The notes beneath the pieces are model-generated. The model did not search any database. It was not told where the DNA came from and saw nothing but the letters and a program-made list of their open reading frames with translations. A DNA stretch of 32,000 nt, taken from Lentibacter algarum (GTDB lineage: Bacteria > Pseudomonadota > Alphaproteobacteria > Rhodobacterales > Rhodobacteraceae). The stretch lies in the NCBI RefSeq assembly GCF_018860975.1, contig NZ_JAHKQI010000008.1, positions 132,626-164,625 of the forward strand. Reading direction: 5' to 3'. This document shows positions 1-32,000 of this stretch, piece by piece (the first letter of the stretch is position 1; each line of letters begins with the position of its first letter). The translations under genes and the position numbers were made by a program.

Positions 1-10
1 AGTAAAAGCC

Positions 11-1168
11 CTATGCCAACCCATTCAAAGTGGTAGCAAGTCGATTAGCAATCTTACCCGCCGCCTTCTGCACCGCATCATCTGACAAATGGGCATATCT
101 CAAAGTAGTAGACAGGTTTTTGTGGCCCAAAATCTCCTTAAGCATGAATGGATCAACTCCGTTCATTACTGCAACCGATGCATAGGTGTGGCGCAAATCG
201 TGGACTCGCACGTCTTCTAAACCCGCACGCGCCCTAATCTTGCGCCAAGGTTTTTGCATGTCGTTGTAGTGACCAGTGCCATGATCGCCCAGAATGACAT
301 AGGGGTTGCCTTCTCGTCGATCGAGCATGTCGATAAGGGCACGTGCCTCGCGGGGCAGGGGAATACGCCTGCGGCCTGTCTTGCTGTCAGGTAATTCGAG
401 ATGCGTTCGGGTGACATAATCCCATTTTAGCTTTTGAATTTCGCCAAGTCGGCAACCAGTCAACAACAGCAAATAGAAGGCTGCAAAAACATAACGTGTG
501 ATTTCACCAGCTGCGAGCATTTCTGTCAAAACCTCGCCAAGCCGTTCCTGTTCACTTTCATCGAGATAGCGTTTTTTTTCCACTTCCGGATATTTTTTGA
601 TCCGCGTGGTTGGGTTCGAGTTCATCGAGCGTAATCCCCAATCTTCGGCAAGGTTCAACATTTTCGACAAAATCATAACGCCACGGTTGGCAAGATAGGG
701 CGTGTCGCGCCGCTTCTGATGGAAAGCTTGAATGTCTGTAAATGAGATTTCGGAAGTTTTGATGCTTCCAAGCACGGGGTTAACAACCTTCTTGAGGATA
801 CCTGCATATCCGGTTTGAGTTGTTGGTTTGCAATGCACGGCCACATGTTCTTTTAGAAAGCGCTCGCCAAGTTCCTTTATGGTTGGGCTTCTCAAACGTG
901 CTTTGCGTTCTGCCGATGGGTCTGAACCGCGTGCTACTTCGGCTTGGACAAGCTTCGCATCTTTGCGAGCTTCTTCGGCTGTCACGATGCCATGCCTGCC
1001 AAGGGTCTTACGACGTGTGCGGCCATTAAGTTTGTATTGGACGATAAAAACCTTTCGGCCTGTCGGGTATATTCGCACGCCAAAACCTGCCAGTTCTTCG
1101 TCCCAAAGAATGGTTTCTCGTTCTGGGTTTTGTATGCTTTCCACATATCGTTTGGTTAGTTTTGCCAT
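11..1168 (-). CDS. int: Tyrosine recombinase / phage-type integrase (P4-like, DUF4102-type N-terminal arm-binding domain)
   Basis: 385-aa ORF. The N-terminus ...FGVRIYPTGRKVFIVQYKLNGRTRRKTLG... is typical of DUF4102 integrases. The C-terminal catalytic signature is ...VRVHDLRHTYAS...LGHKNLSTTLRYAHL (R / HxxR / H / Y). Confidence 0.9.
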   Translation of the reverse strand: MAKLTKRYVESIQNPERETILWDEELAGFGVRIYPTGRKVFIVQYKLNGRTRRKTLGRHGIVTAEEARKDAKLVQAEVARGSDPSAERKARLRSPTIKELGERFLKEHVAVHCKPTTQTGYAGILKKVVNPVLGSIKTSEISFTDIQAFHQKRRDTPYLANRGVMILSKMLNLAEDWGLRSMNSNPTTRIKKYPEVEKKRYLDESEQERLGEVLTEMLAAGEITRYVFAAFYLLLLTGCRLGEIQKLKWDYVTRTHLELPDSKTGRRRIPLPREARALIDMLDRREGNPYVILGDHGTGHYNDMQKPWRKIRARAGLEDVRVHDLRHTYASVAVMNGVDPFMLKEILGHKNLSTTLRYAHLSDDAVQKAAGKIANRLATTLNGLA

Positions 1169-1354
1169 GATATCGTGCGCCCCTTTTTGTCAAATCCGGA
1201 AGCTTATCGGAAGCCTCGTGCAGCGTTTCATGGCGTTAGTAATGTTAGAAGGGCGGTTGAATGGTCAATAATAAATGTTTGTTTTCAGTCATTTATGGTT
1301 GAAGGGCGCATTGTGGAGAAAACGGGCGAAATCACCTTATTCGAATTTGTAATC

Positions 1355-1390
1355 AATAGGTCCGCGGTTCGAGTCCGTGTGGGGGCACCA
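1355..1390 (+). other. Orphan tRNA 3' fragment (T-arm, acceptor 3' strand, discriminator A, CCA); putative att remnant
   Basis: The fragment reads CGCGG-TTCGAGT-CCGTG (T stem-loop, 1363-1379), then TGGGGGC-A-CCA (1380-1390). No complementary GCCCCCA acceptor 5' strand and no canonical anticodon arm or D-arm occur in the ~90 nt upstream, so this is not a complete tRNA. Confidence 0.55.
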
Positions 1391-1916
1391 TTTTCCTATT
1401 TCGAGAAATCCAAAGACGTCCGATAAGCCCTGTTTTATAAGGCTTTCGTTGATGTCCTTTGTCCGATGGCATTTACTGCCGTTTGATACGATACCCCCAG
1501 ATGCCTCTTGGCGGTATTCAGATTCGAAATCTAAGACCCAAAAGTGAGCTTTCAAAAAAGCTGAGGTTGTAGGCCTCCATGCATTGGTCAAGCCGAATGC
1601 TCAAAGCTTTGACAACCGAAGGGTCTCATGTTCGGAAAAGAACAGTTGCTTGGTTTGGGCAGTTACCCCGTCAGTTTGACTGGCACGGGCGCGTCCTTGC
1701 CGGGGAGGGCCGCAAGCCGGTAGCGGCGAACATGTCGGCTGCGATGAGCAGATAACGAGAGTTATAGCCGCGATTGGAGCAACGTGAAGGCAGGGGACAC
1801 CACGGGGTTCTTGCATGCACCTGTGCATCTCCGGCGCTTTTCTGATTGTTTTAGTTGGGTATTGGCAGCGCTCAACATCAGTAAAACAAGGGGCTTGGGG
1901 GTGTCACTTTTAAAAT

Positions 1917-1932
1917 TTTACCAATTGATAAA
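1917..1932. promoter_or_regulatory. Imperfect palindrome resembling a RutR box upstream of preT
   Basis: TTTACCAATTGATAAA matches the E. coli RutR consensus TTGACCAnnTGGTCAA at 11 of 14 defined positions. It lies ~55 bp upstream of the preT start, in an AT-rich promoter-like stretch. Confidence 0.35.
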
Positions 1933-1985
1933 AAAATAAACTGCCTGTAGCCTGTTTCATGCGAGATGGAACTTGGGAGACCTAA

Positions 1986-3314
1986 ATGAGCAATTCAACA
2001 TCCACACCGGGAATCGCTGCAGAGAGGCTCGAAGGCCCTGCGCTGAAGGACAACTTTAGCGACTTGCATGCACCGCTGTCTGATCACGAGGCCCTGGTTG
2101 CCGCCGACAGATGTTACTTCTGTCATGACGCGCCTTGCATGACGGCTTGCCCAACCTCCATCGACATCCCGTTGTTTATTCGCCAGATCAGCACAGGCAC
2201 GCCCGAGGCTTCCGCCAAGACGATCTTCTCCCAAAACATTCTTGGTGGAATGTGCGCACGGGTATGCCCGACTGAAACGCTTTGCGAAGAAGTTTGCGTG
2301 CGCGAAGTCGCCGAGGGCAAGCCTGTCGAGATCGGCCGCTTGCAGCGTTATGCAACCGACACTCTTATGGCACAGGGCGAGCAACCGTTCGAGCGCGCCG
2401 CCAGCACGGGCAAGACAATTGCGGTTGTCGGGGCAGGGCCTGCGGGACTTGCCTGCGCGCACAAACTGGCGATGCTCGGCCATGATGTTGTTCTCTTTGA
2501 GGCCCGCTCAAAGGGCGGAGGGCTCAACGAGTTTGGCATCGCGGCTTACAAATCGGTTGATGGCTTTGCGCAACGCGAGGTTGATTGGCTGCTCGGCATT
2601 GGCGGCATTACATTAAACTACGGTCAGGCCATTGGGGATGGACTTACACTTGAAAGCTTACAAGCTGACTACGACGCGGTTTTTCTTGGCATGGGCCTAT
2701 CCGGTGTCAATGCGCTGCGCTGTGAGGGCGAAGAGCTTGCAGGGGTCAGCGACGCTGTCGAGTTTATTGCAGATCTTCGACAAGCAGAGGATCTGCGCAA
2801 AGTTGAAGTGGGCCGGAATGTTGTCGTCATCGGCGGTGGTATGACAGCGGTTGATGCTGCGGTGCAAAGTAAACTTCTGGGCGCGCAAGACGTGGCGCTG
2901 GTTTACCGCCGCGGCAAGGAGGCGATGAGCGCCTCGCTCTATGAGCAGGAGTTGGCCACGTCAAAAGGCGTGCGGATCATCTACAATGCGCAGCCAATGA
3001 AAGTCGCCAAGAGCGGCAAGGCTCTAAGCGTTGAATTTGCTTACACCAAGACGAAAAAGGGCAAGCTTACCCGCACTGGCGAAAGCTTCAATCTACCAGC
3101 CGATCAGGTGTTCAAAGCTATCGGTCAGACGCTTGAAGGCGCACCAGATGCTCTGGCGATCGACGGTGGTAAGATCACCGTTGACGAGAACGGCCAGACC
3201 AGCGTCGCAGGTGTTTGGGCTGGCGGTGACTGCGCTTCTGGCGGTGATGACCTCACGGTAACTGCCGTCGCCGAAGGCCGTGACGCTGCGCTCAACATTC
3301 ACTCAACGCTTTGA
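1986..3314 (+). CDS. preT: NAD-dependent dihydropyrimidine dehydrogenase subunit PreT (glutamate-synthase small-chain-like FAD/NAD oxidoreductase)
   Basis: 442 aa. It has N-terminal Fe-S cysteine motifs (CYFCHDAPCMTACP, CARVCP...CEEVC), a dinucleotide-binding VVGAGPAGLACAHKLA, and a second Rossmann motif VVVIGGGMTAVDAA. A GGGAGA RBS lies 5 nt before the ATG, and the gene is adjacent to preA. Confidence 0.85.
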   Translation: MSNSTSTPGIAAERLEGPALKDNFSDLHAPLSDHEALVAADRCYFCHDAPCMTACPTSIDIPLFIRQISTGTPEASAKTIFSQNILGGMCARVCPTETLCEEVCVREVAEGKPVEIGRLQRYATDTLMAQGEQPFERAASTGKTIAVVGAGPAGLACAHKLAMLGHDVVLFEARSKGGGLNEFGIAAYKSVDGFAQREVDWLLGIGGITLNYGQAIGDGLTLESLQADYDAVFLGMGLSGVNALRCEGEELAGVSDAVEFIADLRQAEDLRKVEVGRNVVVIGGGMTAVDAAVQSKLLGAQDVALVYRRGKEAMSASLYEQELATSKGVRIIYNAQPMKVAKSGKALSVEFAYTKTKKGKLTRTGESFNLPADQVFKAIGQTLEGAPDALAIDGGKITVDENGQTSVAGVWAGGDCASGGDDLTVTAVAEGRDAALNIHSTL

Positions 3315-3340
3315 TAGCAAACCAGAAAGAGGGAAGAACA

Positions 3341-4645
3341 ATGGCAGATCTTACAACCACATTTGTTGGCATCACATCACCAAACCCGTTCTGGCTTGCG
3401 TCAGCGCCACCGACCGACAAGGAATACAACGTGCGCCGCGCCTTTGAGGCTGGTTGGGGCGGTGTTGTCTGGAAGACGCTTGGTTCGGAAGGGCCGCCTG
3501 TCGTTAACGTCAACGGCCCGCGCTACGGCGTCATTCATGGAGCAGATCGCCGCGTGCTTGGCCTCAATAACATCGAGCTGATCACCGACCGTGACCTCTA
3601 CCAGAACCTTGAGGAAATCAAGCGCGTCAAGGCCGACTACCCTGACCGCGCCATTATCGTTTCCTTGATGGTTCCCTGCGAGGAGGAGGCTTGGAAGGCC
3701 ATTCTGCCGCTGGTTGAAGACACTGGCGCTGACGGGATCGAGCTGAACTTTGGTTGCCCGCACGGCATGGCCGAACGCGGCATGGGATCGGCTGTCGGGC
3801 AGGTGCCTGAATACATCGAAATGGTCACGCGCTGGTGCAAACAATACTACTCCAAGCCGGTGATCGTGAAGCTCACGCCCAACATCACCGATATTCGCCA
3901 ACCGGCTGCCGCCGCGATGCGCGGAGGAGCTGACGCTGTCTCGCTGATCAACACCATCAACTCGATCATCTCGGTTGACCTTGACGCAATGGCACCGCAA
4001 CCGACGATTGACGGCAAAGGCACGCATGGCGGCTATTGTGGCCCCGCGGTCAAGCCGATCGCGATGAACATGGTCGCCGAAATCGCCCGCTCACCAGAGA
4101 CAGCGGGCTTGCCGATATCGGGCATCGGCGGCATCACCACTTGGCGCGATGCAGCCGAGTTCATGGTGCTTGGCTGTGGCAATGTGCAGGTCTGCACCGC
4201 GGCGATGACCTATGGTTTCAAAGTCGTCCAAGAGATGATCAGCGGGTTGTCGCAGTGGATGGACGAGAAGGGGCATACCTCTGTCTCCGACTTTGCCGGT
4301 GCAGCTGTGCCAAATGTCACTGACTGGCAGTATCTCAACCTCAACTACGTTACCAAAGCCTCGATCAGTCAGGATGATTGCATCAGCTGTGGCCGTTGCT
4401 TTGCCGCCTGCGAAGACACCTCGCACCAAGCGATCCTGATGTCGGAAGACCGTGTGTTCACCGTCGACAATTCCGAGTGCGTGGCTTGCAACCTCTGCGT
4501 TGAAGTTTGCCCAGTTGAAGATTGCATCACAATGGTCGTGCAAGAGCCCGGAAGCGTCGACGAGCGCACGGGCAAACCTGTTGTCAAAGAACATGGCGAC
4601 TGGACAAAACACCCCAACAACCCGGGTGCGGTTGCTGCTGAATAA
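3341..4645 (+). CDS. preA: Dihydropyrimidine dehydrogenase subunit PreA (dihydroorotate-dehydrogenase-like TIM barrel plus C-terminal 2x[4Fe-4S])
   Basis: The protein starts MADLTTTFVGITSPNPFWLASAPP. It carries DHOD-family motifs (NIELITDR, ELNFGCPHGM, ISGIGGI) and C-terminal ferredoxin motifs CISCGRCFAACED...CVACNLCVEVCPV. I chose the start at ATG 3341 (RBS AGAGGGA) rather than the ORF-track 3311. Confidence 0.88.
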   Translation: MADLTTTFVGITSPNPFWLASAPPTDKEYNVRRAFEAGWGGVVWKTLGSEGPPVVNVNGPRYGVIHGADRRVLGLNNIELITDRDLYQNLEEIKRVKADYPDRAIIVSLMVPCEEEAWKAILPLVEDTGADGIELNFGCPHGMAERGMGSAVGQVPEYIEMVTRWCKQYYSKPVIVKLTPNITDIRQPAAAAMRGGADAVSLINTINSIISVDLDAMAPQPTIDGKGTHGGYCGPAVKPIAMNMVAEIARSPETAGLPISGIGGITTWRDAAEFMVLGCGNVQVCTAAMTYGFKVVQEMISGLSQWMDEKGHTSVSDFAGAAVPNVTDWQYLNLNYVTKASISQDDCISCGRCFAACEDTSHQAILMSEDRVFTVDNSECVACNLCVEVCPVEDCITMVVQEPGSVDERTGKPVVKEHGDWTKHPNNPGAVAAE

Positions 4646-4648
4646 GCC

Positions 4649-5530
4649 GTGAGCCGCGAGCTTTCAGGCCATATAGCAATGATGGGCTTCGCGGCTTTGG
4701 TCGCGGGGTCTTTCGCTTTTGGGGCGCTGATCGGCGATCAGATGTCGCCGCTTGTTGTTACCGCGTTCCGGTTCACGATTACGGTTGTTTTGCTTGGGGT
4801 TCTGGCGTGGCCGGCGTTGCGCAAGGGGCGTGAAGCCTTCAATGCACCCTGGCGTTATCTGGTGCTTGGTGCCAGCCCGGCGCTCTACTTTATCTTTATG
4901 TTCGAAGCCCTCAAAACCGCGCCTGCCGTGTCGCTCTCGGTTGAGTTTACGCTGACACCACTTGTTACAGGTGTTTTCGGTTATTTCCTGCTAAATCAGA
5001 TACCTACGCGGCGTGTTTTACTTGCTTTGCTGATCGGCGCTCTTGGTGCTGTCTGGGTGATCTTTCGGGGTGATCTCTCGCAACTCATGGCGTTTCATAT
5101 CGGACGCGGTGAGGTTATCTTCCTTGTCGGGATGACGTTTTATGCGCTCTACGCCCCCCTCGTGCGCAGGCTCAAACGCGACGAGCCACCGGTTGTGTTC
5201 ACCTTTGCGATCACGCTCGGCGCGCTGGTGGTGACGCTGCCTTTTGCCTTCAAGGGCCTGGTGACAACCGACTACAGCGCTGTGCCGCTCACAGTCTGGG
5301 CTGTGGTGTTCTACCTCGCTGTATTTGCCAGTGCAGCAACGTTCTCTTTGATCCAGTTCGCGACACTGCGCCTGCCGTCAGTCAAAGTCATGGCGCATAC
5401 ATACCTGATCCCGAGTTGGGTGATCTTCTGGCAGCTCGTTATGGGCAACGGGGGGCCAACCGCTTACGATATGATCGGCGTGGCACTCACGGTTCTGGCG
5501 CTTGTTTTGCTGCTTAAGACGCAGGGTTGA
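4649..5530 (+). CDS. EamA/DMT-family membrane transporter
   Basis: 293 aa, about 10 hydrophobic helices, with the two-repeat architecture typical of EamA. The start is uncertain: GTG 4649 or ATG 4679. Confidence 0.7.
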   Translation: MSRELSGHIAMMGFAALVAGSFAFGALIGDQMSPLVVTAFRFTITVVLLGVLAWPALRKGREAFNAPWRYLVLGASPALYFIFMFEALKTAPAVSLSVEFTLTPLVTGVFGYFLLNQIPTRRVLLALLIGALGAVWVIFRGDLSQLMAFHIGRGEVIFLVGMTFYALYAPLVRRLKRDEPPVVFTFAITLGALVVTLPFAFKGLVTTDYSAVPLTVWAVVFYLAVFASAATFSLIQFATLRLPSVKVMAHTYLIPSWVIFWQLVMGNGGPTAYDMIGVALTVLALVLLLKTQG

Positions 5531-6140
5531 GCAGTTTGCGATACATGTTGTCCAGAAAGGGGCCTGCGCTGGCAAACGGGTCGTTTACATCGCGCATTAC
5601 AGCGCGCACCTGAATGTCAAAGTCAGCGTAGTGCTGTGTGGTTGCCCAAATCGAGAAGAACAGATGCATCGGATCAATGTCCGCGATTTTGCCAGCCTTG
5701 ATCCAGCCGCTAACAACCCCGGCCTTCAAAGTCACCAAGTCTCTCAGTTCACCTTGCAACTCGGGCAAGACATGCGGCGCACCTTGCAGTATTTCATTGG
5801 CAAACAGCTTGCTCTCGCGCGGAAATTTTTGCGTCATCTTGAGCTTCTGGGCGACATATCCGCAGATCTCTTCAATCGGCTCTCCGGCTTCATCAAGCGC
5901 ATAAAGCGGCGCCAGCCATGTCTTGAGCAATTCGTCCAGAAGCGCCTTGTGGATGGCTTCCTTGCTGTCAAAGTAATAGAGTATGTTGGGTTTGGAGAGG
6001 CCGGCGCGTGTGGCGATCATGTCAATCGTCGAGCCGCGAAAGCCGCGCTCGGAGAACACATCAAGCGCGGCTTCAAGTATCTCGCGGGTCTTCTCGCGCT
6101 GGATGCGCGTCGGGCGTTTGGTTGATTGTGATCTCGCCAT
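5514..6140 (-). CDS. rutR: TetR-family regulator, RutR-like (pyrimidine utilisation regulator)
   Basis: 208 aa. The N-terminal TetR HTH is ...ILEAALDVFSERGFRGSTIDMIATRAGLSKPNILYYF.... The C-terminal ...GWIKAGKIADIDPMHLFFSIWATTQHYADFDIQVRAV closely resembles what I recall of E. coli RutR (…IDPQHLIFMIWASTQHYADF…). Confidence 0.8.
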   Translation of the reverse strand: MARSQSTKRPTRIQREKTREILEAALDVFSERGFRGSTIDMIATRAGLSKPNILYYFDSKEAIHKALLDELLKTWLAPLYALDEAGEPIEEICGYVAQKLKMTQKFPRESKLFANEILQGAPHVLPELQGELRDLVTLKAGVVSGWIKAGKIADIDPMHLFFSIWATTQHYADFDIQVRAVMRDVNDPFASAGPFLDNMYRKLLNPAS

Positions 6141-6157
6141 GCAAAGCGCCTTTCCGG

Positions 6158-6796
6158 TTAAACGACAGAAAGGCCCACACCCTTCAGAATAATCGTTTTA
6201 ACTGAAAGTTTAGCTGCTTGCCACTGTTCATCAGTGTAGGGCACGCCGCCGTTCAGAGTTTCGATCTGATGACCGAAATCCGCGTAATGCTGTGTGGTTG
6301 ACCAGATCATATAGAGCAGGTGCGCAGGGTCGATCGCATCCATCTCGCCATTCGCGATCCAGCGCTCGATATGCAGGCCACGGTCGGTTGACCACTCCTT
6401 GAGTCGGCCTTCCAGATAGTCCTGAATGATCGGCGCACCGTGCATCACCTCGGCTGCCCAAACGCGCGAGCCGTTAGGGTGTGAACGTGACAGATCCATC
6501 TTGATGTCGATGTAACGGCACAGGGCTTCGCTCGGCCCAAGCTCGGTGTCAAACGCCGAGGCCGCCTCCATCCAAATATCAAAGATGTTGTAAACGACGC
6601 GGCGGTAAATCTCTTCTTTGGTTTTGAAGTAGTAATGCACATTCGCCTTCGGGAGGCCCGCAACATCGGCTATCAGCTGTGTCGTTGCCCCCGCAAACCC
6701 CGCCTCTGCAAAGACTTTTTCAGCCGCCTCCAAAATAAGCTTTTGGTTCTGCGAGCGCTTAGAAGTTTGGCGAAAGGGGATGGGCTCGGTTGACAC
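6158..6796 (-). CDS. Second RutR-like TetR-family regulator (paralog, tandem with 5514-6140)
   Basis: HTH ...ILEAAEKVFAEAGFAGATTQLIADVAGLPKANVHYYF...; C-terminus ...RWIANGEMDAIDPAHLLYMIWSTTQHYADFGHQIETL. I propose a GTG start at 6796 (GGAAAG 6 nt upstream), which gives 212 aa. The ORF-track start at 6910 would overlap the divergent amidohydrolase start, so the start is uncertain. Confidence 0.75.
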   Translation of the reverse strand: MSTEPIPFRQTSKRSQNQKLILEAAEKVFAEAGFAGATTQLIADVAGLPKANVHYYFKTKEEIYRRVVYNIFDIWMEAASAFDTELGPSEALCRYIDIKMDLSRSHPNGSRVWAAEVMHGAPIIQDYLEGRLKEWSTDRGLHIERWIANGEMDAIDPAHLLYMIWSTTQHYADFGHQIETLNGGVPYTDEQWQAAKLSVKTIILKGVGLSVV

Positions 6797-6846
6797 AACA
6801 TTCTTTCCAGAAAAAACTTGACCGATTAGACAGGTCGCTACAATAC

Positions 6847-6862
6847 TTGACCATATAGTCAA
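6847..6862. promoter_or_regulatory. RutR-box-like palindrome in the divergent TetR/amidohydrolase intergenic region
   Basis: TTGACCATATAGTCAA matches TTGACCAnnTGGTCAA at 13 of 14 defined positions. It sits between the divergent starts at 6796 (-) and 6901 (+). A -35/-10-like TTGACC...TACAAT lies just upstream at 6818-6845. Confidence 0.55.
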
Positions 6863-6900
6863 AAAAAATTCCGTCAAGGAAGCTCCGAGGGGGGAGAGAC

Positions 6901-8154
6901 ATGCCAACACTCAATTCGAACCTGCGCATCAATGGTGAGCGCCTGTGGGACAGCCTGATGGAAATGGCCAAAATCGGCCCCGGTGTTGCGGGCGGCAACA
7001 ACCGTCAGACACTGACGGACGAAGACGGCGAAGGCCGCGCCTTGTTTCAGTCGTGGTGCGAGGCGGCAGGATGCAGCATGGGGCTTGATACGATGGGCAA
7101 TATGTTCGCCACATGGGGCGGCACAGACCCAGACGCGCTGCCGGTTTATGTTGGCTCACACCTCGACACACAGCCAACTGGCGGCAAGTATGACGGCGTG
7201 CTTGGCGTGCTCGGCGGGCTTGAGCTCATCCGGACTTTGAACGACCTTGGCATTAAAACGAAACACCCGATCGTTGTCACCAACTGGACCAACGAAGAGG
7301 GCACACGTTATGCGCCGGCAATGCTGTCGTCTGGCGTTTTTGCTGGCATTCATACCGAAGACTGGGCCTACGCGCGCGAAGACGCGGAAGGGCTGAAGTT
7401 CGGCGACGAGCTCAAGCGCATCGGCTGGCGTGGTGATGAGGAAGTCGGCGCGCGCAAGATGCACGCCATGTTCGAGTTGCACATCGAACAAGGGCCGATC
7501 CTGGAAGCCGAGGGCAAGGACATCGGCGTTGTAACGCACGGGCAGGGGCTGTCGTGGACACAAGTCACCGTAACCGGCAAAGACAGCCACACAGGCTCAA
7601 CGCCCATGCCCATGCGCAAGAACGCAGGTCTCGGCATGGCGCGGATACTGGAGAAAGTTGACGAGATCGCATGGAGCCATGCCCCCCACGCTGTTGGCGC
7701 GGCAGGGCATATCGACGTTTACCCAAACTCACGCAACGTGATCCCGGGCCAAGTGGTGTTCACAGTTGATTTTCGCTCACCAGACCTGAGCGTGATCGAG
7801 GACATGGAAGCGCGGCTGCGCGTTGAAGGCCAGAAAGTCGCTGACGATATGGGGCTTACCGTGGAGTTCGAAAAGGTCGGCGGGTTTGATCCGGTGGCGT
7901 TTGACGAAGGCTGCGTAACAGCTGTCAGAAACGCCGCAGAGCGCATGGGCTATTCGCACATGAACCTCATCTCAGGGGCAGGCCACGACGCCTGCTGGAT
8001 CAACCGCGTCGCACCCACAGCCATGATCATGTGCCCCTGCGTTGACGGGCTTAGCCACAACGAAGCTGAAGAGATTTCAAAAGAATGGGCGACAGCTGGC
8101 ACTGACGTGCTGTTGCAAGCAGTTTTGGAGACGGCGGAGATTGTAGAGGACTAA
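6901..8154 (+). CDS. M20-family Zn amidohydrolase (N-carbamoyl-amino-acid / beta-ureidopropionase / allantoate amidohydrolase type)
   Basis: 417 aa. ...VYVGSHLDTQPTGGKYDGVLGVLGGLE... and ...NWTNEEG... are characteristic of the AmaB/AllC family. Its position in the pyrimidine locus fits the third step, ureidopropionate to beta-alanine. Confidence 0.8.
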   Translation: MPTLNSNLRINGERLWDSLMEMAKIGPGVAGGNNRQTLTDEDGEGRALFQSWCEAAGCSMGLDTMGNMFATWGGTDPDALPVYVGSHLDTQPTGGKYDGVLGVLGGLELIRTLNDLGIKTKHPIVVTNWTNEEGTRYAPAMLSSGVFAGIHTEDWAYAREDAEGLKFGDELKRIGWRGDEEVGARKMHAMFELHIEQGPILEAEGKDIGVVTHGQGLSWTQVTVTGKDSHTGSTPMPMRKNAGLGMARILEKVDEIAWSHAPHAVGAAGHIDVYPNSRNVIPGQVVFTVDFRSPDLSVIEDMEARLRVEGQKVADDMGLTVEFEKVGGFDPVAFDEGCVTAVRNAAERMGYSHMNLISGAGHDACWINRVAPTAMIMCPCVDGLSHNEAEEISKEWATAGTDVLLQAVLETAEIVED

Positions 8155-8159
8155 AGTTT

Positions 8160-8639
8160 ATGGGTTGGGATGGTAAGCAAATAACTGGCCTAAGAGAGCA
8201 AAAGGCGGGGTCAAATAGCGCGCTATATGAACACCTCTTGATGCCAAATGAGTCCGTAAAGTTTGAGTATAAGAGTATTCGCGATGTGCTAATTCTGACA
8301 GAAGTTCGTCTCGTTTCTATTGACTCGCAAGGCCTCACTGGGCGGAAAAAGGAATATATGTCTGTCGGATTCCACCAAATTACGGCATTCTCCATTGAAA
8401 CTGCAGGAACTTTTGATTTGGACGGAGAGTTCAAGGTTTGGTTGTCTGGCATGGGGCTTCTTGAATTTGAATTCGTAAAGGGTGTGGATATCAAGAAACT
8501 TGCAAAATTTATGTCTGGAAAAACACTTCCCGAAATTCCTGCGAGAAAAACTGCGTCTGAAGGCACAGCATCACCTAAAACAGATGAAGATCGCACACCA
8601 AGACTTAACGGTGGCGGCATATTCGGGCGGCAACAGTAA
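8160..8639 (+). CDS. Bacterial PH-domain (YokE-like) protein of unknown function
   Basis: 159 aa. ...ESVKFEYKSIRDVLILTEVRLVSIDSQGLTGRKKEYMSVGFHQITAFSIETAGTFDLDGEFKVW... has the bPH-like beta-sandwich pattern. Codon usage is visibly AT-richer than in both flanking genes. Confidence 0.5.
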   Translation: MGWDGKQITGLREQKAGSNSALYEHLLMPNESVKFEYKSIRDVLILTEVRLVSIDSQGLTGRKKEYMSVGFHQITAFSIETAGTFDLDGEFKVWLSGMGLLEFEFVKGVDIKKLAKFMSGKTLPEIPARKTASEGTASPKTDEDRTPRLNGGGIFGRQQ

Positions 8640-8662
8640 ATGTTCCGATAAGGAGAAACAAC

Positions 8663-10126
8663 ATGACAACCAAAGTTATCAAAGGCGGCACTGTTTGCAC
8701 GGCGGATCGTAGCTATAAGGCGGATGTTCTGATCGAGGGTGAGGTGATCAAGCAGATCGGCCAAGACCTTGTCGGAGATGAGTATATCGACGCCGAGGGC
8801 GCTTACGTGATCCCCGGCGGCATTGATCCGCACACGCACCTTGAAATGCCGTTCATGGGCACCACGGCGGCCGAAACGTTTGAGTCCGGCACATGGGCCG
8901 CGGCGGTTGGTGGCACAACGATGGTGGTTGATTTCTGCCTGCCCGGTGAAGACGGCGACCTCAAGAACGCGATCAACGAATGGCACCGCAAAAGCGCTCC
9001 GCAGATTTGTTCGGATGTCGGCTATCACATGGCGATCACTGGCTGGGATGAAAGCGTGTTTAACGGCATGAAAGACGCCGTTGATATGGGTGTGAACTCG
9101 TTCAAGCATTTCATGGCCTACAAAGGCGCGTTGATGATCGAGGACGACGAAATGTTCGCGAGCTTCAAGCGCTGTGCCGAGCTTGGTGCGCTGCCGATGG
9201 TGCACGCCGAGAACGGTGACTTGGTTGCCGAATTGCAGCAGAAATACTTCGATCAAGGCATCACGGGGCCAGAGGGGCATGCCTACTCGCGCCCTCCCGA
9301 GCTTGAAGGAGAGGCGGCGAACCGTGCGATCACCATTGCCGACACCGCTGGCGTGCCGCTTTATATCGTGCATGTATCCTGCGAACAGACACATGAAGCC
9401 ATCCGCCGCGCCCGCCAGAAGGGCATGCGGGTTTATGGCGAGCCTTTGGTGCAGTTCCTCACGCTGGATGAGAGCGAATATTTCAACAAAGACTGGGACC
9501 ATGCCGCGCGCCGCGTGATGTCGCCTCCGTTCCGCAGCAAAGACCACCAAGACAGCCTTTGGGCTGGGTTGCAGTCGGGCTCTTTGCAAGTTGTGGCGAC
9601 GGACCACGCCGCCTTTAGCACCGCGCAAAAGCGGGCAGGGCGCGATGATTTTCGCATCATCCCCAACGGCTCTAACGGGCTGGAAGAGCGCCTCGCTGTG
9701 CTTTGGACAGAAGGCGTGGAAACAGGCCGCCTGACCAAGGAAGAGTTCGTCGCGACGACCTCGACCAATGTGGCGAAGATCCTCAACATCTACCCCAAAA
9801 AGGGCGCGATTGTTGAGGGCGCTGATGCGGATATCGTGGTCTGGGATCCGAAGATTTCCAAGACCATCAGCCCGAGCAACCACCACTCTGTGCTGGACTA
9901 CAACGTCTTTGAAGGCTTTGAAGTTAAAGCACAATCACGCTACACACTGAGCCGTGGTGAAGTGATCTGGGCCTGGGGCAAGAACAGCCAGCCCAACCCC
10001 GGCCGTGGCCGTTTTGTGCCGCGTCCTGCGTTTGGCTCGGCCAACCAGGCCCTCAGCCAGTGGAAGGCGCTTAACTCGCCCCGCAAGATCGAGCGTGACC
10101 CACAGAACATTCCGGCAGGTATTTGA
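8663..10126 (+). CDS. Dihydropyrimidinase / D-hydantoinase
   Basis: 487 aa. It has the cyclic amidohydrolase motifs ...VIPGGIDPHTHLEMPF..., ...FKHFMAYKG... and ...VHAENGD.... A strong RBS (AAGGAG) precedes the ATG. Confidence 0.9.
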   Translation: MTTKVIKGGTVCTADRSYKADVLIEGEVIKQIGQDLVGDEYIDAEGAYVIPGGIDPHTHLEMPFMGTTAAETFESGTWAAAVGGTTMVVDFCLPGEDGDLKNAINEWHRKSAPQICSDVGYHMAITGWDESVFNGMKDAVDMGVNSFKHFMAYKGALMIEDDEMFASFKRCAELGALPMVHAENGDLVAELQQKYFDQGITGPEGHAYSRPPELEGEAANRAITIADTAGVPLYIVHVSCEQTHEAIRRARQKGMRVYGEPLVQFLTLDESEYFNKDWDHAARRVMSPPFRSKDHQDSLWAGLQSGSLQVVATDHAAFSTAQKRAGRDDFRIIPNGSNGLEERLAVLWTEGVETGRLTKEEFVATTSTNVAKILNIYPKKGAIVEGADADIVVWDPKISKTISPSNHHSVLDYNVFEGFEVKAQSRYTLSRGEVIWAWGKNSQPNPGRGRFVPRPAFGSANQALSQWKALNSPRKIERDPQNIPAGI

Positions 10127-10905
10127 TGAACCAACCAGTGATTTCAGCGCAGAACCTGTCGCTGACATTTGAAACCAACGATGGCCCTGTGCATGCGCTC
10201 AGTGACATTAACCTTGATATCAACAAGGGTGATTTTGTCAGTTTTATTGGCCCGTCGGGCTGCGGTAAAACCACGTTTTTGCGCTGTATCGCTGACTTGG
10301 AAACTCCGACAGGCGGCAACGTAACTGTCAACGGCATGTCCGCCGCCGAGGCCCGCATGAAACGCGCTTATGGCTATGTGTTTCAGGCGGCGGGGCTTTA
10401 CCCTTGGCGCACGATTGGCGGCAACATCCGCTTGCCGCTTGAGATCATGGGCTATGACAAAGCCGAGCAGGCCGAGCGTGTGAAAAACGTGCTGGAATTG
10501 GTCGAGTTGGACGGCTTTGAAAAGAAGTTCCCGTGGCAGCTTTCAGGCGGCATGCAACAGCGCGCGAGCATCGCCCGCGCGTTGGCGTTTGACGCTGACA
10601 TACTGCTGATGGACGAGCCTTTCGGCGCATTGGACGAGATCGTGCGCGATCACCTCAACGAGCAGCTGCTCAAGCTTTGGGCGCGCACGGAAAAGACCAT
10701 CGGATTTGTCACCCACTCCATTCCCGAAGCAGTGTTCCTGTCTACCAAGATTGTGGTCATGTCGCCGCGTCCGGGGCAGATTTATGAGGTGATAGAGAGC
10801 AACCTGCCGCGCGACCGCACGCTTGATATCCGCGACAGTGTCGAGTTCAACGACATCGCGCACCGCGTGCGTGAGGGCCTGAGAGCAGGGCACGCTTATG
10901 ACTAA
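10126..10905 (+). CDS. ABC transporter ATP-binding protein (NitT/TauT family)
   Basis: Walker A GPSGCGKTT, signature LSGGMQQR, Walker B LLMDEPFGALD. The ATG at 10126 overlaps the dihydropyrimidinase stop (TGATG). Confidence 0.9.
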   Translation: MNQPVISAQNLSLTFETNDGPVHALSDINLDINKGDFVSFIGPSGCGKTTFLRCIADLETPTGGNVTVNGMSAAEARMKRAYGYVFQAAGLYPWRTIGGNIRLPLEIMGYDKAEQAERVKNVLELVELDGFEKKFPWQLSGGMQQRASIARALAFDADILLMDEPFGALDEIVRDHLNEQLLKLWARTEKTIGFVTHSIPEAVFLSTKIVVMSPRPGQIYEVIESNLPRDRTLDIRDSVEFNDIAHRVREGLRAGHAYD

Positions 10906-11782
10906 GGCGGGGGCAATCTGGCATCGCACTGCGCCGGTGCTCTGCATCCTGATCTTGTTGCTGGCGGTGTGGTATGCCGCCGCAATCGCGCTCAACGCGG
11001 CTTGGGCCAAGGACAAGGCCGCCCGTGCTGACAAGCAGCTTACATTCTCCGAGTTGGTCTCTGACACAATGGCACAAGAAAAGCCGCTGTTGCCCGCGCC
11101 ACACCAAGTTGCGCAGGAGATATACAAGACAACGGTGCTCAAGAAGATCACGTCAAAGCGCTCGCTAATCTGGCACGGCTGGATCACGCTTTCAGCAACG
11201 CTACTTGGCTTTGCTTTTGGCACAGCACTCGGGATAATGCTTGCAATCGGCATCGTTTACAGCCGCGCGATGGATATGTCGGTGATGCCTTGGGTGATCA
11301 CAAGCCAGACCATCCCGATCCTCGCAGTTGCCCCGATGATCATAGTCGTGCTCAACGCGGTTGGCGTGTCGGGGCTCCTGCCTAAGGCCTTCATTTCAAT
11401 GTATCTTTCCTTCTTTCCGGTCGTCGTTGGCATGGTTAAGGGCCTGCGCGCGCCGGATCATATGCAGCTTGACCAGATGCGCACATGGAACGCCTCTTCG
11501 AGCACATCCTTCTGGAAGCTGCGCCTGCCAAGCTCGATGCCCTATCTCTTTGCCTCACTCAAAATCGGCATTGCGGCCTCGCTCGTAGGGGCTATCGTCG
11601 GTGAGCTGCCGACAGGGGCTGTCGCGGGCCTCGGCGCACGCTTGCTGGCAGGTAGCTACTATGGCCAGACAATCCAGATATGGAGCGCTTTGATTTGTGC
11701 TGCCGTGCTCGCAGCAAGCCTCGTGGCGCTGATCGGGTTTGTCGAAAAAGTCACGCTGAAAAGAATGGGGATGCTGCAATGA
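10898..11782 (+). CDS. ABC transporter permease
   Basis: 294 aa, multi-pass, hydrophobic. It overlaps the upstream ATPase stop and the downstream permease start. Confidence 0.8.
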   Translation: MTKAGAIWHRTAPVLCILILLLAVWYAAAIALNAAWAKDKAARADKQLTFSELVSDTMAQEKPLLPAPHQVAQEIYKTTVLKKITSKRSLIWHGWITLSATLLGFAFGTALGIMLAIGIVYSRAMDMSVMPWVITSQTIPILAVAPMIIVVLNAVGVSGLLPKAFISMYLSFFPVVVGMVKGLRAPDHMQLDQMRTWNASSSTSFWKLRLPSSMPYLFASLKIGIAASLVGAIVGELPTGAVAGLGARLLAGSYYGQTIQIWSALICAAVLAASLVALIGFVEKVTLKRMGMLQ

Positions 11783-12618
11783 GCTGGGTCATCTTCGCTG
11801 TCGTCTTTTGGTTGGTCATGTGGGCGCTCAATGTGCGCCTCGCCAACTCTGCGCCAACACGGCTCAAAAGTATCTTGGTGCCAACGCTGTTTGGCATCAC
11901 GCTGCTTGTGCTCTGGGAGGGGCTGGTGCGTGGTTTCAACATCTCGCCGATCCTTCTGCCGCCGCCAAGCATGATCGCCGCGCGCTTTGCCACGAGCCTG
12001 CCAACGCTTTGGGAAGACTTCTTGCAAACCTTTATCAAAGGTGCCCTTACAGGCTACATCATCGGCTGCTCGGCGGCATTTCTTATGGCAATCGCAGTCG
12101 ACAGATCAGATTTCCTCAAGCGCGGCCTCTTGCCGATCGGCAACTTCGTCGCAGCACTTCCGATCATCGGTATGGCGCCTATCCTGGTGATGTGGTTCGG
12201 GTTTGACTGGCAGTCAAAGGCGGCAGTTGTGGTGATAATGGTGTTCTTCCCAATGCTGGTAAACACCGTCGCGGGGCTGCAAGCACAAGACAACATCCAG
12301 CGTGACCTGATGAACACCTATGGCGCAAGCTATTGGCAAAGCCTGACAAAACTCAGCCTGCCAGCGGCCTTGCCGTTTATCTTTAATGGCCTCAAGATAT
12401 GCACAACGCTGGCCCTGATTGGCGCGATCGTGGCCGAGTTCTTCGGCTCACCGATCCGTGGCATGGGCTTTCGCATCTCGACCGAAGTAGGGCGCCTCGC
12501 GCTCGACATGGTCTGGGCAGAAATAACTGTGGCGGCCCTTGCCGGGTCGGCATTTTATGGGGGGATGGCCCTAATCGAGAAAGCTCTAACTTTCTGGCAC
12601 CCATCACAAAGAACGTAA
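11779..12618 (+). CDS. ABC transporter permease (second subunit)
   Basis: The protein starts MSWVIFAVVFWLV at ATG 11779, overlapping the previous stop (ATGA). It is multi-pass and has a BPD-type permease pattern (...PMLVNTVAGL...). Confidence 0.8.
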   Translation: MSWVIFAVVFWLVMWALNVRLANSAPTRLKSILVPTLFGITLLVLWEGLVRGFNISPILLPPPSMIAARFATSLPTLWEDFLQTFIKGALTGYIIGCSAAFLMAIAVDRSDFLKRGLLPIGNFVAALPIIGMAPILVMWFGFDWQSKAAVVVIMVFFPMLVNTVAGLQAQDNIQRDLMNTYGASYWQSLTKLSLPAALPFIFNGLKICTTLALIGAIVAEFFGSPIRGMGFRISTEVGRLALDMVWAEITVAALAGSAFYGGMALIEKALTFWHPSQRT

Positions 12619-12642
12619 CTGTTACCAACTAGGAGAGAAGAC

Positions 12643-13632
12643 ATGAAGACTATGATCAAAGGCGCAATTGCCGGCGCGATGCTGTTCGGGGCCTCTGCCG
12701 CCCAAGCGGACGACGACGTAACACTACAGCTTAAGTGGGTTACACAAGCACAGTTTGCTGGCTACTACGTGGCGCTCGACAAAGGTTTCTATGAAGAAGA
12801 AGGCCTCAACGTCACCATCAAGCCAGGCGGGCCTGACATCGCGCCAGCACAGGTTATTGCCGGTGGCGGTGCTGATGTTGTGCTTGACTGGATGCCATCA
12901 GCGCTTGCCTCACGCGAGAAGGGCCTCGACCTTGTGAACATTGCCCAACCTTACAAATCATCGGGCATGATGCTGACCTGCCGCAAAGACGCAGGCATCG
13001 CCACACCGGCCGACTTCCCTGACAAAACCCTCGGTGTCTGGTTCTTTGGCAACGAATACCCGTTCCTGAGCTGGATGAGCAAACTTGGCCTCAAAACCGA
13101 CGGCTCAGAGGGCGGCGTGACCGTGCTCAAGCAAGGTTTCAACGTTGATCCACTGCTGCAAAAGCAGGCGGCTTGTGTGTCGACCATGACATACAACGAA
13201 TACTGGCAAGTGATCGACGCAGGCCTCACACCGGAAGACCTCGTTGTGTTCAAATACGAAGACGAGGGTGTTTCAACACTTGAAGACGGCATGTATGTGC
13301 TCGGCTCGAACCTTGAAGACCCTGCCTTCAAAGACAAGATGGTGCGCTTCGTGCGGGCCTCAATGAAGGGCTGGAAGTATGCAGAAAAGAACACCGATGA
13401 AGCTGCGGATATCGTTCTCGAGAACGACGCTTCGGGTGCGCAAACAGAGAAGCACCAGCGCCGCATGATGTCAGAAGTTGCCAAGCTTACAGCCGGTTCA
13501 AACGGCGCGCTCGACGTTGCTGACTACGAGCGCACGGTGCAGTCGCTGCTGACAGCCGGTTCAGATCCGATCATCACAAAAGTGCCCGAAGGCGCCTACA
13601 CCCTCGAGATCTCGGACGAAGCTCTGAAGTAA
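12643..13632 (+). CDS. ABC transporter periplasmic substrate-binding protein (NMT1/THI5-like)
   Basis: 329 aa with signal peptide MKTMIKGAIAGAMLFGASAAQA. ...LQLKWVTQAQFAGYYVALDKGFYEEEGLNV... is typical of NMT1/SsuA-like binding proteins. AGGAGA RBS. Confidence 0.8.
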   Translation: MKTMIKGAIAGAMLFGASAAQADDDVTLQLKWVTQAQFAGYYVALDKGFYEEEGLNVTIKPGGPDIAPAQVIAGGGADVVLDWMPSALASREKGLDLVNIAQPYKSSGMMLTCRKDAGIATPADFPDKTLGVWFFGNEYPFLSWMSKLGLKTDGSEGGVTVLKQGFNVDPLLQKQAACVSTMTYNEYWQVIDAGLTPEDLVVFKYEDEGVSTLEDGMYVLGSNLEDPAFKDKMVRFVRASMKGWKYAEKNTDEAADIVLENDASGAQTEKHQRRMMSEVAKLTAGSNGALDVADYERTVQSLLTAGSDPIITKVPEGAYTLEISDEALK

Positions 13633-13662
13633 GCCCGAAATCTATAATCCAAGAAAACCAAA

Positions 13663-13697
13663 AGGGCCTAGTGAGTGATCACTAGGCCCTTGAATTT
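13663..13697. terminator. Bidirectional rho-independent terminator hairpin
   Basis: AGGGCCTAGTGA-GTGA-TCACTAGGCCCT forms a 12-bp perfect stem, followed by TGAATTTTT on the + strand and preceded by AAAA (a T-run on the - strand). It lies after the SBP gene and directly abuts the orphan tRNA-Asn 3' repeat. Confidence 0.75.
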
Positions 13698-13747
13698 TTG
13701 GCTCCGGCGGTAGGGATCGAACCTACGACAAATTGATTAACAGTCAA
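13698..13747 (-). repeat. Orphan copy of the tRNA-Asn 3' portion (att site, int-proximal)
   Basis: TGGCTCCGGCGGTAGGGATCGAACCTACGACAAATTGATTAACAGTCAA is identical to 28018-28066, and one extra T (13698 / 28017) also matches. It runs from CCA back through the anticodon loop into the 5' strand of the anticodon stem. The sequences diverge immediately after (GCG vs CTG). Confidence 0.95.
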
Positions 13748-13814
13748 GCGACGATATTTACTCACTTGGTGTAAGTTGATGCGGTTCATTAGTAAAAACA
13801 GTGGTTTGCACCTG

Positions 13815-13824
13815 TTTTGCAACG
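13815..13824 (-). repeat. CGTTGCAAAA motif copy (inverted orientation)
   Basis: TTTTGCAACG on the + strand, i.e. the reverse complement of the motif found in tandem at 13874-13894 and 27940-27961. Confidence 0.6.
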
Positions 13825-13873
13825 ACAATCAATCGGTTGACAGTGCGCCGGAATGCGCCTTAGTGATTTTGTG

Positions 13874-13894
13874 CGTTGCAAAACGTTGCAAAAA
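13874..13894 (+). repeat. Tandem CGTTGCAAAA motif (2 copies), candidate arm-type integrase/excisionase binding sites or int operator
   Basis: CGTTGCAAAA-CGTTGCAAAAA ends 14 bp upstream of the integrase ATG (13908). The same tandem occurs at the opposite island end (27940-27961). Confidence 0.6.
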
Positions 13895-13907
13895 CGGAGC
13901 ATTACGG

Positions 13908-15056
13908 ATGACTGCCGCACTTGATTTCACAAAGCCCGCCCGACTGCGAAAAGCCGCACCCGGCATGTATCGCCACGACGGGGATCGTTTCCCCGGCCTC
14001 TATCTCAACGTCGGGAAGACCAAGAACACTTGGTACATCAAACGCCGCGTCGATGGGAAAACGAAGTCGATCAAGGTCGGAGCGTTCCCGGCTATGGATG
14101 CGGTCACCGCGTTTAAACAGGGGGACACCAAGACGAGCGTTGCCAAGAGCAATATCGTAACCGTTCGCGATGGTTGGGAGTTCTGGTGCGATACGTCGCA
14201 GGCGCAAGGCGGTATGTCCGACGATCACCGCAACCGAATGTCCCGACAGCTTGAAATGCACGCGAGGGGGATCATGGACCGCAATGTGGCCGACGTAACC
14301 TCCGCAGACGTTCAGGGTGTCCTCAACGACCTGATGGCTGAGGGAAAGAAGGCAACAGCGAGGGCGGTGCGCATCGGTATCGGCAATGCTTTCAACTTCG
14401 CACCCGTCGTAAATCCAGTTGGGCAGAAAAAGACGCGCGTCGCCAAAAGCGATGAAACAGAGGCGCAATGGACGGCGGCGGCACACGCCCACGATCTCGA
14501 CGCAGACGATTGGTCGGTGATCTGGGAGGCAATAATGGCGCGACGTGAGAAGAACGTCATTGTCGGCACGGCGGTCGCCGTCATGTTCCTTACGGGCATC
14601 CGGTCGGAGAACGTTTGCTCGCTCTCGTGGGATCAAATCGATTTGCAGAACAAGACGATCCACCTGACCAAGATGAAGAACAAACTCGCCCGCACGTTGC
14701 CCGTGATGGATACGGTGATCGACCTGCTCAAGGCGATCCGTGAGACGGACAGTGAATGGGTGTTCCCGGCGTCGTCGGCCACGGGATACATCACGGACCC
14801 CAAAGGCACGTTCGCCACGATCAACGACGAGAGCGTCCGCGTTTTCCTGCCTCATGATGGGCGGCGTCATTTCATGCAGGCGTCTGCCGAGGCGTTCTTG
14901 CCCGACTATGTCGCCCACTTCCTGCGCGGCGATAAGAAGGCGGGCGAGGGTAGCGACATGCTGATGAAATACCTCAAGCGCATGGGTAACCGTCGTGCCG
15001 TCGAGGACATTGAAAAAGTGTATTTCAACCGCATTAAGGTAGAACCTTCTTTCTAA
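13908..15056 (+). CDS. int: Divergent tyrosine recombinase / integrase
   Basis: I chose ATG 13908 (GGAG 9 nt upstream) as the start. The N-terminus ...GLYLNVGKTKNTWYIKRRVDGKTKSIKVG... is a DUF4102-like arm-binding domain. The C-terminus ...FLPHDGRRHFMQASAEA...FLRGDKKAGEGSDMLMKYLK is a degenerate HxxR ... Y catalytic region. The gene is adjacent to the att repeat. Confidence 0.8.
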   Translation: MTAALDFTKPARLRKAAPGMYRHDGDRFPGLYLNVGKTKNTWYIKRRVDGKTKSIKVGAFPAMDAVTAFKQGDTKTSVAKSNIVTVRDGWEFWCDTSQAQGGMSDDHRNRMSRQLEMHARGIMDRNVADVTSADVQGVLNDLMAEGKKATARAVRIGIGNAFNFAPVVNPVGQKKTRVAKSDETEAQWTAAAHAHDLDADDWSVIWEAIMARREKNVIVGTAVAVMFLTGIRSENVCSLSWDQIDLQNKTIHLTKMKNKLARTLPVMDTVIDLLKAIRETDSEWVFPASSATGYITDPKGTFATINDESVRVFLPHDGRRHFMQASAEAFLPDYVAHFLRGDKKAGEGSDMLMKYLKRMGNRRAVEDIEKVYFNRIKVEPSF

Positions 15057-15248
15057 ATTGTTTGTTAACCGCAACTGCACTAAGATGCCCGAGCACCTAC
15101 GCCCGTCGTGAGACGCGCGCCACTCTGGCAGTGCACAGCATACCCAAGTACGCGGCGACGTGATGCGGCTTGGTTCTATGAAGCTCGTTGCGTCGCATAT
15201 CAACAGAGAGCGTCTGTCTTGGTAAAGGACCGACGAAAGGATCTGTTG

Positions 15249-15500
15249 ATGGATTCCTCCGCACTATTGCGCACGCTCGAAAAGCGCATTGAACATCTCG
15301 AGCAAAAAGCCGAACTCCCAAAACTCATGACACCGAAACAGGTGTGCAACTTCGTGGGCATTTCGGAATCGAAATTCTACGAATGGAAACGTGACGGCGA
15401 CGTGCCGCCTTCGATCTATTGGAGCGAGCGCACAGTGCGCTATGACCGCGACGATGTGATTGCTTGGGCAGAGTCGCACAAAGTAGGAGGGGCAGTATGA
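15249..15500 (+). CDS. AlpA / excisionase-family helix-turn-helix protein
   Basis: 83 aa starting at ATG 15249 (AAGGA RBS). ...LMTPKQVCNFVGISESKFYEWKRDGDVPPSIYWSERTVRYDRDDVIAWAES... has the typical AlpA/HTH_17 pattern, and the gene sits between int and the replicase as in P4-like elements and PICIs. Confidence 0.75.
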   Translation: MDSSALLRTLEKRIEHLEQKAELPKLMTPKQVCNFVGISESKFYEWKRDGDVPPSIYWSERTVRYDRDDVIAWAESHKVGGAV

Positions 15501-15588
15501 ACCTGCCCCTCACTGTTCGCGTATCGGGTATGGAAAGCGTTGTGCGCTATAACTGATTTATAGACGGCGACGCGACGACACGCGACCA

Positions 15589-17979
15589 GTGAAGCAGGTC
15601 CATCCTGATAATGGTATGGACAAACAAACATCAGAAGCTCTCCTTCGCCTCTTTGATGGCAACCAAGATCGCCATCTTGTTCTCAGCGGCAAGCCATCGA
15701 AGAATGACAAAGGCAAAATCGAAACCAAAGCGCGGCTTGACGACGGCCCGCTGACCCTCGAAATGGCCCGCGCGCATTTGGAGGGCGATGCCTCTTATGG
15801 CATTTCGCCTGTGCGCGCAGACAGCACGTGTCTCTATGGTGTGCTCGACATTGACTGGTATGACATGCCCGAGGACGACGTTCGCCTGGTGGCTGATCAA
15901 CTGCGCACCCGATGCGCTGCCTTCCGCACAAAGTCACGTGGCTTGCACGTCTATGTCTTCGCGTCTGAGCCTGTTTCGGCACGCGTGATGCACGATTACC
16001 TAGTTGCCCTGCGTAAGCGCCTCCCGAAAGCGTGCTTCGACAAGAAGCAAAAGCGAGATGTCGAAATATTCCCGAAGGAGACACAGACAGTCGTTAACCC
16101 CGACGACCAACCAACTTCTGTCAATTTACCAATGAAAGGGCAACAGCGTGAATTGGCATGGCTGATCGACGAGAGCGCGAGTCCGAAATGGGCACTCGAC
16201 GAAATGAGCGCGCTCAGCATCCTTTCGCACATCGACGAACATTGCCGCGTTGATGCCGCGACCATGGCTGCCATTACAAATGAGCAGCCGACACTCGACA
16301 CGTCGGACATTGGCTACAAGATTCCTGACGATCCAGCTGGTCGAAACGATCTGTTGATGCGTATTGCCGCCTCCATGCAAACGCGTGGCTGGCCGGACAG
16401 TGAATTGGAAGCGGAAGTTCGAAAACTGAATGGCGACGAAAAATTCCATGACTTGTTCATGGTGGGCGCGCTGACGGAATCCGAGATCAAGAACATCCTG
16501 AAACGGACGAAGAAGCTCGACAAAGGCACACCGACGCCGTTGCATTATCGGCAAGTTGAGAAGTTCAATCGCGACTGGTCGAAAATCACGATCAACGGCA
16601 CAGTCGAATACCTCGACAAAACGTCGCCTGAGTTCACAACGTTCACCAAGCAGATGCTGTTCGATGAAACCTCGGACAAAGTTGTCCGGATCGGCAAAGC
16701 AACAATCCCGCTTGCTCAACTGTGGTTGCGCGATCCCGATCACGCTCGGTTCAAGGGCGTTGTCTGCGAACCTGTCGAGTATGCAGGCCCCGGCTACAAT
16801 GTGTGGTGCGGTTTTGCTGTCGCCCCCAAAGATGGCGACGCTTCGGTGTTCGAACGTTACATCTTGGAGGTGTTGTGTTCGGGTGACGAGGATCTTGCTC
16901 ACTGGGTGACGATGTGGCTCGCGGACGCCGTGCAAAACCCGACTGAGCCTTCACCGCCAACAGCAATCGCATTGCGCGGCAAGCAAGGCGGCGGCAAGTC
17001 GTTCCTGCAAGAGCGCATCCTGACGCTGATCTTCGGCGAGCGGTATGTCCAGAAGGTTCAGGAGTCGCAACGTTTGTTCTCGCGGTTCAATCGCGGCATC
17101 TTTGGCGCGACCTTCATCGCCTGCGAAGAGTCGATCTTTCATGGATCGCAGGCGACGGCGGCGACGCTTAAGTCGTTCATCTCGTCACCTGCTTGGACCT
17201 ATGAGGAAAAGCATAAGGCGGTCGTGCAGGCAAAAAATGTTCACCGTATCATCGCCACGACGAACGAGACCCAAGCCGTCCATATCGACTTTGACGATAG
17301 GCGGTGGACGGTGATCGAGGTCGCGCAACCATTCGACATGACGACCCGTGACGGTCAAGCGGAGGCGTACGCTTTTTGGGAGCCTTATCACGCGTTCATG
17401 CGATCAGACGACGGCCCAGGTATCGTGTTGCGCTACTTGCTCGACTATCCGGTAGACAGGCAGGCTCTGACGTTTGGCTATGGCACGGAGGCTAAGGCGC
17501 GCGACAAGGTGGCATCCGATCCTTTGATTGCTGCTTTGCACGAGATTGCTGAGCGCGGCATTGTCCCGCATGACCGAAAAGCGGCGGGCATCATCTCGAA
17601 CAAGACTTTGACCACGCTTGTCCATCAGTCGGGCGGACGCAACATGTCGCCCGAAGAAATCGCCAACAAGCTGCTCAACCTGATTCCGGGAGTGAAGAAG
17701 TCGCGGAAGGCGCAGTATTGCGAACGCGTCCACACGTCCACGGACATGAACGGCGACGCTTCGGCAACGCCTATGATGGAGTCGGGGCAGCGAGGCTACG
17801 ACTTTGGCACGCTGACTGACTTTCGGGCGGCTGTGACGCGGCTGACTTTGCAATCTTATGGCGAGGACGACGAGGCGGTGGACTTTGACCCTGCCGACTT
17901 CGACATGCCCGATACGGGCGGATGGCAGGCATGGCAGGTCGCGCAAAAGGAAGACCCGAATGGTGATCCGCCTTTTTGA
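15589..17979 (+). CDS. Replicase: N-terminal AEP prim-pol domain, PriCT-like linker, C-terminal D5/SF3-type P-loop NTPase
   Basis: 796 aa. The prim-pol metal motif is ...YGVLDIDWYD... and the His motif is ...KSRGLHVYVF.... The PriCT-like segment is ...RIAASMQTRGWPDSELEAEVRKLN.... Walker A is ...LRGKQGGGKSF..., Walker B-like ...FIACEES..., and motif C ...RIIATTNE.... The start is GTG 15589 or ATG 15616. Confidence 0.85.
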   Translation: MKQVHPDNGMDKQTSEALLRLFDGNQDRHLVLSGKPSKNDKGKIETKARLDDGPLTLEMARAHLEGDASYGISPVRADSTCLYGVLDIDWYDMPEDDVRLVADQLRTRCAAFRTKSRGLHVYVFASEPVSARVMHDYLVALRKRLPKACFDKKQKRDVEIFPKETQTVVNPDDQPTSVNLPMKGQQRELAWLIDESASPKWALDEMSALSILSHIDEHCRVDAATMAAITNEQPTLDTSDIGYKIPDDPAGRNDLLMRIAASMQTRGWPDSELEAEVRKLNGDEKFHDLFMVGALTESEIKNILKRTKKLDKGTPTPLHYRQVEKFNRDWSKITINGTVEYLDKTSPEFTTFTKQMLFDETSDKVVRIGKATIPLAQLWLRDPDHARFKGVVCEPVEYAGPGYNVWCGFAVAPKDGDASVFERYILEVLCSGDEDLAHWVTMWLADAVQNPTEPSPPTAIALRGKQGGGKSFLQERILTLIFGERYVQKVQESQRLFSRFNRGIFGATFIACEESIFHGSQATAATLKSFISSPAWTYEEKHKAVVQAKNVHRIIATTNETQAVHIDFDDRRWTVIEVAQPFDMTTRDGQAEAYAFWEPYHAFMRSDDGPGIVLRYLLDYPVDRQALTFGYGTEAKARDKVASDPLIAALHEIAERGIVPHDRKAAGIISNKTLTTLVHQSGGRNMSPEEIANKLLNLIPGVKKSRKAQYCERVHTSTDMNGDASATPMMESGQRGYDFGTLTDFRAAVTRLTLQSYGEDDEAVDFDPADFDMPDTGGWQAWQVAQKEDPNGDPPF

Positions 17980-18002
17980 TTGAAAAGTTGTCACGGGGTA
18001 CG

Positions 18003-18034
18003 AAAGGCATGTCACGGGGTGACATGCCTTTTTT
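18003..18034 (+). terminator. Rho-independent terminator after the replicase gene
   Basis: AAAGGCATGTCAC-GGG-GTGACATGCCTTT forms a 10-13 bp perfect stem followed by a TTTTTT run. The stem itself contains the TGTCAC/GTGACA motif of the adjacent iteron field. Confidence 0.8.
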
Positions 18035-18063
18035 GATTTAACGCTAAGTGGTTATGCGAATTC

Positions 18064-18256
18064 TGTCAGTTATGTCAGTAATGACAGGGGTAAATTCATA
18101 TGCTGTGACGTTGGTGATTTGTCCACGGCTGCTCGGGCACGATGCGTGTTTGCTGCTACTATTATTTTACTGACATAACTGACAAACTGACAAACCTTCT
18201 TGAAAACAAAGCATTTTTGGTATGTCAGGCTGCTGCTTGGGTGACAAAGGGTGACA
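18064..18256. repeat. TGACA/TGTCA iteron field (candidate replication origin)
   Basis: TGTCAGT x2 plus an inverted TGACAGG lie at 18064-18089. ACTGACATA-ACTGACAA-ACTGACAAA lies at 18169-18195 with TGACA at 18171, 18180 and 18188. TGTCA lies at 18223. GGGTGACAA-GGGTGACAA lies at 18239-18258 with TGACA at 18242 and 18252. Two further TGTCACGGGG copies lie at 17988 and 18010. The region is non-coding and immediately downstream of the prim-pol/helicase gene. Confidence 0.6.
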
Positions 18257-18427
18257 AGGTTCATTGGGTGCGTTCTGGCGGCAGGTGACCTCCTCCCGCT
18301 TTCTCCGCATTCTTGTTGCGAGCAAGTCGCAACTGTGGTGGTTGAGCGAGGTCAATTGATCATCAATGAATTGTCGCCCGTGGTGGTTTGACTTGAAGAT
18401 CAAGCGGTTAGTCGTATTGGCGCAGTC

Positions 18428-18456
18428 TTTTGCAACGCGCTTTGCAACGGCAACGG
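18428..18456 (-). repeat. CGTTGCAAA motif cluster (2-3 copies, inverted orientation), mid-island
   Basis: TTTTGCAACG (18428-18437), TTTGCAACG (18441-18449) and GCAACGG (18450-18456). These are reverse complements of the motif at both island ends. Confidence 0.55.
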
Positions 18457-18501
18457 AAATCCACCTCAGAATGCGTCAATAAGGCTGACATAAATCGCAG
18501 T

Positions 18502-19143
18502 TCACGGCGCATTGCGTCGCCGCCTAATTTCAGCGATTGCCGCCTCCCAGCTTGGTCTTGCGGGGCGATGGTTCGCTCCCGGTGGCGCAAGGGCATAGGC
18601 CCCAATGAAATCGACACCCAAGCCCTTCAAGTAGTGTTTCGCTTTGCCACCAAATGCAACGACCGTGGCGTTGGGCAACAACTCGATCTGCCGCACAAGG
18701 TAGTTTGCAGCGCATGTTCGGTCTTTGGTCGAACCAATCTCATTGTCGATGGAACATAGCCTGCCCTCGGTAAGCCAAACCCGACGTAGCTGTTGGTCGA
18801 AGGTCATGTCGGGATATAGTTGCGAAATGAACCATCGGACATTTCGATGAAACAGGTCCGTTCCATGCTTGAAGCTCTTGTAGGCATGGTTTGTGCTGGA
18901 GGCCATTAAGTGGTCAGACCCCAACGCAACGTCGTAGCTTTCACCGTCGTGAGGGTGCCCAGGTTCGGAAAACACCATAATAACCTCGACATCCTCCGCA
19001 GAGCCCGTCGCACCGACATAACCGCGTGGAATGTGTCCACTATCTGGTCGCCATTGTGCCTCTCGGCACTGTCCGAAAAAGCGGCATGGTTTGTATGCTT
19101 CCAGCAATAGCGATTTCAACGGGTCCGTTGGTATCATATTCAT
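18502..19143 (-). CDS. Uracil-DNA-glycosylase-superfamily-like protein (tentative)
   Basis: The likely start is MNMIPTDPLK (ATG 19143). The pattern ...PCRFFGQCREAQWRPDSGHIPRGYVGATGSAEDVEVIMVFSEPGHPHDGESY... parallels family-4/5 UDG motif A (C..C...G.G...vm.vGEaPG...d..G). ...LLPNATVVAFGGKAKHYL...AYALAPPGANH lies where UDG motif B (HPS) normally sits. This is motif-level only. Confidence 0.35.
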   Translation of the reverse strand: MNMIPTDPLKSLLLEAYKPCRFFGQCREAQWRPDSGHIPRGYVGATGSAEDVEVIMVFSEPGHPHDGESYDVALGSDHLMASSTNHAYKSFKHGTDLFHRNVRWFISQLYPDMTFDQQLRRVWLTEGRLCSIDNEIGSTKDRTCAANYLVRQIELLPNATVVAFGGKAKHYLKGLGVDFIGAYALAPPGANHRPARPSWEAAIAEIRRRRNAP

Positions 19144-19387
19144 CTCGGTACAAATGGAGCCCCACCTTAGTGGGTATTGGCTGGCGGTCAACACCACCTT
19201 CTTTTCTCTCAATTCCACCTCATTCCACAGACCAACGCCCCGACAGCGGATGATACGCAATTCATGCTGAGCCTATGGCGTGCCGATGAAACGCGCCACT
19301 CCTGCGCGCACCCGGTGACCCTGTGGCTGTTTCCTTTTGGCCTTGCCTGCCGGGTGTGCGCGATCACAACCCGAAAGGACGACCACA

Positions 19388-19654
19388 ATGACCATTACCG
19401 CAACAATCGACGAGCATGAAGCAGTCACGCTCACCTATACCCGCATGAACACCACGTCGAACCTTGGTGTGCCCGACGCAGCCGCCTTCGCTGACGACCT
19501 CAAGTCGACCTTCAACCCCGATCAGGGCGACATCTACCGCGATGCCTATAACGTCTTGGTTCAACCCGATGGCGTAACCGTCGAAGTGCATCCCCATTCG
19601 TTCCCGATCCCGTGGCAGCACATCGCCTCTGTGGTCGATCAGCTCAATGCCTGA
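19388..19654 (+). CDS. Hypothetical protein (88 aa)
   Basis: ATG 19388 is preceded by an AAAGGA RBS. This is the first gene of a tightly overlapping + strand cassette. I recognise no motif. Confidence 0.5.
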   Translation: MTITATIDEHEAVTLTYTRMNTTSNLGVPDAAAFADDLKSTFNPDQGDIYRDAYNVLVQPDGVTVEVHPHSFPIPWQHIASVVDQLNA

Positions 19655-19655
19655 C

Positions 19656-19892
19656 ATGACCGTTGCACCCCTATGGCGTGAACTGTCGCTGACGCGCGGC
19701 ACACTCCGTGACCGCGGCCTGCGCGTCCACGGCGTGTGGACCATGCACATTGGCCTCGACACCCCACCACGCGTCTATGTCGATTGGCAGGACGTGCCGA
19801 ACAAGCACGAGATGACAGTCGCTGAACACCTGATCGTTGCCCGCAAAATCGTCCACATCGAACCCGGCGGCAGAAAGCCGTGGATGGAATGA
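19656..19892 (+). CDS. Hypothetical protein (~78 aa)
   Basis: ATG 19656 (or ATG 19647, which overlaps the previous stop). The coding-like ORF is contiguous with its neighbours. No motif recognised. Confidence 0.45.
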   Translation: MTVAPLWRELSLTRGTLRDRGLRVHGVWTMHIGLDTPPRVYVDWQDVPNKHEMTVAEHLIVARKIVHIEPGGRKPWME

Positions 19893-20224
19893 CGGGCACG
19901 GCTGAGGGCGCGTTTGTCGCGGCCATCATCTCGCAAGCATATTCCGACATGCTTGGCCCCGGCGACGACCACGCATACGCAGCAATAACCTTCCTAACCG
20001 CCCCTAATGGCCGACATGCCCGATGGCGCGGCGAACTGTTCGGGCTCTTGGGTCTTGATGGTGACATTGCCGCCCAACGCATCGTCGAAGGGCTTGAAGG
20101 CAACGCCGACCTGCACCCCTTCACACTGGAAACAAGTGAGCAACACGCCGCGCAGGTCGATCTTGCCCGCGAGCGCTGGCTCCACCTTAAACACCCCCAC
20201 ACTCTACCTGCTTCTTCGGTGTAA
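19889..20224 (+). CDS. Hypothetical protein (~111 aa)
   Basis: ATG 19889 overlaps the upstream stop as ATGA; GTG 19880 is an alternative start. No motif recognised. Confidence 0.45.
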   Translation: MTGTAEGAFVAAIISQAYSDMLGPGDDHAYAAITFLTAPNGRHARWRGELFGLLGLDGDIAAQRIVEGLEGNADLHPFTLETSEQHAAQVDLARERWLHLKHPHTLPASSV

Positions 20225-20341
20225 CCATTCATCCTTGGATTGTATTTTGCTTTCGACGGATTGGTGAATTTGTCGTCCTTAACCAGCTTAACGGACGCGG
20301 CCCACCAGTCGCGTTCGCTTTGGTTACGAAAGGACGATAAA

Positions 20342-20965
20342 ATGGCCGATGAAACGACCGCCGCAATTCAGGCGTTGATTAAACAGGTGGGTGCGCTCAC
20401 CGAGACCGTCGTTAAACAGAACACCCAAATCGACGACCAAAACACCCGCCTCGACAAACTGCACGAGTTCAACGGGCGTGTGCTGGATCAAAAAAAGGAT
20501 TTGGAACGTAAAGCAAGCTCGCAACCTACGCCCGAGAAAATCGCCGAGATGGCCAACGCCGGACTCGTTCCCGGTGACGATGGCAATTGGTATATGCGCG
20601 GAACGAAACCCTCACACAGTCTGACACGCGAAGAAGCGCGTGATCCCAGCAAATACCGCGAGGCGAAAGCGGCAGCAGAAAAAGCAGGCGCAACACTGAC
20701 CATCGTTGATCCAACCGCCGCCGACGACACGCATCGCCGTTCATCGCGCACAGAAATCGATTCGTCGCTGAAAACCACACTCATCCGCGACGATGACCAA
20801 AAAGTCGCCTATATGCGCCGCGATGTAATGCGTTCAGATACGCGTCAATACCGCCAACTGCGGGCTGACGGGTTCAACGTGCAGTCGTGGGACAACGCCG
20901 ACGATCTTCCGCAGCACATGCGGACAAAACTTGCATTGATGGAAAAAGCCAATGCGCCCGATTGA
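20342..20965 (+). CDS. Hypothetical protein with N-terminal coiled coil (207 aa)
   Basis: ATG 20342 with an AAAGGA RBS. The N-terminal heptad-like segment is MADETTAAIQALIKQVGALTETVVKQNTQIDDQNTRLDKLHEFNGRVLDQKKDLERK, followed by a charged, low-complexity middle. Its position upstream of the terminase genes fits a scaffold- or redirection-type role, but that is inference only. Confidence 0.5.
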   Translation: MADETTAAIQALIKQVGALTETVVKQNTQIDDQNTRLDKLHEFNGRVLDQKKDLERKASSQPTPEKIAEMANAGLVPGDDGNWYMRGTKPSHSLTREEARDPSKYREAKAAAEKAGATLTIVDPTAADDTHRRSSRTEIDSSLKTTLIRDDDQKVAYMRRDVMRSDTRQYRQLRADGFNVQSWDNADDLPQHMRTKLALMEKANAPD

Positions 20966-21332
20966 TCGCGCCTGCTTGCAGTACGCCTATCAGGTCGTGC
21001 TTGGCGTTGACCACGCCTATGTCTCACCGACAGGGGCGTGCCTGCTGCTAAATCACGCGGAGAAACTTGATCCCGCAGGCGATCCCATATCAGCCGCAAT
21101 CGCCGCGCTGGCCGCGATGATGAAGCTCCACCTTGGCGGTATCGGGTTTGGTGAGTTGCGCAACGACCTCGTTGGGTCGGGCGTCGGTGAAGATTTCGCA
21201 AATCGCGTTCATGACCATTTGGCTGATGTCTCCGAGAGTGAGTGGGTGGGTCTTCGCGACCGCATCCGTTGGTATGGCGACGATACGGGCGAACCGCCCC
21301 GTGCCTCAACCGACGTATCAGGAGGCAACTGA
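20952..21332 (+). CDS. Hypothetical protein (126 aa)
   Basis: The ATG overlaps the previous gene by 14 nt, and the stop lies 3 nt before the TerS-like start. No motif recognised. Confidence 0.45.
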   Translation: MRPIDRACLQYAYQVVLGVDHAYVSPTGACLLLNHAEKLDPAGDPISAAIAALAAMMKLHLGGIGFGELRNDLVGSGVGEDFANRVHDHLADVSESEWVGLRDRIRWYGDDTGEPPRASTDVSGGN

Positions 21333-21335
21333 ACA

Positions 21336-21923
21336 ATGGCAGGTAACAAAGGCAGCGGTCGGCCCAACACGATCCTCAATCACCCTGACAAGAATTCGAT
21401 CATTCGGTCGATTATCGAACGCGAATTGGGCGTGCCCGGTGCACCGTCATTCGCCAAGACTGCGAAGCGTGTCGGGCTGAATCCGGCGACAATTGATCGG
21501 TTTCGGAAGGATCACATCACGGAAGAAATGCGCCGTCACGTTGCGGGGCAGATCAAAATCGAACCAATCGACGAAACAACTCAATTCCTGAACCAAGAGC
21601 GGCTGGACGTTGGCAGCTCATATGAGTCCCTTGCGCGTCGCGTCGAAAAGCTGATCACGAAAGCCGAGGAAGCTGGCGACGATGGCTTTGCATTGGCCGC
21701 AATGGATGGCTTGCGGAAAGTGTTGAAAGACATCGCGACAATGCACGGCAAGATGGCAACCAGTTTGTCCGTCTCGGTTACTCTCGCGGAATCACCCGAA
21801 TGGGTCACGATGAAAAGCATCCTTCGCGCGGTGTGCGACGAGGTCCCCGAAGCTCAGCCCGTCCTTCTCAAACACATGCGCCAACACGTTCTCAGCGTCA
21901 CAAAAGAGGAGGCTGTGCTTTGA
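21336..21923 (+). CDS. Terminase small subunit-like DNA-binding protein
   Basis: 195 aa. The N-terminus MAGNKGSGRPNTILNHPDKNSIIRSII...AKRVGLNPATIDRFRK (GRP plus HTH) and the helical C-terminal oligomerisation-like region resemble phage TerS. The gene lies immediately upstream of the TerL ATPase. Confidence 0.55.
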   Translation: MAGNKGSGRPNTILNHPDKNSIIRSIIERELGVPGAPSFAKTAKRVGLNPATIDRFRKDHITEEMRRHVAGQIKIEPIDETTQFLNQERLDVGSSYESLARRVEKLITKAEEAGDDGFALAAMDGLRKVLKDIATMHGKMATSLSVSVTLAESPEWVTMKSILRAVCDEVPEAQPVLLKHMRQHVLSVTKEEAVL

Positions 21924-22150
21924 AGTCGCCCCATTCAGAATTCCTCGGCTGGGATCACTACGCTCGCGACCATGCAAGGCGTTTGGAAGCCGCCAACTCG
22001 GCAAGGCATCCCGAATGGGTTGAACTGCCCGCGACCCGCCGCGCCGCAAAAGGGGAAGCCAAGTATTTCACGGGCAAGCCGTGCGCGAATGGGCACATCT
22101 CCCCGCGATATTCATCTGGGTGTTGCCGCGCCTGTCAGACAGGGCGGTAA
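21920..22150 (+). CDS. Small Cys-rich zinc-ribbon protein (76 aa)
   Basis: The TTG start at 21920 sits 7 nt after a very strong SD (AAAGAGGAGG) and overlaps the TerS stop. ...YFTGKPCANGHISPRYSSGCCRACQ is a C-x4-H ... C-x2-C motif that recurs in alphaproteobacterial phage proteins. Confidence 0.5.
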   Translation: MKSPHSEFLGWDHYARDHARRLEAANSARHPEWVELPATRRAAKGEAKYFTGKPCANGHISPRYSSGCCRACQTGR

Positions 22151-22152
22151 AA

Positions 22153-22932
22153 ATGCCATTTGACGCCCTCATACCGTGGTGCGCAGAGCTTGAACGCTCG
22201 CTCGATCCCGCTGCGCGTCTGCGCCATTGGATCGGTCATGAGCCTGATCCTTGGCAGATCGACGCTTTTACCACGCAGGCGACGGAAGTCGCCCTGCGGG
22301 TCGGTCGTCAGGCGGGCAAGACCTCGGTGCTGGCCGCGCGCTCGGTTGAAGAATTGCACATCCCGGATTCATTGACCATCTGCGTTGCGCCCGCAGAGCG
22401 GCAAGCCAAGATCATCGCGCGAGAAATCGGGCGACAGTTGAAGCGCACCGAATTGGTCATCACGCGCTCGACGCTGACCGAACTCGAAATGTCGAACGGT
22501 GCCCGTGTCGTCGCGCTGCCGTCCACGTCGGACACTATTCGCGGCTATCCATCGGTATCGTGCCTGATCATTGACGAATGCGCTTTCTTGCAAGGCGATG
22601 GCGGCGGCGAAGACTTGATTGCGGGCGTCCTGCCAATGCTGACGGAAAAAGGGCAAGTTTATTTTAGCTCAACGCCTGCGGGCAAAAACAACTATTTCGC
22701 GCGTCTGTTCCTCGACGCAAAGCCGGGTGACGGTGTTCACCGCATTGTCGTCAAAGGCACGGACATCCCGCGACTGAAAGACAAAGTGGAGCGGATGCGT
22801 CGCACGTTGTCCGCGACCAAATTCCGCCAAGAGATCGAGTGCGAACTGCTTTCGGATGGCACCAGCTACTTCGACTTCTCAATCATCGAAAACGCAATAA
22901 GCACGGAGGGCGCAATATGTCCCAAGATGTGA
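22153..22932 (+). CDS. terL: Terminase large subunit, ATPase domain only (split TerL, N-terminal part)
   Basis: 259 aa from ATG 22153. Walker A is ...LRVGRQAGKTSVLA..., Walker B ...VSCLIIDECAFL..., and the coupling motif ...YFSSTP.... The ORF stops at 22932. Confidence 0.8.
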   Translation: MPFDALIPWCAELERSLDPAARLRHWIGHEPDPWQIDAFTTQATEVALRVGRQAGKTSVLAARSVEELHIPDSLTICVAPAERQAKIIAREIGRQLKRTELVITRSTLTELEMSNGARVVALPSTSDTIRGYPSVSCLIIDECAFLQGDGGGEDLIAGVLPMLTEKGQVYFSSTPAGKNNYFARLFLDAKPGDGVHRIVVKGTDIPRLKDKVERMRRTLSATKFRQEIECELLSDGTSYFDFSIIENAISTEGAICPKM

Positions 22933-23654
22933 ACTACGAAAACGCACTCAACCTCGTCTATCTGCCTGACGGGCGCGTAGTGAATGAAACAAACCAAGAC
23001 CCGGCCATCGAACGGGTCACGGGACACCAAAACTATTGGGTTGCCGCTGACCTCGGGCAGGCAAATGACTACACCGCCGTTGCAGTCATCAAAGACGAGG
23101 CGCTGCCCATCGTTGACGGATCGAAGGTCATCGTGGGACCGCGCCACCGTTCAATCGTACACGCTGATCGCTTCCGTGGCGTGTCCTATGTCGATGTCTG
23201 CGATTACCTGATCCGCTTGCGCAACGCGCCGCCGTTTGGTGGCAAGTCTGAACTTGTGATCGACGGCACGTCGCTCGGACGCGTCGTATCGGACATGCTC
23301 TGGGATCAATCAGTCGATCACCACGCCGTGCAAATGACCGGAGGCCAATCATGGCGCAAGGAAAGCTCGCGGTATGTCAACGCGGGGAAGACATTCATGA
23401 TCGAAAACTTGTCCGTGCTGTTTGCCTCAGGCGACCTCAAGTTTGCACATGACTTGCGGTTGCGCGACGAGATCGCATCCGACCTAGCCTCCTTCTCGTT
23501 GCAGACCACAGCAGCAGGCAATCAGATCATCACGCAGTCACGATCCGCAGGCGGTCACGGGGATTTGGGGATTGCGGTAATCGTCGGCGCGTTCGCGTCG
23601 CAATATCTGCGCCCGAAGATGGTCACGACCCACACGCTGCGCGGGTGGTATTGA
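22917..23654 (+). CDS. terL: Terminase large subunit, RNaseH-like nuclease domain only (split TerL, C-terminal part)
   Basis: 245 aa from ATG 22917 (GGAGGG 5 nt upstream), overlapping the ATPase ORF by 16 nt in another frame. ...YWVAADLGQANDYTAVAVI... contains the first catalytic Asp motif, and ...SAGGHGDLGIAVIVGA... is the late acidic motif. Confidence 0.75.
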   Translation: MSQDVNYENALNLVYLPDGRVVNETNQDPAIERVTGHQNYWVAADLGQANDYTAVAVIKDEALPIVDGSKVIVGPRHRSIVHADRFRGVSYVDVCDYLIRLRNAPPFGGKSELVIDGTSLGRVVSDMLWDQSVDHHAVQMTGGQSWRKESSRYVNAGKTFMIENLSVLFASGDLKFAHDLRLRDEIASDLASFSLQTTAAGNQIITQSRSAGGHGDLGIAVIVGAFASQYLRPKMVTTHTLRGWY

Positions 23655-23804
23655 CGTCTGTCGTCGCACTCTTGGCAACCGCGTGGGACGTAACACCGTG
23701 AACTCGACGAGCGAACGCGATGAACTGCGCAGCTCTGCGGTAATGCGGGGTTTTGGGCATAACCGTGGGGCACCGACCATAACCACCTTCGCTGACGGGG
23801 ATTT

Positions 23805-23831
23805 GCGGCGACCACGGGTAGTGGTCGCCGC
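23805..23831. terminator. Perfect 11-bp hairpin between convergent transcription units
   Basis: GCGGCGACCAC-GGGTA-GTGGTCGCCGC lies 6 nt beyond the stop of the 44-aa gene (- strand) and ~150 nt after terL-C (+ strand). There is no strong U-tract on either strand, so its termination function is uncertain. Confidence 0.45.
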
Positions 23832-23837
23832 AGCGGT

Positions 23838-23972
23838 TTAAAGAAACGAAAAGCCCACTGCGACGAGCGCAACGACGATCACGAATACGGCCCCAACGGC
23901 AATGTTGCCGCTTGCATTTGCTTCGAAGTGCTTTCCGATTTTGATCAGGAGTTTGTTTTCTTGGCTGTTCAT
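23838..23972 (-). CDS. Unannotated 44-aa single-pass membrane peptide, downstream of and probably co-transcribed with the AIPR-like gene
   Basis: It is absent from the ORF track (<60 aa). My hand translation is MNSQENKLLIKIGKHFEANASGNIAVGAVFVIVVALVAVGFSFL*. A GAGGAG RBS lies 7 nt upstream of the ATG and overlaps the stop of the AIPR-like ORF. The C-terminal ~22 residues form a hydrophobic helix. Confidence 0.6.
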   Translation of the reverse strand: MNSQENKLLIKIGKHFEANASGNIAVGAVFVIVVALVAVGFSFL

Positions 23973-23983
23973 GCCTAAGCTCC

Positions 23984-25207
23984 TCAACCCATTGTGTCCA
24001 ATTGCTGCTGCATTACATGCAGCCGCACCGATTTGAACAAATTGGCCCAGTGGTTTCGATTTTTACCAAGCGAATCCGGCGCATTACCGATGTCACTAAT
24101 TGCTTGTTTAGTTTCTGAAACCAACTCAGGCGCTAGGTCGCGCCAAGAAGCAAGAACGTTCTCGAAACCGCCAACCCATTCAGCGCATCCGGTGTCCGGA
24201 TTGATTGAAACAAAATTTCGAAACGCGCCCAGAATTGGGTAAGCGGCCCCCTTGGTCAAACGCTGGTCGTGGTCGTCCAGTTTTGCATATTGGAACTTGT
24301 GTCGGCCCTTGCTTGGAGGAGCCTTCTCCACAATCCTCAGGTTTCCGGCGCGGCCTTTGACGGTCTCATTGTAAACCTTGAGAAATTCCCGGCGAATGTG
24401 ATCGTATAGTACAAGAGTTTCGATCAGTAGAGGTTCAAAGGCCGCGTATTTTCTGGGTTCGCCAGTTTTCTTGTGCTCTTTAAAGTCGTCACCATACTTC
24501 ATCAGCGGCGTTGACCACTTCTCATAGGCCGCAATTGGATGCTTAGACTCACGAACAGGAAAATCCGTGACGTTCATCAGTTCAAGAACAGACACCAGTT
24601 CTCGGACGTCAATGTCCTTCTTGTCTGACTCTTTGAAACCAATATCGTTTGCCCAGTCTTGATCCTTCACGATTTCCTTGAGGCTATCGAACGCGCCATC
24701 AAGTTCAAAGATCGACCGAGGTTGCACAGAAATTCCAGTGTTCTGCCCTCTTGCGATGTCCACACGCAGTGTGTGGTTTTCTCCACCTTCTAGCCCGGTG
24801 ATGATTTTGACTTCGACGTGCTGGCCTTCGCCGATCGAATCATCCTCTTGACAGTCGTAAATGATCCGGGTGGTGTGGCCGCCATTGGCGATACCGTAAT
24901 CATCATCAATCATGACGTCGAAGACCCGCTTGTCGATCACCTCGATGTCTTCGGCAATGATGGTAATCCCCAGATTCAACAGGTCGAAGGTGCCTGGCAG
25001 TGCCTCTTTGCCTTCGAGGCTTGCTTTTACGTCCTTATACACCTGCCGGTTCATACCAACAGGGTCGCGCAAATTTGCGCCCGTCGGGACGTCCTTTGGG
25101 AAGAGGCGTGCAGGGACCAAGAAGGTGTGCTTGACGATGTTTGGGAGGGTGGGGTGTTTAACGCTACGCGCTTCGGACACCTCAAACCGATATGGTTTGA
25201 TAGCCAT
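23984..25207 (-). CDS. AIPR-like (abortive-infection phage-resistance family) protein, tentative
   Basis: The likely start is MAIKPYRF (ATG 25207, GGAG upstream); alternative starts are 25222 and 25252. ...GTFDLLNLGITIIAEDIEVID...DDDYGIANGGHTTRIIY... resembles the AIPR N-terminal core (..NG.QT..). The gene is visibly AT-richer than the island backbone and is divergent from a cytosine methyltransferase. Confidence 0.45.
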   Translation of the reverse strand: MAIKPYRFEVSEARSVKHPTLPNIVKHTFLVPARLFPKDVPTGANLRDPVGMNRQVYKDVKASLEGKEALPGTFDLLNLGITIIAEDIEVIDKRVFDVMIDDDYGIANGGHTTRIIYDCQEDDSIGEGQHVEVKIITGLEGGENHTLRVDIARGQNTGISVQPRSIFELDGAFDSLKEIVKDQDWANDIGFKESDKKDIDVRELVSVLELMNVTDFPVRESKHPIAAYEKWSTPLMKYGDDFKEHKKTGEPRKYAAFEPLLIETLVLYDHIRREFLKVYNETVKGRAGNLRIVEKAPPSKGRHKFQYAKLDDHDQRLTKGAAYPILGAFRNFVSINPDTGCAEWVGGFENVLASWRDLAPELVSETKQAISDIGNAPDSLGKNRNHWANLFKSVRLHVMQQQLDTMG

Positions 25208-25435
25208 TCTTGAGTACTCCATGGGCCACGACGGACCAATGTTGCGGGGCACGATGACCCCGGACGGCAGGATTGCCTGAGCCTTGGTACCAAAAAATCA
25301 GCGTTATGGCAACACAGGTTGCGCTTTTTTTCTCGTCCGACACAAGATATGCTGTTACTGATTTTCACGAGACATAAAGGCTGGGCAGTTAGGACTTGAT
25401 CCCGTGATAAACAAAATGACGAGAAAAACGACGAG

Positions 25436-26584
25436 ATGATGGGTTTCAATTACTACGACTTCTTTGCAGGTGGCGGCATGGCCGGGTTTGGTCTCGGGTC
25501 GAACTGGGATTGCCTGTTCGCGAACGACATAGACGCGAAGAAGGCAGCGAGTTACCGCGCCAACCATCATGGCGGCAAGGAACTGCTGCTAAAGGACGTT
25601 GCTCAGGTCACATTAGACGAACTACCCGGGTCGCCTGACCTCGTGTGGGCCTCATTTCCATGCCAAGACCTGTCGCTTGCTGGCAATGGTGCGGGCCTCG
25701 CGGGCAAGCGTAGCGGGATGTTCAAACCGTTCTGGAAACTGATGCGGTCACTTCACGCCGATGGTCGCGGCCCCAAGATCATCGCACTAGAGAACGTCTA
25801 CGGGGCGATCACGAGCAATGGCGGTCGAGACTTCGCAACACTTGCCGCTGCCTTCTCGGGCCTTGGGTATAGGTTCGGCGCTGTCGTCGTCGATGCGGTG
25901 CACTTCCTACCGCAATCCCGTCCGCGCTTCTTCATGGTAGGTGTTCGGGGCGACTTGACGATCCCGGAAAGTCATACAGTAGATGGCCCTTGCGCGATGT
26001 GGCATCCGCCCGCGCTTATCGAAGGTTGCAACCTGCTTTCGCAGACAGCAGCATCGCGTTGGCGTTGGTGGAACCTGCCAACACCGCCAGCTCGGAACAC
26101 AAACCTTGCTTCGCTGATCGAAGACAAGCCGACTGGTGTAAAGTGGCACACGAAAGCAGAAACCAAATACCTGCTCGACATGATGACCGACCACAACCGC
26201 AAGAAAGTCGAAGCGGCCAAGCAGTGTGAAGAGCGGGTGGTGGGCACGATCTACAGGCGCACGCGCGCGGACGCTGATGGTGTGAAGCGGCAGCGGGCAG
26301 AGGTGCGCTTTGACCAGATTGCTGGGTGCCTACGCACGCCTGCTGGCGGTTCAAGCCGTCAGACAATCATGTTGGTAGAGGGAAGCAAGGTTCGCTCGCG
26401 CTTGCTGTCAACGCGCGAAGCCGCATCCCTAATGGGCCTGCCTGAAACCTATATCCTACCTGAACGCTACAACGACGCCTATAAACTCGCGGGCGATGGC
26501 GTTGCCGTTCCGGTCGTTCGTCACCTTGCAGAGGCGATCTTTGAACCGCTCTTAAAGCGGAATCGACTCGCTTTGGTTGCCTGA
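25436..26584 (+). CDS. dcm: DNA (cytosine-5) methyltransferase
   Basis: 382 aa with the canonical C5-MTase motifs: I DFFAGGGM, IV SFPCQDLS, VI ENV, VIII QSRPRFF, and X GDGVAVPVV. Confidence 0.92.
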   Translation: MMGFNYYDFFAGGGMAGFGLGSNWDCLFANDIDAKKAASYRANHHGGKELLLKDVAQVTLDELPGSPDLVWASFPCQDLSLAGNGAGLAGKRSGMFKPFWKLMRSLHADGRGPKIIALENVYGAITSNGGRDFATLAAAFSGLGYRFGAVVVDAVHFLPQSRPRFFMVGVRGDLTIPESHTVDGPCAMWHPPALIEGCNLLSQTAASRWRWWNLPTPPARNTNLASLIEDKPTGVKWHTKAETKYLLDMMTDHNRKKVEAAKQCEERVVGTIYRRTRADADGVKRQRAEVRFDQIAGCLRTPAGGSSRQTIMLVEGSKVRSRLLSTREAASLMGLPETYILPERYNDAYKLAGDGVAVPVVRHLAEAIFEPLLKRNRLALVA

Positions 26585-26603
26585 TTTCTAGTAAGTATCG
26601 GTC

Positions 26604-27314
26604 ATGGTTGACCGAAATCCCGACGATACAAATTTCCCACCTTTTGAAACCGAAGATCTTCGGTCCAATTTGGCTGAGTTTCTAACCCAGAAATTCGATG
26701 ATCCGATCACAGGGAAGCCGCGCGTAATAGGCGGCTTCAAATGGGGCGTATATGCTTTCTTCGATTACGACGGAGAACCTATTTACGTCGGCCAGACGAA
26801 AGAAAAAGTAAGTACCCGAATTAGGCGGCACCTGACAAATCAGCGGACAGATGCTGTTGCAATGTCGGTGCTTGACCCGTTCGAGGTTTACGAGGTCGAA
26901 GTTTGGCCACTACCGCAGTTTCAGAAAACAGGCGCAACTGATGTTGCCGCCAAAGCGCATTTGGATGCCCTTGAGGACCTTGTTTATCAAGAGGCGATTG
27001 CAGGCAGCACTTTCAAAGCGGTGCTAAATGAAAAAGACCCACCTGCACCGACAGTAGCCGTGACGAAACCCCCATCGCTTCGCTATCGACTTGTCTCGGA
27101 CGAGGTTCACAAGATTAGGTCGCACCCTGATTTCCGCATTGCACGGCGAGCCTTGATCATCTCGCGTCTGGCGCAGGTCATCTCGGAGCGGAAGGTGCAA
27201 GGTGGGCTACGACGGGTATTGTTGACCCAAGCTAAGCGGCTACAATGGCTTGCAGAGCGACGCTATGTGGCGTTGGGCGGGGAAGCGTCGGTCGAGGTTG
27301 AGGAAGGCGAATAA
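26604..27314 (+). CDS. GIY-YIG nuclease-domain protein (candidate restriction endonuclease partner of the C5-MTase)
   Basis: 236 aa, 19 bp downstream of dcm on the same strand. ...KWGVYAFFDYDGEPIYVGQTKEKVSTRIRRHL... matches the GIY ... YIG ... R ... H core. The ~110-aa C-terminal region is unassigned. Confidence 0.65.
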   Translation: MVDRNPDDTNFPPFETEDLRSNLAEFLTQKFDDPITGKPRVIGGFKWGVYAFFDYDGEPIYVGQTKEKVSTRIRRHLTNQRTDAVAMSVLDPFEVYEVEVWPLPQFQKTGATDVAAKAHLDALEDLVYQEAIAGSTFKAVLNEKDPPAPTVAVTKPPSLRYRLVSDEVHKIRSHPDFRIARRALIISRLAQVISERKVQGGLRRVLLTQAKRLQWLAERRYVALGGEASVEVEEGE

Positions 27315-27346
27315 CACCCGCGAGGTTGCACATGTTTCGGGTCTTT

Positions 27347-27856
27347 CTAGAACGGCACGTCGTCGTCAGACGACTCGAACGGATTGGCGACCTTTTTGTC
27401 GGGCCAATTCACTGAGGGTTCGTCATCCGTCTTAGGTGCCTCCCCACCTGCGGCTATGTCCTTCTCAATCATCCGTTCAAGCGCCTTGCCGTAGGCTGGC
27501 ATCTTCCACGACTTCTCGCCCGCTTCCTTACCGCGTTCGTCCTGAATGTCATTGATAGGGCGTTTCGGATGTAGTCCGATCACATACCCTTCATGGCGGC
27601 GCACACCGCCCGACTTGTTCGAGCGCCGCCGCTTCTTCGGAAGTGCGTAAAATACTCGAACCTTTTCCCAGTCGTCGGGGTCAAGCACCTCTTGGAAGAA
27701 GTGGAATCGTTCATCGACAGTCAGCGGGCTGGCTTCCTGGTCGGACAGAAATACACGGCCGTCAGAATCGACGGTCACATTGTGCATATGCTTCTCGCGG
27801 AAGTTGGGCGTCCTGTAGCGCGGTGATCGCCTAGACTTTCCTGTCGTGGTTTTCAT
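27347..27856 (-). CDS. Protein of unknown fold with an SSB-like acidic C-terminal tail (...SSDDDVPF)
   Basis: 169 aa. The last residues, NPFESSDDDVPF*, mimic the conserved bacterial SSB tip (DDDIPF). The N-terminal ~120 aa (…VDSDGRVFLSDQEASPLTVDERFHFFQEVLDPDDWEKVRVFYALPKKRRRSNK…) shows no OB-fold SSB signature that I recognise. Confidence 0.6.
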   Translation of the reverse strand: MKTTTGKSRRSPRYRTPNFREKHMHNVTVDSDGRVFLSDQEASPLTVDERFHFFQEVLDPDDWEKVRVFYALPKKRRRSNKSGGVRRHEGYVIGLHPKRPINDIQDERGKEAGEKSWKMPAYGKALERMIEKDIAAGGEAPKTDDEPSVNWPDKKVANPFESSDDDVPF

Positions 27857-27866
27857 GAACCCGATG

Positions 27867-27892
27867 TTGACCAGTCAGCGCATTGTGGTCAA
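27867..27892. promoter_or_regulatory. Inverted repeat TTGACCA-N12-TGGTCAA upstream of the SSB-tail gene (candidate operator)
   Basis: Perfect 7-bp arms at 27867-27873 and 27886-27892, starting 11 bp upstream of the ATG at 27856 on the - strand. Confidence 0.4.
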
Positions 27893-27939
27893 GCGTTTGA
27901 AGCGAAATGCAAATAGCTGTAACTGCCCAAAGCGTCACG

Positions 27940-27961
27940 CGTTGCAAAATCGTTGCAAAAA
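27940..27961 (+). repeat. Tandem CGTTGCAAAA motif (2 copies) at the tRNA-proximal island end
   Basis: CGTTGCAAAAT-CGTTGCAAAAA has the same sequence and orientation as 13874-13894 at the other end, and lies ~57 bp from the att core. Confidence 0.6.
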
Positions 27962-27963
27962 TC

Positions 27964-27989
27964 AAAAAAGGCGAACCCGAAGGTTCGCC
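27964..27989 (-). terminator. Rho-independent terminator for tRNA-Asn, supplied by the island
   Basis: On the - strand, GGCGAACC-TTCG-GGTTCGCC is followed by TTTTTT, ~28 nt downstream of the tRNA CCA end and inside the island. Confidence 0.75.
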
Positions 27990-28017
27990 CATTTTACTTA
28001 ACTATCAAGTAGTTAAT

Positions 28018-28092
28018 TGGCTCCGGCGGTAGGGATCGAACCTACGACAAATTGATTAACAGTCAACTGCTCTACCGCTGAGCTACGCCGGA
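28018..28092 (-). tRNA. tRNA-Asn (anticodon GTT), intact, with encoded CCA
   Basis: The reverse complement is TCCGGCG-TA-GCTC-AGCGGTA-GAGC-A-GTTGA-CTGTTAA-TCAAT-TTGTC-GTAGG-TTCGATC-CCTAC-CGCCGGA-G-CCA. This is 75 nt with a full cloverleaf. Confidence 0.95.
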
Positions 28093-28171
28093 ATGTCTGG
28101 GGGATATAGCAACAGCACTCCTGCGCGTCTAGAGGCTTTTGTTGCTATTTATCCAAAAAGATATGCACGTC

Positions 28172-29095
28172 CTAAACGAGGGCAAACACCGCTTCGGCGC
28201 TCAGTTGCGGGGCGGCTGAAACGCGCTTGTGAATGTGCAGGTCAATAAGGTGTGCAAAGACATTGCGCGTCGCTGCTGGGATCAGGGCTGGCGGTGTTTC
28301 GGTGTATATCTGACGTGCCAGAGCCTCTGCCGTTGCGGGGCTGTTTTCCAGTGCCGCCAAAATCTGCGCTTCGCGACCCAGCCGATGCTCTATGAGCCAG
28401 TTCAGACGCGCTTCAGGGTCTTCGATCGGTGCGCCATGACCGGCGTGAAACACCCGCCAGTCTCGCGTGGCCAGCTTGCGGCACGATGCCATGAAAGCCG
28501 TGAGGTCGCCGTCAGGAGGGCTGACAAGCGAGCTCGCCCAGCCCATCACCAGATCACCGCAAAACACCATGTCGCGCATCGCAAAGCTGAGATGATTGCC
28601 GAAGTGCCCGGGCGTGTGCAGGGCCGTCAAAGCCCAGTCACCGTGATGCACTGACTCGCCGTCAACCAGCATGATGTCGGGAGCAAAGCCTTCGTCAACG
28701 CCTTCACCTCCGCCTGCAAGCCCTTGGGCTGCCAGATCGTTCATGGTGTCAGAACGGCCTGATTTGCTGTCGCCAAAGGCCAACACTGGCGCGCCTGTCA
28801 CTTGTGACAGTGGTTTGGCGAGCGGGGAGTGGTCCGTATGCGAATGTGTGACAAAGATATGGCTGATACGTTCCTTTGGCTTAAGCGCGCCCAGCAGGGC
28901 TTGTAAATGTGTCTCGCTTGACGGGCCAGGATCGATCACCGCGACATCGCCTTCGCCAACGAGGTAGGTGTTGGTGCCGCGGTAGGTCATCGGTGAGGCG
29001 TTGTCAGCAACCACGCGGCGCAAGCCGTCGTCAAGTTGCTGGGGCTGGCCGATGACAGGATCAAAATCATCCGGGGCGCTAAGTGGGGTGTTCAT
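28172..29095 (-). CDS. MBL-fold metallo-hydrolase
   Basis: 307 aa. It has the metal-binding motif ...IFVTHSHTDHSP... (HxHxDH), and later ...LHTPGH... and ...CGDLV.... Confidence 0.8.
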   Translation of the reverse strand: MNTPLSAPDDFDPVIGQPQQLDDGLRRVVADNASPMTYRGTNTYLVGEGDVAVIDPGPSSETHLQALLGALKPKERISHIFVTHSHTDHSPLAKPLSQVTGAPVLAFGDSKSGRSDTMNDLAAQGLAGGGEGVDEGFAPDIMLVDGESVHHGDWALTALHTPGHFGNHLSFAMRDMVFCGDLVMGWASSLVSPPDGDLTAFMASCRKLATRDWRVFHAGHGAPIEDPEARLNWLIEHRLGREAQILAALENSPATAEALARQIYTETPPALIPAATRNVFAHLIDLHIHKRVSAAPQLSAEAVFALV

Positions 29096-29134
29096 GGGTC
29101 TTCCTTCTTGCGGTCACTAAGGCTAGGAATAGGC

Positions 29135-30424
29135 ATGTTCTTCGCTTGGCTCAAACAGTATATGCCGCGTTCGCTCTATGGAAGGGCTGCGCTGATCCTG
29201 ATTGTGCCGATCATTGGCCTGCAGCTTGTGGTCTCGATCGTGTTTATCCAGCGCCACTTCGAGGAAGTTACCAGCCAGATGAGCCGTTCGATGGCGCTTG
29301 AGCTTGCGCTTGTGGTGTCCGAGCTTGAGGCGAGCGGGCAGAGCAATGCAGCGGCGCCCTTGCATATCAACGTGCAAATGCCGGCGCCAGACAACAGGAT
29401 GAGCCGCCGCCGTTGGTATGACTTTGCCGGTATTGTGGTGAAGCGTGAGTTGCACGAAAGCCTGCCTGCTCTTGAGGCCGTTGATCTGCCAAACGGCGGT
29501 AAGGTGCATGCCTACGTGCAAACCGGAGCAGGGCTGGCTGAACTCACATTCGCACGGGCGCGCGTGTCGGCGCTCAACCCGCATCAGCTGTTGGTCAATA
29601 TGGTATTCTTCGGCATCTTGATGACAGTGATCGCTTACATTTATCTGCGCAATCAACTGCGGCCGATCAAGCGGCTTGCGCGGGCAGCAGCGGCGTTCGG
29701 GCGCGGAAATGTGATCGATTACAAGCCCTCCGGCGCCGTTGAAGTGCGTGCGGCGGGGCATGCTTTTCTAGACATGCGCAATCGTATCGAACGCGCGATC
29801 GACCAGCGCACGCTGATGTTGTCGGGCGTAAGCCATGATCTGCGCACGCCACTGACGCGCATGAAACTTGGCTTGTCATTGCTTGACGATGAAGACCGCG
29901 AGCCGCTTGAGCGTGATGTGCAGGAGATGCAACGGATGCTCGACGAGTTCCTGTCATTTGCCAAGGGCGCGCATGAAGGCGAACCGGAAATGAGCGACCC
30001 AATAGCGCTGGTGCGGGGTATTGTAGACGATTGCCAGCGCGCGGGTATGCCGGTGCAACTCGGGGAGTTTGAGGGCGAGGGCGAGTTGGCCCTGCGCCGT
30101 GTCGGAATCCGCCGCGCCATTGAGAACCTGATCGGCAATGCAGTGCGCTACGGCACCAATGCTGTGGTTTCGGTCGCTCTGACAGAGCGGGCTTTGCGCA
30201 TACGGGTTGAAGATGACGGGCCAGGCATTGCAGCCGAACAACGCGAGGAAGCGCAGCGGCCTTTCACGCGACTTGACGCCTCACGCAACCAGAACCGCGG
30301 CTCCGGTGTCGGCTTGGGGCTTTCGATAGCCACCGATGTCGCCCGTGCCCACGGGGGCATGTTGCGGCTCGGCGAAAGCAGCGAGATGGGCGGATTGCGC
30401 GCGGATATTGTCATCGCAAGGTGA
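29135..30424 (+). CDS. HAMP-domain sensor histidine kinase
   Basis: The start MFFAWLKQYMP is at ATG 29135. There are two TM segments, a HAMP-like ...LRPIKRLARAAAAFGRG..., an H-box ...LSGVSHDLRTPLTRM..., an N-box ...NLIGNAVRYG..., and G-boxes ...DDGPGI... and ...GSGVGLGLS.... No response regulator is adjacent within the window. Confidence 0.85.
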   Translation: MFFAWLKQYMPRSLYGRAALILIVPIIGLQLVVSIVFIQRHFEEVTSQMSRSMALELALVVSELEASGQSNAAAPLHINVQMPAPDNRMSRRRWYDFAGIVVKRELHESLPALEAVDLPNGGKVHAYVQTGAGLAELTFARARVSALNPHQLLVNMVFFGILMTVIAYIYLRNQLRPIKRLARAAAAFGRGNVIDYKPSGAVEVRAAGHAFLDMRNRIERAIDQRTLMLSGVSHDLRTPLTRMKLGLSLLDDEDREPLERDVQEMQRMLDEFLSFAKGAHEGEPEMSDPIALVRGIVDDCQRAGMPVQLGEFEGEGELALRRVGIRRAIENLIGNAVRYGTNAVVSVALTERALRIRVEDDGPGIAAEQREEAQRPFTRLDASRNQNRGSGVGLGLSIATDVARAHGGMLRLGESSEMGGLRADIVIAR

Positions 30425-30455
30425 GGTGCGTTCCAACGCGGGAGTTGAACTGCGT

Positions 30456-30529
30456 TGGAGCGGGCAGCGGGAATCGAACCCGCACGTTCAGCTTGGGAAG
30501 CTGACAGGCTACCACTACATCATGCCCGC
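30456..30529 (-). tRNA. tRNA-Gly (anticodon CCC)
   Basis: The reverse complement is GCGGGCA-TG-ATGT-AGTGGTA-GCCT-G-TCAGC-TTCCCAA-GCTGA-ACGT-GCGGG-TTCGATT-CCCGC-TGCCCGC-T-CCA, 74 nt. The D-stem has one mismatch and one G-U pair. Confidence 0.85.
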
Positions 30530-30569
30530 GGTGCGCTGACTGGCGAGATAGCGCTTGTGGTCGGCGCGG

Positions 30570-31727
30570 TCAAGCGAGCTTGGTGCGCCTGAGGCCGATG
30601 AGCGTGATGGCGAGTAGCAGTATCAACCCAAGGCCTCCCAGTGCGGGCAAGTCAAATGCGAGCTGCTTGATGGGGGCAGAGAAAACGACTGTCAGCAGGC
30701 CAAATCCGGTCGCCAAAAGCGTGGCAAATGTGAGCAGGGTTTTCTCAAGGGGGGTGAGCGTAAGATCTGGCCAGACAAGTGCAAGGGCAGGGGCCAGCAG
30801 GCAGAGATCATAGTCATATGCATATGGGCTGAGCGCAGCGCCAGAGATCATCCCGAGGGCGAGGACGTGCTCAAGCTGCCAGCGCCGCAGCGCCGCATAG
30901 GCAACAGCCCCTAGCGAAGCGAGTGCACATGCAAAGTGAAGCGTAAGAGCGGCACCGCTTGTAAGGCCGAGCGAGGCGAGCAAGGCAAAGGGGGTGCTCA
31001 TGCGCACAAGCTTGTATTGTCCGGCTTGCAACAGCGTGTTCGACTGCTCGACACTGGCCTGAAGAGCGCGCCAGATGTCAGGGCCATAGACCAGCGTGAC
31101 CAGCAGCAAAGAGACCGCGAGCGTCAGGCAGGCAACGGCCACCATACGAAAACCCCCGCGCAGCAAAGCCGCCAGTCCGAGGCCCAGCCCGAGGTGTGGT
31201 TTGTAAGCGAGAAGCCCGAGCGTGACGCCCGCCGAAGTGCTCTGCCGGGCAAGCGCAAAACGCGCGAACAAGGCCATCATCCCCGCAGTGAGAAAGCCGT
31301 TTTGCCCCGTGAGCAAGTTGATAACGATCGCAGGTAAAACCAGCATTAAAGCCATGCGTCCGGACGAAAACCGAAGCACTGACCAGACGAAAAACGCAAG
31401 GCTTAAGCCGCTAAACAGCAAATACCCCAGCCAGACAGGAAACAGCGCCATGAGCTGTGTCAGCAAATTGAACTGCGGTGGATATGTCCATGTCATAAAC
31501 ACATCAGACCCGGTGCGTTCAAGTTGATGCGCCTTGAAAGCCTCCGCGTCATAGGCAAGCGCAGCACGGCCCTCGTTGGCAAGTTCGCCAACTTGGTGAA
31601 AGATCATGTAGTCAGCCGAGACAGCGTCAACACCGAGCGCGTCGGGTGCGCCGATGCGCAGAGCGGTAAGCCCCATGAGACCAACCAGAAGCAACAGAAT
31701 TACTTTGAAGGTGCTGCTTGAAACCAT
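30570..31727 (-). CDS. Polytopic membrane protein, GT87/DUF2029-like glycosyltransferase (tentative)
   Basis: 385 aa with more than 10 hydrophobic helices. An N-terminal loop with ...DYMIFHQ...AALAYD...WTYPPQFNLL... resembles the DUF2029 pattern (D..y...lY...f.YPP). Confidence 0.45.
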   Translation of the reverse strand: MVSSSTFKVILLLLVGLMGLTALRIGAPDALGVDAVSADYMIFHQVGELANEGRAALAYDAEAFKAHQLERTGSDVFMTWTYPPQFNLLTQLMALFPVWLGYLLFSGLSLAFFVWSVLRFSSGRMALMLVLPAIVINLLTGQNGFLTAGMMALFARFALARQSTSAGVTLGLLAYKPHLGLGLGLAALLRGGFRMVAVACLTLAVSLLLVTLVYGPDIWRALQASVEQSNTLLQAGQYKLVRMSTPFALLASLGLTSGAALTLHFACALASLGAVAYAALRRWQLEHVLALGMISGAALSPYAYDYDLCLLAPALALVWPDLTLTPLEKTLLTFATLLATGFGLLTVVFSAPIKQLAFDLPALGGLGLILLLAITLIGLRRTKLA

Positions 31728-31732
31728 CGTGC

Positions 31733-32000
31733 CTAGCCGCGCCGCCTGCGCCTGCGCCCGCCGCCGCTCTCACCGTCACCGCCGGTGTTGAAGCTGACAT
31801 CAGGCAGGCTAACGACGCTGGCCAGAATGGGAAACGGCTCGGCAGAATTGGGGATCGCCGAAGCATTGACGAAATGCTCCTGAAAGCGTGGCTCGACTGC
31901 GGTTTCAACCTTCAGGATGTTGCGCACCGTGGCTTCGATCTCGCCACGCGCCTCAACGTTGAGCAGGGCGATGCGCGCGCCTGTGCCCGCCGCGTTGCCA
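31733..32000 (-). CDS. 3' end of a DUF4445/ASKHA-type (corrinoid-activation-like) protein gene, truncated by the window edge
   Basis: The frame stays open to position 32000. The translation ...GNAAGTGARIALLNVEARGEIEATVRNILKVETAVEPRFQEHFVNASAIP... matches the C-terminal pattern I recall for DUF4445 proteins. It ends in an unusual GGDGESGGGRRRRRRG tail 5 nt before the next gene. Confidence 0.45.
   Translation of the reverse strand, partial: GNAAGTGARIALLNVEARGEIEATVRNILKVETAVEPRFQEHFVNASAIPNSAEPFPILASVVSLPDVSFNTGGDGESGGGRRRRRRG

Follow-up and report, generated by a model that had tools for sequence, protein, structure and literature searches.

How could an island be propagated that encodes its own terminase but no recognizable capsid, portal, tail or lysis genes? 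This question is raised by a locus of Lentibacter algarum, a marine bacterium of the Roseobacter group, which we analyzed within a window of 32,000 nucleotides (the whole stretch of DNA considered here). An earlier note on the same DNA had read the locus as a satellite whose complete terminase packages island DNA into helper procapsids.

Boundaries, integration site and replication module

The island is delimited by perfect 50-nt direct repeats (13698-13747 and 28017-28066), whose spacing gives it a size of 14,319 bp and which correspond to the 3' end of tRNA-Asn, as had been claimed. A strong hairpin terminator (13662-13691) lies directly outside the distal att copy, at the position expected of the original tRNA terminator. 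The 10-mer CGTTGCAAAA occurs in six exact copies in the whole window, five of them within ~150 bp of the att cores, where they form putative arm-type integrase sites on both sides (Table 1).

Pfam domain matches agree with the earlier description of the front end as an integrase, an AlpA-type HTH protein and a primase-polymerase/helicase: the integrase has PF00589 (3.7e-12), Phage_int_M (8.2e-8) and Arm-DNA-bind_3 (1.1e-4) domains, and the replicase matches DUF5906 (1.7e-17), AEP-TOTE (4.3e-11) and VapE-like (9.1e-8) families. The iterons were also recovered, since six TGTCAGK sites cluster in 18064-18229, the window as a whole having 15 such sites versus 6.6 expected, and both tandem and inverted repeats were detected in the putative origin. 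The accessory ORF that follows has no match in Pfam, PHROG or PDB.

Table 1. Features of the L. algarum island (window coordinates; domain and family matches with E-values)
Feature	Coordinates	Strand	Details
Distal att copy	13698..13747	-	displaced tRNA-Asn 3' 49 nt plus 1 nt; perfect repeat of 28017-28066
Putative arm-type integrase sites, one att side	13815..13893	.	three exact copies of the 10-mer CGTTGCAAAA
Tyrosine integrase	13908..15056	+	ORF opens at 13776; probable start ATG 13908
AlpA-type HTH protein, putative excisionase or activator	15249..15500	+	HTH_17 1.5e-9, Phage_AlpA 5.7e-6
Replicase, 796 aa	15589..17979	+	AEP primase-polymerase fused to DUF5906/VapE-like helicase
Terminator hairpin closing early operon	18002..18032	+	14-bp stem, then T-run
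Putative replication origin	18064..18257	.	TGTCAGT/ACTGACA iterons, inverted clusters flanking AT-rich spacer
Accessory ORF, 252 aa	18502..19260	-	common only to L016 among relatives
Small late-module protein o105	19388..19654	+	family in 28/39 relatives
Small late-module protein o114	19880..20224	+	family in 33/39 relatives
Scaffold-motif protein o207, 207 aa	20342..20965	+	60-aa N-terminal helix and alpha/beta domain
Small late-module protein o126	20952..21332	+	overlaps o207 stop by 14 nt; 25/39 relatives
TerS-like protein o195	21336..21923	+	variable N-terminal HTH, highly conserved helical C-terminal half
Zn-ribbon protein, 76 aa	21920..22150	+	TTG start after AAGAGGAGG ribosome-binding site; phrog_1081 9.2e-7
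Large terminase ATPase subunit (terLA), 259 aa	22153..22932	+	Terminase_6N 5.6e-11, phrog_7579 3.7e-35
Large terminase nuclease subunit (terLN), 245 aa	22917..23654	+	own gene; phrog_27743 1.1e-27
Cargo: predicted small membrane protein, 44 aa	23838..23972	-	downstream of AIPR
Cargo: AIPR-family abortive-infection protein	23984..25252	-	PF10592 3.8e-19; PADLOC AbiU 1e-9
Cargo: C5 cytosine DNA methyltransferase	25436..26584	+	PF00145 5.1e-47
Cargo: GIY-YIG nuclease	26604..27314	+	PF01541 2e-6
Cargo ORF, 169 aa	27347..27856	-	common to L026
Putative arm-type sites, opposite att side	27940..27960	+	two copies of CGTTGCAAAA
Intact tRNA-Asn(gtt)	28018..28092 (28017..28092 with the att repeat)	-	3'-terminal 49 nt serve as proximal att repeat

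Terminase genes, scaffold-motif protein and cargo

The catalytic parts of the terminase are well conserved. The ATPase subunit retains a Walker A motif RQAGK(T/S) and a Walker B motif in which E142 is invariant and D141 belongs to the class conserved at at least 90%, whereas the nuclease family profile matches the TerL nuclease structures 5m1q, 5m1f and 5tge (about 4e-6; the last two are from Thermus phages) and its acidic residues D45, D51, D116 and D216 are invariant. The nuclease gene starts at GGAGG-ATG, overlapping the ATPase stop codon in most relatives. On this sequence evidence, the ATPase and nuclease subunits of the large terminase are encoded by two genes, in a conserved split with coupled translation. 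The split is not a frameshift. Its junction is conserved and carries a ribosome-binding site of its own, and the stop codon of the first gene overlaps the start of the second. Another split TerL was found within a real head module beside capsid and portal genes. The earlier note had listed the ATPase and nuclease as separate ORFs without comment.

The TerS assignment concerns o195, whose AlphaFold2 (AF2) model combines the N-terminal HTH with a long helical hairpin (residues 63-140), and in whose alignment the first ~80 residues hold the variation, whereas the majority of the invariant columns fall after residue 86. A Foldseek search gave a weak match to 2ao9, and five of the 40 family members match the TerS family phrog_57. 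The identification of o195 as TerS is moderately supported by the AF2 architecture, the TerL-coupled position and these few PHROG matches, the fold and PHROG matches being weak; the ATPase, nuclease and Zn-ribbon members of the previously proposed terminase set are confirmed by Pfam or PHROG matches.

Pfam and PHROG scans gave no capsid, portal, protease, tail or lysis match in any island ORF tested, consistent with what had been noted before. Among the small late-module proteins, o105 has no family match in Pfam or PHROG, and o114 and o126 have none in PDB or PHROG. Residues 87-123 of o207 match a motif that phage head-scaffolding proteins have at their extreme C-terminus, although in o207 the motif is internal. 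The profile search reaches the phrog_206 scaffolds (hhalign 98.8%, E 5e-17) and the scaffold-position protein of roseophage R26L (98.2%, E 6e-14). Dinoroseobacter phage R26L is the only GenBank phage matching the motif, which there ends the product of the gene immediately preceding the coat protein gene; the same gene position was also seen elsewhere. At the BLAST level, the terminases of R26L and of the island are not related, and full-length o207, o195 and TerL nuclease have no detectable homologues in sequenced phages. By analogy to P22 and 80alpha, the motif of this scaffold class would be capsid-binding.

As had been argued from its length, o207, the largest unassigned ORF, encodes no capsid or portal protein: its confident AF2 model (pLDDT 83.7) has no capsid, portal or other fold match in PDB or BFVD. 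The previous reading of the island as carrying a terminase only and no head genes does not hold, since o207 carries a head-scaffold motif. Of the hijacking strategy proposed with it, the complete terminase of the element's own stands, and the restriction to packaging probably falls; given the motif, the element is likely to act directly on the assembly of helper capsids as well, by analogy to SaPI CpmB.

The slot between the terminase genes and the tRNA is occupied by anti-phage systems, namely AIPR and the methyltransferase with the GIY-YIG nuclease, which were absent from the earlier note. The latter two genes also occur together in the relative L026, and the nuclease is likely the restriction partner of the C5 methyltransferase. 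The last cargo ORF has no family match in Pfam or PHROG. Across the 39 elements described below, the slot holds mostly R-M systems, reverse transcriptases, UvrD-like helicases and abortive-infection genes.

The element family and the interpretation of the island

Related loci numbered 62 in the genome scan and 73 in the metagenome scan. The hosts in the genome scan are mostly Rhodobacterales, with a few Sphingomonadales, Hyphomicrobiales and Parvularcula, and Rhodobacter capsulatus has two element copies. Perfect att repeats of 19-53 nt (most 45-53 nt) bound 39 genome-scan elements and mostly overlap tRNA 3' ends of six species (Asn, Thr, Lys, Ala, Gly and Arg); eight further att-bounded elements came from the metagenome scan. 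Gene order is uniform across the loci, int-alpA-replicase-o105-o114-o207-o126-o195-(Zn)-terLA-terLN-cargo. The core set of int, o207, o195, terLA and terLN is present in 39/39 bounded elements for each gene, the AlpA-type HTH family in 37 and the Zn-ribbon family in 22. Core protein identity spans 47-98%, and the modules are mosaic, the replicase module being exchangeable between relatives. The homologous islands thus represent a conserved compact element rather than a prophage remnant that has undergone variable deletions, and since the homologue and fold searches were both favorable, the satellite reading and the complete terminase of its own are supported.

The bounded genome-scan elements have a mean size of 14,435 bp (sd 529, n = 39). 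The lengths of the early region and of the cargo compensate for each other (r = -0.78, to be read with the common descent of the elements, which makes the statistics not fully independent), and the observed sd of 529 compares with 1,144 under random re-pairing, with 0/20,000 permutations reaching the observed value. The same compensation is repeated inside three TerL clades, and it points to a limit set on element size by capsid capacity. Tandem pairs of different family members occupy one common att site; such arrays, together with the replicase, origin and integrase and the turnover of att sites across six tRNA species, indicate active horizontal movement. Many assemblies contain ~13-15 kb contigs consisting of the element alone, as is expected when assembly breaks at a polymorphic insertion, given that these contigs end at the att repeats. 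No circular or concatemeric contigs of the element were found, and IMG/VR holds only one close match.

We consider the island to be an intact member of a conserved ~14.4-kb integrative family that constitutes a new satellite family, acting on a helper capsid with its own terminase and a CpmB-like scaffold mimic, and we place the probability of this reading at about 0.65; the helper, the packaging and the transfer are what we infer from sequence. The tyrosine integrase and its arm-type sites would insert the element at the tRNA-Asn 3' end, the AlpA-type protein probably aids excision, and the primase-helicase would replicate the element from the adjoining iteron origin. The tightly coupled late operon is predicted to yield a protein with the capsid-binding-type C-terminal motif of the roseophage-class head scaffold. 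This protein, o207, probably competes with the helper scaffold for binding to the helper major capsid protein, as SaPI1 CpmB does, and may divert helper assembly towards a small capsid. The same operon would also provide the TerS-like protein for DNA recognition and the two-subunit terminase that packages element DNA into helper-built procapsids, with the capsid protein, portal, protease, tail and lysis functions presumably supplied by the helper.

The strongest rival, which we regard as unlikely, is a defense or interference island that is never packaged and spreads vertically or by generalized transfer, its terminase-like and scaffold-motif proteins serving as decoy or poison subunits that disrupt assembly and packaging in infecting phages. 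Anti-phage systems do fill the cargo slot, a protein with the scaffold motif could act merely by obstructing capsid assembly, and neither IMG/VR nor the contigs gave evidence of free or packaged forms. However, the tight total size with its compensating lengths is difficult to account for unless the element is encapsidated; the TerS-like, ATPase and nuclease set is complete with conserved catalytic residues, and the TerS-like N-terminus varies as a specificity domain would. The replicase and origin, the integrase, the att turnover over six tRNA types and the tandem arrays argue in the same direction.

Less probable still is an autonomous miniature virus with capsid, portal and tail proteins of novel folds among o105, o114, o207 and o126. 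These four conserved late proteins do lack an assigned function and element-only contigs are common, but the median length of every conserved late family is at most 271 aa, the terminase requires a portal and none is present, and the scans turned up no families of lysis or tail proteins. The confident o207 model has a scaffold motif and no capsid, portal or shell fold, and the element-only contigs end at att repeats.

We give equally little credence to a satellite of gene transfer agents that rides RcGTA-type particles instead of a true phage, and that would bring a sequence-specific terminase to make up for the lack of specificity of the GTA enzyme. RcGTA-like clusters are widespread in the alphaproteobacterial orders that host the element family, so that the host ranges overlap; the two copies in R. 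capsulatus and the GTA-like tail genes of R26L, the roseophage with the scaffold motif, would also fit. The capacity of RcGTA heads, however, is about 4 kb, much too small for 14.4 kb, and the motif occurs in phages with a separate scaffold gene adjoining the coat gene, whereas RcGTA to our knowledge has no separate phrog_206-type scaffold. A decayed prophage that happens to keep terminase genes after losing its head module is effectively refuted and was rejected, given the same compact order, intact att repeats and matching sizes in the 39 genome-scan elements and eight metagenome contigs, a core conserved over the whole identity range with mosaic modules and tandem arrays, and the conservation of the junction in the split TerL together with its ribosome-binding site.

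Comparison with known satellites

In the literature, we found no described satellite family with its own terminase and a scaffold mimic but without capsid, portal, tail and lysis genes. The proposed satellite family resembles Gram-negative-type phage-inducible chromosomal islands (PICIs; for example, EcCICFT073) in its int-alpA-primase/replicase front end with an origin adjoining the replicase, site-specific integration, size of ~10-15 kb, packaging module placed after the replication module, lack of capsid, tail or lysis genes, and defense cargo. Classical PICIs redirect the helper large terminase via TerS or Rpp and have no TerL of their own (PMC10085698), in contrast to the complete, split TerL of the island family, and Pfam and PHROG scans detected no homology to PICI packaging or capsid-morphogenesis families in the island. 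The capsid-forming PICIs (cf-PICIs), the only described satellite family with terL as a core gene (PMC10085698), likewise have their own TerS and TerL, but encode the major capsid protein, portal, protease and head-tail connectors and steal only tails; the island has none of these genes.

SaPI1 CpmB competes with the helper (80alpha) scaffold through a common C-terminus (PMC5644958). Judged from its sequence and model, o207 shares with CpmB a C-terminal capsid-binding motif of a helper-type scaffold and an N-terminal helical oligomerization region. In CpmB, which has 72 aa, the motif is C-terminal, whereas o207 has 207 aa, an internal motif and an extra 85-aa domain; the two have no sequence relation, and capsid binding and size redirection by o207 are putative, drawn by analogy.

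Marine VEIMEs and PICI-like tycheposons also integrate at tRNA genes with an integrase and a primase, and some carry TerS and 'motor-like ATPases' (PMC9618062; bioRxiv 2020.12.28.424599). By their descriptions, they have TerS or a major capsid protein and not a module of TerS, split TerL and scaffold-motif protein, and none in those reports is from Rhodobacterales. P4-like satellites, like the island, pair a P4-type integrase at a tRNA gene with AlpA and a primase-helicase, and in both the unit measures roughly a third of a typical helper genome of 40-45 kb. Pfam and PHROG scans found no homologues of Sid, Psu or Delta in the island. P4 relies on the P2 terminase and cos site, whereas the island family has a terminase of its own.

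Boundaries and gene content of the island

The island is an insert of 14,319 bp delimited by two perfect 50-nt direct repeats, one of which covers the 3' 49 nt of a tRNA-Asn gene. A strong hairpin terminator just outside the distal repeat is where the original terminator of this tRNA would be expected, and Rfam models found two tRNAs and nothing else in the window. The 10-mer CGTTGCAAAA has six exact copies in the window, and five of these are found close to one or other att core, at a distance of up to ~150 bp; the arm-type integrase sites in attP are laid out in this way, and we regard these copies as putative sites of that kind. Well away from the att cores, between the origin and a 252-aa minus-strand ORF (o252), are two more copies, one exact and the other with one mismatch, which may be a regulatory binding site.

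The front end encodes a tyrosine-type integrase with matches to the catalytic, central and arm-binding domains, an AlpA-type HTH protein and a 796-aa replicase combining an AEP primase with a DUF5906-VapE helicase, and it ends with a terminator hairpin followed by iteron clusters. All components of a PICI-type front end (int, alpA, primase-replicase, adjacent origin and specific att site) are thus present. The earlier note had described an element bounded by direct repeats of the tRNA-Asn 3' portion and opening with a P4/PICI-type set of integrase, AlpA-type HTH, primase/helicase replicase and iterons; the perfect repeat and its insert bear out the first description, and the domain matches and repeat clusters the second. 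As read from the sequence, the late genes are packed closely into one plus-strand operon, their starts and stops overlapping or abutting.

Features of the island and its surroundings (window coordinates)
Feature	Position	Strand	Remarks
Low-GC stretch	1-2000		left window edge
Second tyrosine integrase	11-1168	minus	outside the island
Pyrimidine catabolism/uptake-like cluster	1986-13632		dihydropyrimidine dehydrogenase-like subunits, EamA transporter, RutR-like TetR regulator, M20 amidohydrolase, dihydropyrimidinase-like amidohydrolase, NMT1-type ABC transporter
Strong hairpin terminator	13662-13691		just outside distal att copy
Distal att repeat	13698-13747		50 nt
Terminator hairpin	18002-18032		3' of replicase
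TGTCAGT/ACTGACA iteron clusters	18064-18257		after terminator hairpin
Further CGTTGCAAAA copies	18428-18449		candidate regulatory site
37-nt imperfect repeat, copy 1	19460-19496		inside o105
o207	20342-20965	plus	late operon
o126	20952-21332	plus	late operon
o195 (TerS-like)	21336-21923	plus	late operon
Zn-ribbon ORF, 76 aa	21920-22150	plus	late operon
TerL ATPase (terLA)	22153-22932	plus	late operon
TerL nuclease (terLN)	22917-23654	plus	late operon
37-nt imperfect repeat, copy 2	23761-23797		just after terLN
Cargo: AIPR/AbiU-like protein with 44-aa membrane peptide, C5 methyltransferase, GIY-YIG nuclease, 169-aa protein			downstream of terLN
att repeat at tRNA	28017-28066		50 nt
tRNA-Asn(gtt)	28018-28092	minus	ARAGORN and Rfam

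No island ORF matched capsid, portal, protease, tail or lysis families in Pfam and PHROG, in line with the earlier reading of the gene content, and families of a complete virion are also absent among the most frequent cargo families of the relatives; the longest median among the conserved late-module families is at most 271 aa. PDB profile searches with the families of the island proteins o207, o195, o126 and o114 and with the single o252 protein returned nothing significant. PHROG and Pfam scans of o105, o114, o126, o169, the Zn-ribbon protein and the conserved att-proximal genes of the relatives returned nothing, and tblastn of o207, o195 and the nuclease subunit against GenBank phages gave no match. 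Of the two copies of an imperfect 37-nt direct repeat (70% identity), one falls in o105 and the other within a conserved stretch of ~140 bp just after the nuclease gene that is also kept in three relatives (L002, L012 and L019); the repeat could be a chance similarity or a packaging-related site.

The chromosomal neighborhood contains a cluster resembling those for reductive pyrimidine catabolism and uptake, which is the ordinary surroundings of the island. Another integrated element probably reaches past the left side of the window; its end would be marked by a second tyrosine integrase (PF00589 at 2e-20, plus arm-binding and SAM-like domains), which lies at that edge in DNA of 47-50% GC.

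The split large terminase and the TerS-like protein

The two ORFs previously proposed as TerL ATPase and TerL nuclease are confirmed by family matches and conserved catalytic residues. The ATPase, 100% identical to an NCBI protein of the host species Lentibacter algarum, matches PF03237 (Terminase_6N) at 5.6e-11 and phrog_7579, an ATPase-only TerL family; residues R52, Q53, G55, K56 and E142 are invariant and D141 is kept in at least 90% of the sequences, giving the Walker A, Walker B and catalytic Glu of a T4-type large terminase. The RNase H-like nuclease domain of such an enzyme is encoded in a separate gene, whose product matches phrog_27743 and has four invariant acidic residues (D45, D51, D116 and D216), and whose family profile matches the TerL nuclease structures of Thermus phages 5m1f, 5m1q and 5tge (E ~4e-6).

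A frameshifted or pseudogenized single gene as the origin of the two ORFs can be rejected because the junction is conserved over 47-98% protein identity: in ~33 of 39 elements the nuclease gene has its ATG, together with a GGAGG-like ribosome-binding site, within the last 16 nt of the ATPase gene, and the most divergent members have an ATGA overlap instead. A distant relative (33% identity; locus L094, 10001-11531) encodes Terminase_6N followed by Terminase_6C in a prophage-like region with portal and HK97-type capsid genes. Such a two-gene TerL beside head genes indicates that the split is older than the satellite and derived from a real phage lineage. The top-ranked TerL ATPase match among sequenced phages, in Meiothermus phage MMP17 (32% identity, 96% coverage), is no precedent for this arrangement, being part of an ordinary fused single-gene TerL. 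On an archaeal contig assigned to Methanocrinis (L095, 882-2304), the ORF that comes after a Terminase_6N ATPase gene encodes 225 aa and has no recorded Pfam match. Large terminases split in two appear to be a natural arrangement that has received little notice.

The proposal of a TerS-like ORF has moderate support. The N-terminal 80 residues of o195 are variable and its C-terminal half is nearly invariant; its AF2 model (pLDDT 71.6) begins with an HTH of three helices, after which comes a long helical hairpin, and where an element lacks the Zn-ribbon ORF, the o195 stop overlaps the start of TerL. This architecture and the coupling to terL are as expected for a small terminase. Since the fold match (2ao9 at E 0.36) and the profile match (phrog_57 at 4e-4, reached by only 5 of the 40 members) are weak, we assign o195 as TerS with moderate confidence.

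Relatives, size constraint and cargo

A genome scan with the TerL-ATPase alignment identified 62 loci, nearly all in Rhodobacterales, with a few from Sphingomonadales, Hyphomicrobiales and Parvularcula. As determined by tblastn, the gene order is constant: int, alpA, a variable replicase, o105, o114, o207, o126, o195, the optional Zn-ribbon ORF, terLA, terLN, variable cargo and the tRNA. Perfect repeats, mostly of 45-53 nt, bound 39 of these elements, and mostly overlap the 3' end of a tRNA gene for Asn, Thr, Lys, Ala, Gly or Arg; int, o207, o195, terLA and terLN occur in all 39. At the DNA level the modules are mosaic across the relatives. A metagenome scan added 73 loci and eight further bounded elements of 13.9-15.6 kb. 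A decayed prophage with variable deletions, the alternative to a conserved compact element, is rejected by the uniform gene order, the number of att-bounded relatives and the five core genes found in every one of them.

Some relatives are informative about the behavior of the family. In a Roseovarius MAG (OX638333.1, ~4.197-4.227 Mb; L041 and L002) and on the metagenome contig Ga0316204_10003990 (L096 and L122), different members stand head-to-tail with a common middle att repeat, and tandem members differ in TerL identity to the window (~53% versus 97%). The att site is therefore re-usable, and elements can pile up in tandem. Two of the genome-scan loci (L045 and L043) come from DSM 1710, a strain of Rhodobacter capsulatus, the model species for gene transfer agents (GTAs). 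One is an apparently complete member for which no flanking tRNA or direct repeat was found; the second copy, ~7.5 kb from a tRNA-Asn, matches TerLA residues 74-259 and TerLN, and no other core gene. The strain offers a genetically tractable host carrying copies of the family. Contigs from several assemblies (L063, L104 and L054) hold a single element and are broken in or within ~600 bp of the att repeats, one of them (L063, a Logan contig of 13,124 bp) being identical in 5 samples; such element-only contigs are consistent with presence/absence polymorphism in natural populations. A search for excised forms among the contigs found terminal overlap or permuted gene order in none, and IMG/VR contained only one close locus, which is truncated.

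The 39 elements measure 14,435 ± 529 bp (range 13,061-15,950), and their early region and cargo vary much more than the total, with standard deviations of 799 and 765 bp. The two lengths compensate each other (r = -0.78, p = 4e-9). When they are re-paired at random, the standard deviation of the total becomes 1,144 bp, and the observed tightness was not reached in any of 20,000 permutations. Three TerL clades, with mean sizes of 14.46, 14.35 and 14.56 kb, each show the compensation as well (r = -0.81, -0.82 and -0.72). Because the elements share descent, all these size tests are not fully independent. We infer a capsid-capacity limit, and the constraint to 14.4 ± 0.5 kb with length compensation points indirectly to packaging and transfer in helper-phage particles.

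The cargo slot, from the nuclease gene to the tRNA, spans 3.3-6.7 kb (roughly 4.8 kb) in the 39 elements and contains type II and IIG restriction-modification systems, reverse transcriptases, UvrD-like helicases, abortive-infection proteins, kinases and ABC-3C components. It is a defence hotspot, as in other satellites. Roseobacter-group bacteria rank among the major heterotrophs of the sea and serve as the model hosts for gene transfer agents; with its defence-filled slot in such hosts, the family is a likely vehicle for the spread of anti-phage defence in marine environments.

The scaffold motif of o207 and comparison with known satellites

The largest unassigned island protein, o207, is present throughout the family. 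Its confident model (pLDDT 83.7) shows an N-terminal helix of 60 residues and, after it, an alpha/beta domain, and fold searches of PDB and BFVD gave no match, including no HK97 or portal fold; as the earlier note had supposed from its length, o207 is therefore not a hidden capsid or portal protein. The further claim of a complete terminase without any head gene has to be revised, since o207 carries a motif of head-scaffolding proteins. A profile search of 1.84 billion representative proteins returned only 309 relatives of o207, and its residues 84-123 also match the extreme C-termini of ~260-aa proteins; the latter are phrog_206 head-scaffolding proteins (E down to 3e-37). Profile comparison links o207 to these scaffolds (hhalign 98.8%, E 5e-17, 37 columns), whose C-terminal motif (I/L)(S/T)RE-ARD--KYR-AK-AAEKAG--L-I is present in o207. 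We consider o207 a motif-sharing relative rather than a scaffold proper, because the similarity to phrog_206 covers 37 columns and not the full length, the window protein itself has no phrog_206 match, and no capsid gene is adjacent or elsewhere in the element.

A search of all GenBank phages with the motif matched a single one, Dinoroseobacter phage vB_DshS_R26L, a 79.5-kb Nanhaivirus of another Rhodobacterales host. The gene immediately upstream of its coat protein gene (61418-62647) encodes a protein of 255 aa whose final 33 residues are the motif (hhalign with o207 98.2%, E 6e-14); metagenomic homologues have the same scaffold-then-capsid gene position. R26L as the helper itself was rejected: the motif aside, no gene in 50,001-79,534, the genome half with head and tail genes, resembles island proteins, and at BLAST level its terminase is unrelated to that of the island. 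R26L is a pointer to a phage class, and the common motif is a concrete handle for finding the helper. Small proteins with two or three tandem scaffold C-terminal motifs of ~30 residues (P0372, P0361 and P0400; loci L089 and L090) occur on short contigs near a Cro/CI-type HTH gene, and may be another kind of capsid-binding interference protein.

The scaffold C-terminus is the capsid-binding part in P22 and 80alpha. In SaPI1, CpmB has a C-terminus common to the helper scaffold, competes for the same site and forces small capsids (PMC5644958). By analogy, o207 would bind the helper capsid protein, and its role could be capsid-size redirection, bringing the element terminase to procapsids, or helper interference only. 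In contrast to CpmB, the motif of o207 is internal and followed by an extra 85-residue domain, so o207 is no simple CpmB equivalent.

The front end and overall logic of the island are like those of PICIs. Classical PICIs have no terL, which is reported as a core gene only for cf-PICIs, and the latter also carry capsid, portal, protease and connectors (PMC10085698). Gram-negative PICIs rely on the helper TerL redirected via TerS/Rpp; the island instead has its own TerL ATPase and nuclease genes. It shares an own TerL with cf-PICIs, as well as an own TerS, moderately supported in the island, but gave no matches to their major capsid protein, portal, prohead protease and head-tail adaptor/connector. 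P4-like satellites are recognized by sid, psu and delta and use the cos site and terminase of the helper; the island has no Pfam or PHROG match to these three genes and has its own terminase. PICMIs are minimal islands of ~6 kb with int, alpA, primase, fis and terS, compared with which the island is far larger, has TerL and gave no Fis match. VEIMEs and PICI-like tycheposons have been described with TerS or a capsid protein and not with this module. Literature searches turned up neither a satellite described as having TerL while lacking a capsid nor one from Rhodobacterales. The island is therefore filed as a new phage-satellite family outside all the named ones, set apart from VEIMEs by their published descriptions.

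The mechanism proposed for the island is deduced from anatomy, comparative genomics and one strong motif homology. The elements may represent a third route of piracy between classical PICIs and cf-PICIs, a reading to which we assign a probability of about 0.35. An own TerS and two-piece TerL would take the place of the whole packaging motor of the helper and have to dock on a foreign portal, and a scaffold mimic would reprogram the helper capsid protein into dedicated capsids of ~14.4 kb, the helpers being roseophages of the Nanhaivirus-like scaffold class with GTA-like tail genes; in a more radical variant of this route, GTA-derived particles may be exploited. To our knowledge, known satellites either borrow the large terminase of the helper (P4, PICI, PLE, PICMI) or come with a complete head of their own (cf-PICI). 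If this third route is true, a family supplying motor and scaffold mimic without a shell would add a new design of capsid hijacking, and would also show that a terminase can work across the interface with the portal of an unrelated element.

What the first reader, a model, noticed from the sequence alone, without database searches (positions are those of the whole stretch)
23838..27856. Compact AT-richer cargo islet at the tRNA-proximal end of the satellite: five genes in three units, candidate composite or novel defence locus
Between the packaging module and the att site lie three units: (a) an AIPR-like gene plus a 44-aa membrane peptide (-), (b) a divergent C5-MTase plus GIY-YIG nuclease (+), and (c) a convergent protein with an SSB-like tail (-). 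Each unit has its own regulatory-looking repeat. The block is visibly less GC-rich than the island backbone. It occupies the cargo position where P4-like satellites and PICIs are known to carry variable anti-phage systems. Individually the pieces resemble Abi and R-M components. I do not recognise this particular combination, especially the membrane peptide and the SSB-tip protein, as a described system. It could be one multi-gene system or three stacked ones.
Basis: inference. Interest (0 to 1): 0.75.

Follow-up and report, generated by a model that had tools for sequence, protein, structure and literature searches.

The report
Stacked cargo cassettes in tRNA-Asn island
The 4-kb block is not one five-gene system: it is the swap-prone cargo end of a 14-kb mobile island, holding two independent two-gene cassettes (a short AIPR protein with a tiny membrane peptide behind a structured RNA leader, and a cytosine methylase with a GIY-YIG nuclease) beside a conserved island gene whose protein ends in an SSB-like tail.

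Summary
All five genes are real, at the stated coordinates. They lie at the tRNA-Asn end of a 14.3-kb island (perfect 50-nt att repeats; integrase, AlpA, primase, split terminase). Comparison with about 50 related loci shows three independent parts.

1. **AIPR cassette.** A 407-aa AIPR-core protein plus a 44-aa tail-anchored peptide forms a 1.45-kb cassette. It occurs in 17 other alphaproteobacterial genomes without any other gene of the block. A conserved 5' leader precedes it: three covarying stem-loops with CAUCGU loops, with no Rfam match.
2. **MTase + GIY-YIG.** The two genes are co-inherited and co-diverge across phyla. In some relatives a canonical restriction enzyme and/or Vsr is also present, so the nuclease's role is unresolved (restriction enzyme or repair-type accessory).
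3. **SSB-tip protein.** It is island backbone, not cargo. It is the gene next to the island end in every sister island where that end is held, and its DDD[VIL]PF tail is kept in 22 of 25 homologues.

Sister islands fill the same two slots differently. One slot holds EcoRV-, NotI- or SmaI-type R-M genes. The other holds CapH/CapP, a PD-T4-6-like kinase or an AriA-like ATPase. The "defence hotspot" reading is supported and the "single novel system" reading is not. No phenotype was tested.

The parts
13698..13747 (.). attL: 50-nt copy of the 3' part of tRNA-Asn; left end of the island
   Evidence: Perfect direct repeat with 28017-28066. The integrase gene 13776-15056 lies next to it.
22081..23654 (+). 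Island backbone: split large terminase (ATPase part 22081-22932; second ORF from ATG 22917 to 23654). It forms the left flank of the cargo.
   Evidence: Pfam Terminase_6N 5.6e-11. phrog_7579 3.7e-35 and phrog_27743 1.1e-27. 76-94% identical in sister islands.
23804..23832 (.). GC-rich hairpin (12-bp stem, 5-nt loop) just after the peptide stop codon; likely terminator of the AIPR-peptide operon
   Evidence: Inverted repeat I1, 100% complementary. L014 has a different hairpin at the same place.
23838..23972 (-). 44-aa tail-anchored membrane peptide (MNSQENKLLIKIGKHFEANASGN + 21 hydrophobic residues), translationally coupled to AIPR
   Evidence: Found 11-24 nt after, or overlapping, the AIPR stop codon in 17/17 genomes. 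Consensus: KLLI(K/R)IGxxFEANA(T/S)G + TM segment. No hit in Pfam, PADLOC, PHROGs or NCBIfam.
23984..25207 (-). AIPR-core protein, 407 aa. It lacks the N-terminal ~245 residues of AbiU-type AIPR proteins.
   Evidence: Pfam AIPR residues 59-351. The PADLOC AbiU model matches only at its positions 247-371 of 537; phrog_1841 only at 246-372 of 567. AF2 model pLDDT 82.6. Viral fold hits: an AIPR protein at 1.7e-6, then weak GmrSD-N, DndB and ParB matches.
25224..25277 (-). Conserved 5' leader of the AIPR operon: three stem-loops (25277-25266, 25262-25245, 25237-25224) with CAUCG(U/C)-type hexaloops (the first is AAUCCU in the window's own clade). A GGAG ribosome-binding site follows.
   Evidence: Present in all 19 copies. 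92.1% of cells paired against 30-46% for slid controls; 8 of 12 pairs show double changes; covariation 0.511 against 0.258 in shuffles, 0/500 reaching the observed value. No Rfam match. Cassette DNA homology between genomes starts about here, at 25277-25283.
25436..26584 (+). C5 cytosine DNA methyltransferase, 382 aa, with FAGGG, PCQ and ENV motifs intact
   Evidence: Pfam DNA_methylase 5.1e-47. PADLOC DruM2 3.2e-155 and MTase_II 4.9e-100. Motifs checked.
26604..27314 (+). GIY-YIG nuclease, 236 aa (GVY48-50, YVG61-63, R72/R75/H76, E94/E99, N142), 19 nt downstream of the MTase
   Evidence: Pfam GIY-YIG 2e-6. Catalytic columns invariant in 17 homologues. Always linked to the orthologous MTase, with parallel divergence.
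27347..27856 (-). Island core gene: 169-aa basic protein with an acidic linker and an SSB-like C-terminal tip, DDDVPF
   Evidence: DDD[VIL]PF-type tip kept in 22/25 homologues. Only 24 cluster representatives found in 1.84 billion proteins. It is the gene next to the island end wherever that end is held, beside tRNA-Asn in L005, L009, L013 and L031.
27940..27995 (.). Upstream region of the SSB-tip gene: tandem CGTTGCAAAA x2 (27940-27960), and a hairpin + T-run (27990-27969, minus strand) that would terminate tRNA-Asn
   Evidence: Direct repeat D8 and inverted repeat I3. Terminator-like site on the minus strand.
28017..28066 (.). attR: 50-nt repeat overlapping the 3' part of tRNA-Asn (28018-28092, minus strand)

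Best explanation
The block is the variable cargo end of a 14.3-kb integrative, satellite-like island in tRNA-Asn. The island carries an integrase, AlpA, an AEP-primase/helicase and a split large terminase. The block contains two independently mobile two-gene cassettes and one island core gene. It is not one five-gene system.

**1. Slot next to the terminase (about 23820-25278).** This is a self-contained cassette with three elements: a structured mRNA leader (three stem-loops with CAUCGU-type loops), an AIPR-core protein that lacks the usual N-terminal domain, and a translationally coupled 44-aa tail-anchored membrane peptide.
- Shown: the cassette is a discrete unit under purifying selection that moves on its own.
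- Inferred (about 45%): it is an abortive-infection-type module. The ParB/DndB-like AIPR core would be the sensor or switch. The membrane peptide would replace the missing N-terminal effector and damage the membrane. The leader hairpins would give post-transcriptional (auto)control.

**2. Slot next to the SSB-tip gene (25436-27314).** A C5-MTase and a GIY-YIG nuclease.
- Shown: the two are co-inherited and co-diverge across Alpha- and Betaproteobacteria and Actinomycetota.
- Inferred (about 50%): methylation protects DNA from the nuclease, so the pair acts as a type II R-M or addiction module. Five other R-M gene sets occupy this slot in sister islands.

**3. The SSB-tip protein (27347-27856).** It is island backbone.
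- Inferred: a basic DNA-binding adaptor whose DDDVPF tip docks onto host proteins that normally bind the SSB C-terminus. This would serve island replication or interfere with host or helper DNA transactions.
For: **Island.** 50-nt perfect att repeats. Int, AlpA, primase and terminase by Pfam and PHROGs.

**Modularity.**
- 17 genome loci hold AIPR+peptide (AIPR 56-98% identical). None has the MTase, GIY-YIG, SSB-tip or terminase genes within 8 kb.
- Their 143 neighbouring ORFs show no recurrent partner.
- DNA homology between genomes stops at 23820-23896 on one side and 25277-25283 on the other.
- L031 keeps SSB-tip, GIY-YIG and MTase at 100, 99 and 97% identity but has CapH+CapP in place of AIPR+peptide.
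- L001 has an AIPR only 84% identical between flanks that are 98-100% identical.

**Hotspot.**
- The slot next to the SSB-tip gene holds EcoRV+D12 MTase (L005, L013, L048), NotI+C5 MTase (L043), SmaI+N4/N6 MTase (L044), a PADLOC REase_II (L009), or a 444-aa C5 MTase with an unassigned 279-aa ORF (L046).
- The slot next to the terminase holds a PD-T4-6-like kinase, an AriA/Old-like ATPase, or DUF3489 with a T5orf172 (PDC-S57) protein and a glycosyltransferase.

**Peptide.** Conserved in 17/17 loci, and its start abuts or overlaps the AIPR stop codon.

**Leader.** Covariation test. G.U pairs form only on the sense strand.

**AIPR.** The N-terminal region of AbiU is absent. There is a recurring but weak ParB/DndB/GmrSD-N fold signal, in line with PMC3506569.

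**M-GIY.** Identity pairs (GIY/MTase) are 82/84, 82/81, 81/83, 72.5/58, 68/59, 67/59, 62/57, 62/54 and 49/36. V-M-GIY occurs in Mesorhizobium. GIY-YIG is frameshifted while M and Vsr are annotated as complete genes in a Mycobacterium plasmid.

**SSB-tip.** Tail conserved. Same position in the sister islands, next to tRNA-Asn in four of them.
Against: **General.** No phenotype was tested for any part.

**AIPR cassette.**
- In most of the 17 genomes its neighbours are housekeeping genes, not defence islands.
- It was not found in IMG/VR.
- PADLOC gives only a partial AbiU match.
- The ParB-like fold signal is not significant on its own (E about 0.01-1).

**GIY-YIG as a restriction enzyme.**
- Three related lineages also carry a canonical REase_II: L035, L038 and L039 (PDLC03501, 6.6e-115 in L035). 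Two further loci carry another one: an IS256-disrupted copy in L050 and a different "restriction endonuclease" in L053.
- L038 and L039 have Vsr, REase and GIY-YIG together.
- In all but two of the close (>80%) pairs, the nuclease is more conserved than the MTase, which is unusual for restriction enzymes.
- It matches no PADLOC REase model, not Pfam RE_Eco29kI, and no solved GIY-YIG restriction enzyme.

**SSB-tip.** The structure prediction failed (pLDDT 49.7). The adaptor role rests on the tail motif and position alone.

**Satellite status.** No capsid gene and no helper phage were identified, so it is inferred.
Confidence: 0.7

Rival explanations
1. The GIY-YIG protein is not the restriction enzyme. 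It is an accessory nuclease of this C5-MTase clade, for example a non-homologous analogue of Vsr or another repair or stabilising nuclease. The window would then hold a solitary methylase plus accessory, as in dcm-vsr, with the true REase lost or never present.
For: - M-R'-GIY in Methylocystis plasmids (L035). R' matches PADLOC REase_II PDLC03501 at 6.6e-115 over its full length and overlaps the MTase stop codon.
- V-M-R' converges on GIY-YIG in L038, and L039 has R'-GIY-V.
- In Sphingomonas, R' is disrupted by IS256 while M and GIY-YIG are annotated as complete genes.
- Curtobacterium has R-M-GIY.
- In all but two of the close (>80%) pairs, GIY-YIG is more conserved than the MTase.
- Related MTases (62-63% identity) pair with the REase DUF4928/PDLC03543, with Vsr added in the Azospirillum plasmid, and without GIY-YIG.
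- M-GIY pairs lie in plain chromosomal and phage-like contexts.
- A nuclease can stabilise a solitary C5-MTase (PMC12907096).
Against: - A true Vsr co-occurs with GIY-YIG in L051, L038 and L039, and as remnants in L033 and L052. A simple Vsr analogue would therefore be redundant.
- Sister islands carry REase+MTase pairs at this slot in L005, L013, L043, L044 and L048.
- In the Mycobacterium plasmid, GIY-YIG is the gene that has decayed, while M and Vsr are annotated as complete genes.
- GIY-YIG type II enzymes paired with C5-MTases exist: Eco29kI and Cfr42I (PMC1952068, PMC2241918).
Confidence: 0.35
2. All five genes form one integrated multi-gene defence system.
For: - The genes are tightly packed.
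- AIPR and the MTase are divergently arranged with a shared 228-nt intergenic region.
- AIPR genes are reported to accompany R-M operons (PMC2292703, PMC3506569).
- Full-length AIPR genes lie beside related C5-MTase clusters in Arthrobacter and Azospirillum plasmids.
- The same gene order recurs in L001, and its AIPR-MTase-GIY part in L002.
Against: - L001 and L002 are near-identical copies of the same island.
- In the 17 other genomes holding AIPR+peptide, the other three genes are absent.
- None of the other M-GIY loci examined holds the AIPR+peptide cassette.
- L031 swaps only AIPR+peptide.
- The SSB-tip gene stays in place while both slots change.
Confidence: 0.04
3. AIPR-core + peptide is not an anti-phage module. 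It would be a toxin-antitoxin or addiction cassette, or the peptide would merely tether AIPR to the membrane for a function unrelated to phage.
For: - The cassette sits mostly among housekeeping genes, with only occasional integrases or capsid genes nearby.
- It has sharp boundaries and moves as a unit.
- A small hydrophobic peptide with a structured RNA leader resembles toxin-antitoxin architectures.
Against: - In the island it occupies a slot filled elsewhere by PADLOC-recognised defence genes.
- The AIPR domain comes from the AbiU resistance protein (PMC13064643).
- The two readings are not exclusive, since many Abi systems are toxin-antitoxin-like.
Confidence: 0.25
4. The SSB-tip protein belongs functionally to the adjacent R-M slot, for example as a regulator or an establishment or anti-restriction factor, and is not a replication or host-hijack adaptor.
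For: - It is always the immediate neighbour of the R-M slot, whatever genes that slot holds.
- It has an acidic C-terminal region.
Against: - The neighbouring R-M genes are unrelated to one another, so a specific partner is unlikely.
- The invariant feature is the SSB C-terminal tip, a motif known to bind replication and repair proteins (PMC3632105).
- No HTH or known controller-protein domain was found.
Confidence: 0.1

Closest known systems
AbiU (AbiUi) / AIPR family, Pfam PF10592
   Same: A complete AIPR domain is present (residues 59-351). The family comes from a lactococcal phage-resistance gene and is reported near R-M operons (PMC13064643, PMC2292703, PMC3506569).
   Different: - The protein has 407 aa, against about 540-590.
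- The N-terminal ~245 residues of AbiU-type proteins are missing.
- It is always followed by a conserved 41-45-aa tail-anchored peptide and preceded by a three-hairpin leader.
- In the one full-length AIPR locus checked (L042), the hairpin leader motif is absent; the peptide was not looked for there.
GIY-YIG type II restriction-modification systems (Eco29kI, Cfr42I; Hpy188I)
   Same: A GIY-YIG nuclease is encoded next to a C5-MTase and co-inherited with it. The predicted catalytic Tyr, Arg, His, Glu and Asn are kept.
   Different: - No detectable sequence relation to RE_Eco29kI, or to the solved Eco29kI and Hpy188I structures.
- Some relatives also carry a canonical REase and Vsr.
- The recognition site is unknown.
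dcm-vsr and V-M-R gene clusters (very-short-patch repair linked to C5-MTases)
   Same: A small nuclease is tightly linked to a C5-MTase, often in the order M then nuclease. The nuclease is at least as conserved as the MTase.
   Different: The fold is GIY-YIG, not Vsr. A true Vsr co-occurs with it in several loci.
Defence hotspots of P4-like satellites and PICIs (Rousset et al. 2022, PMC9122126)
   Same: A small integrative element with integrase, AlpA and primase. It has a fixed position, next to packaging functions, where unrelated defence cassettes alternate between relatives.
   Different: - The hosts are Rhodobacterales, and the backbone is different (split large terminase; no psu, sid or delta detected).
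- There are two adjacent slots. One holds R-M genes in every variant sampled.
- The flank is an SSB-tip gene, not int.
SSB C-terminal tip (DDDIPF) interaction motif
   Same: The terminal hexapeptide is DDDVPF after an acidic, low-complexity linker, as in bacterial SSB (PMC3632105, PMC5872125). It is conserved across the family.
   Different: No SSB/OB-fold domain was detected by Pfam. The body is a small basic protein of unknown fold, and the family has only about 24 clusters.
Type III toxin-antitoxin / Abi systems (ToxIN, AbiQ-antiQ)
   Same: Short repeated structured RNA units lie immediately upstream of an Abi-type gene.
   Different: - The hairpins are about 14-18 nt, not 34-36-nt pseudoknot repeats.
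- No terminator was seen between the hairpins and the gene.
- AIPR is not a ToxN/AbiQ-type RNase.
- This resemblance is recalled from memory and is only a lead.

Membership tests
AbiU / AIPR (PF10592) | AIPR domain present above the Pfam gathering score | tested here: met
   69.9 bits against a cut-off of 25; residues 59-351.
AbiU / AIPR (PF10592) | Full AbiU-type architecture with the N-terminal ~245-aa region | tested here: not met
   The PADLOC AbiU model aligns only at positions 247-371 of 537 and phrog_1841 only at 246-372 of 567. The AIPR domain starts at residue 59.
AbiU / AIPR (PF10592) | Confers phage resistance | not testable with these tools
   Needs cloning and phage challenge.
Type II R-M with a GIY-YIG REase (Eco29kI family) | Active-looking C5-MTase adjacent to the nuclease | tested here: met
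   FAGGG, PCQ and ENV motifs present. Pfam 5.1e-47. 19-nt spacer.
Type II R-M with a GIY-YIG REase (Eco29kI family) | Nuclease homologous to R.Eco29kI, Cfr42I or Hpy188I | tested here: not met
   Only the generic GIY-YIG Pfam hit. The only PDB matches are UvrC, at E of 0.3 or worse.
Type II R-M with a GIY-YIG REase (Eco29kI family) | The nuclease is the sole restriction partner of the MTase in homologous loci | tested here: not met
   A canonical REase_II is also present in L035, L038 and L039, an IS256-disrupted copy in L050, and another REase in L053.
Type II R-M with a GIY-YIG REase (Eco29kI family) | Site-specific cleavage blocked by the cognate methylation | not testable with these tools
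   Needs biochemistry. There is no REBASE access.
dcm-vsr type pair | Nuclease of the Vsr family | tested here: not met
   The fold is GIY-YIG. True Vsr genes co-occur with it in L051, L038 and L039.
Satellite / PICI defence hotspot | Integrative element with att repeats and an integrase | tested here: met
   50-nt perfect repeat and integrase.
Satellite / PICI defence hotspot | Unrelated cassettes alternate at one position between conserved flanks in related elements | tested here: met
   Six variants next to the SSB-tip gene and five variants next to the terminase.
Satellite / PICI defence hotspot | Dependence on a helper phage for packaging | not testable with these tools
   Only a split terminase was recognised. 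No capsid or helper was identified.
Bacterial SSB | OB-fold ssDNA-binding domain | tested here: inconclusive
   No Pfam, PHROG or NCBIfam hit. AF2 pLDDT 49.7.
Bacterial SSB | C-terminal DDDxPF tip | tested here: met
   DDDVPF in the window. The tip is kept in 22/25 homologues.
Druantia (DruM) | DruM together with DruE, DruF and DruG | tested here: not met
   The best PADLOC MTase hit is DruM2 (3.2e-155), but no other Dru protein is in the block.
Rfam RNA families | The leader matches a curated family | tested here: not met
   Only the tRNA was found at E <= 1 in 23500-28200.

The most novel reading that the evidence does not exclude
The 1.45-kb cassette is an undescribed three-part abortive-infection system. 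A HEPN-less, ParB/DndB-like AIPR core would bind or be controlled by its own triple CAUCGU-hairpin leader RNA. On phage infection it would release a tail-anchored 44-aa peptide that collapses the membrane.

In parallel, the GIY-YIG protein would be a fourth, so far unrecognised component class of C5-MTase gene clusters, distinct from both the REase and Vsr.
Probability: 0.2. Interest if true: 0.8.

Novelty: new variant of a known kind. Interest (0 to 1): 0.58.

Why it matters
**A new hotspot example.** The block documents a two-slot defence hotspot in a family of marine Rhodobacterales islands. This is outside the enterobacterial and staphylococcal satellites where such hotspots were defined, and it gives conserved flanks (terminase, SSB-tip gene) for mining further cargo.

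**A testable unit for the AIPR domain.** AIPR is old but mechanistically obscure. Here it is isolated as a compact unit of RNA leader, AIPR core and membrane peptide.

**A puzzle about GIY-YIG nucleases.** A very widespread GIY-YIG nuclease travels with one C5-MTase clade yet coexists with both a REase and Vsr. If it is neither, methylase gene clusters have an unrecognised component.

**A handle on host hijacking.** The SSB-tip protein is a candidate for how small elements plug into the host SSB interaction network.

Tried and rejected
- **PDB sequence and profile searches.** GIY-YIG gave only UvrC at E of 0.3 or worse. AIPR gave nothing meaningful.
- **Structure of the SSB-tip protein.** AF2 gave pLDDT 49.7, so no fold search was attempted.
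- **IMG/VR scans.** None found for the second terminase ORF or for AIPR.
- **Metagenome scan for SSB-tip.** It gave only two loci.
- **RNAalifold on MAFFT alignments of the leader.** It predicted no structure because the hairpins were misaligned. I replaced it with a loop-anchored gapless alignment and explicit pair counts.
- **119-aa ORFs downstream of GIY-YIG in L004 and L006.** They are unrelated to each other, so there is no third gene.
- **Druantia.** Rejected: only the MTase matches.
- **The AAAAYGACGAGA tandem at the MTase start.** It is not conserved outside the window and L001.
- **A recurrent third partner of AIPR+peptide.** None found among 143 neighbouring ORFs.
- **Other CAUCGU hairpin clusters.** None found elsewhere in the window or the held loci beyond chance-level singles.
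- **Simple readings of the GIY-YIG protein.** "It is the REase" and "it is a Vsr analogue" are each contradicted by some loci.

Full report
**1. What is there**

The five ORFs exist as described.
- Peptide: 23838-23972(-), 44 aa.
- AIPR: 23984-25207(-), 407 aa. Homologues are 407-411 aa, so the start is M16 of the 422-aa ORF.
- C5-MTase: 25436-26584(+), 382 aa.
- GIY-YIG protein: 26604-27314(+), 236 aa.
- A 169-aa protein ending DDDVPF: 27347-27856(-).

Pfam confirms AIPR (3.8e-19), DNA_methylase (5.1e-47) and GIY-YIG (2e-6). The peptide and the last protein match nothing in Pfam, PADLOC, NCBIfam or PHROGs.

tRNA-Asn is at 28018-28092(-). A perfect 50-nt direct repeat, 13698-13747 / 28017-28066, delimits a 14.3-kb island. 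The island holds an integrase, an AlpA-type HTH, an AEP-primase/DUF5906/VapE protein and a large terminase split into two ORFs. DNA to the left of attL is chromosomal: pyrimidine-catabolism-like genes and a transporter.

The G+C dip is small and uneven. AIPR is 0.51 and the peptide 0.48. The MTase is 0.58 and the backbone 0.56.

**2. The SSB-tip protein is backbone, not cargo**

- The family is tiny. The indexed search found 28 homologues. An exhaustive HMMER pass over 1.84 billion representatives found 24.
- The DDD[VIL]PF-type tip, after a variable acidic linker, is kept in 22 of 25 aligned homologues. Conservation of RYKTPNFREKH upstream of the internal Met supports the long 169-aa ORF.
- In every sister locus the gene lies at the island end. 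In L005, L009 and L013 the order is histidine kinase, MBL hydrolase, tRNA-Asn, then the SSB-tip gene. L031 also has tRNA-Asn beside it.
- The genes that follow it differ from island to island.
- AF2 gave no usable model (pLDDT 49.7). The proposed role, an adaptor that presents an SSB C-terminal tip to host SSB-binding proteins (PMC3632105), is inference from motif and position.

**3. A two-slot hotspot**

Between the SSB-tip gene and the terminase, sister islands carry other genes.

Slot beside the SSB-tip gene:
- C5-MTase + GIY-YIG (window, L001, L002, L031).
- EcoRV-like REase + D12 MTase (L005, L013, L048).
- NotI-like REase + C5-MTase (L043).
- SmaI-like REase + N4/N6 MTase (L044).
- A PADLOC REase_II (L009).
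- A 444-aa C5-MTase with an unassigned 279-aa ORF (L046).

Slot beside the terminase:
- AIPR + peptide (window).
- CapH + CapP (L031; PADLOC 3e-25 and 4e-50).
- DUF3489 with a T5orf172/PDC-S57 protein and a glycosyltransferase (L005, L013, L048).
- A PD-T4-6/mad6-like kinase with a 155-aa partner (L043, L046).
- An AriA/Old-like ATPase (L044).

L031 is the cleanest case. Its SSB-tip, GIY-YIG and MTase genes are 100, 99 and 97% identical to the window and its terminase about 94% identical. Only the 1.8 kb holding AIPR+peptide is replaced. This matches the concept of satellite defence hotspots (PMC9122126).

**4. AIPR core + peptide + leader: an autonomous cassette**

- A genome-collection scan with an AIPR alignment returned 17 loci in Rhodobacterales, Hyphomicrobiales and Sphingomonadales, plus one unclassified alphaproteobacterial MAG (56-98% identity).
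- None has the MTase, GIY-YIG, SSB-tip or terminase genes within 8 kb.
- All 17 have the small ORF right after AIPR, often overlapping its stop codon. The consensus is a hydrophilic head, KLLI(K/R)IGxxFEANA(T/S)G, followed by about 20 hydrophobic residues running to or within a few residues of the C-terminus.
- The 143 flanking ORFs share no recurrent partner. There are four integrases and two capsid genes. PADLOC models for type I R-M components and for a type II MTase matched one ORF each.
- DNA homology with six genomes ends within a few to some tens of bases of the peptide stop codon and about 70 nt upstream of the AIPR start (window 23820-25278).

That 70-nt leader is conserved even where AIPR is only 56-64% identical. 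It forms three stem-loops, each with a CAUCG(U/C)-type hexaloop; the first loop is AAUCCU in the window's own clade. On a loop-anchored gapless alignment of 19 copies:
- 92.1% of cells pair, against 30-46% when the partners are slid.
- 8 of 12 pairs show changes on both sides, for example GGAC/GUCC, GGAU/AUCC and GAAC/GUUC, or GGUC/GACC, GCCG/CGGC and AGCUG/CAGCU.
- No shuffle out of 500 reaches the observed covariation.

U.G pairs form only on the sense strand, which points to an mRNA leader. Rfam has no match. The motif is not found elsewhere in the held sequences, nor upstream of a full-length AIPR gene.

The sequences fall into two main clades, so relatedness inflates the shuffle statistic. 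The slid controls and the within-clade compensations still argue for a real structure.

**5. What the AIPR core may be**

- The protein lacks the N-terminal ~245 residues of AbiU-type proteins. The literature describes that region as HEPN (PMC3506569) or as nuclease-like (PMC13064643).
- The AF2 model is fair (pLDDT 82.6).
- It has no significant PDB neighbour.
- In the viral structure library it matches an AIPR protein (1.7e-6). A long run of individually weak hits follows, to GmrSD N-terminal, DndB-like and ParB/Spo0J proteins. This agrees with the published link between AIPR and the DndB N-terminal domain (PMC3506569).

My preferred reading, at about 45%, is an Abi-type module. A ParB/DndB-like switch would control a membrane-active peptide that stands in for the missing effector domain, and the leader would provide post-transcriptional control. 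None of this was tested.

**6. C5-MTase + GIY-YIG**

- The nuclease family is large (7105 hits). It is 79-97% identical across many Rhodobacterales and in Oceanicaulis.
- Apart from two contigs cut off just upstream of the nuclease gene (L003, which keeps only the MTase 3' end, and L039), every locus examined has the orthologous MTase beside it, in varying orientation.
- Identities fall in parallel, from 82/84% to 49/36% (GIY/MTase). The range spans Alpha- and Betaproteobacteria, Actinomycetota plasmids and IMG/VR contigs.
- The catalytic GIY, YIG, Arg, His, Glu and Asn positions are invariant.

So the two genes form a unit. Whether the nuclease is the restriction enzyme is open.

For a restriction role:
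- The slot holds R-M genes in sister islands.
- V-M-GIY occurs in Mesorhizobium.
- In a Mycobacterium plasmid GIY-YIG is frameshifted while M and Vsr are annotated as complete genes.
- There is the precedent of Eco29kI and Cfr42I (PMC1952068, PMC2241918).

Against a restriction role:
- A canonical REase_II (PDLC03501) accompanies M and GIY-YIG in L035, L038 and L039, with Vsr as well in L038 and L039.
- In Sphingomonas that REase, not GIY-YIG, is the gene hit by IS256.
- Curtobacterium has R-M-GIY.
- Except in two of the close (>80%) pairs, the nuclease is more conserved than the MTase.
- It matches no REase model and neither Eco29kI nor Hpy188I.
- Related MTases pair with DUF4928 (REase_II PDLC03543), with Vsr added in the Azospirillum plasmid, and no GIY-YIG.

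I put a restriction-type role at about 50%, a distinct accessory or repair role at about 35%, and anything else at about 15%.

**7. Verdict**

The hotspot interpretation is supported, and the locus is stacked, not a single system.
- The R-M-like pair and the hotspot are new members or variants of known kinds.
- The mini-AIPR cassette, with its peptide and RNA leader, appears undescribed. It is absent from PADLOC v2 and Rfam 15, and full-text searches found no paper on it.
- The ambiguous status of the GIY-YIG partner is a real open question.
- Everything mechanistic remains inference.

Noticed in passing
window 25224-25277 (-); L014-L030 about 75-95 nt upstream of each AIPR start: A conserved 5' leader of three covarying stem-loops, each with a CAUCG(U/C)-type hexaloop, precedes every mini-AIPR gene. 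It has no Rfam match. It is now treated as part of the cassette.
   Followed up: yes
L031 3176-4271: In a sister island, CapH+CapP (HTH + M78 peptidase regulator pair) replace AIPR+peptide. They are divergent from the same MTase-GIY-YIG operon, which hints that the pair could be under DNA-damage-type control there.
   Followed up: partly
L038 8001-11292; L039 3-1652: Vsr, C5-MTase, a canonical REase_II and the GIY-YIG homologue all occur in one cluster (in L039 the MTase lies off the contig). The GIY-YIG protein may therefore be a fourth component class of such clusters.
   Followed up: partly
L050 (Sphingomonas plasmid), L052 (Ca. Mycobacterium plasmid), L033 (Polaromonas pW5NP1): Decay events differ by locus. 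IS256 sits inside the canonical REase in L050. GIY-YIG is frameshifted in L052. Vsr is frameshifted in L033.
   Followed up: partly
L034 1-392 (Arthrobacter pA40H2); L042 6343-8019 (Azospirillum TSH58_p07): Full-length AIPR family genes (591 and 558 aa) lie within 0.7-2.4 kb of related C5-MTase clusters. This echoes the reported AIPR-RM association, although the mini-AIPR cassette itself is usually not next to R-M genes.
   Followed up: partly
L001 322-1545 compared with window 23984-25207: In a near-identical island from a metagenome, AIPR is only 84% identical in protein. The flanking MTase, GIY-YIG and SSB-tip genes are 98-100% identical. This suggests allelic replacement of the cassette by recombination.
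   Followed up: no
window 22081-23654: The large terminase is split into an ATPase ORF (to 22932) and a second ORF starting at ATG 22917. Sister islands are also called as two genes (about 260 + 245 aa). No capsid or portal gene was recognised in the island.
   Followed up: partly
window 11-1168 (-): A 385-aa ORF at the left edge begins like a tyrosine integrase with an arm-binding N-terminus (MAKLTKRYVESIQNPERETILWDEELAGFGVRIYP...). It may belong to another element beyond the window. It was not scanned against any library.
   Followed up: no
window 27964-27995: The hairpin + T-run that would terminate tRNA-Asn transcription lies inside the island, just past attR. The island therefore supplies the tRNA's terminator. 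Tandem CGTTGCAAAA x2 (27940-27960) lies between it and the SSB-tip gene.
   Followed up: no
L044 329-403: One sister island has a tRNA-Arg(tct), on the opposite strand, next to its SSB-tip gene instead of tRNA-Asn. This may be a different integration site.
   Followed up: no
L046/L047 about 667-886: A weak Vsr-like stretch (31-38% identity to true Vsr) lies between the SSB-tip gene and a different C5-MTase in another island variant.
   Followed up: no
window 25390-25436; L004, L006 and L036 upstream of the MTase: A promoter-like CTTGA...GCGATAA box is shared upstream of the MTase in other M-GIY loci. The window has CTTGATCCCGTGATAAAC with a much shorter spacer, plus a local AAAAYGACGAGA duplication.
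   Followed up: no
window 26604-26740 (GIY-YIG residues 1-45): The N-terminal 45 residues ahead of the GIY-YIG core are nearly invariant across genera (RNPDD..PPFETEDLR). This could be a protein-interaction motif. It was not investigated.
   Followed up: no

What the first reader, a model, noticed from the sequence alone, without database searches (positions are those of the whole stretch)
23838..25207. AIPR-like protein coupled to a previously unlisted 44-aa membrane peptide
A short ORF (MNSQENKLLIKIGKHFEANASGNIAVGAVFVIVVALVAVGFSFL*) begins 11 nt after the AIPR-like stop. Its GAGGAG RBS overlaps that stop codon, which strongly suggests co-transcription and translational coupling. It has an amphipathic N-terminus and a single C-terminal TM helix, typical of small membrane-disrupting effectors or toxins. 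As far as I know, AIPR proteins are usually described as single-gene Abi or R-M-associated factors. A dedicated membrane-peptide partner would suggest a sensor (AIPR-like DNA-binding or nuclease protein) plus a membrane effector.
Basis: partly seen in the sequence, partly recalled or inferred. Interest (0 to 1): 0.65.

Follow-up and report, generated by a model that had tools for sequence, protein, structure and literature searches.

The report
AIPR gene with coupled membrane peptide
A phage-defence-type gene (AIPR) is always followed in one bacterial lineage by a tiny, translationally coupled gene for a 44-residue membrane peptide; the pair travels as a self-contained cassette with a conserved RNA-hairpin leader, an arrangement not yet described for this family.

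Summary
On the minus strand, a 407-aa AIPR protein (23984-25207, Pfam PF10592) is followed after 11 nt by a 44-aa ORF (23838-23972). Its GAGGAG ribosome-binding site overlaps the AIPR stop codon.

The small ORF is a real gene. Homologues lie directly after every AIPR of one monophyletic alphaproteobacterial clade (26 of 26). Stop and start codons overlap or sit 11-14 nt apart. Purifying selection is strong (pS 0.77, pN 0.33). A search with the peptide motif alone returned AIPR upstream in 12 of 12 assessable metagenome loci.

The transferred unit is just leader + AIPR + peptide + terminator hairpin. The neighbouring methyltransferase and GIY-YIG genes are not conserved partners.

AlphaFold predicts a helix, a kink at G22, then a transmembrane helix. 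The cytoplasmic N-terminal half is the conserved part.

Distant relatives of the peptide sit, translationally coupled, behind a HicB-type antitoxin-like gene. A homologue of that gene elsewhere precedes a MazF toxin. This favours, but does not prove, a membrane toxin or effector controlled by AIPR. A membrane-tether role remains a serious rival.

Short AIPR genes across phyla also carry an uncatalogued 5' leader of 2-3 hairpins with CAUCGY loops.

Verdict: new variant of a known kind.

The parts
23984..25207 (-). Short-form AIPR protein, 407 aa. The AIPR core covers residues 44-336 and carries the signature GIANGGHT at 105-112. It lacks the roughly 245-residue N-terminal region of AbiU-type AIPRs.
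   Evidence: Pfam PF10592 at E=3.3e-19. The PADLOC AbiU and PHROG 1841 profiles align only from profile position ~246 onward. There are 435 homologues, the best at 92% identity. AF2 model has pLDDT 80.
23838..23972 (-). 44-aa tail-anchored membrane peptide. Its conserved cytoplasmic N-terminal helix has the motif KLLIKIGxxFEANA(S/T)G. Invariant G22 forms a hinge before a 20-residue TM helix. No residues follow the TM helix.
   Evidence: Conserved in position and frame. pS 0.77 versus pN 0.33. The family comprises 98 clusters of 41-53 aa with no Pfam domain. AF2 pLDDT 89.5, helices 3-21 and 23-42. No hit in Pfam, PADLOC, NCBIfam or PHROGs.
23980..23985 (-). GAGGAG ribosome-binding site of the peptide gene. 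It overlaps the AIPR TGA stop (23984-23986) and lies 7 nt before the ATG.
   Evidence: Read directly from the sequence. In the sister sub-clades the stop and start codons overlap (ATGA or TGATG) behind a GGAG/GGGGG tract.
23804..23832 (-). GC-rich terminator-like hairpin with a 12-bp stem, 5 nt after the peptide stop. It marks the 3' end of the cassette.
   Evidence: Fold energy -31.9 kcal/mol, z = -2.5. A hairpin of different sequence sits at the same place after the peptide gene in nearly all loci.
25245..25262 (-). Leader hairpin 1: cggggu-CAUCGU-gccccg, starting 55 nt before the AIPR ATG.
   Evidence: Stem pairs swap between lineages.
25224..25237 (-). Leader hairpin 2: gguc-CGUCGU-ggcc, starting 30 nt before the AIPR ATG and just upstream of the GGAG RBS.
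   Evidence: Stem pairs swap between lineages.
23820..25278 (-). Extent of the transferable cassette: leader, AIPR, peptide and the start of the terminator. Nucleotide homology to other genomes stops at these limits.
   Evidence: blastn against L001, L002, L003 and L005. Flank alignments. No shared neighbouring genes.

Best explanation
This is a self-contained two-gene operon. One transcript carries a structured 5' leader, a short-form AIPR protein and a translationally coupled 44-aa tail-anchored inner-membrane peptide, and ends at a hairpin terminator.

**Shown**
- The peptide is a real gene under selection.
- It is obligately linked to one AIPR clade.
- It co-diverges with AIPR.
- The pair moves as a unit.

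**Inferred**
- The conserved cytoplasmic helix of the peptide (residues 7-22) contacts AIPR in a stoichiometric complex.
- AIPR has a ParB/DndB-like nucleic-acid- or nucleotide-binding core but no N-terminal effector domain. It acts as the sensor or keeper.
- The peptide is the membrane-acting toxin or effector. It is released or clustered on phage infection, or when AIPR supply fails, and it depolarises or permeabilises the inner membrane. That would be abortive infection or TA-like growth arrest.
- The CAUCGY-loop hairpins in the leader are an autoregulatory or antidote RNA site for AIPR.
For: **The gene is real**
- dN/dS-type test.
- position and frame are conserved.
- confident helix-kink-helix model.

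**Linkage to AIPR**
- all 26 peptide-bearing AIPRs form one clade.
- a peptide-motif search returns AIPR upstream in 12 of 12 assessable loci.
- further loci show the same arrangement.
- AIPR and peptide distances correlate (r = 0.87, Mantel p about 2e-4).

**Unit of transfer**
- homology stops at the cassette ends.
- no conserved neighbours.

**Effector or toxin reading**
- the peptide family extends to distant members.
- two of these are coupled (4-nt overlap, or stop abutting start as TAAATG) behind a roughly 145-aa HicB-family RHH protein, next to Gabija and TIR genes.
- a 50%-identical homologue of that RHH protein is followed by a MazF/PemK toxin, so the peptide sits in a toxin slot.
- this AIPR lacks the N-terminal roughly 245 residues of AbiU-type proteins. 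PMC3506569 describes that region as a HEPN toxin domain.
- PMC9122126: transmembrane partners in defence systems are generally taken to be suicide effectors, for example RT-nitrilase + 1TM.

**Leader**
-.
Against: - Orthologous short AIPRs of the same length and with the same conserved polar residues occur without any peptide in the sister branch and in Acidobacteriota and others. AIPR is therefore likely active on its own, and the peptide may be accessory.
- The TM segment is featureless and poorly conserved (pN 0.45, against 0.24 for the N-terminal half). It has no conserved charged or polar pore residues, which looks more like an anchor than a pore.
- Solitary peptide genes exist: Oricola L048, and L077 and L085. 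That argues against strong intrinsic toxicity.
- No fold match for AIPR was found.
- No expression, toxicity or phage data exist.
- The cassette often sits alone among housekeeping genes rather than in defence islands.
Confidence: 0.45

Rival explanations
1. Membrane tether. The peptide is a non-toxic tail anchor whose cytoplasmic helix binds AIPR. It holds AIPR at the inner membrane, where phage DNA enters. AIPR itself is the effector, a ParB/DndB-like DNA-binding protein, NTPase or nuclease.
For: - The conserved part of the peptide is cytoplasmic. The TM part needs only to be hydrophobic.
- Nothing follows the TM helix.
- Peptide-less orthologues keep the same conserved polar residues (87 columns shared). 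The AIPR activity is therefore ancestral and self-sufficient.
- Lactococcal AbiUi works as a single gene (PMC13064643).
- Many peptide-less AIPRs end in a polybasic tail (RRRR/RRRK) that the peptide clade lacks. That tail could be an alternative membrane- or DNA-targeting device.
- Solitary peptide genes are tolerated.
Against: - The same peptide family is coupled to an unrelated HicB-type RHH protein, in a slot that holds MazF elsewhere. That is hard to explain for an AIPR-specific anchor.
- The sister AIPRs L014 and L015 have neither peptide nor polybasic tail.
- There is no evidence that AIPR acts at the membrane.
Confidence: 0.3
2. Selfish addiction (toxin-antitoxin) module with no dedicated anti-phage role. 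The peptide is a membrane toxin and AIPR (with or without the leader RNA) is its antidote. The pair only stabilises itself wherever it lands.
For: - The minimal 1.5-kb cassette is inserted alone between housekeeping genes, including inside the S10 ribosomal-protein operon.
- The gene order is antidote first, toxin second, with translational coupling.
- Relatives pair with a HicB-family antitoxin-like gene.
- The tandem hairpin RNA ahead of the protein gene recalls type III TA organisation.
Against: - AIPR/AbiU is an experimentally defined phage-resistance family (PMC13064643).
- In this window the cassette sits in the accessory end of an integrative element, beside an R-M pair.
- The RHH-plus-peptide relatives lie next to Gabija and TIR genes.
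- TA and Abi roles are not mutually exclusive.
Confidence: 0.15
3. AIPR and the peptide are accessory components of the adjacent restriction-modification system: the C5 methyltransferase at 25436-26584 and the GIY-YIG protein at 26604-27314.
For: - The genes are adjacent and divergent in this window.
- The literature links AIPR to R-M operons (PMC3506569).
Against: - None of the 46 genome loci has the methyltransferase, the GIY-YIG protein or the terminase within 6 kb. That includes the 98%-identical L001.
- Nucleotide homology stops about 70 nt upstream of the AIPR ATG.
Confidence: 0.03
4. The small ORF is a chance open frame in the 3' UTR.
For: Short ORFs are common in 55-58% G+C DNA.
Against:: conserved frame, ATG start, length, motif and synonymous-biased divergence down to about 35% peptide identity.
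Confidence: 0.01

Closest known systems
AbiU / AIPR family (Lactococcus AbiUi; Pfam PF10592; PADLOC AbiU)
   Same: The large protein carries the AIPR domain above Pfam's threshold. Its core aligns to the AbiU profiles. The family is a known phage-resistance and R-M-associated family.
   Different: - Only the C-terminal half of AbiU-type proteins is present. Profile positions 1 to about 245 are missing.
- A dedicated, translationally coupled 44-aa membrane peptide follows.
- A hairpin-array leader precedes.
- AbiUi is described as a single-gene system, and no membrane partner is reported.
Defence systems with a small single-TM partner taken to be a suicide effector (e.g. RT-nitrilase + 1TM and HAD + TM of P4 hotspots; CBASS/Pycsar TM effectors; RexA-RexB)
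   Same: A cytoplasmic protein is paired with a transmembrane partner in one operon, and carried on an integrative element (PMC9122126).
   Different: There is no sequence relationship. The peptide is much smaller (44 aa, one TM helix, no sensor domain). Its function is untested.
Type II HicAB-like toxin-antitoxin modules
   Same: Distant members of the peptide family are coupled downstream of a HicB-family RHH protein. A homologue of that protein precedes MazF. The gene order is antidote first, toxin second.
   Different: In the window the upstream gene is AIPR, not an RHH antitoxin. The downstream gene is a membrane peptide, not a HicA or MazF RNase.
Type III toxin-antitoxin / Abi systems (ToxIN, AbiQ)
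   Same: An Abi-family protein gene is preceded by 2-3 tandem RNA structural units about 22-30 nt apart.
   Different: The units are hairpins with different stems and a shared loop, not identical 35-36-nt direct repeats. No terminator separates the RNA from the protein gene. AIPR is not a ToxN/AbiQ endoribonuclease.
Type I membrane toxins (Hok, Fst, TisB, Ldr)
   Same: Size (about 30-50 aa) and a single hydrophobic helix.
   Different: The polarity is reversed: a conserved polar N-terminus and the TM helix at the extreme C-terminus. The peptide is translationally coupled to a protein gene, and no antisense RNA locus is evident.
Kiwa / Zorya-type membrane-anchored defence
   Same: Under the tether rival, a membrane component positions a DNA-acting cytoplasmic protein.
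   Different: No homology. Those systems use multi-TM sensors or motor proteins.

Membership tests
AIPR (Pfam PF10592) | Match to the family HMM above the gathering score | tested here: met
   70.1 bits against a cut-off of 25, E=3.3e-19, residues 44-336. All 38 aligned homologues match.
AIPR (Pfam PF10592) | Conserved (D/N)G-x-(H/Q)-T strand-helix signature of the DndB/ParB-like core | tested here: met
   GIANGGHT at 105-112 is invariant in the clade. Peptide-less relatives have GIVDG(A/G)HT. The relation to DndB is taken from PMC3506569 and PMC8546572 and was not tested structurally. Foldseek gave no significant hit.
AIPR (Pfam PF10592) | Habitual association with restriction-modification genes | tested here: not met
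   An MTase and GIY-YIG pair is adjacent in this window only. It is absent within 6 kb of all 46 related loci.
AbiU (Lactococcus AbiUi, PADLOC PDLC02357) | Full-length architecture of about 540-590 aa, with the N-terminal region preceding the AIPR core | tested here: not met
   Only profile positions 247-371 of 537 (PADLOC) and 246-372 of 567 (PHROG 1841) align, to residues 44-183.
AbiU (Lactococcus AbiUi, PADLOC PDLC02357) | Confers phage resistance or delays phage transcription | not testable with these tools
   Needs a phage challenge.
Type II toxin-antitoxin (HicB-type) | Upstream RHH/HicB antitoxin gene coupled to a downstream toxin | tested here: not met
   The window's upstream gene is AIPR and has no RHH hit. 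The feature is met only by distant peptide relatives in L078 and L081.
Type III toxin-antitoxin (ToxIN/AbiQ) | Tandem identical RNA repeats, then a terminator, then an endoRNase toxin gene | tested here: not met
   The leader has 2-3 hairpins with a shared loop but different stems, and no intervening terminator. No Rfam match.
Type I membrane toxins (Hok/Fst/TisB) | Independently translated small hydrophobic toxin controlled by an antisense RNA | tested here: not met
   The peptide is translationally coupled to AIPR in all loci. No Rfam sRNA or antitoxin hit in 23600-25500.
Holins | TM protein with a charged C-terminal tail, encoded next to an endolysin | tested here: not met
   No residues follow the TM helix, there are 0 K/R and 0 D/E after residue 24, and no lysin gene is nearby.
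New small-peptide family (motif h-L-x-I-[KR]-h-G-x-x-F-E-A-[NS]-A-x-G + TM) | 41-58 aa, conserved N-terminal motif, invariant Gly hinge, C-terminal TM helix | tested here: met
   The window peptide is 33-95% identical to members.

The most novel reading that the evidence does not exclude
A hitherto unrecognised family of roughly 45-aa tail-anchored peptides is a portable membrane toxin or effector module. It is plugged behind different cytoplasmic keepers: short AIPR here, HicB-type RHH proteins elsewhere. Short AIPR genes across several phyla are also governed by an uncatalogued 5' RNA element of tandem hairpins with CAUCGY hexaloops, which AIPR itself binds. Together these would make a three-part (RNA, protein, peptide) abortive-infection or TA architecture not described before.
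Probability: 0.3. Interest if true: 0.8.

Novelty: new variant of a known kind. Interest (0 to 1): 0.68.

Why it matters
- **AIPR mechanism.** AIPR/AbiU is among the more widespread Abi-type families. A recent preprint reports AbiU as the second most common defence in dark-ocean single-cell genomes. Yet its mechanism is unknown. A clade that has shed the N-terminal domain and gained an obligate membrane peptide gives a simple two-gene handle on how AIPR signals.
- **The peptide family.** It has no model in Pfam, NCBIfam, PADLOC or PHROGs. It is missed or labelled 'hypothetical', so defence and TA finders overlook it. Its appearance behind HicB-type genes suggests a reusable module.
- **The leader.** The conserved CAUCGY-loop leader is a candidate new cis-regulatory RNA tied to a defence gene. 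It makes AIPR's ligand directly testable.

Tried and rejected
- **Complex prediction.** No complex could be predicted.
- **R-M partnership.** The adjacent MTase and GIY-YIG genes were rejected as partners.
- **Conserved third gene.** All-against-all ORF clustering over 47 loci found only generic ABC-ATPase, SDR and integrase families.
- **Analogous TM ORF elsewhere.** None was found downstream of peptide-less AIPRs or of Firmicute plasmid AIPRs. The Firmicute AIPRs instead have a divergent HTH gene.
- **Phage carriage.** The peptide motif was not found in IMG/VR contigs. Only remote AIPRs occur in phage records.
- **D-to-N change as a correlate of peptide gain.** The change at residue 108 was rejected as a correlate, because the peptide-less sisters L014 and L015 share it.
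- **Exact origin.** The window's AIPR protein is not on record as an exact sequence. The closest genome is Pseudosulfitobacter pseudonitzschiae at 98% amino-acid identity.
Full report
**1. What is in the sequence**

The feature lies on the minus strand. The large ORF runs from the ATG at 25207 to the TGA at 23986-23984 and encodes 407 aa. The spacer is 11 nt. GAGGAG at 23985-23980 overlaps the stop codon and ends 7 nt before the ATG. The large protein matches Pfam AIPR (PF10592) at E = 3.3e-19, 70 bits against a cut-off of 25, over residues 44-336. PADLOC's AbiU profile and PHROG 1841 align only from their position ~246 onward. The protein is therefore a short AIPR that lacks the roughly 245-residue N-terminal region of AbiU-type proteins. 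The peptide matches nothing in Pfam, PADLOC, NCBIfam or PHROGs.

**2. The small ORF is a real gene**

A scan of one genome per species returned 46 loci with relatives of this AIPR. The closest is Pseudosulfitobacter pseudonitzschiae at 98% amino-acid identity. In 17 of these loci a homologous 41-45-aa ORF starts right after the AIPR stop. Either the spacer is 11-14 nt behind a GAGG-type RBS, or the stop and start codons overlap as ATGA or TGATG.

- All homologues begin with ATG.
- All share the motif K-L-L-I-[KR]-[IV]-G-x-x-F-E-A-N-A-[ST]-G, followed by about 20 hydrophobic residues.
- Pairwise Nei-Gojobori counts give mean pS 0.77 against pN 0.33. For the N-terminal half these are 0.80 and 0.24; for the TM half, 0.73 and 0.45.
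- In the two alternative reading frames pS is lower than pN.

A profile search of 5.8 billion proteins found 98 clusters. All are 41-53 aa and stand-alone, and all are unnamed or 'hypothetical'. AlphaFold2 on 51 members gives pLDDT 89.5, with helix 3-21, a break at invariant G22, and helix 23-42. All charged residues lie before residue 24 and nothing follows the TM helix. I infer an N-in, tail-anchored topology.

**3. Linkage to AIPR**

- In a neighbour-joining tree of 50 AIPRs, the 26 that carry the peptide form one clade. The sister pair (Pelagibacterium, Phenylobacterium) and 22 more distant members (Acidobacteriota, Gammaproteobacteria, Hydrogenedentota and others) have no comparable downstream ORF.
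- A metagenome scan with the peptide motif alone returned 13 loci. All 12 with enough upstream DNA have AIPR directly upstream.
- Further look-ups showed the same pair in every case.
- AIPR and peptide distances co-vary (r = 0.87, Mantel p about 2e-4). This is expected for linked genes, and it shows the partners have not been shuffled.

**4. The unit is the pair, not the neighbourhood**

Nucleotide homology between the window and four other genomes runs only from about 70 nt upstream of the AIPR ATG to about 18 nt past the peptide stop, which is window 23820-25278. The window's C5 methyltransferase, GIY-YIG protein, terminase and other neighbours are absent from all 46 loci. ORF clustering found no conserved flanking gene. 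Elsewhere the pair sits alone between housekeeping genes:
- cobS and cobT;
- parB and smc;
- near hemY;
- in Leisingera, inside the S10 ribosomal-protein operon.

A GC-rich hairpin follows the peptide stop in nearly every locus. Its sequence differs from locus to locus, consistent with the transcript ending there.

**5. Context in this window**

A perfect 50-nt direct repeat occurs at 13698-13747 and 28017-28066. The second copy is the 3' part of tRNA-Asn. The repeats bracket a 14.3-kb integrative element that carries:
- an integrase, an AlpA-type regulator and an AEP-primase/DUF5906 protein;
- a large terminase split into two ORFs;
- the AIPR-peptide cassette;
- the methyltransferase and GIY-YIG pair.

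The cassette is thus cargo in the accessory end of a satellite-like or prophage-remnant island. This is the kind of hotspot described for defence genes (PMC9122126).

**6. A wider peptide family, and what it suggests**

An exhaustive HMMER search of 1.84 billion representatives found 22 short proteins. About 15 are distant members that keep the motif (h-L-x-I-[KR]-h-G-x-x-F-E-A-S-A-x-G-R-h-A-h plus a TM helix). None of the seven non-AIPR contexts I could inspect, counting the Oricola locus L048, has an AIPR.

- In L081 and L078 the peptide is coupled behind a roughly 145-aa HicB-family RHH protein. In L081 the genes overlap by 4 nt; in L078 the TAA stop abuts the ATG (TAAATG). These loci lie next to a TIR gene and a Gabija (GajA/GajB) pair.
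- That RHH family is large (at least 413 clusters) and NCBI names it 'HicB family antitoxin'.
- On a Methylobacterium plasmid, a 50%-identical homologue is followed 8 nt later by a MazF/PemK toxin.
- The other peptide genes are solitary or beside unknown genes.

The peptide therefore occupies a toxin slot in at least one other module type. This is the best, though indirect, evidence that it is an effector rather than an AIPR-specific accessory.

**7.

The 70-95 nt before the AIPR ATG hold two or three short hairpins. Their 6-nt loops keep one oriented consensus, C-A-U-C-G-Y. Their stems differ within and between loci. In the window these are cggggu-CAUCGU-gccccg at 25262-25245 and gguc-CGUCGU-ggcc at 25237-25224.

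- All 50 leaders examined across the phyla sampled have at least one such hairpin at a roughly fixed position, about 30 nt before the ATG. Of these, 39 have a second, and some have a third.
- Among 31 alphaproteobacterial leaders, frequency is 1.9 per 110 nt, against 0.089 per 110 nt in the surrounding DNA. For strict CATCGN loops the figures are 1.45 and 0.0036.
- Stem positions show GC, CG, AU and UA swaps. Because the hairpins were selected for at least 4 bp, '100% paired' is true by construction. The enrichment and the diversity of pair types are the evidence.
- The asymmetric conserved loop with variable arms points to a hairpin in RNA, or in single-stranded DNA, rather than a double-stranded operator.
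- An extended -10-like TGn-TAnnnT often lies just upstream (seen directly). The hairpins would then lie in the 5' UTR.
- No Rfam family matches.
- The element is absent from Firmicute plasmid AIPRs, which have a divergent HTH gene instead. It is also absent from the RHH-peptide modules.

**8. Mechanism**

*Shown:* a two-gene operon with coupled translation. The peptide has a conserved cytoplasmic helix and a tail-anchor helix, and it is inherited as a unit with AIPR.

*Inferred:*
- The peptide helix binds AIPR.
- AIPR acts as sensor or keeper. Its core is related to DndB (PMC3506569, PMC8546572).
- The peptide damages the membrane when released or clustered.
- The leader hairpins are an AIPR-binding autoregulatory or antidote RNA.

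I put this at 0.45. The main rival, at 0.30, is that the peptide merely tethers AIPR to the membrane. Four observations favour the rival:
- peptide-less orthologues retain 87 shared conserved columns;
- the TM segment is featureless;
- solitary peptide genes are tolerated;
- many peptide-less AIPRs carry polybasic C-tails.

A pure addiction-module reading (0.15) overlaps with the first. An R-M accessory role and a spurious ORF are effectively excluded.

**9. Comparison with what is known, and novelty**

The large protein is a member of the AIPR family. It is not a full AbiU-type protein. The literature I could search treats AIPR/AbiU as single-gene or R-M-linked and mentions no membrane partner. 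The peptide family and the leader have no entry in any library searched. I classify the finding as a new variant of a known kind, with interest 0.68. The comparative evidence is strong, but function is untested, and I could obtain no complex prediction and no fold assignment.

Noticed in passing
window 25224-25278 (minus strand); leaders of L001-L044 just upstream of each AIPR ATG: The leader holds a conserved array of 2-3 hairpins with CAUCGY hexaloops and lineage-specific, pair-swapping stems. It occurs upstream of short AIPR genes in Alpha- and Gammaproteobacteria, Acidobacteriota and Hydrogenedentota, whether or not the peptide is present. No Rfam family matches it.
   Followed up: partly
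window 13698-13747 and 28017-28066: A perfect 50-nt direct repeat; the second copy is the 3' part of tRNA-Asn (28018-28092). The repeats bracket a 14.3-kb integrative element with integrase (13776-15056), AlpA-like HTH (15108-15500), AEP primase/DUF5906 (15589-17979), terminase, the AIPR cassette and an R-M pair. It looks like a satellite or a prophage remnant.
   Followed up: partly
window 22081-22932 and 22839-23654 (+): The large terminase is split into two overlapping ORFs in different frames. The N-terminal ATPase half matches Terminase_6N; the C-terminal half matches phrog_27743. This could be a frameshift, a pseudogene or programmed frameshifting.
   Followed up: no
window 25436-26584 (+) and 26604-27314 (+): The C5 cytosine methyltransferase matches PADLOC's DruM2|DruM model very strongly (E=3e-155). 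A GIY-YIG protein follows 19 nt later. This is a probable type II R-M pair, and no other Druantia genes are present. It is not conserved next to AIPR elsewhere.
   Followed up: partly
L047 8001-9364 (Leisingera aquimarina): The AIPR-peptide cassette, together with a 170-aa unknown ORF, sits inside the S10 ribosomal-protein operon between the L23 and L2 genes, on the opposite strand.
   Followed up: no
L078 4554-5162; L081 1288-1889: These loci carry two-gene modules: a HicB-family RHH protein (about 145 aa) with a translationally coupled distant relative of the peptide (53-57 aa). They lie next to Gabija (GajA/GajB) and a CAP12-PCTIR TIR gene. In L078 the gene caller missed the RHH ORF and called a doubtful antisense ORF instead.
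   Followed up: partly
L048 6001-6153 (Oricola sp.); L077 5001-5153; L085 2513-2641: Solitary peptide-family genes with no AIPR or RHH gene adjacent. L048 lies 413 nt downstream of an AAA_15/DUF2813 (OLD-like) ATPase. L077 lies near an SMC_N/AAA_23 ATPase and AbiEii. L085 is unannotated and sits between parB and a helicase gene on an Agrobacterium plasmid.
   Followed up: partly
C-termini of AIPRs in L021-L033, L041, L044: Peptide-less AIPRs often end in a polybasic tail (for example ...EKAPARRRR). The peptide-bearing clade ends in a neutral or acidic tail. The polybasic tail may be an alternative targeting device.
   Followed up: no
L065-L067 (Enterococcus, Lactiplantibacillus, Latilactobacillus plasmids): Remote short AIPRs (about 27% identity, 389-408 aa) on small Firmicute plasmids are each paired with a divergent HTH regulator of about 93 aa. 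They have neither the hairpin leader nor a downstream peptide. In L067 an Fst type I toxin gene lies 450 nt downstream on the other strand.
   Followed up: partly
L021 7398-8524; L022 7356-8524; L034 7430-8665: Some peptide-less AIPRs are followed by other conflict-type genes. L021 and L022 have a PRTase-like protein plus a protein that looks SLOG/DprA-like by eye. L034 has a protein with a PD-(D/E)xK-like motif. No family scan was run on any of them.
   Followed up: no
L025 5706-5751 (minus strand): An Acido-Lenti-1 RNA (Rfam RF01687, 63 bits) lies about 250 nt upstream of an acidobacterial AIPR gene, on the opposite strand.
   Followed up: no
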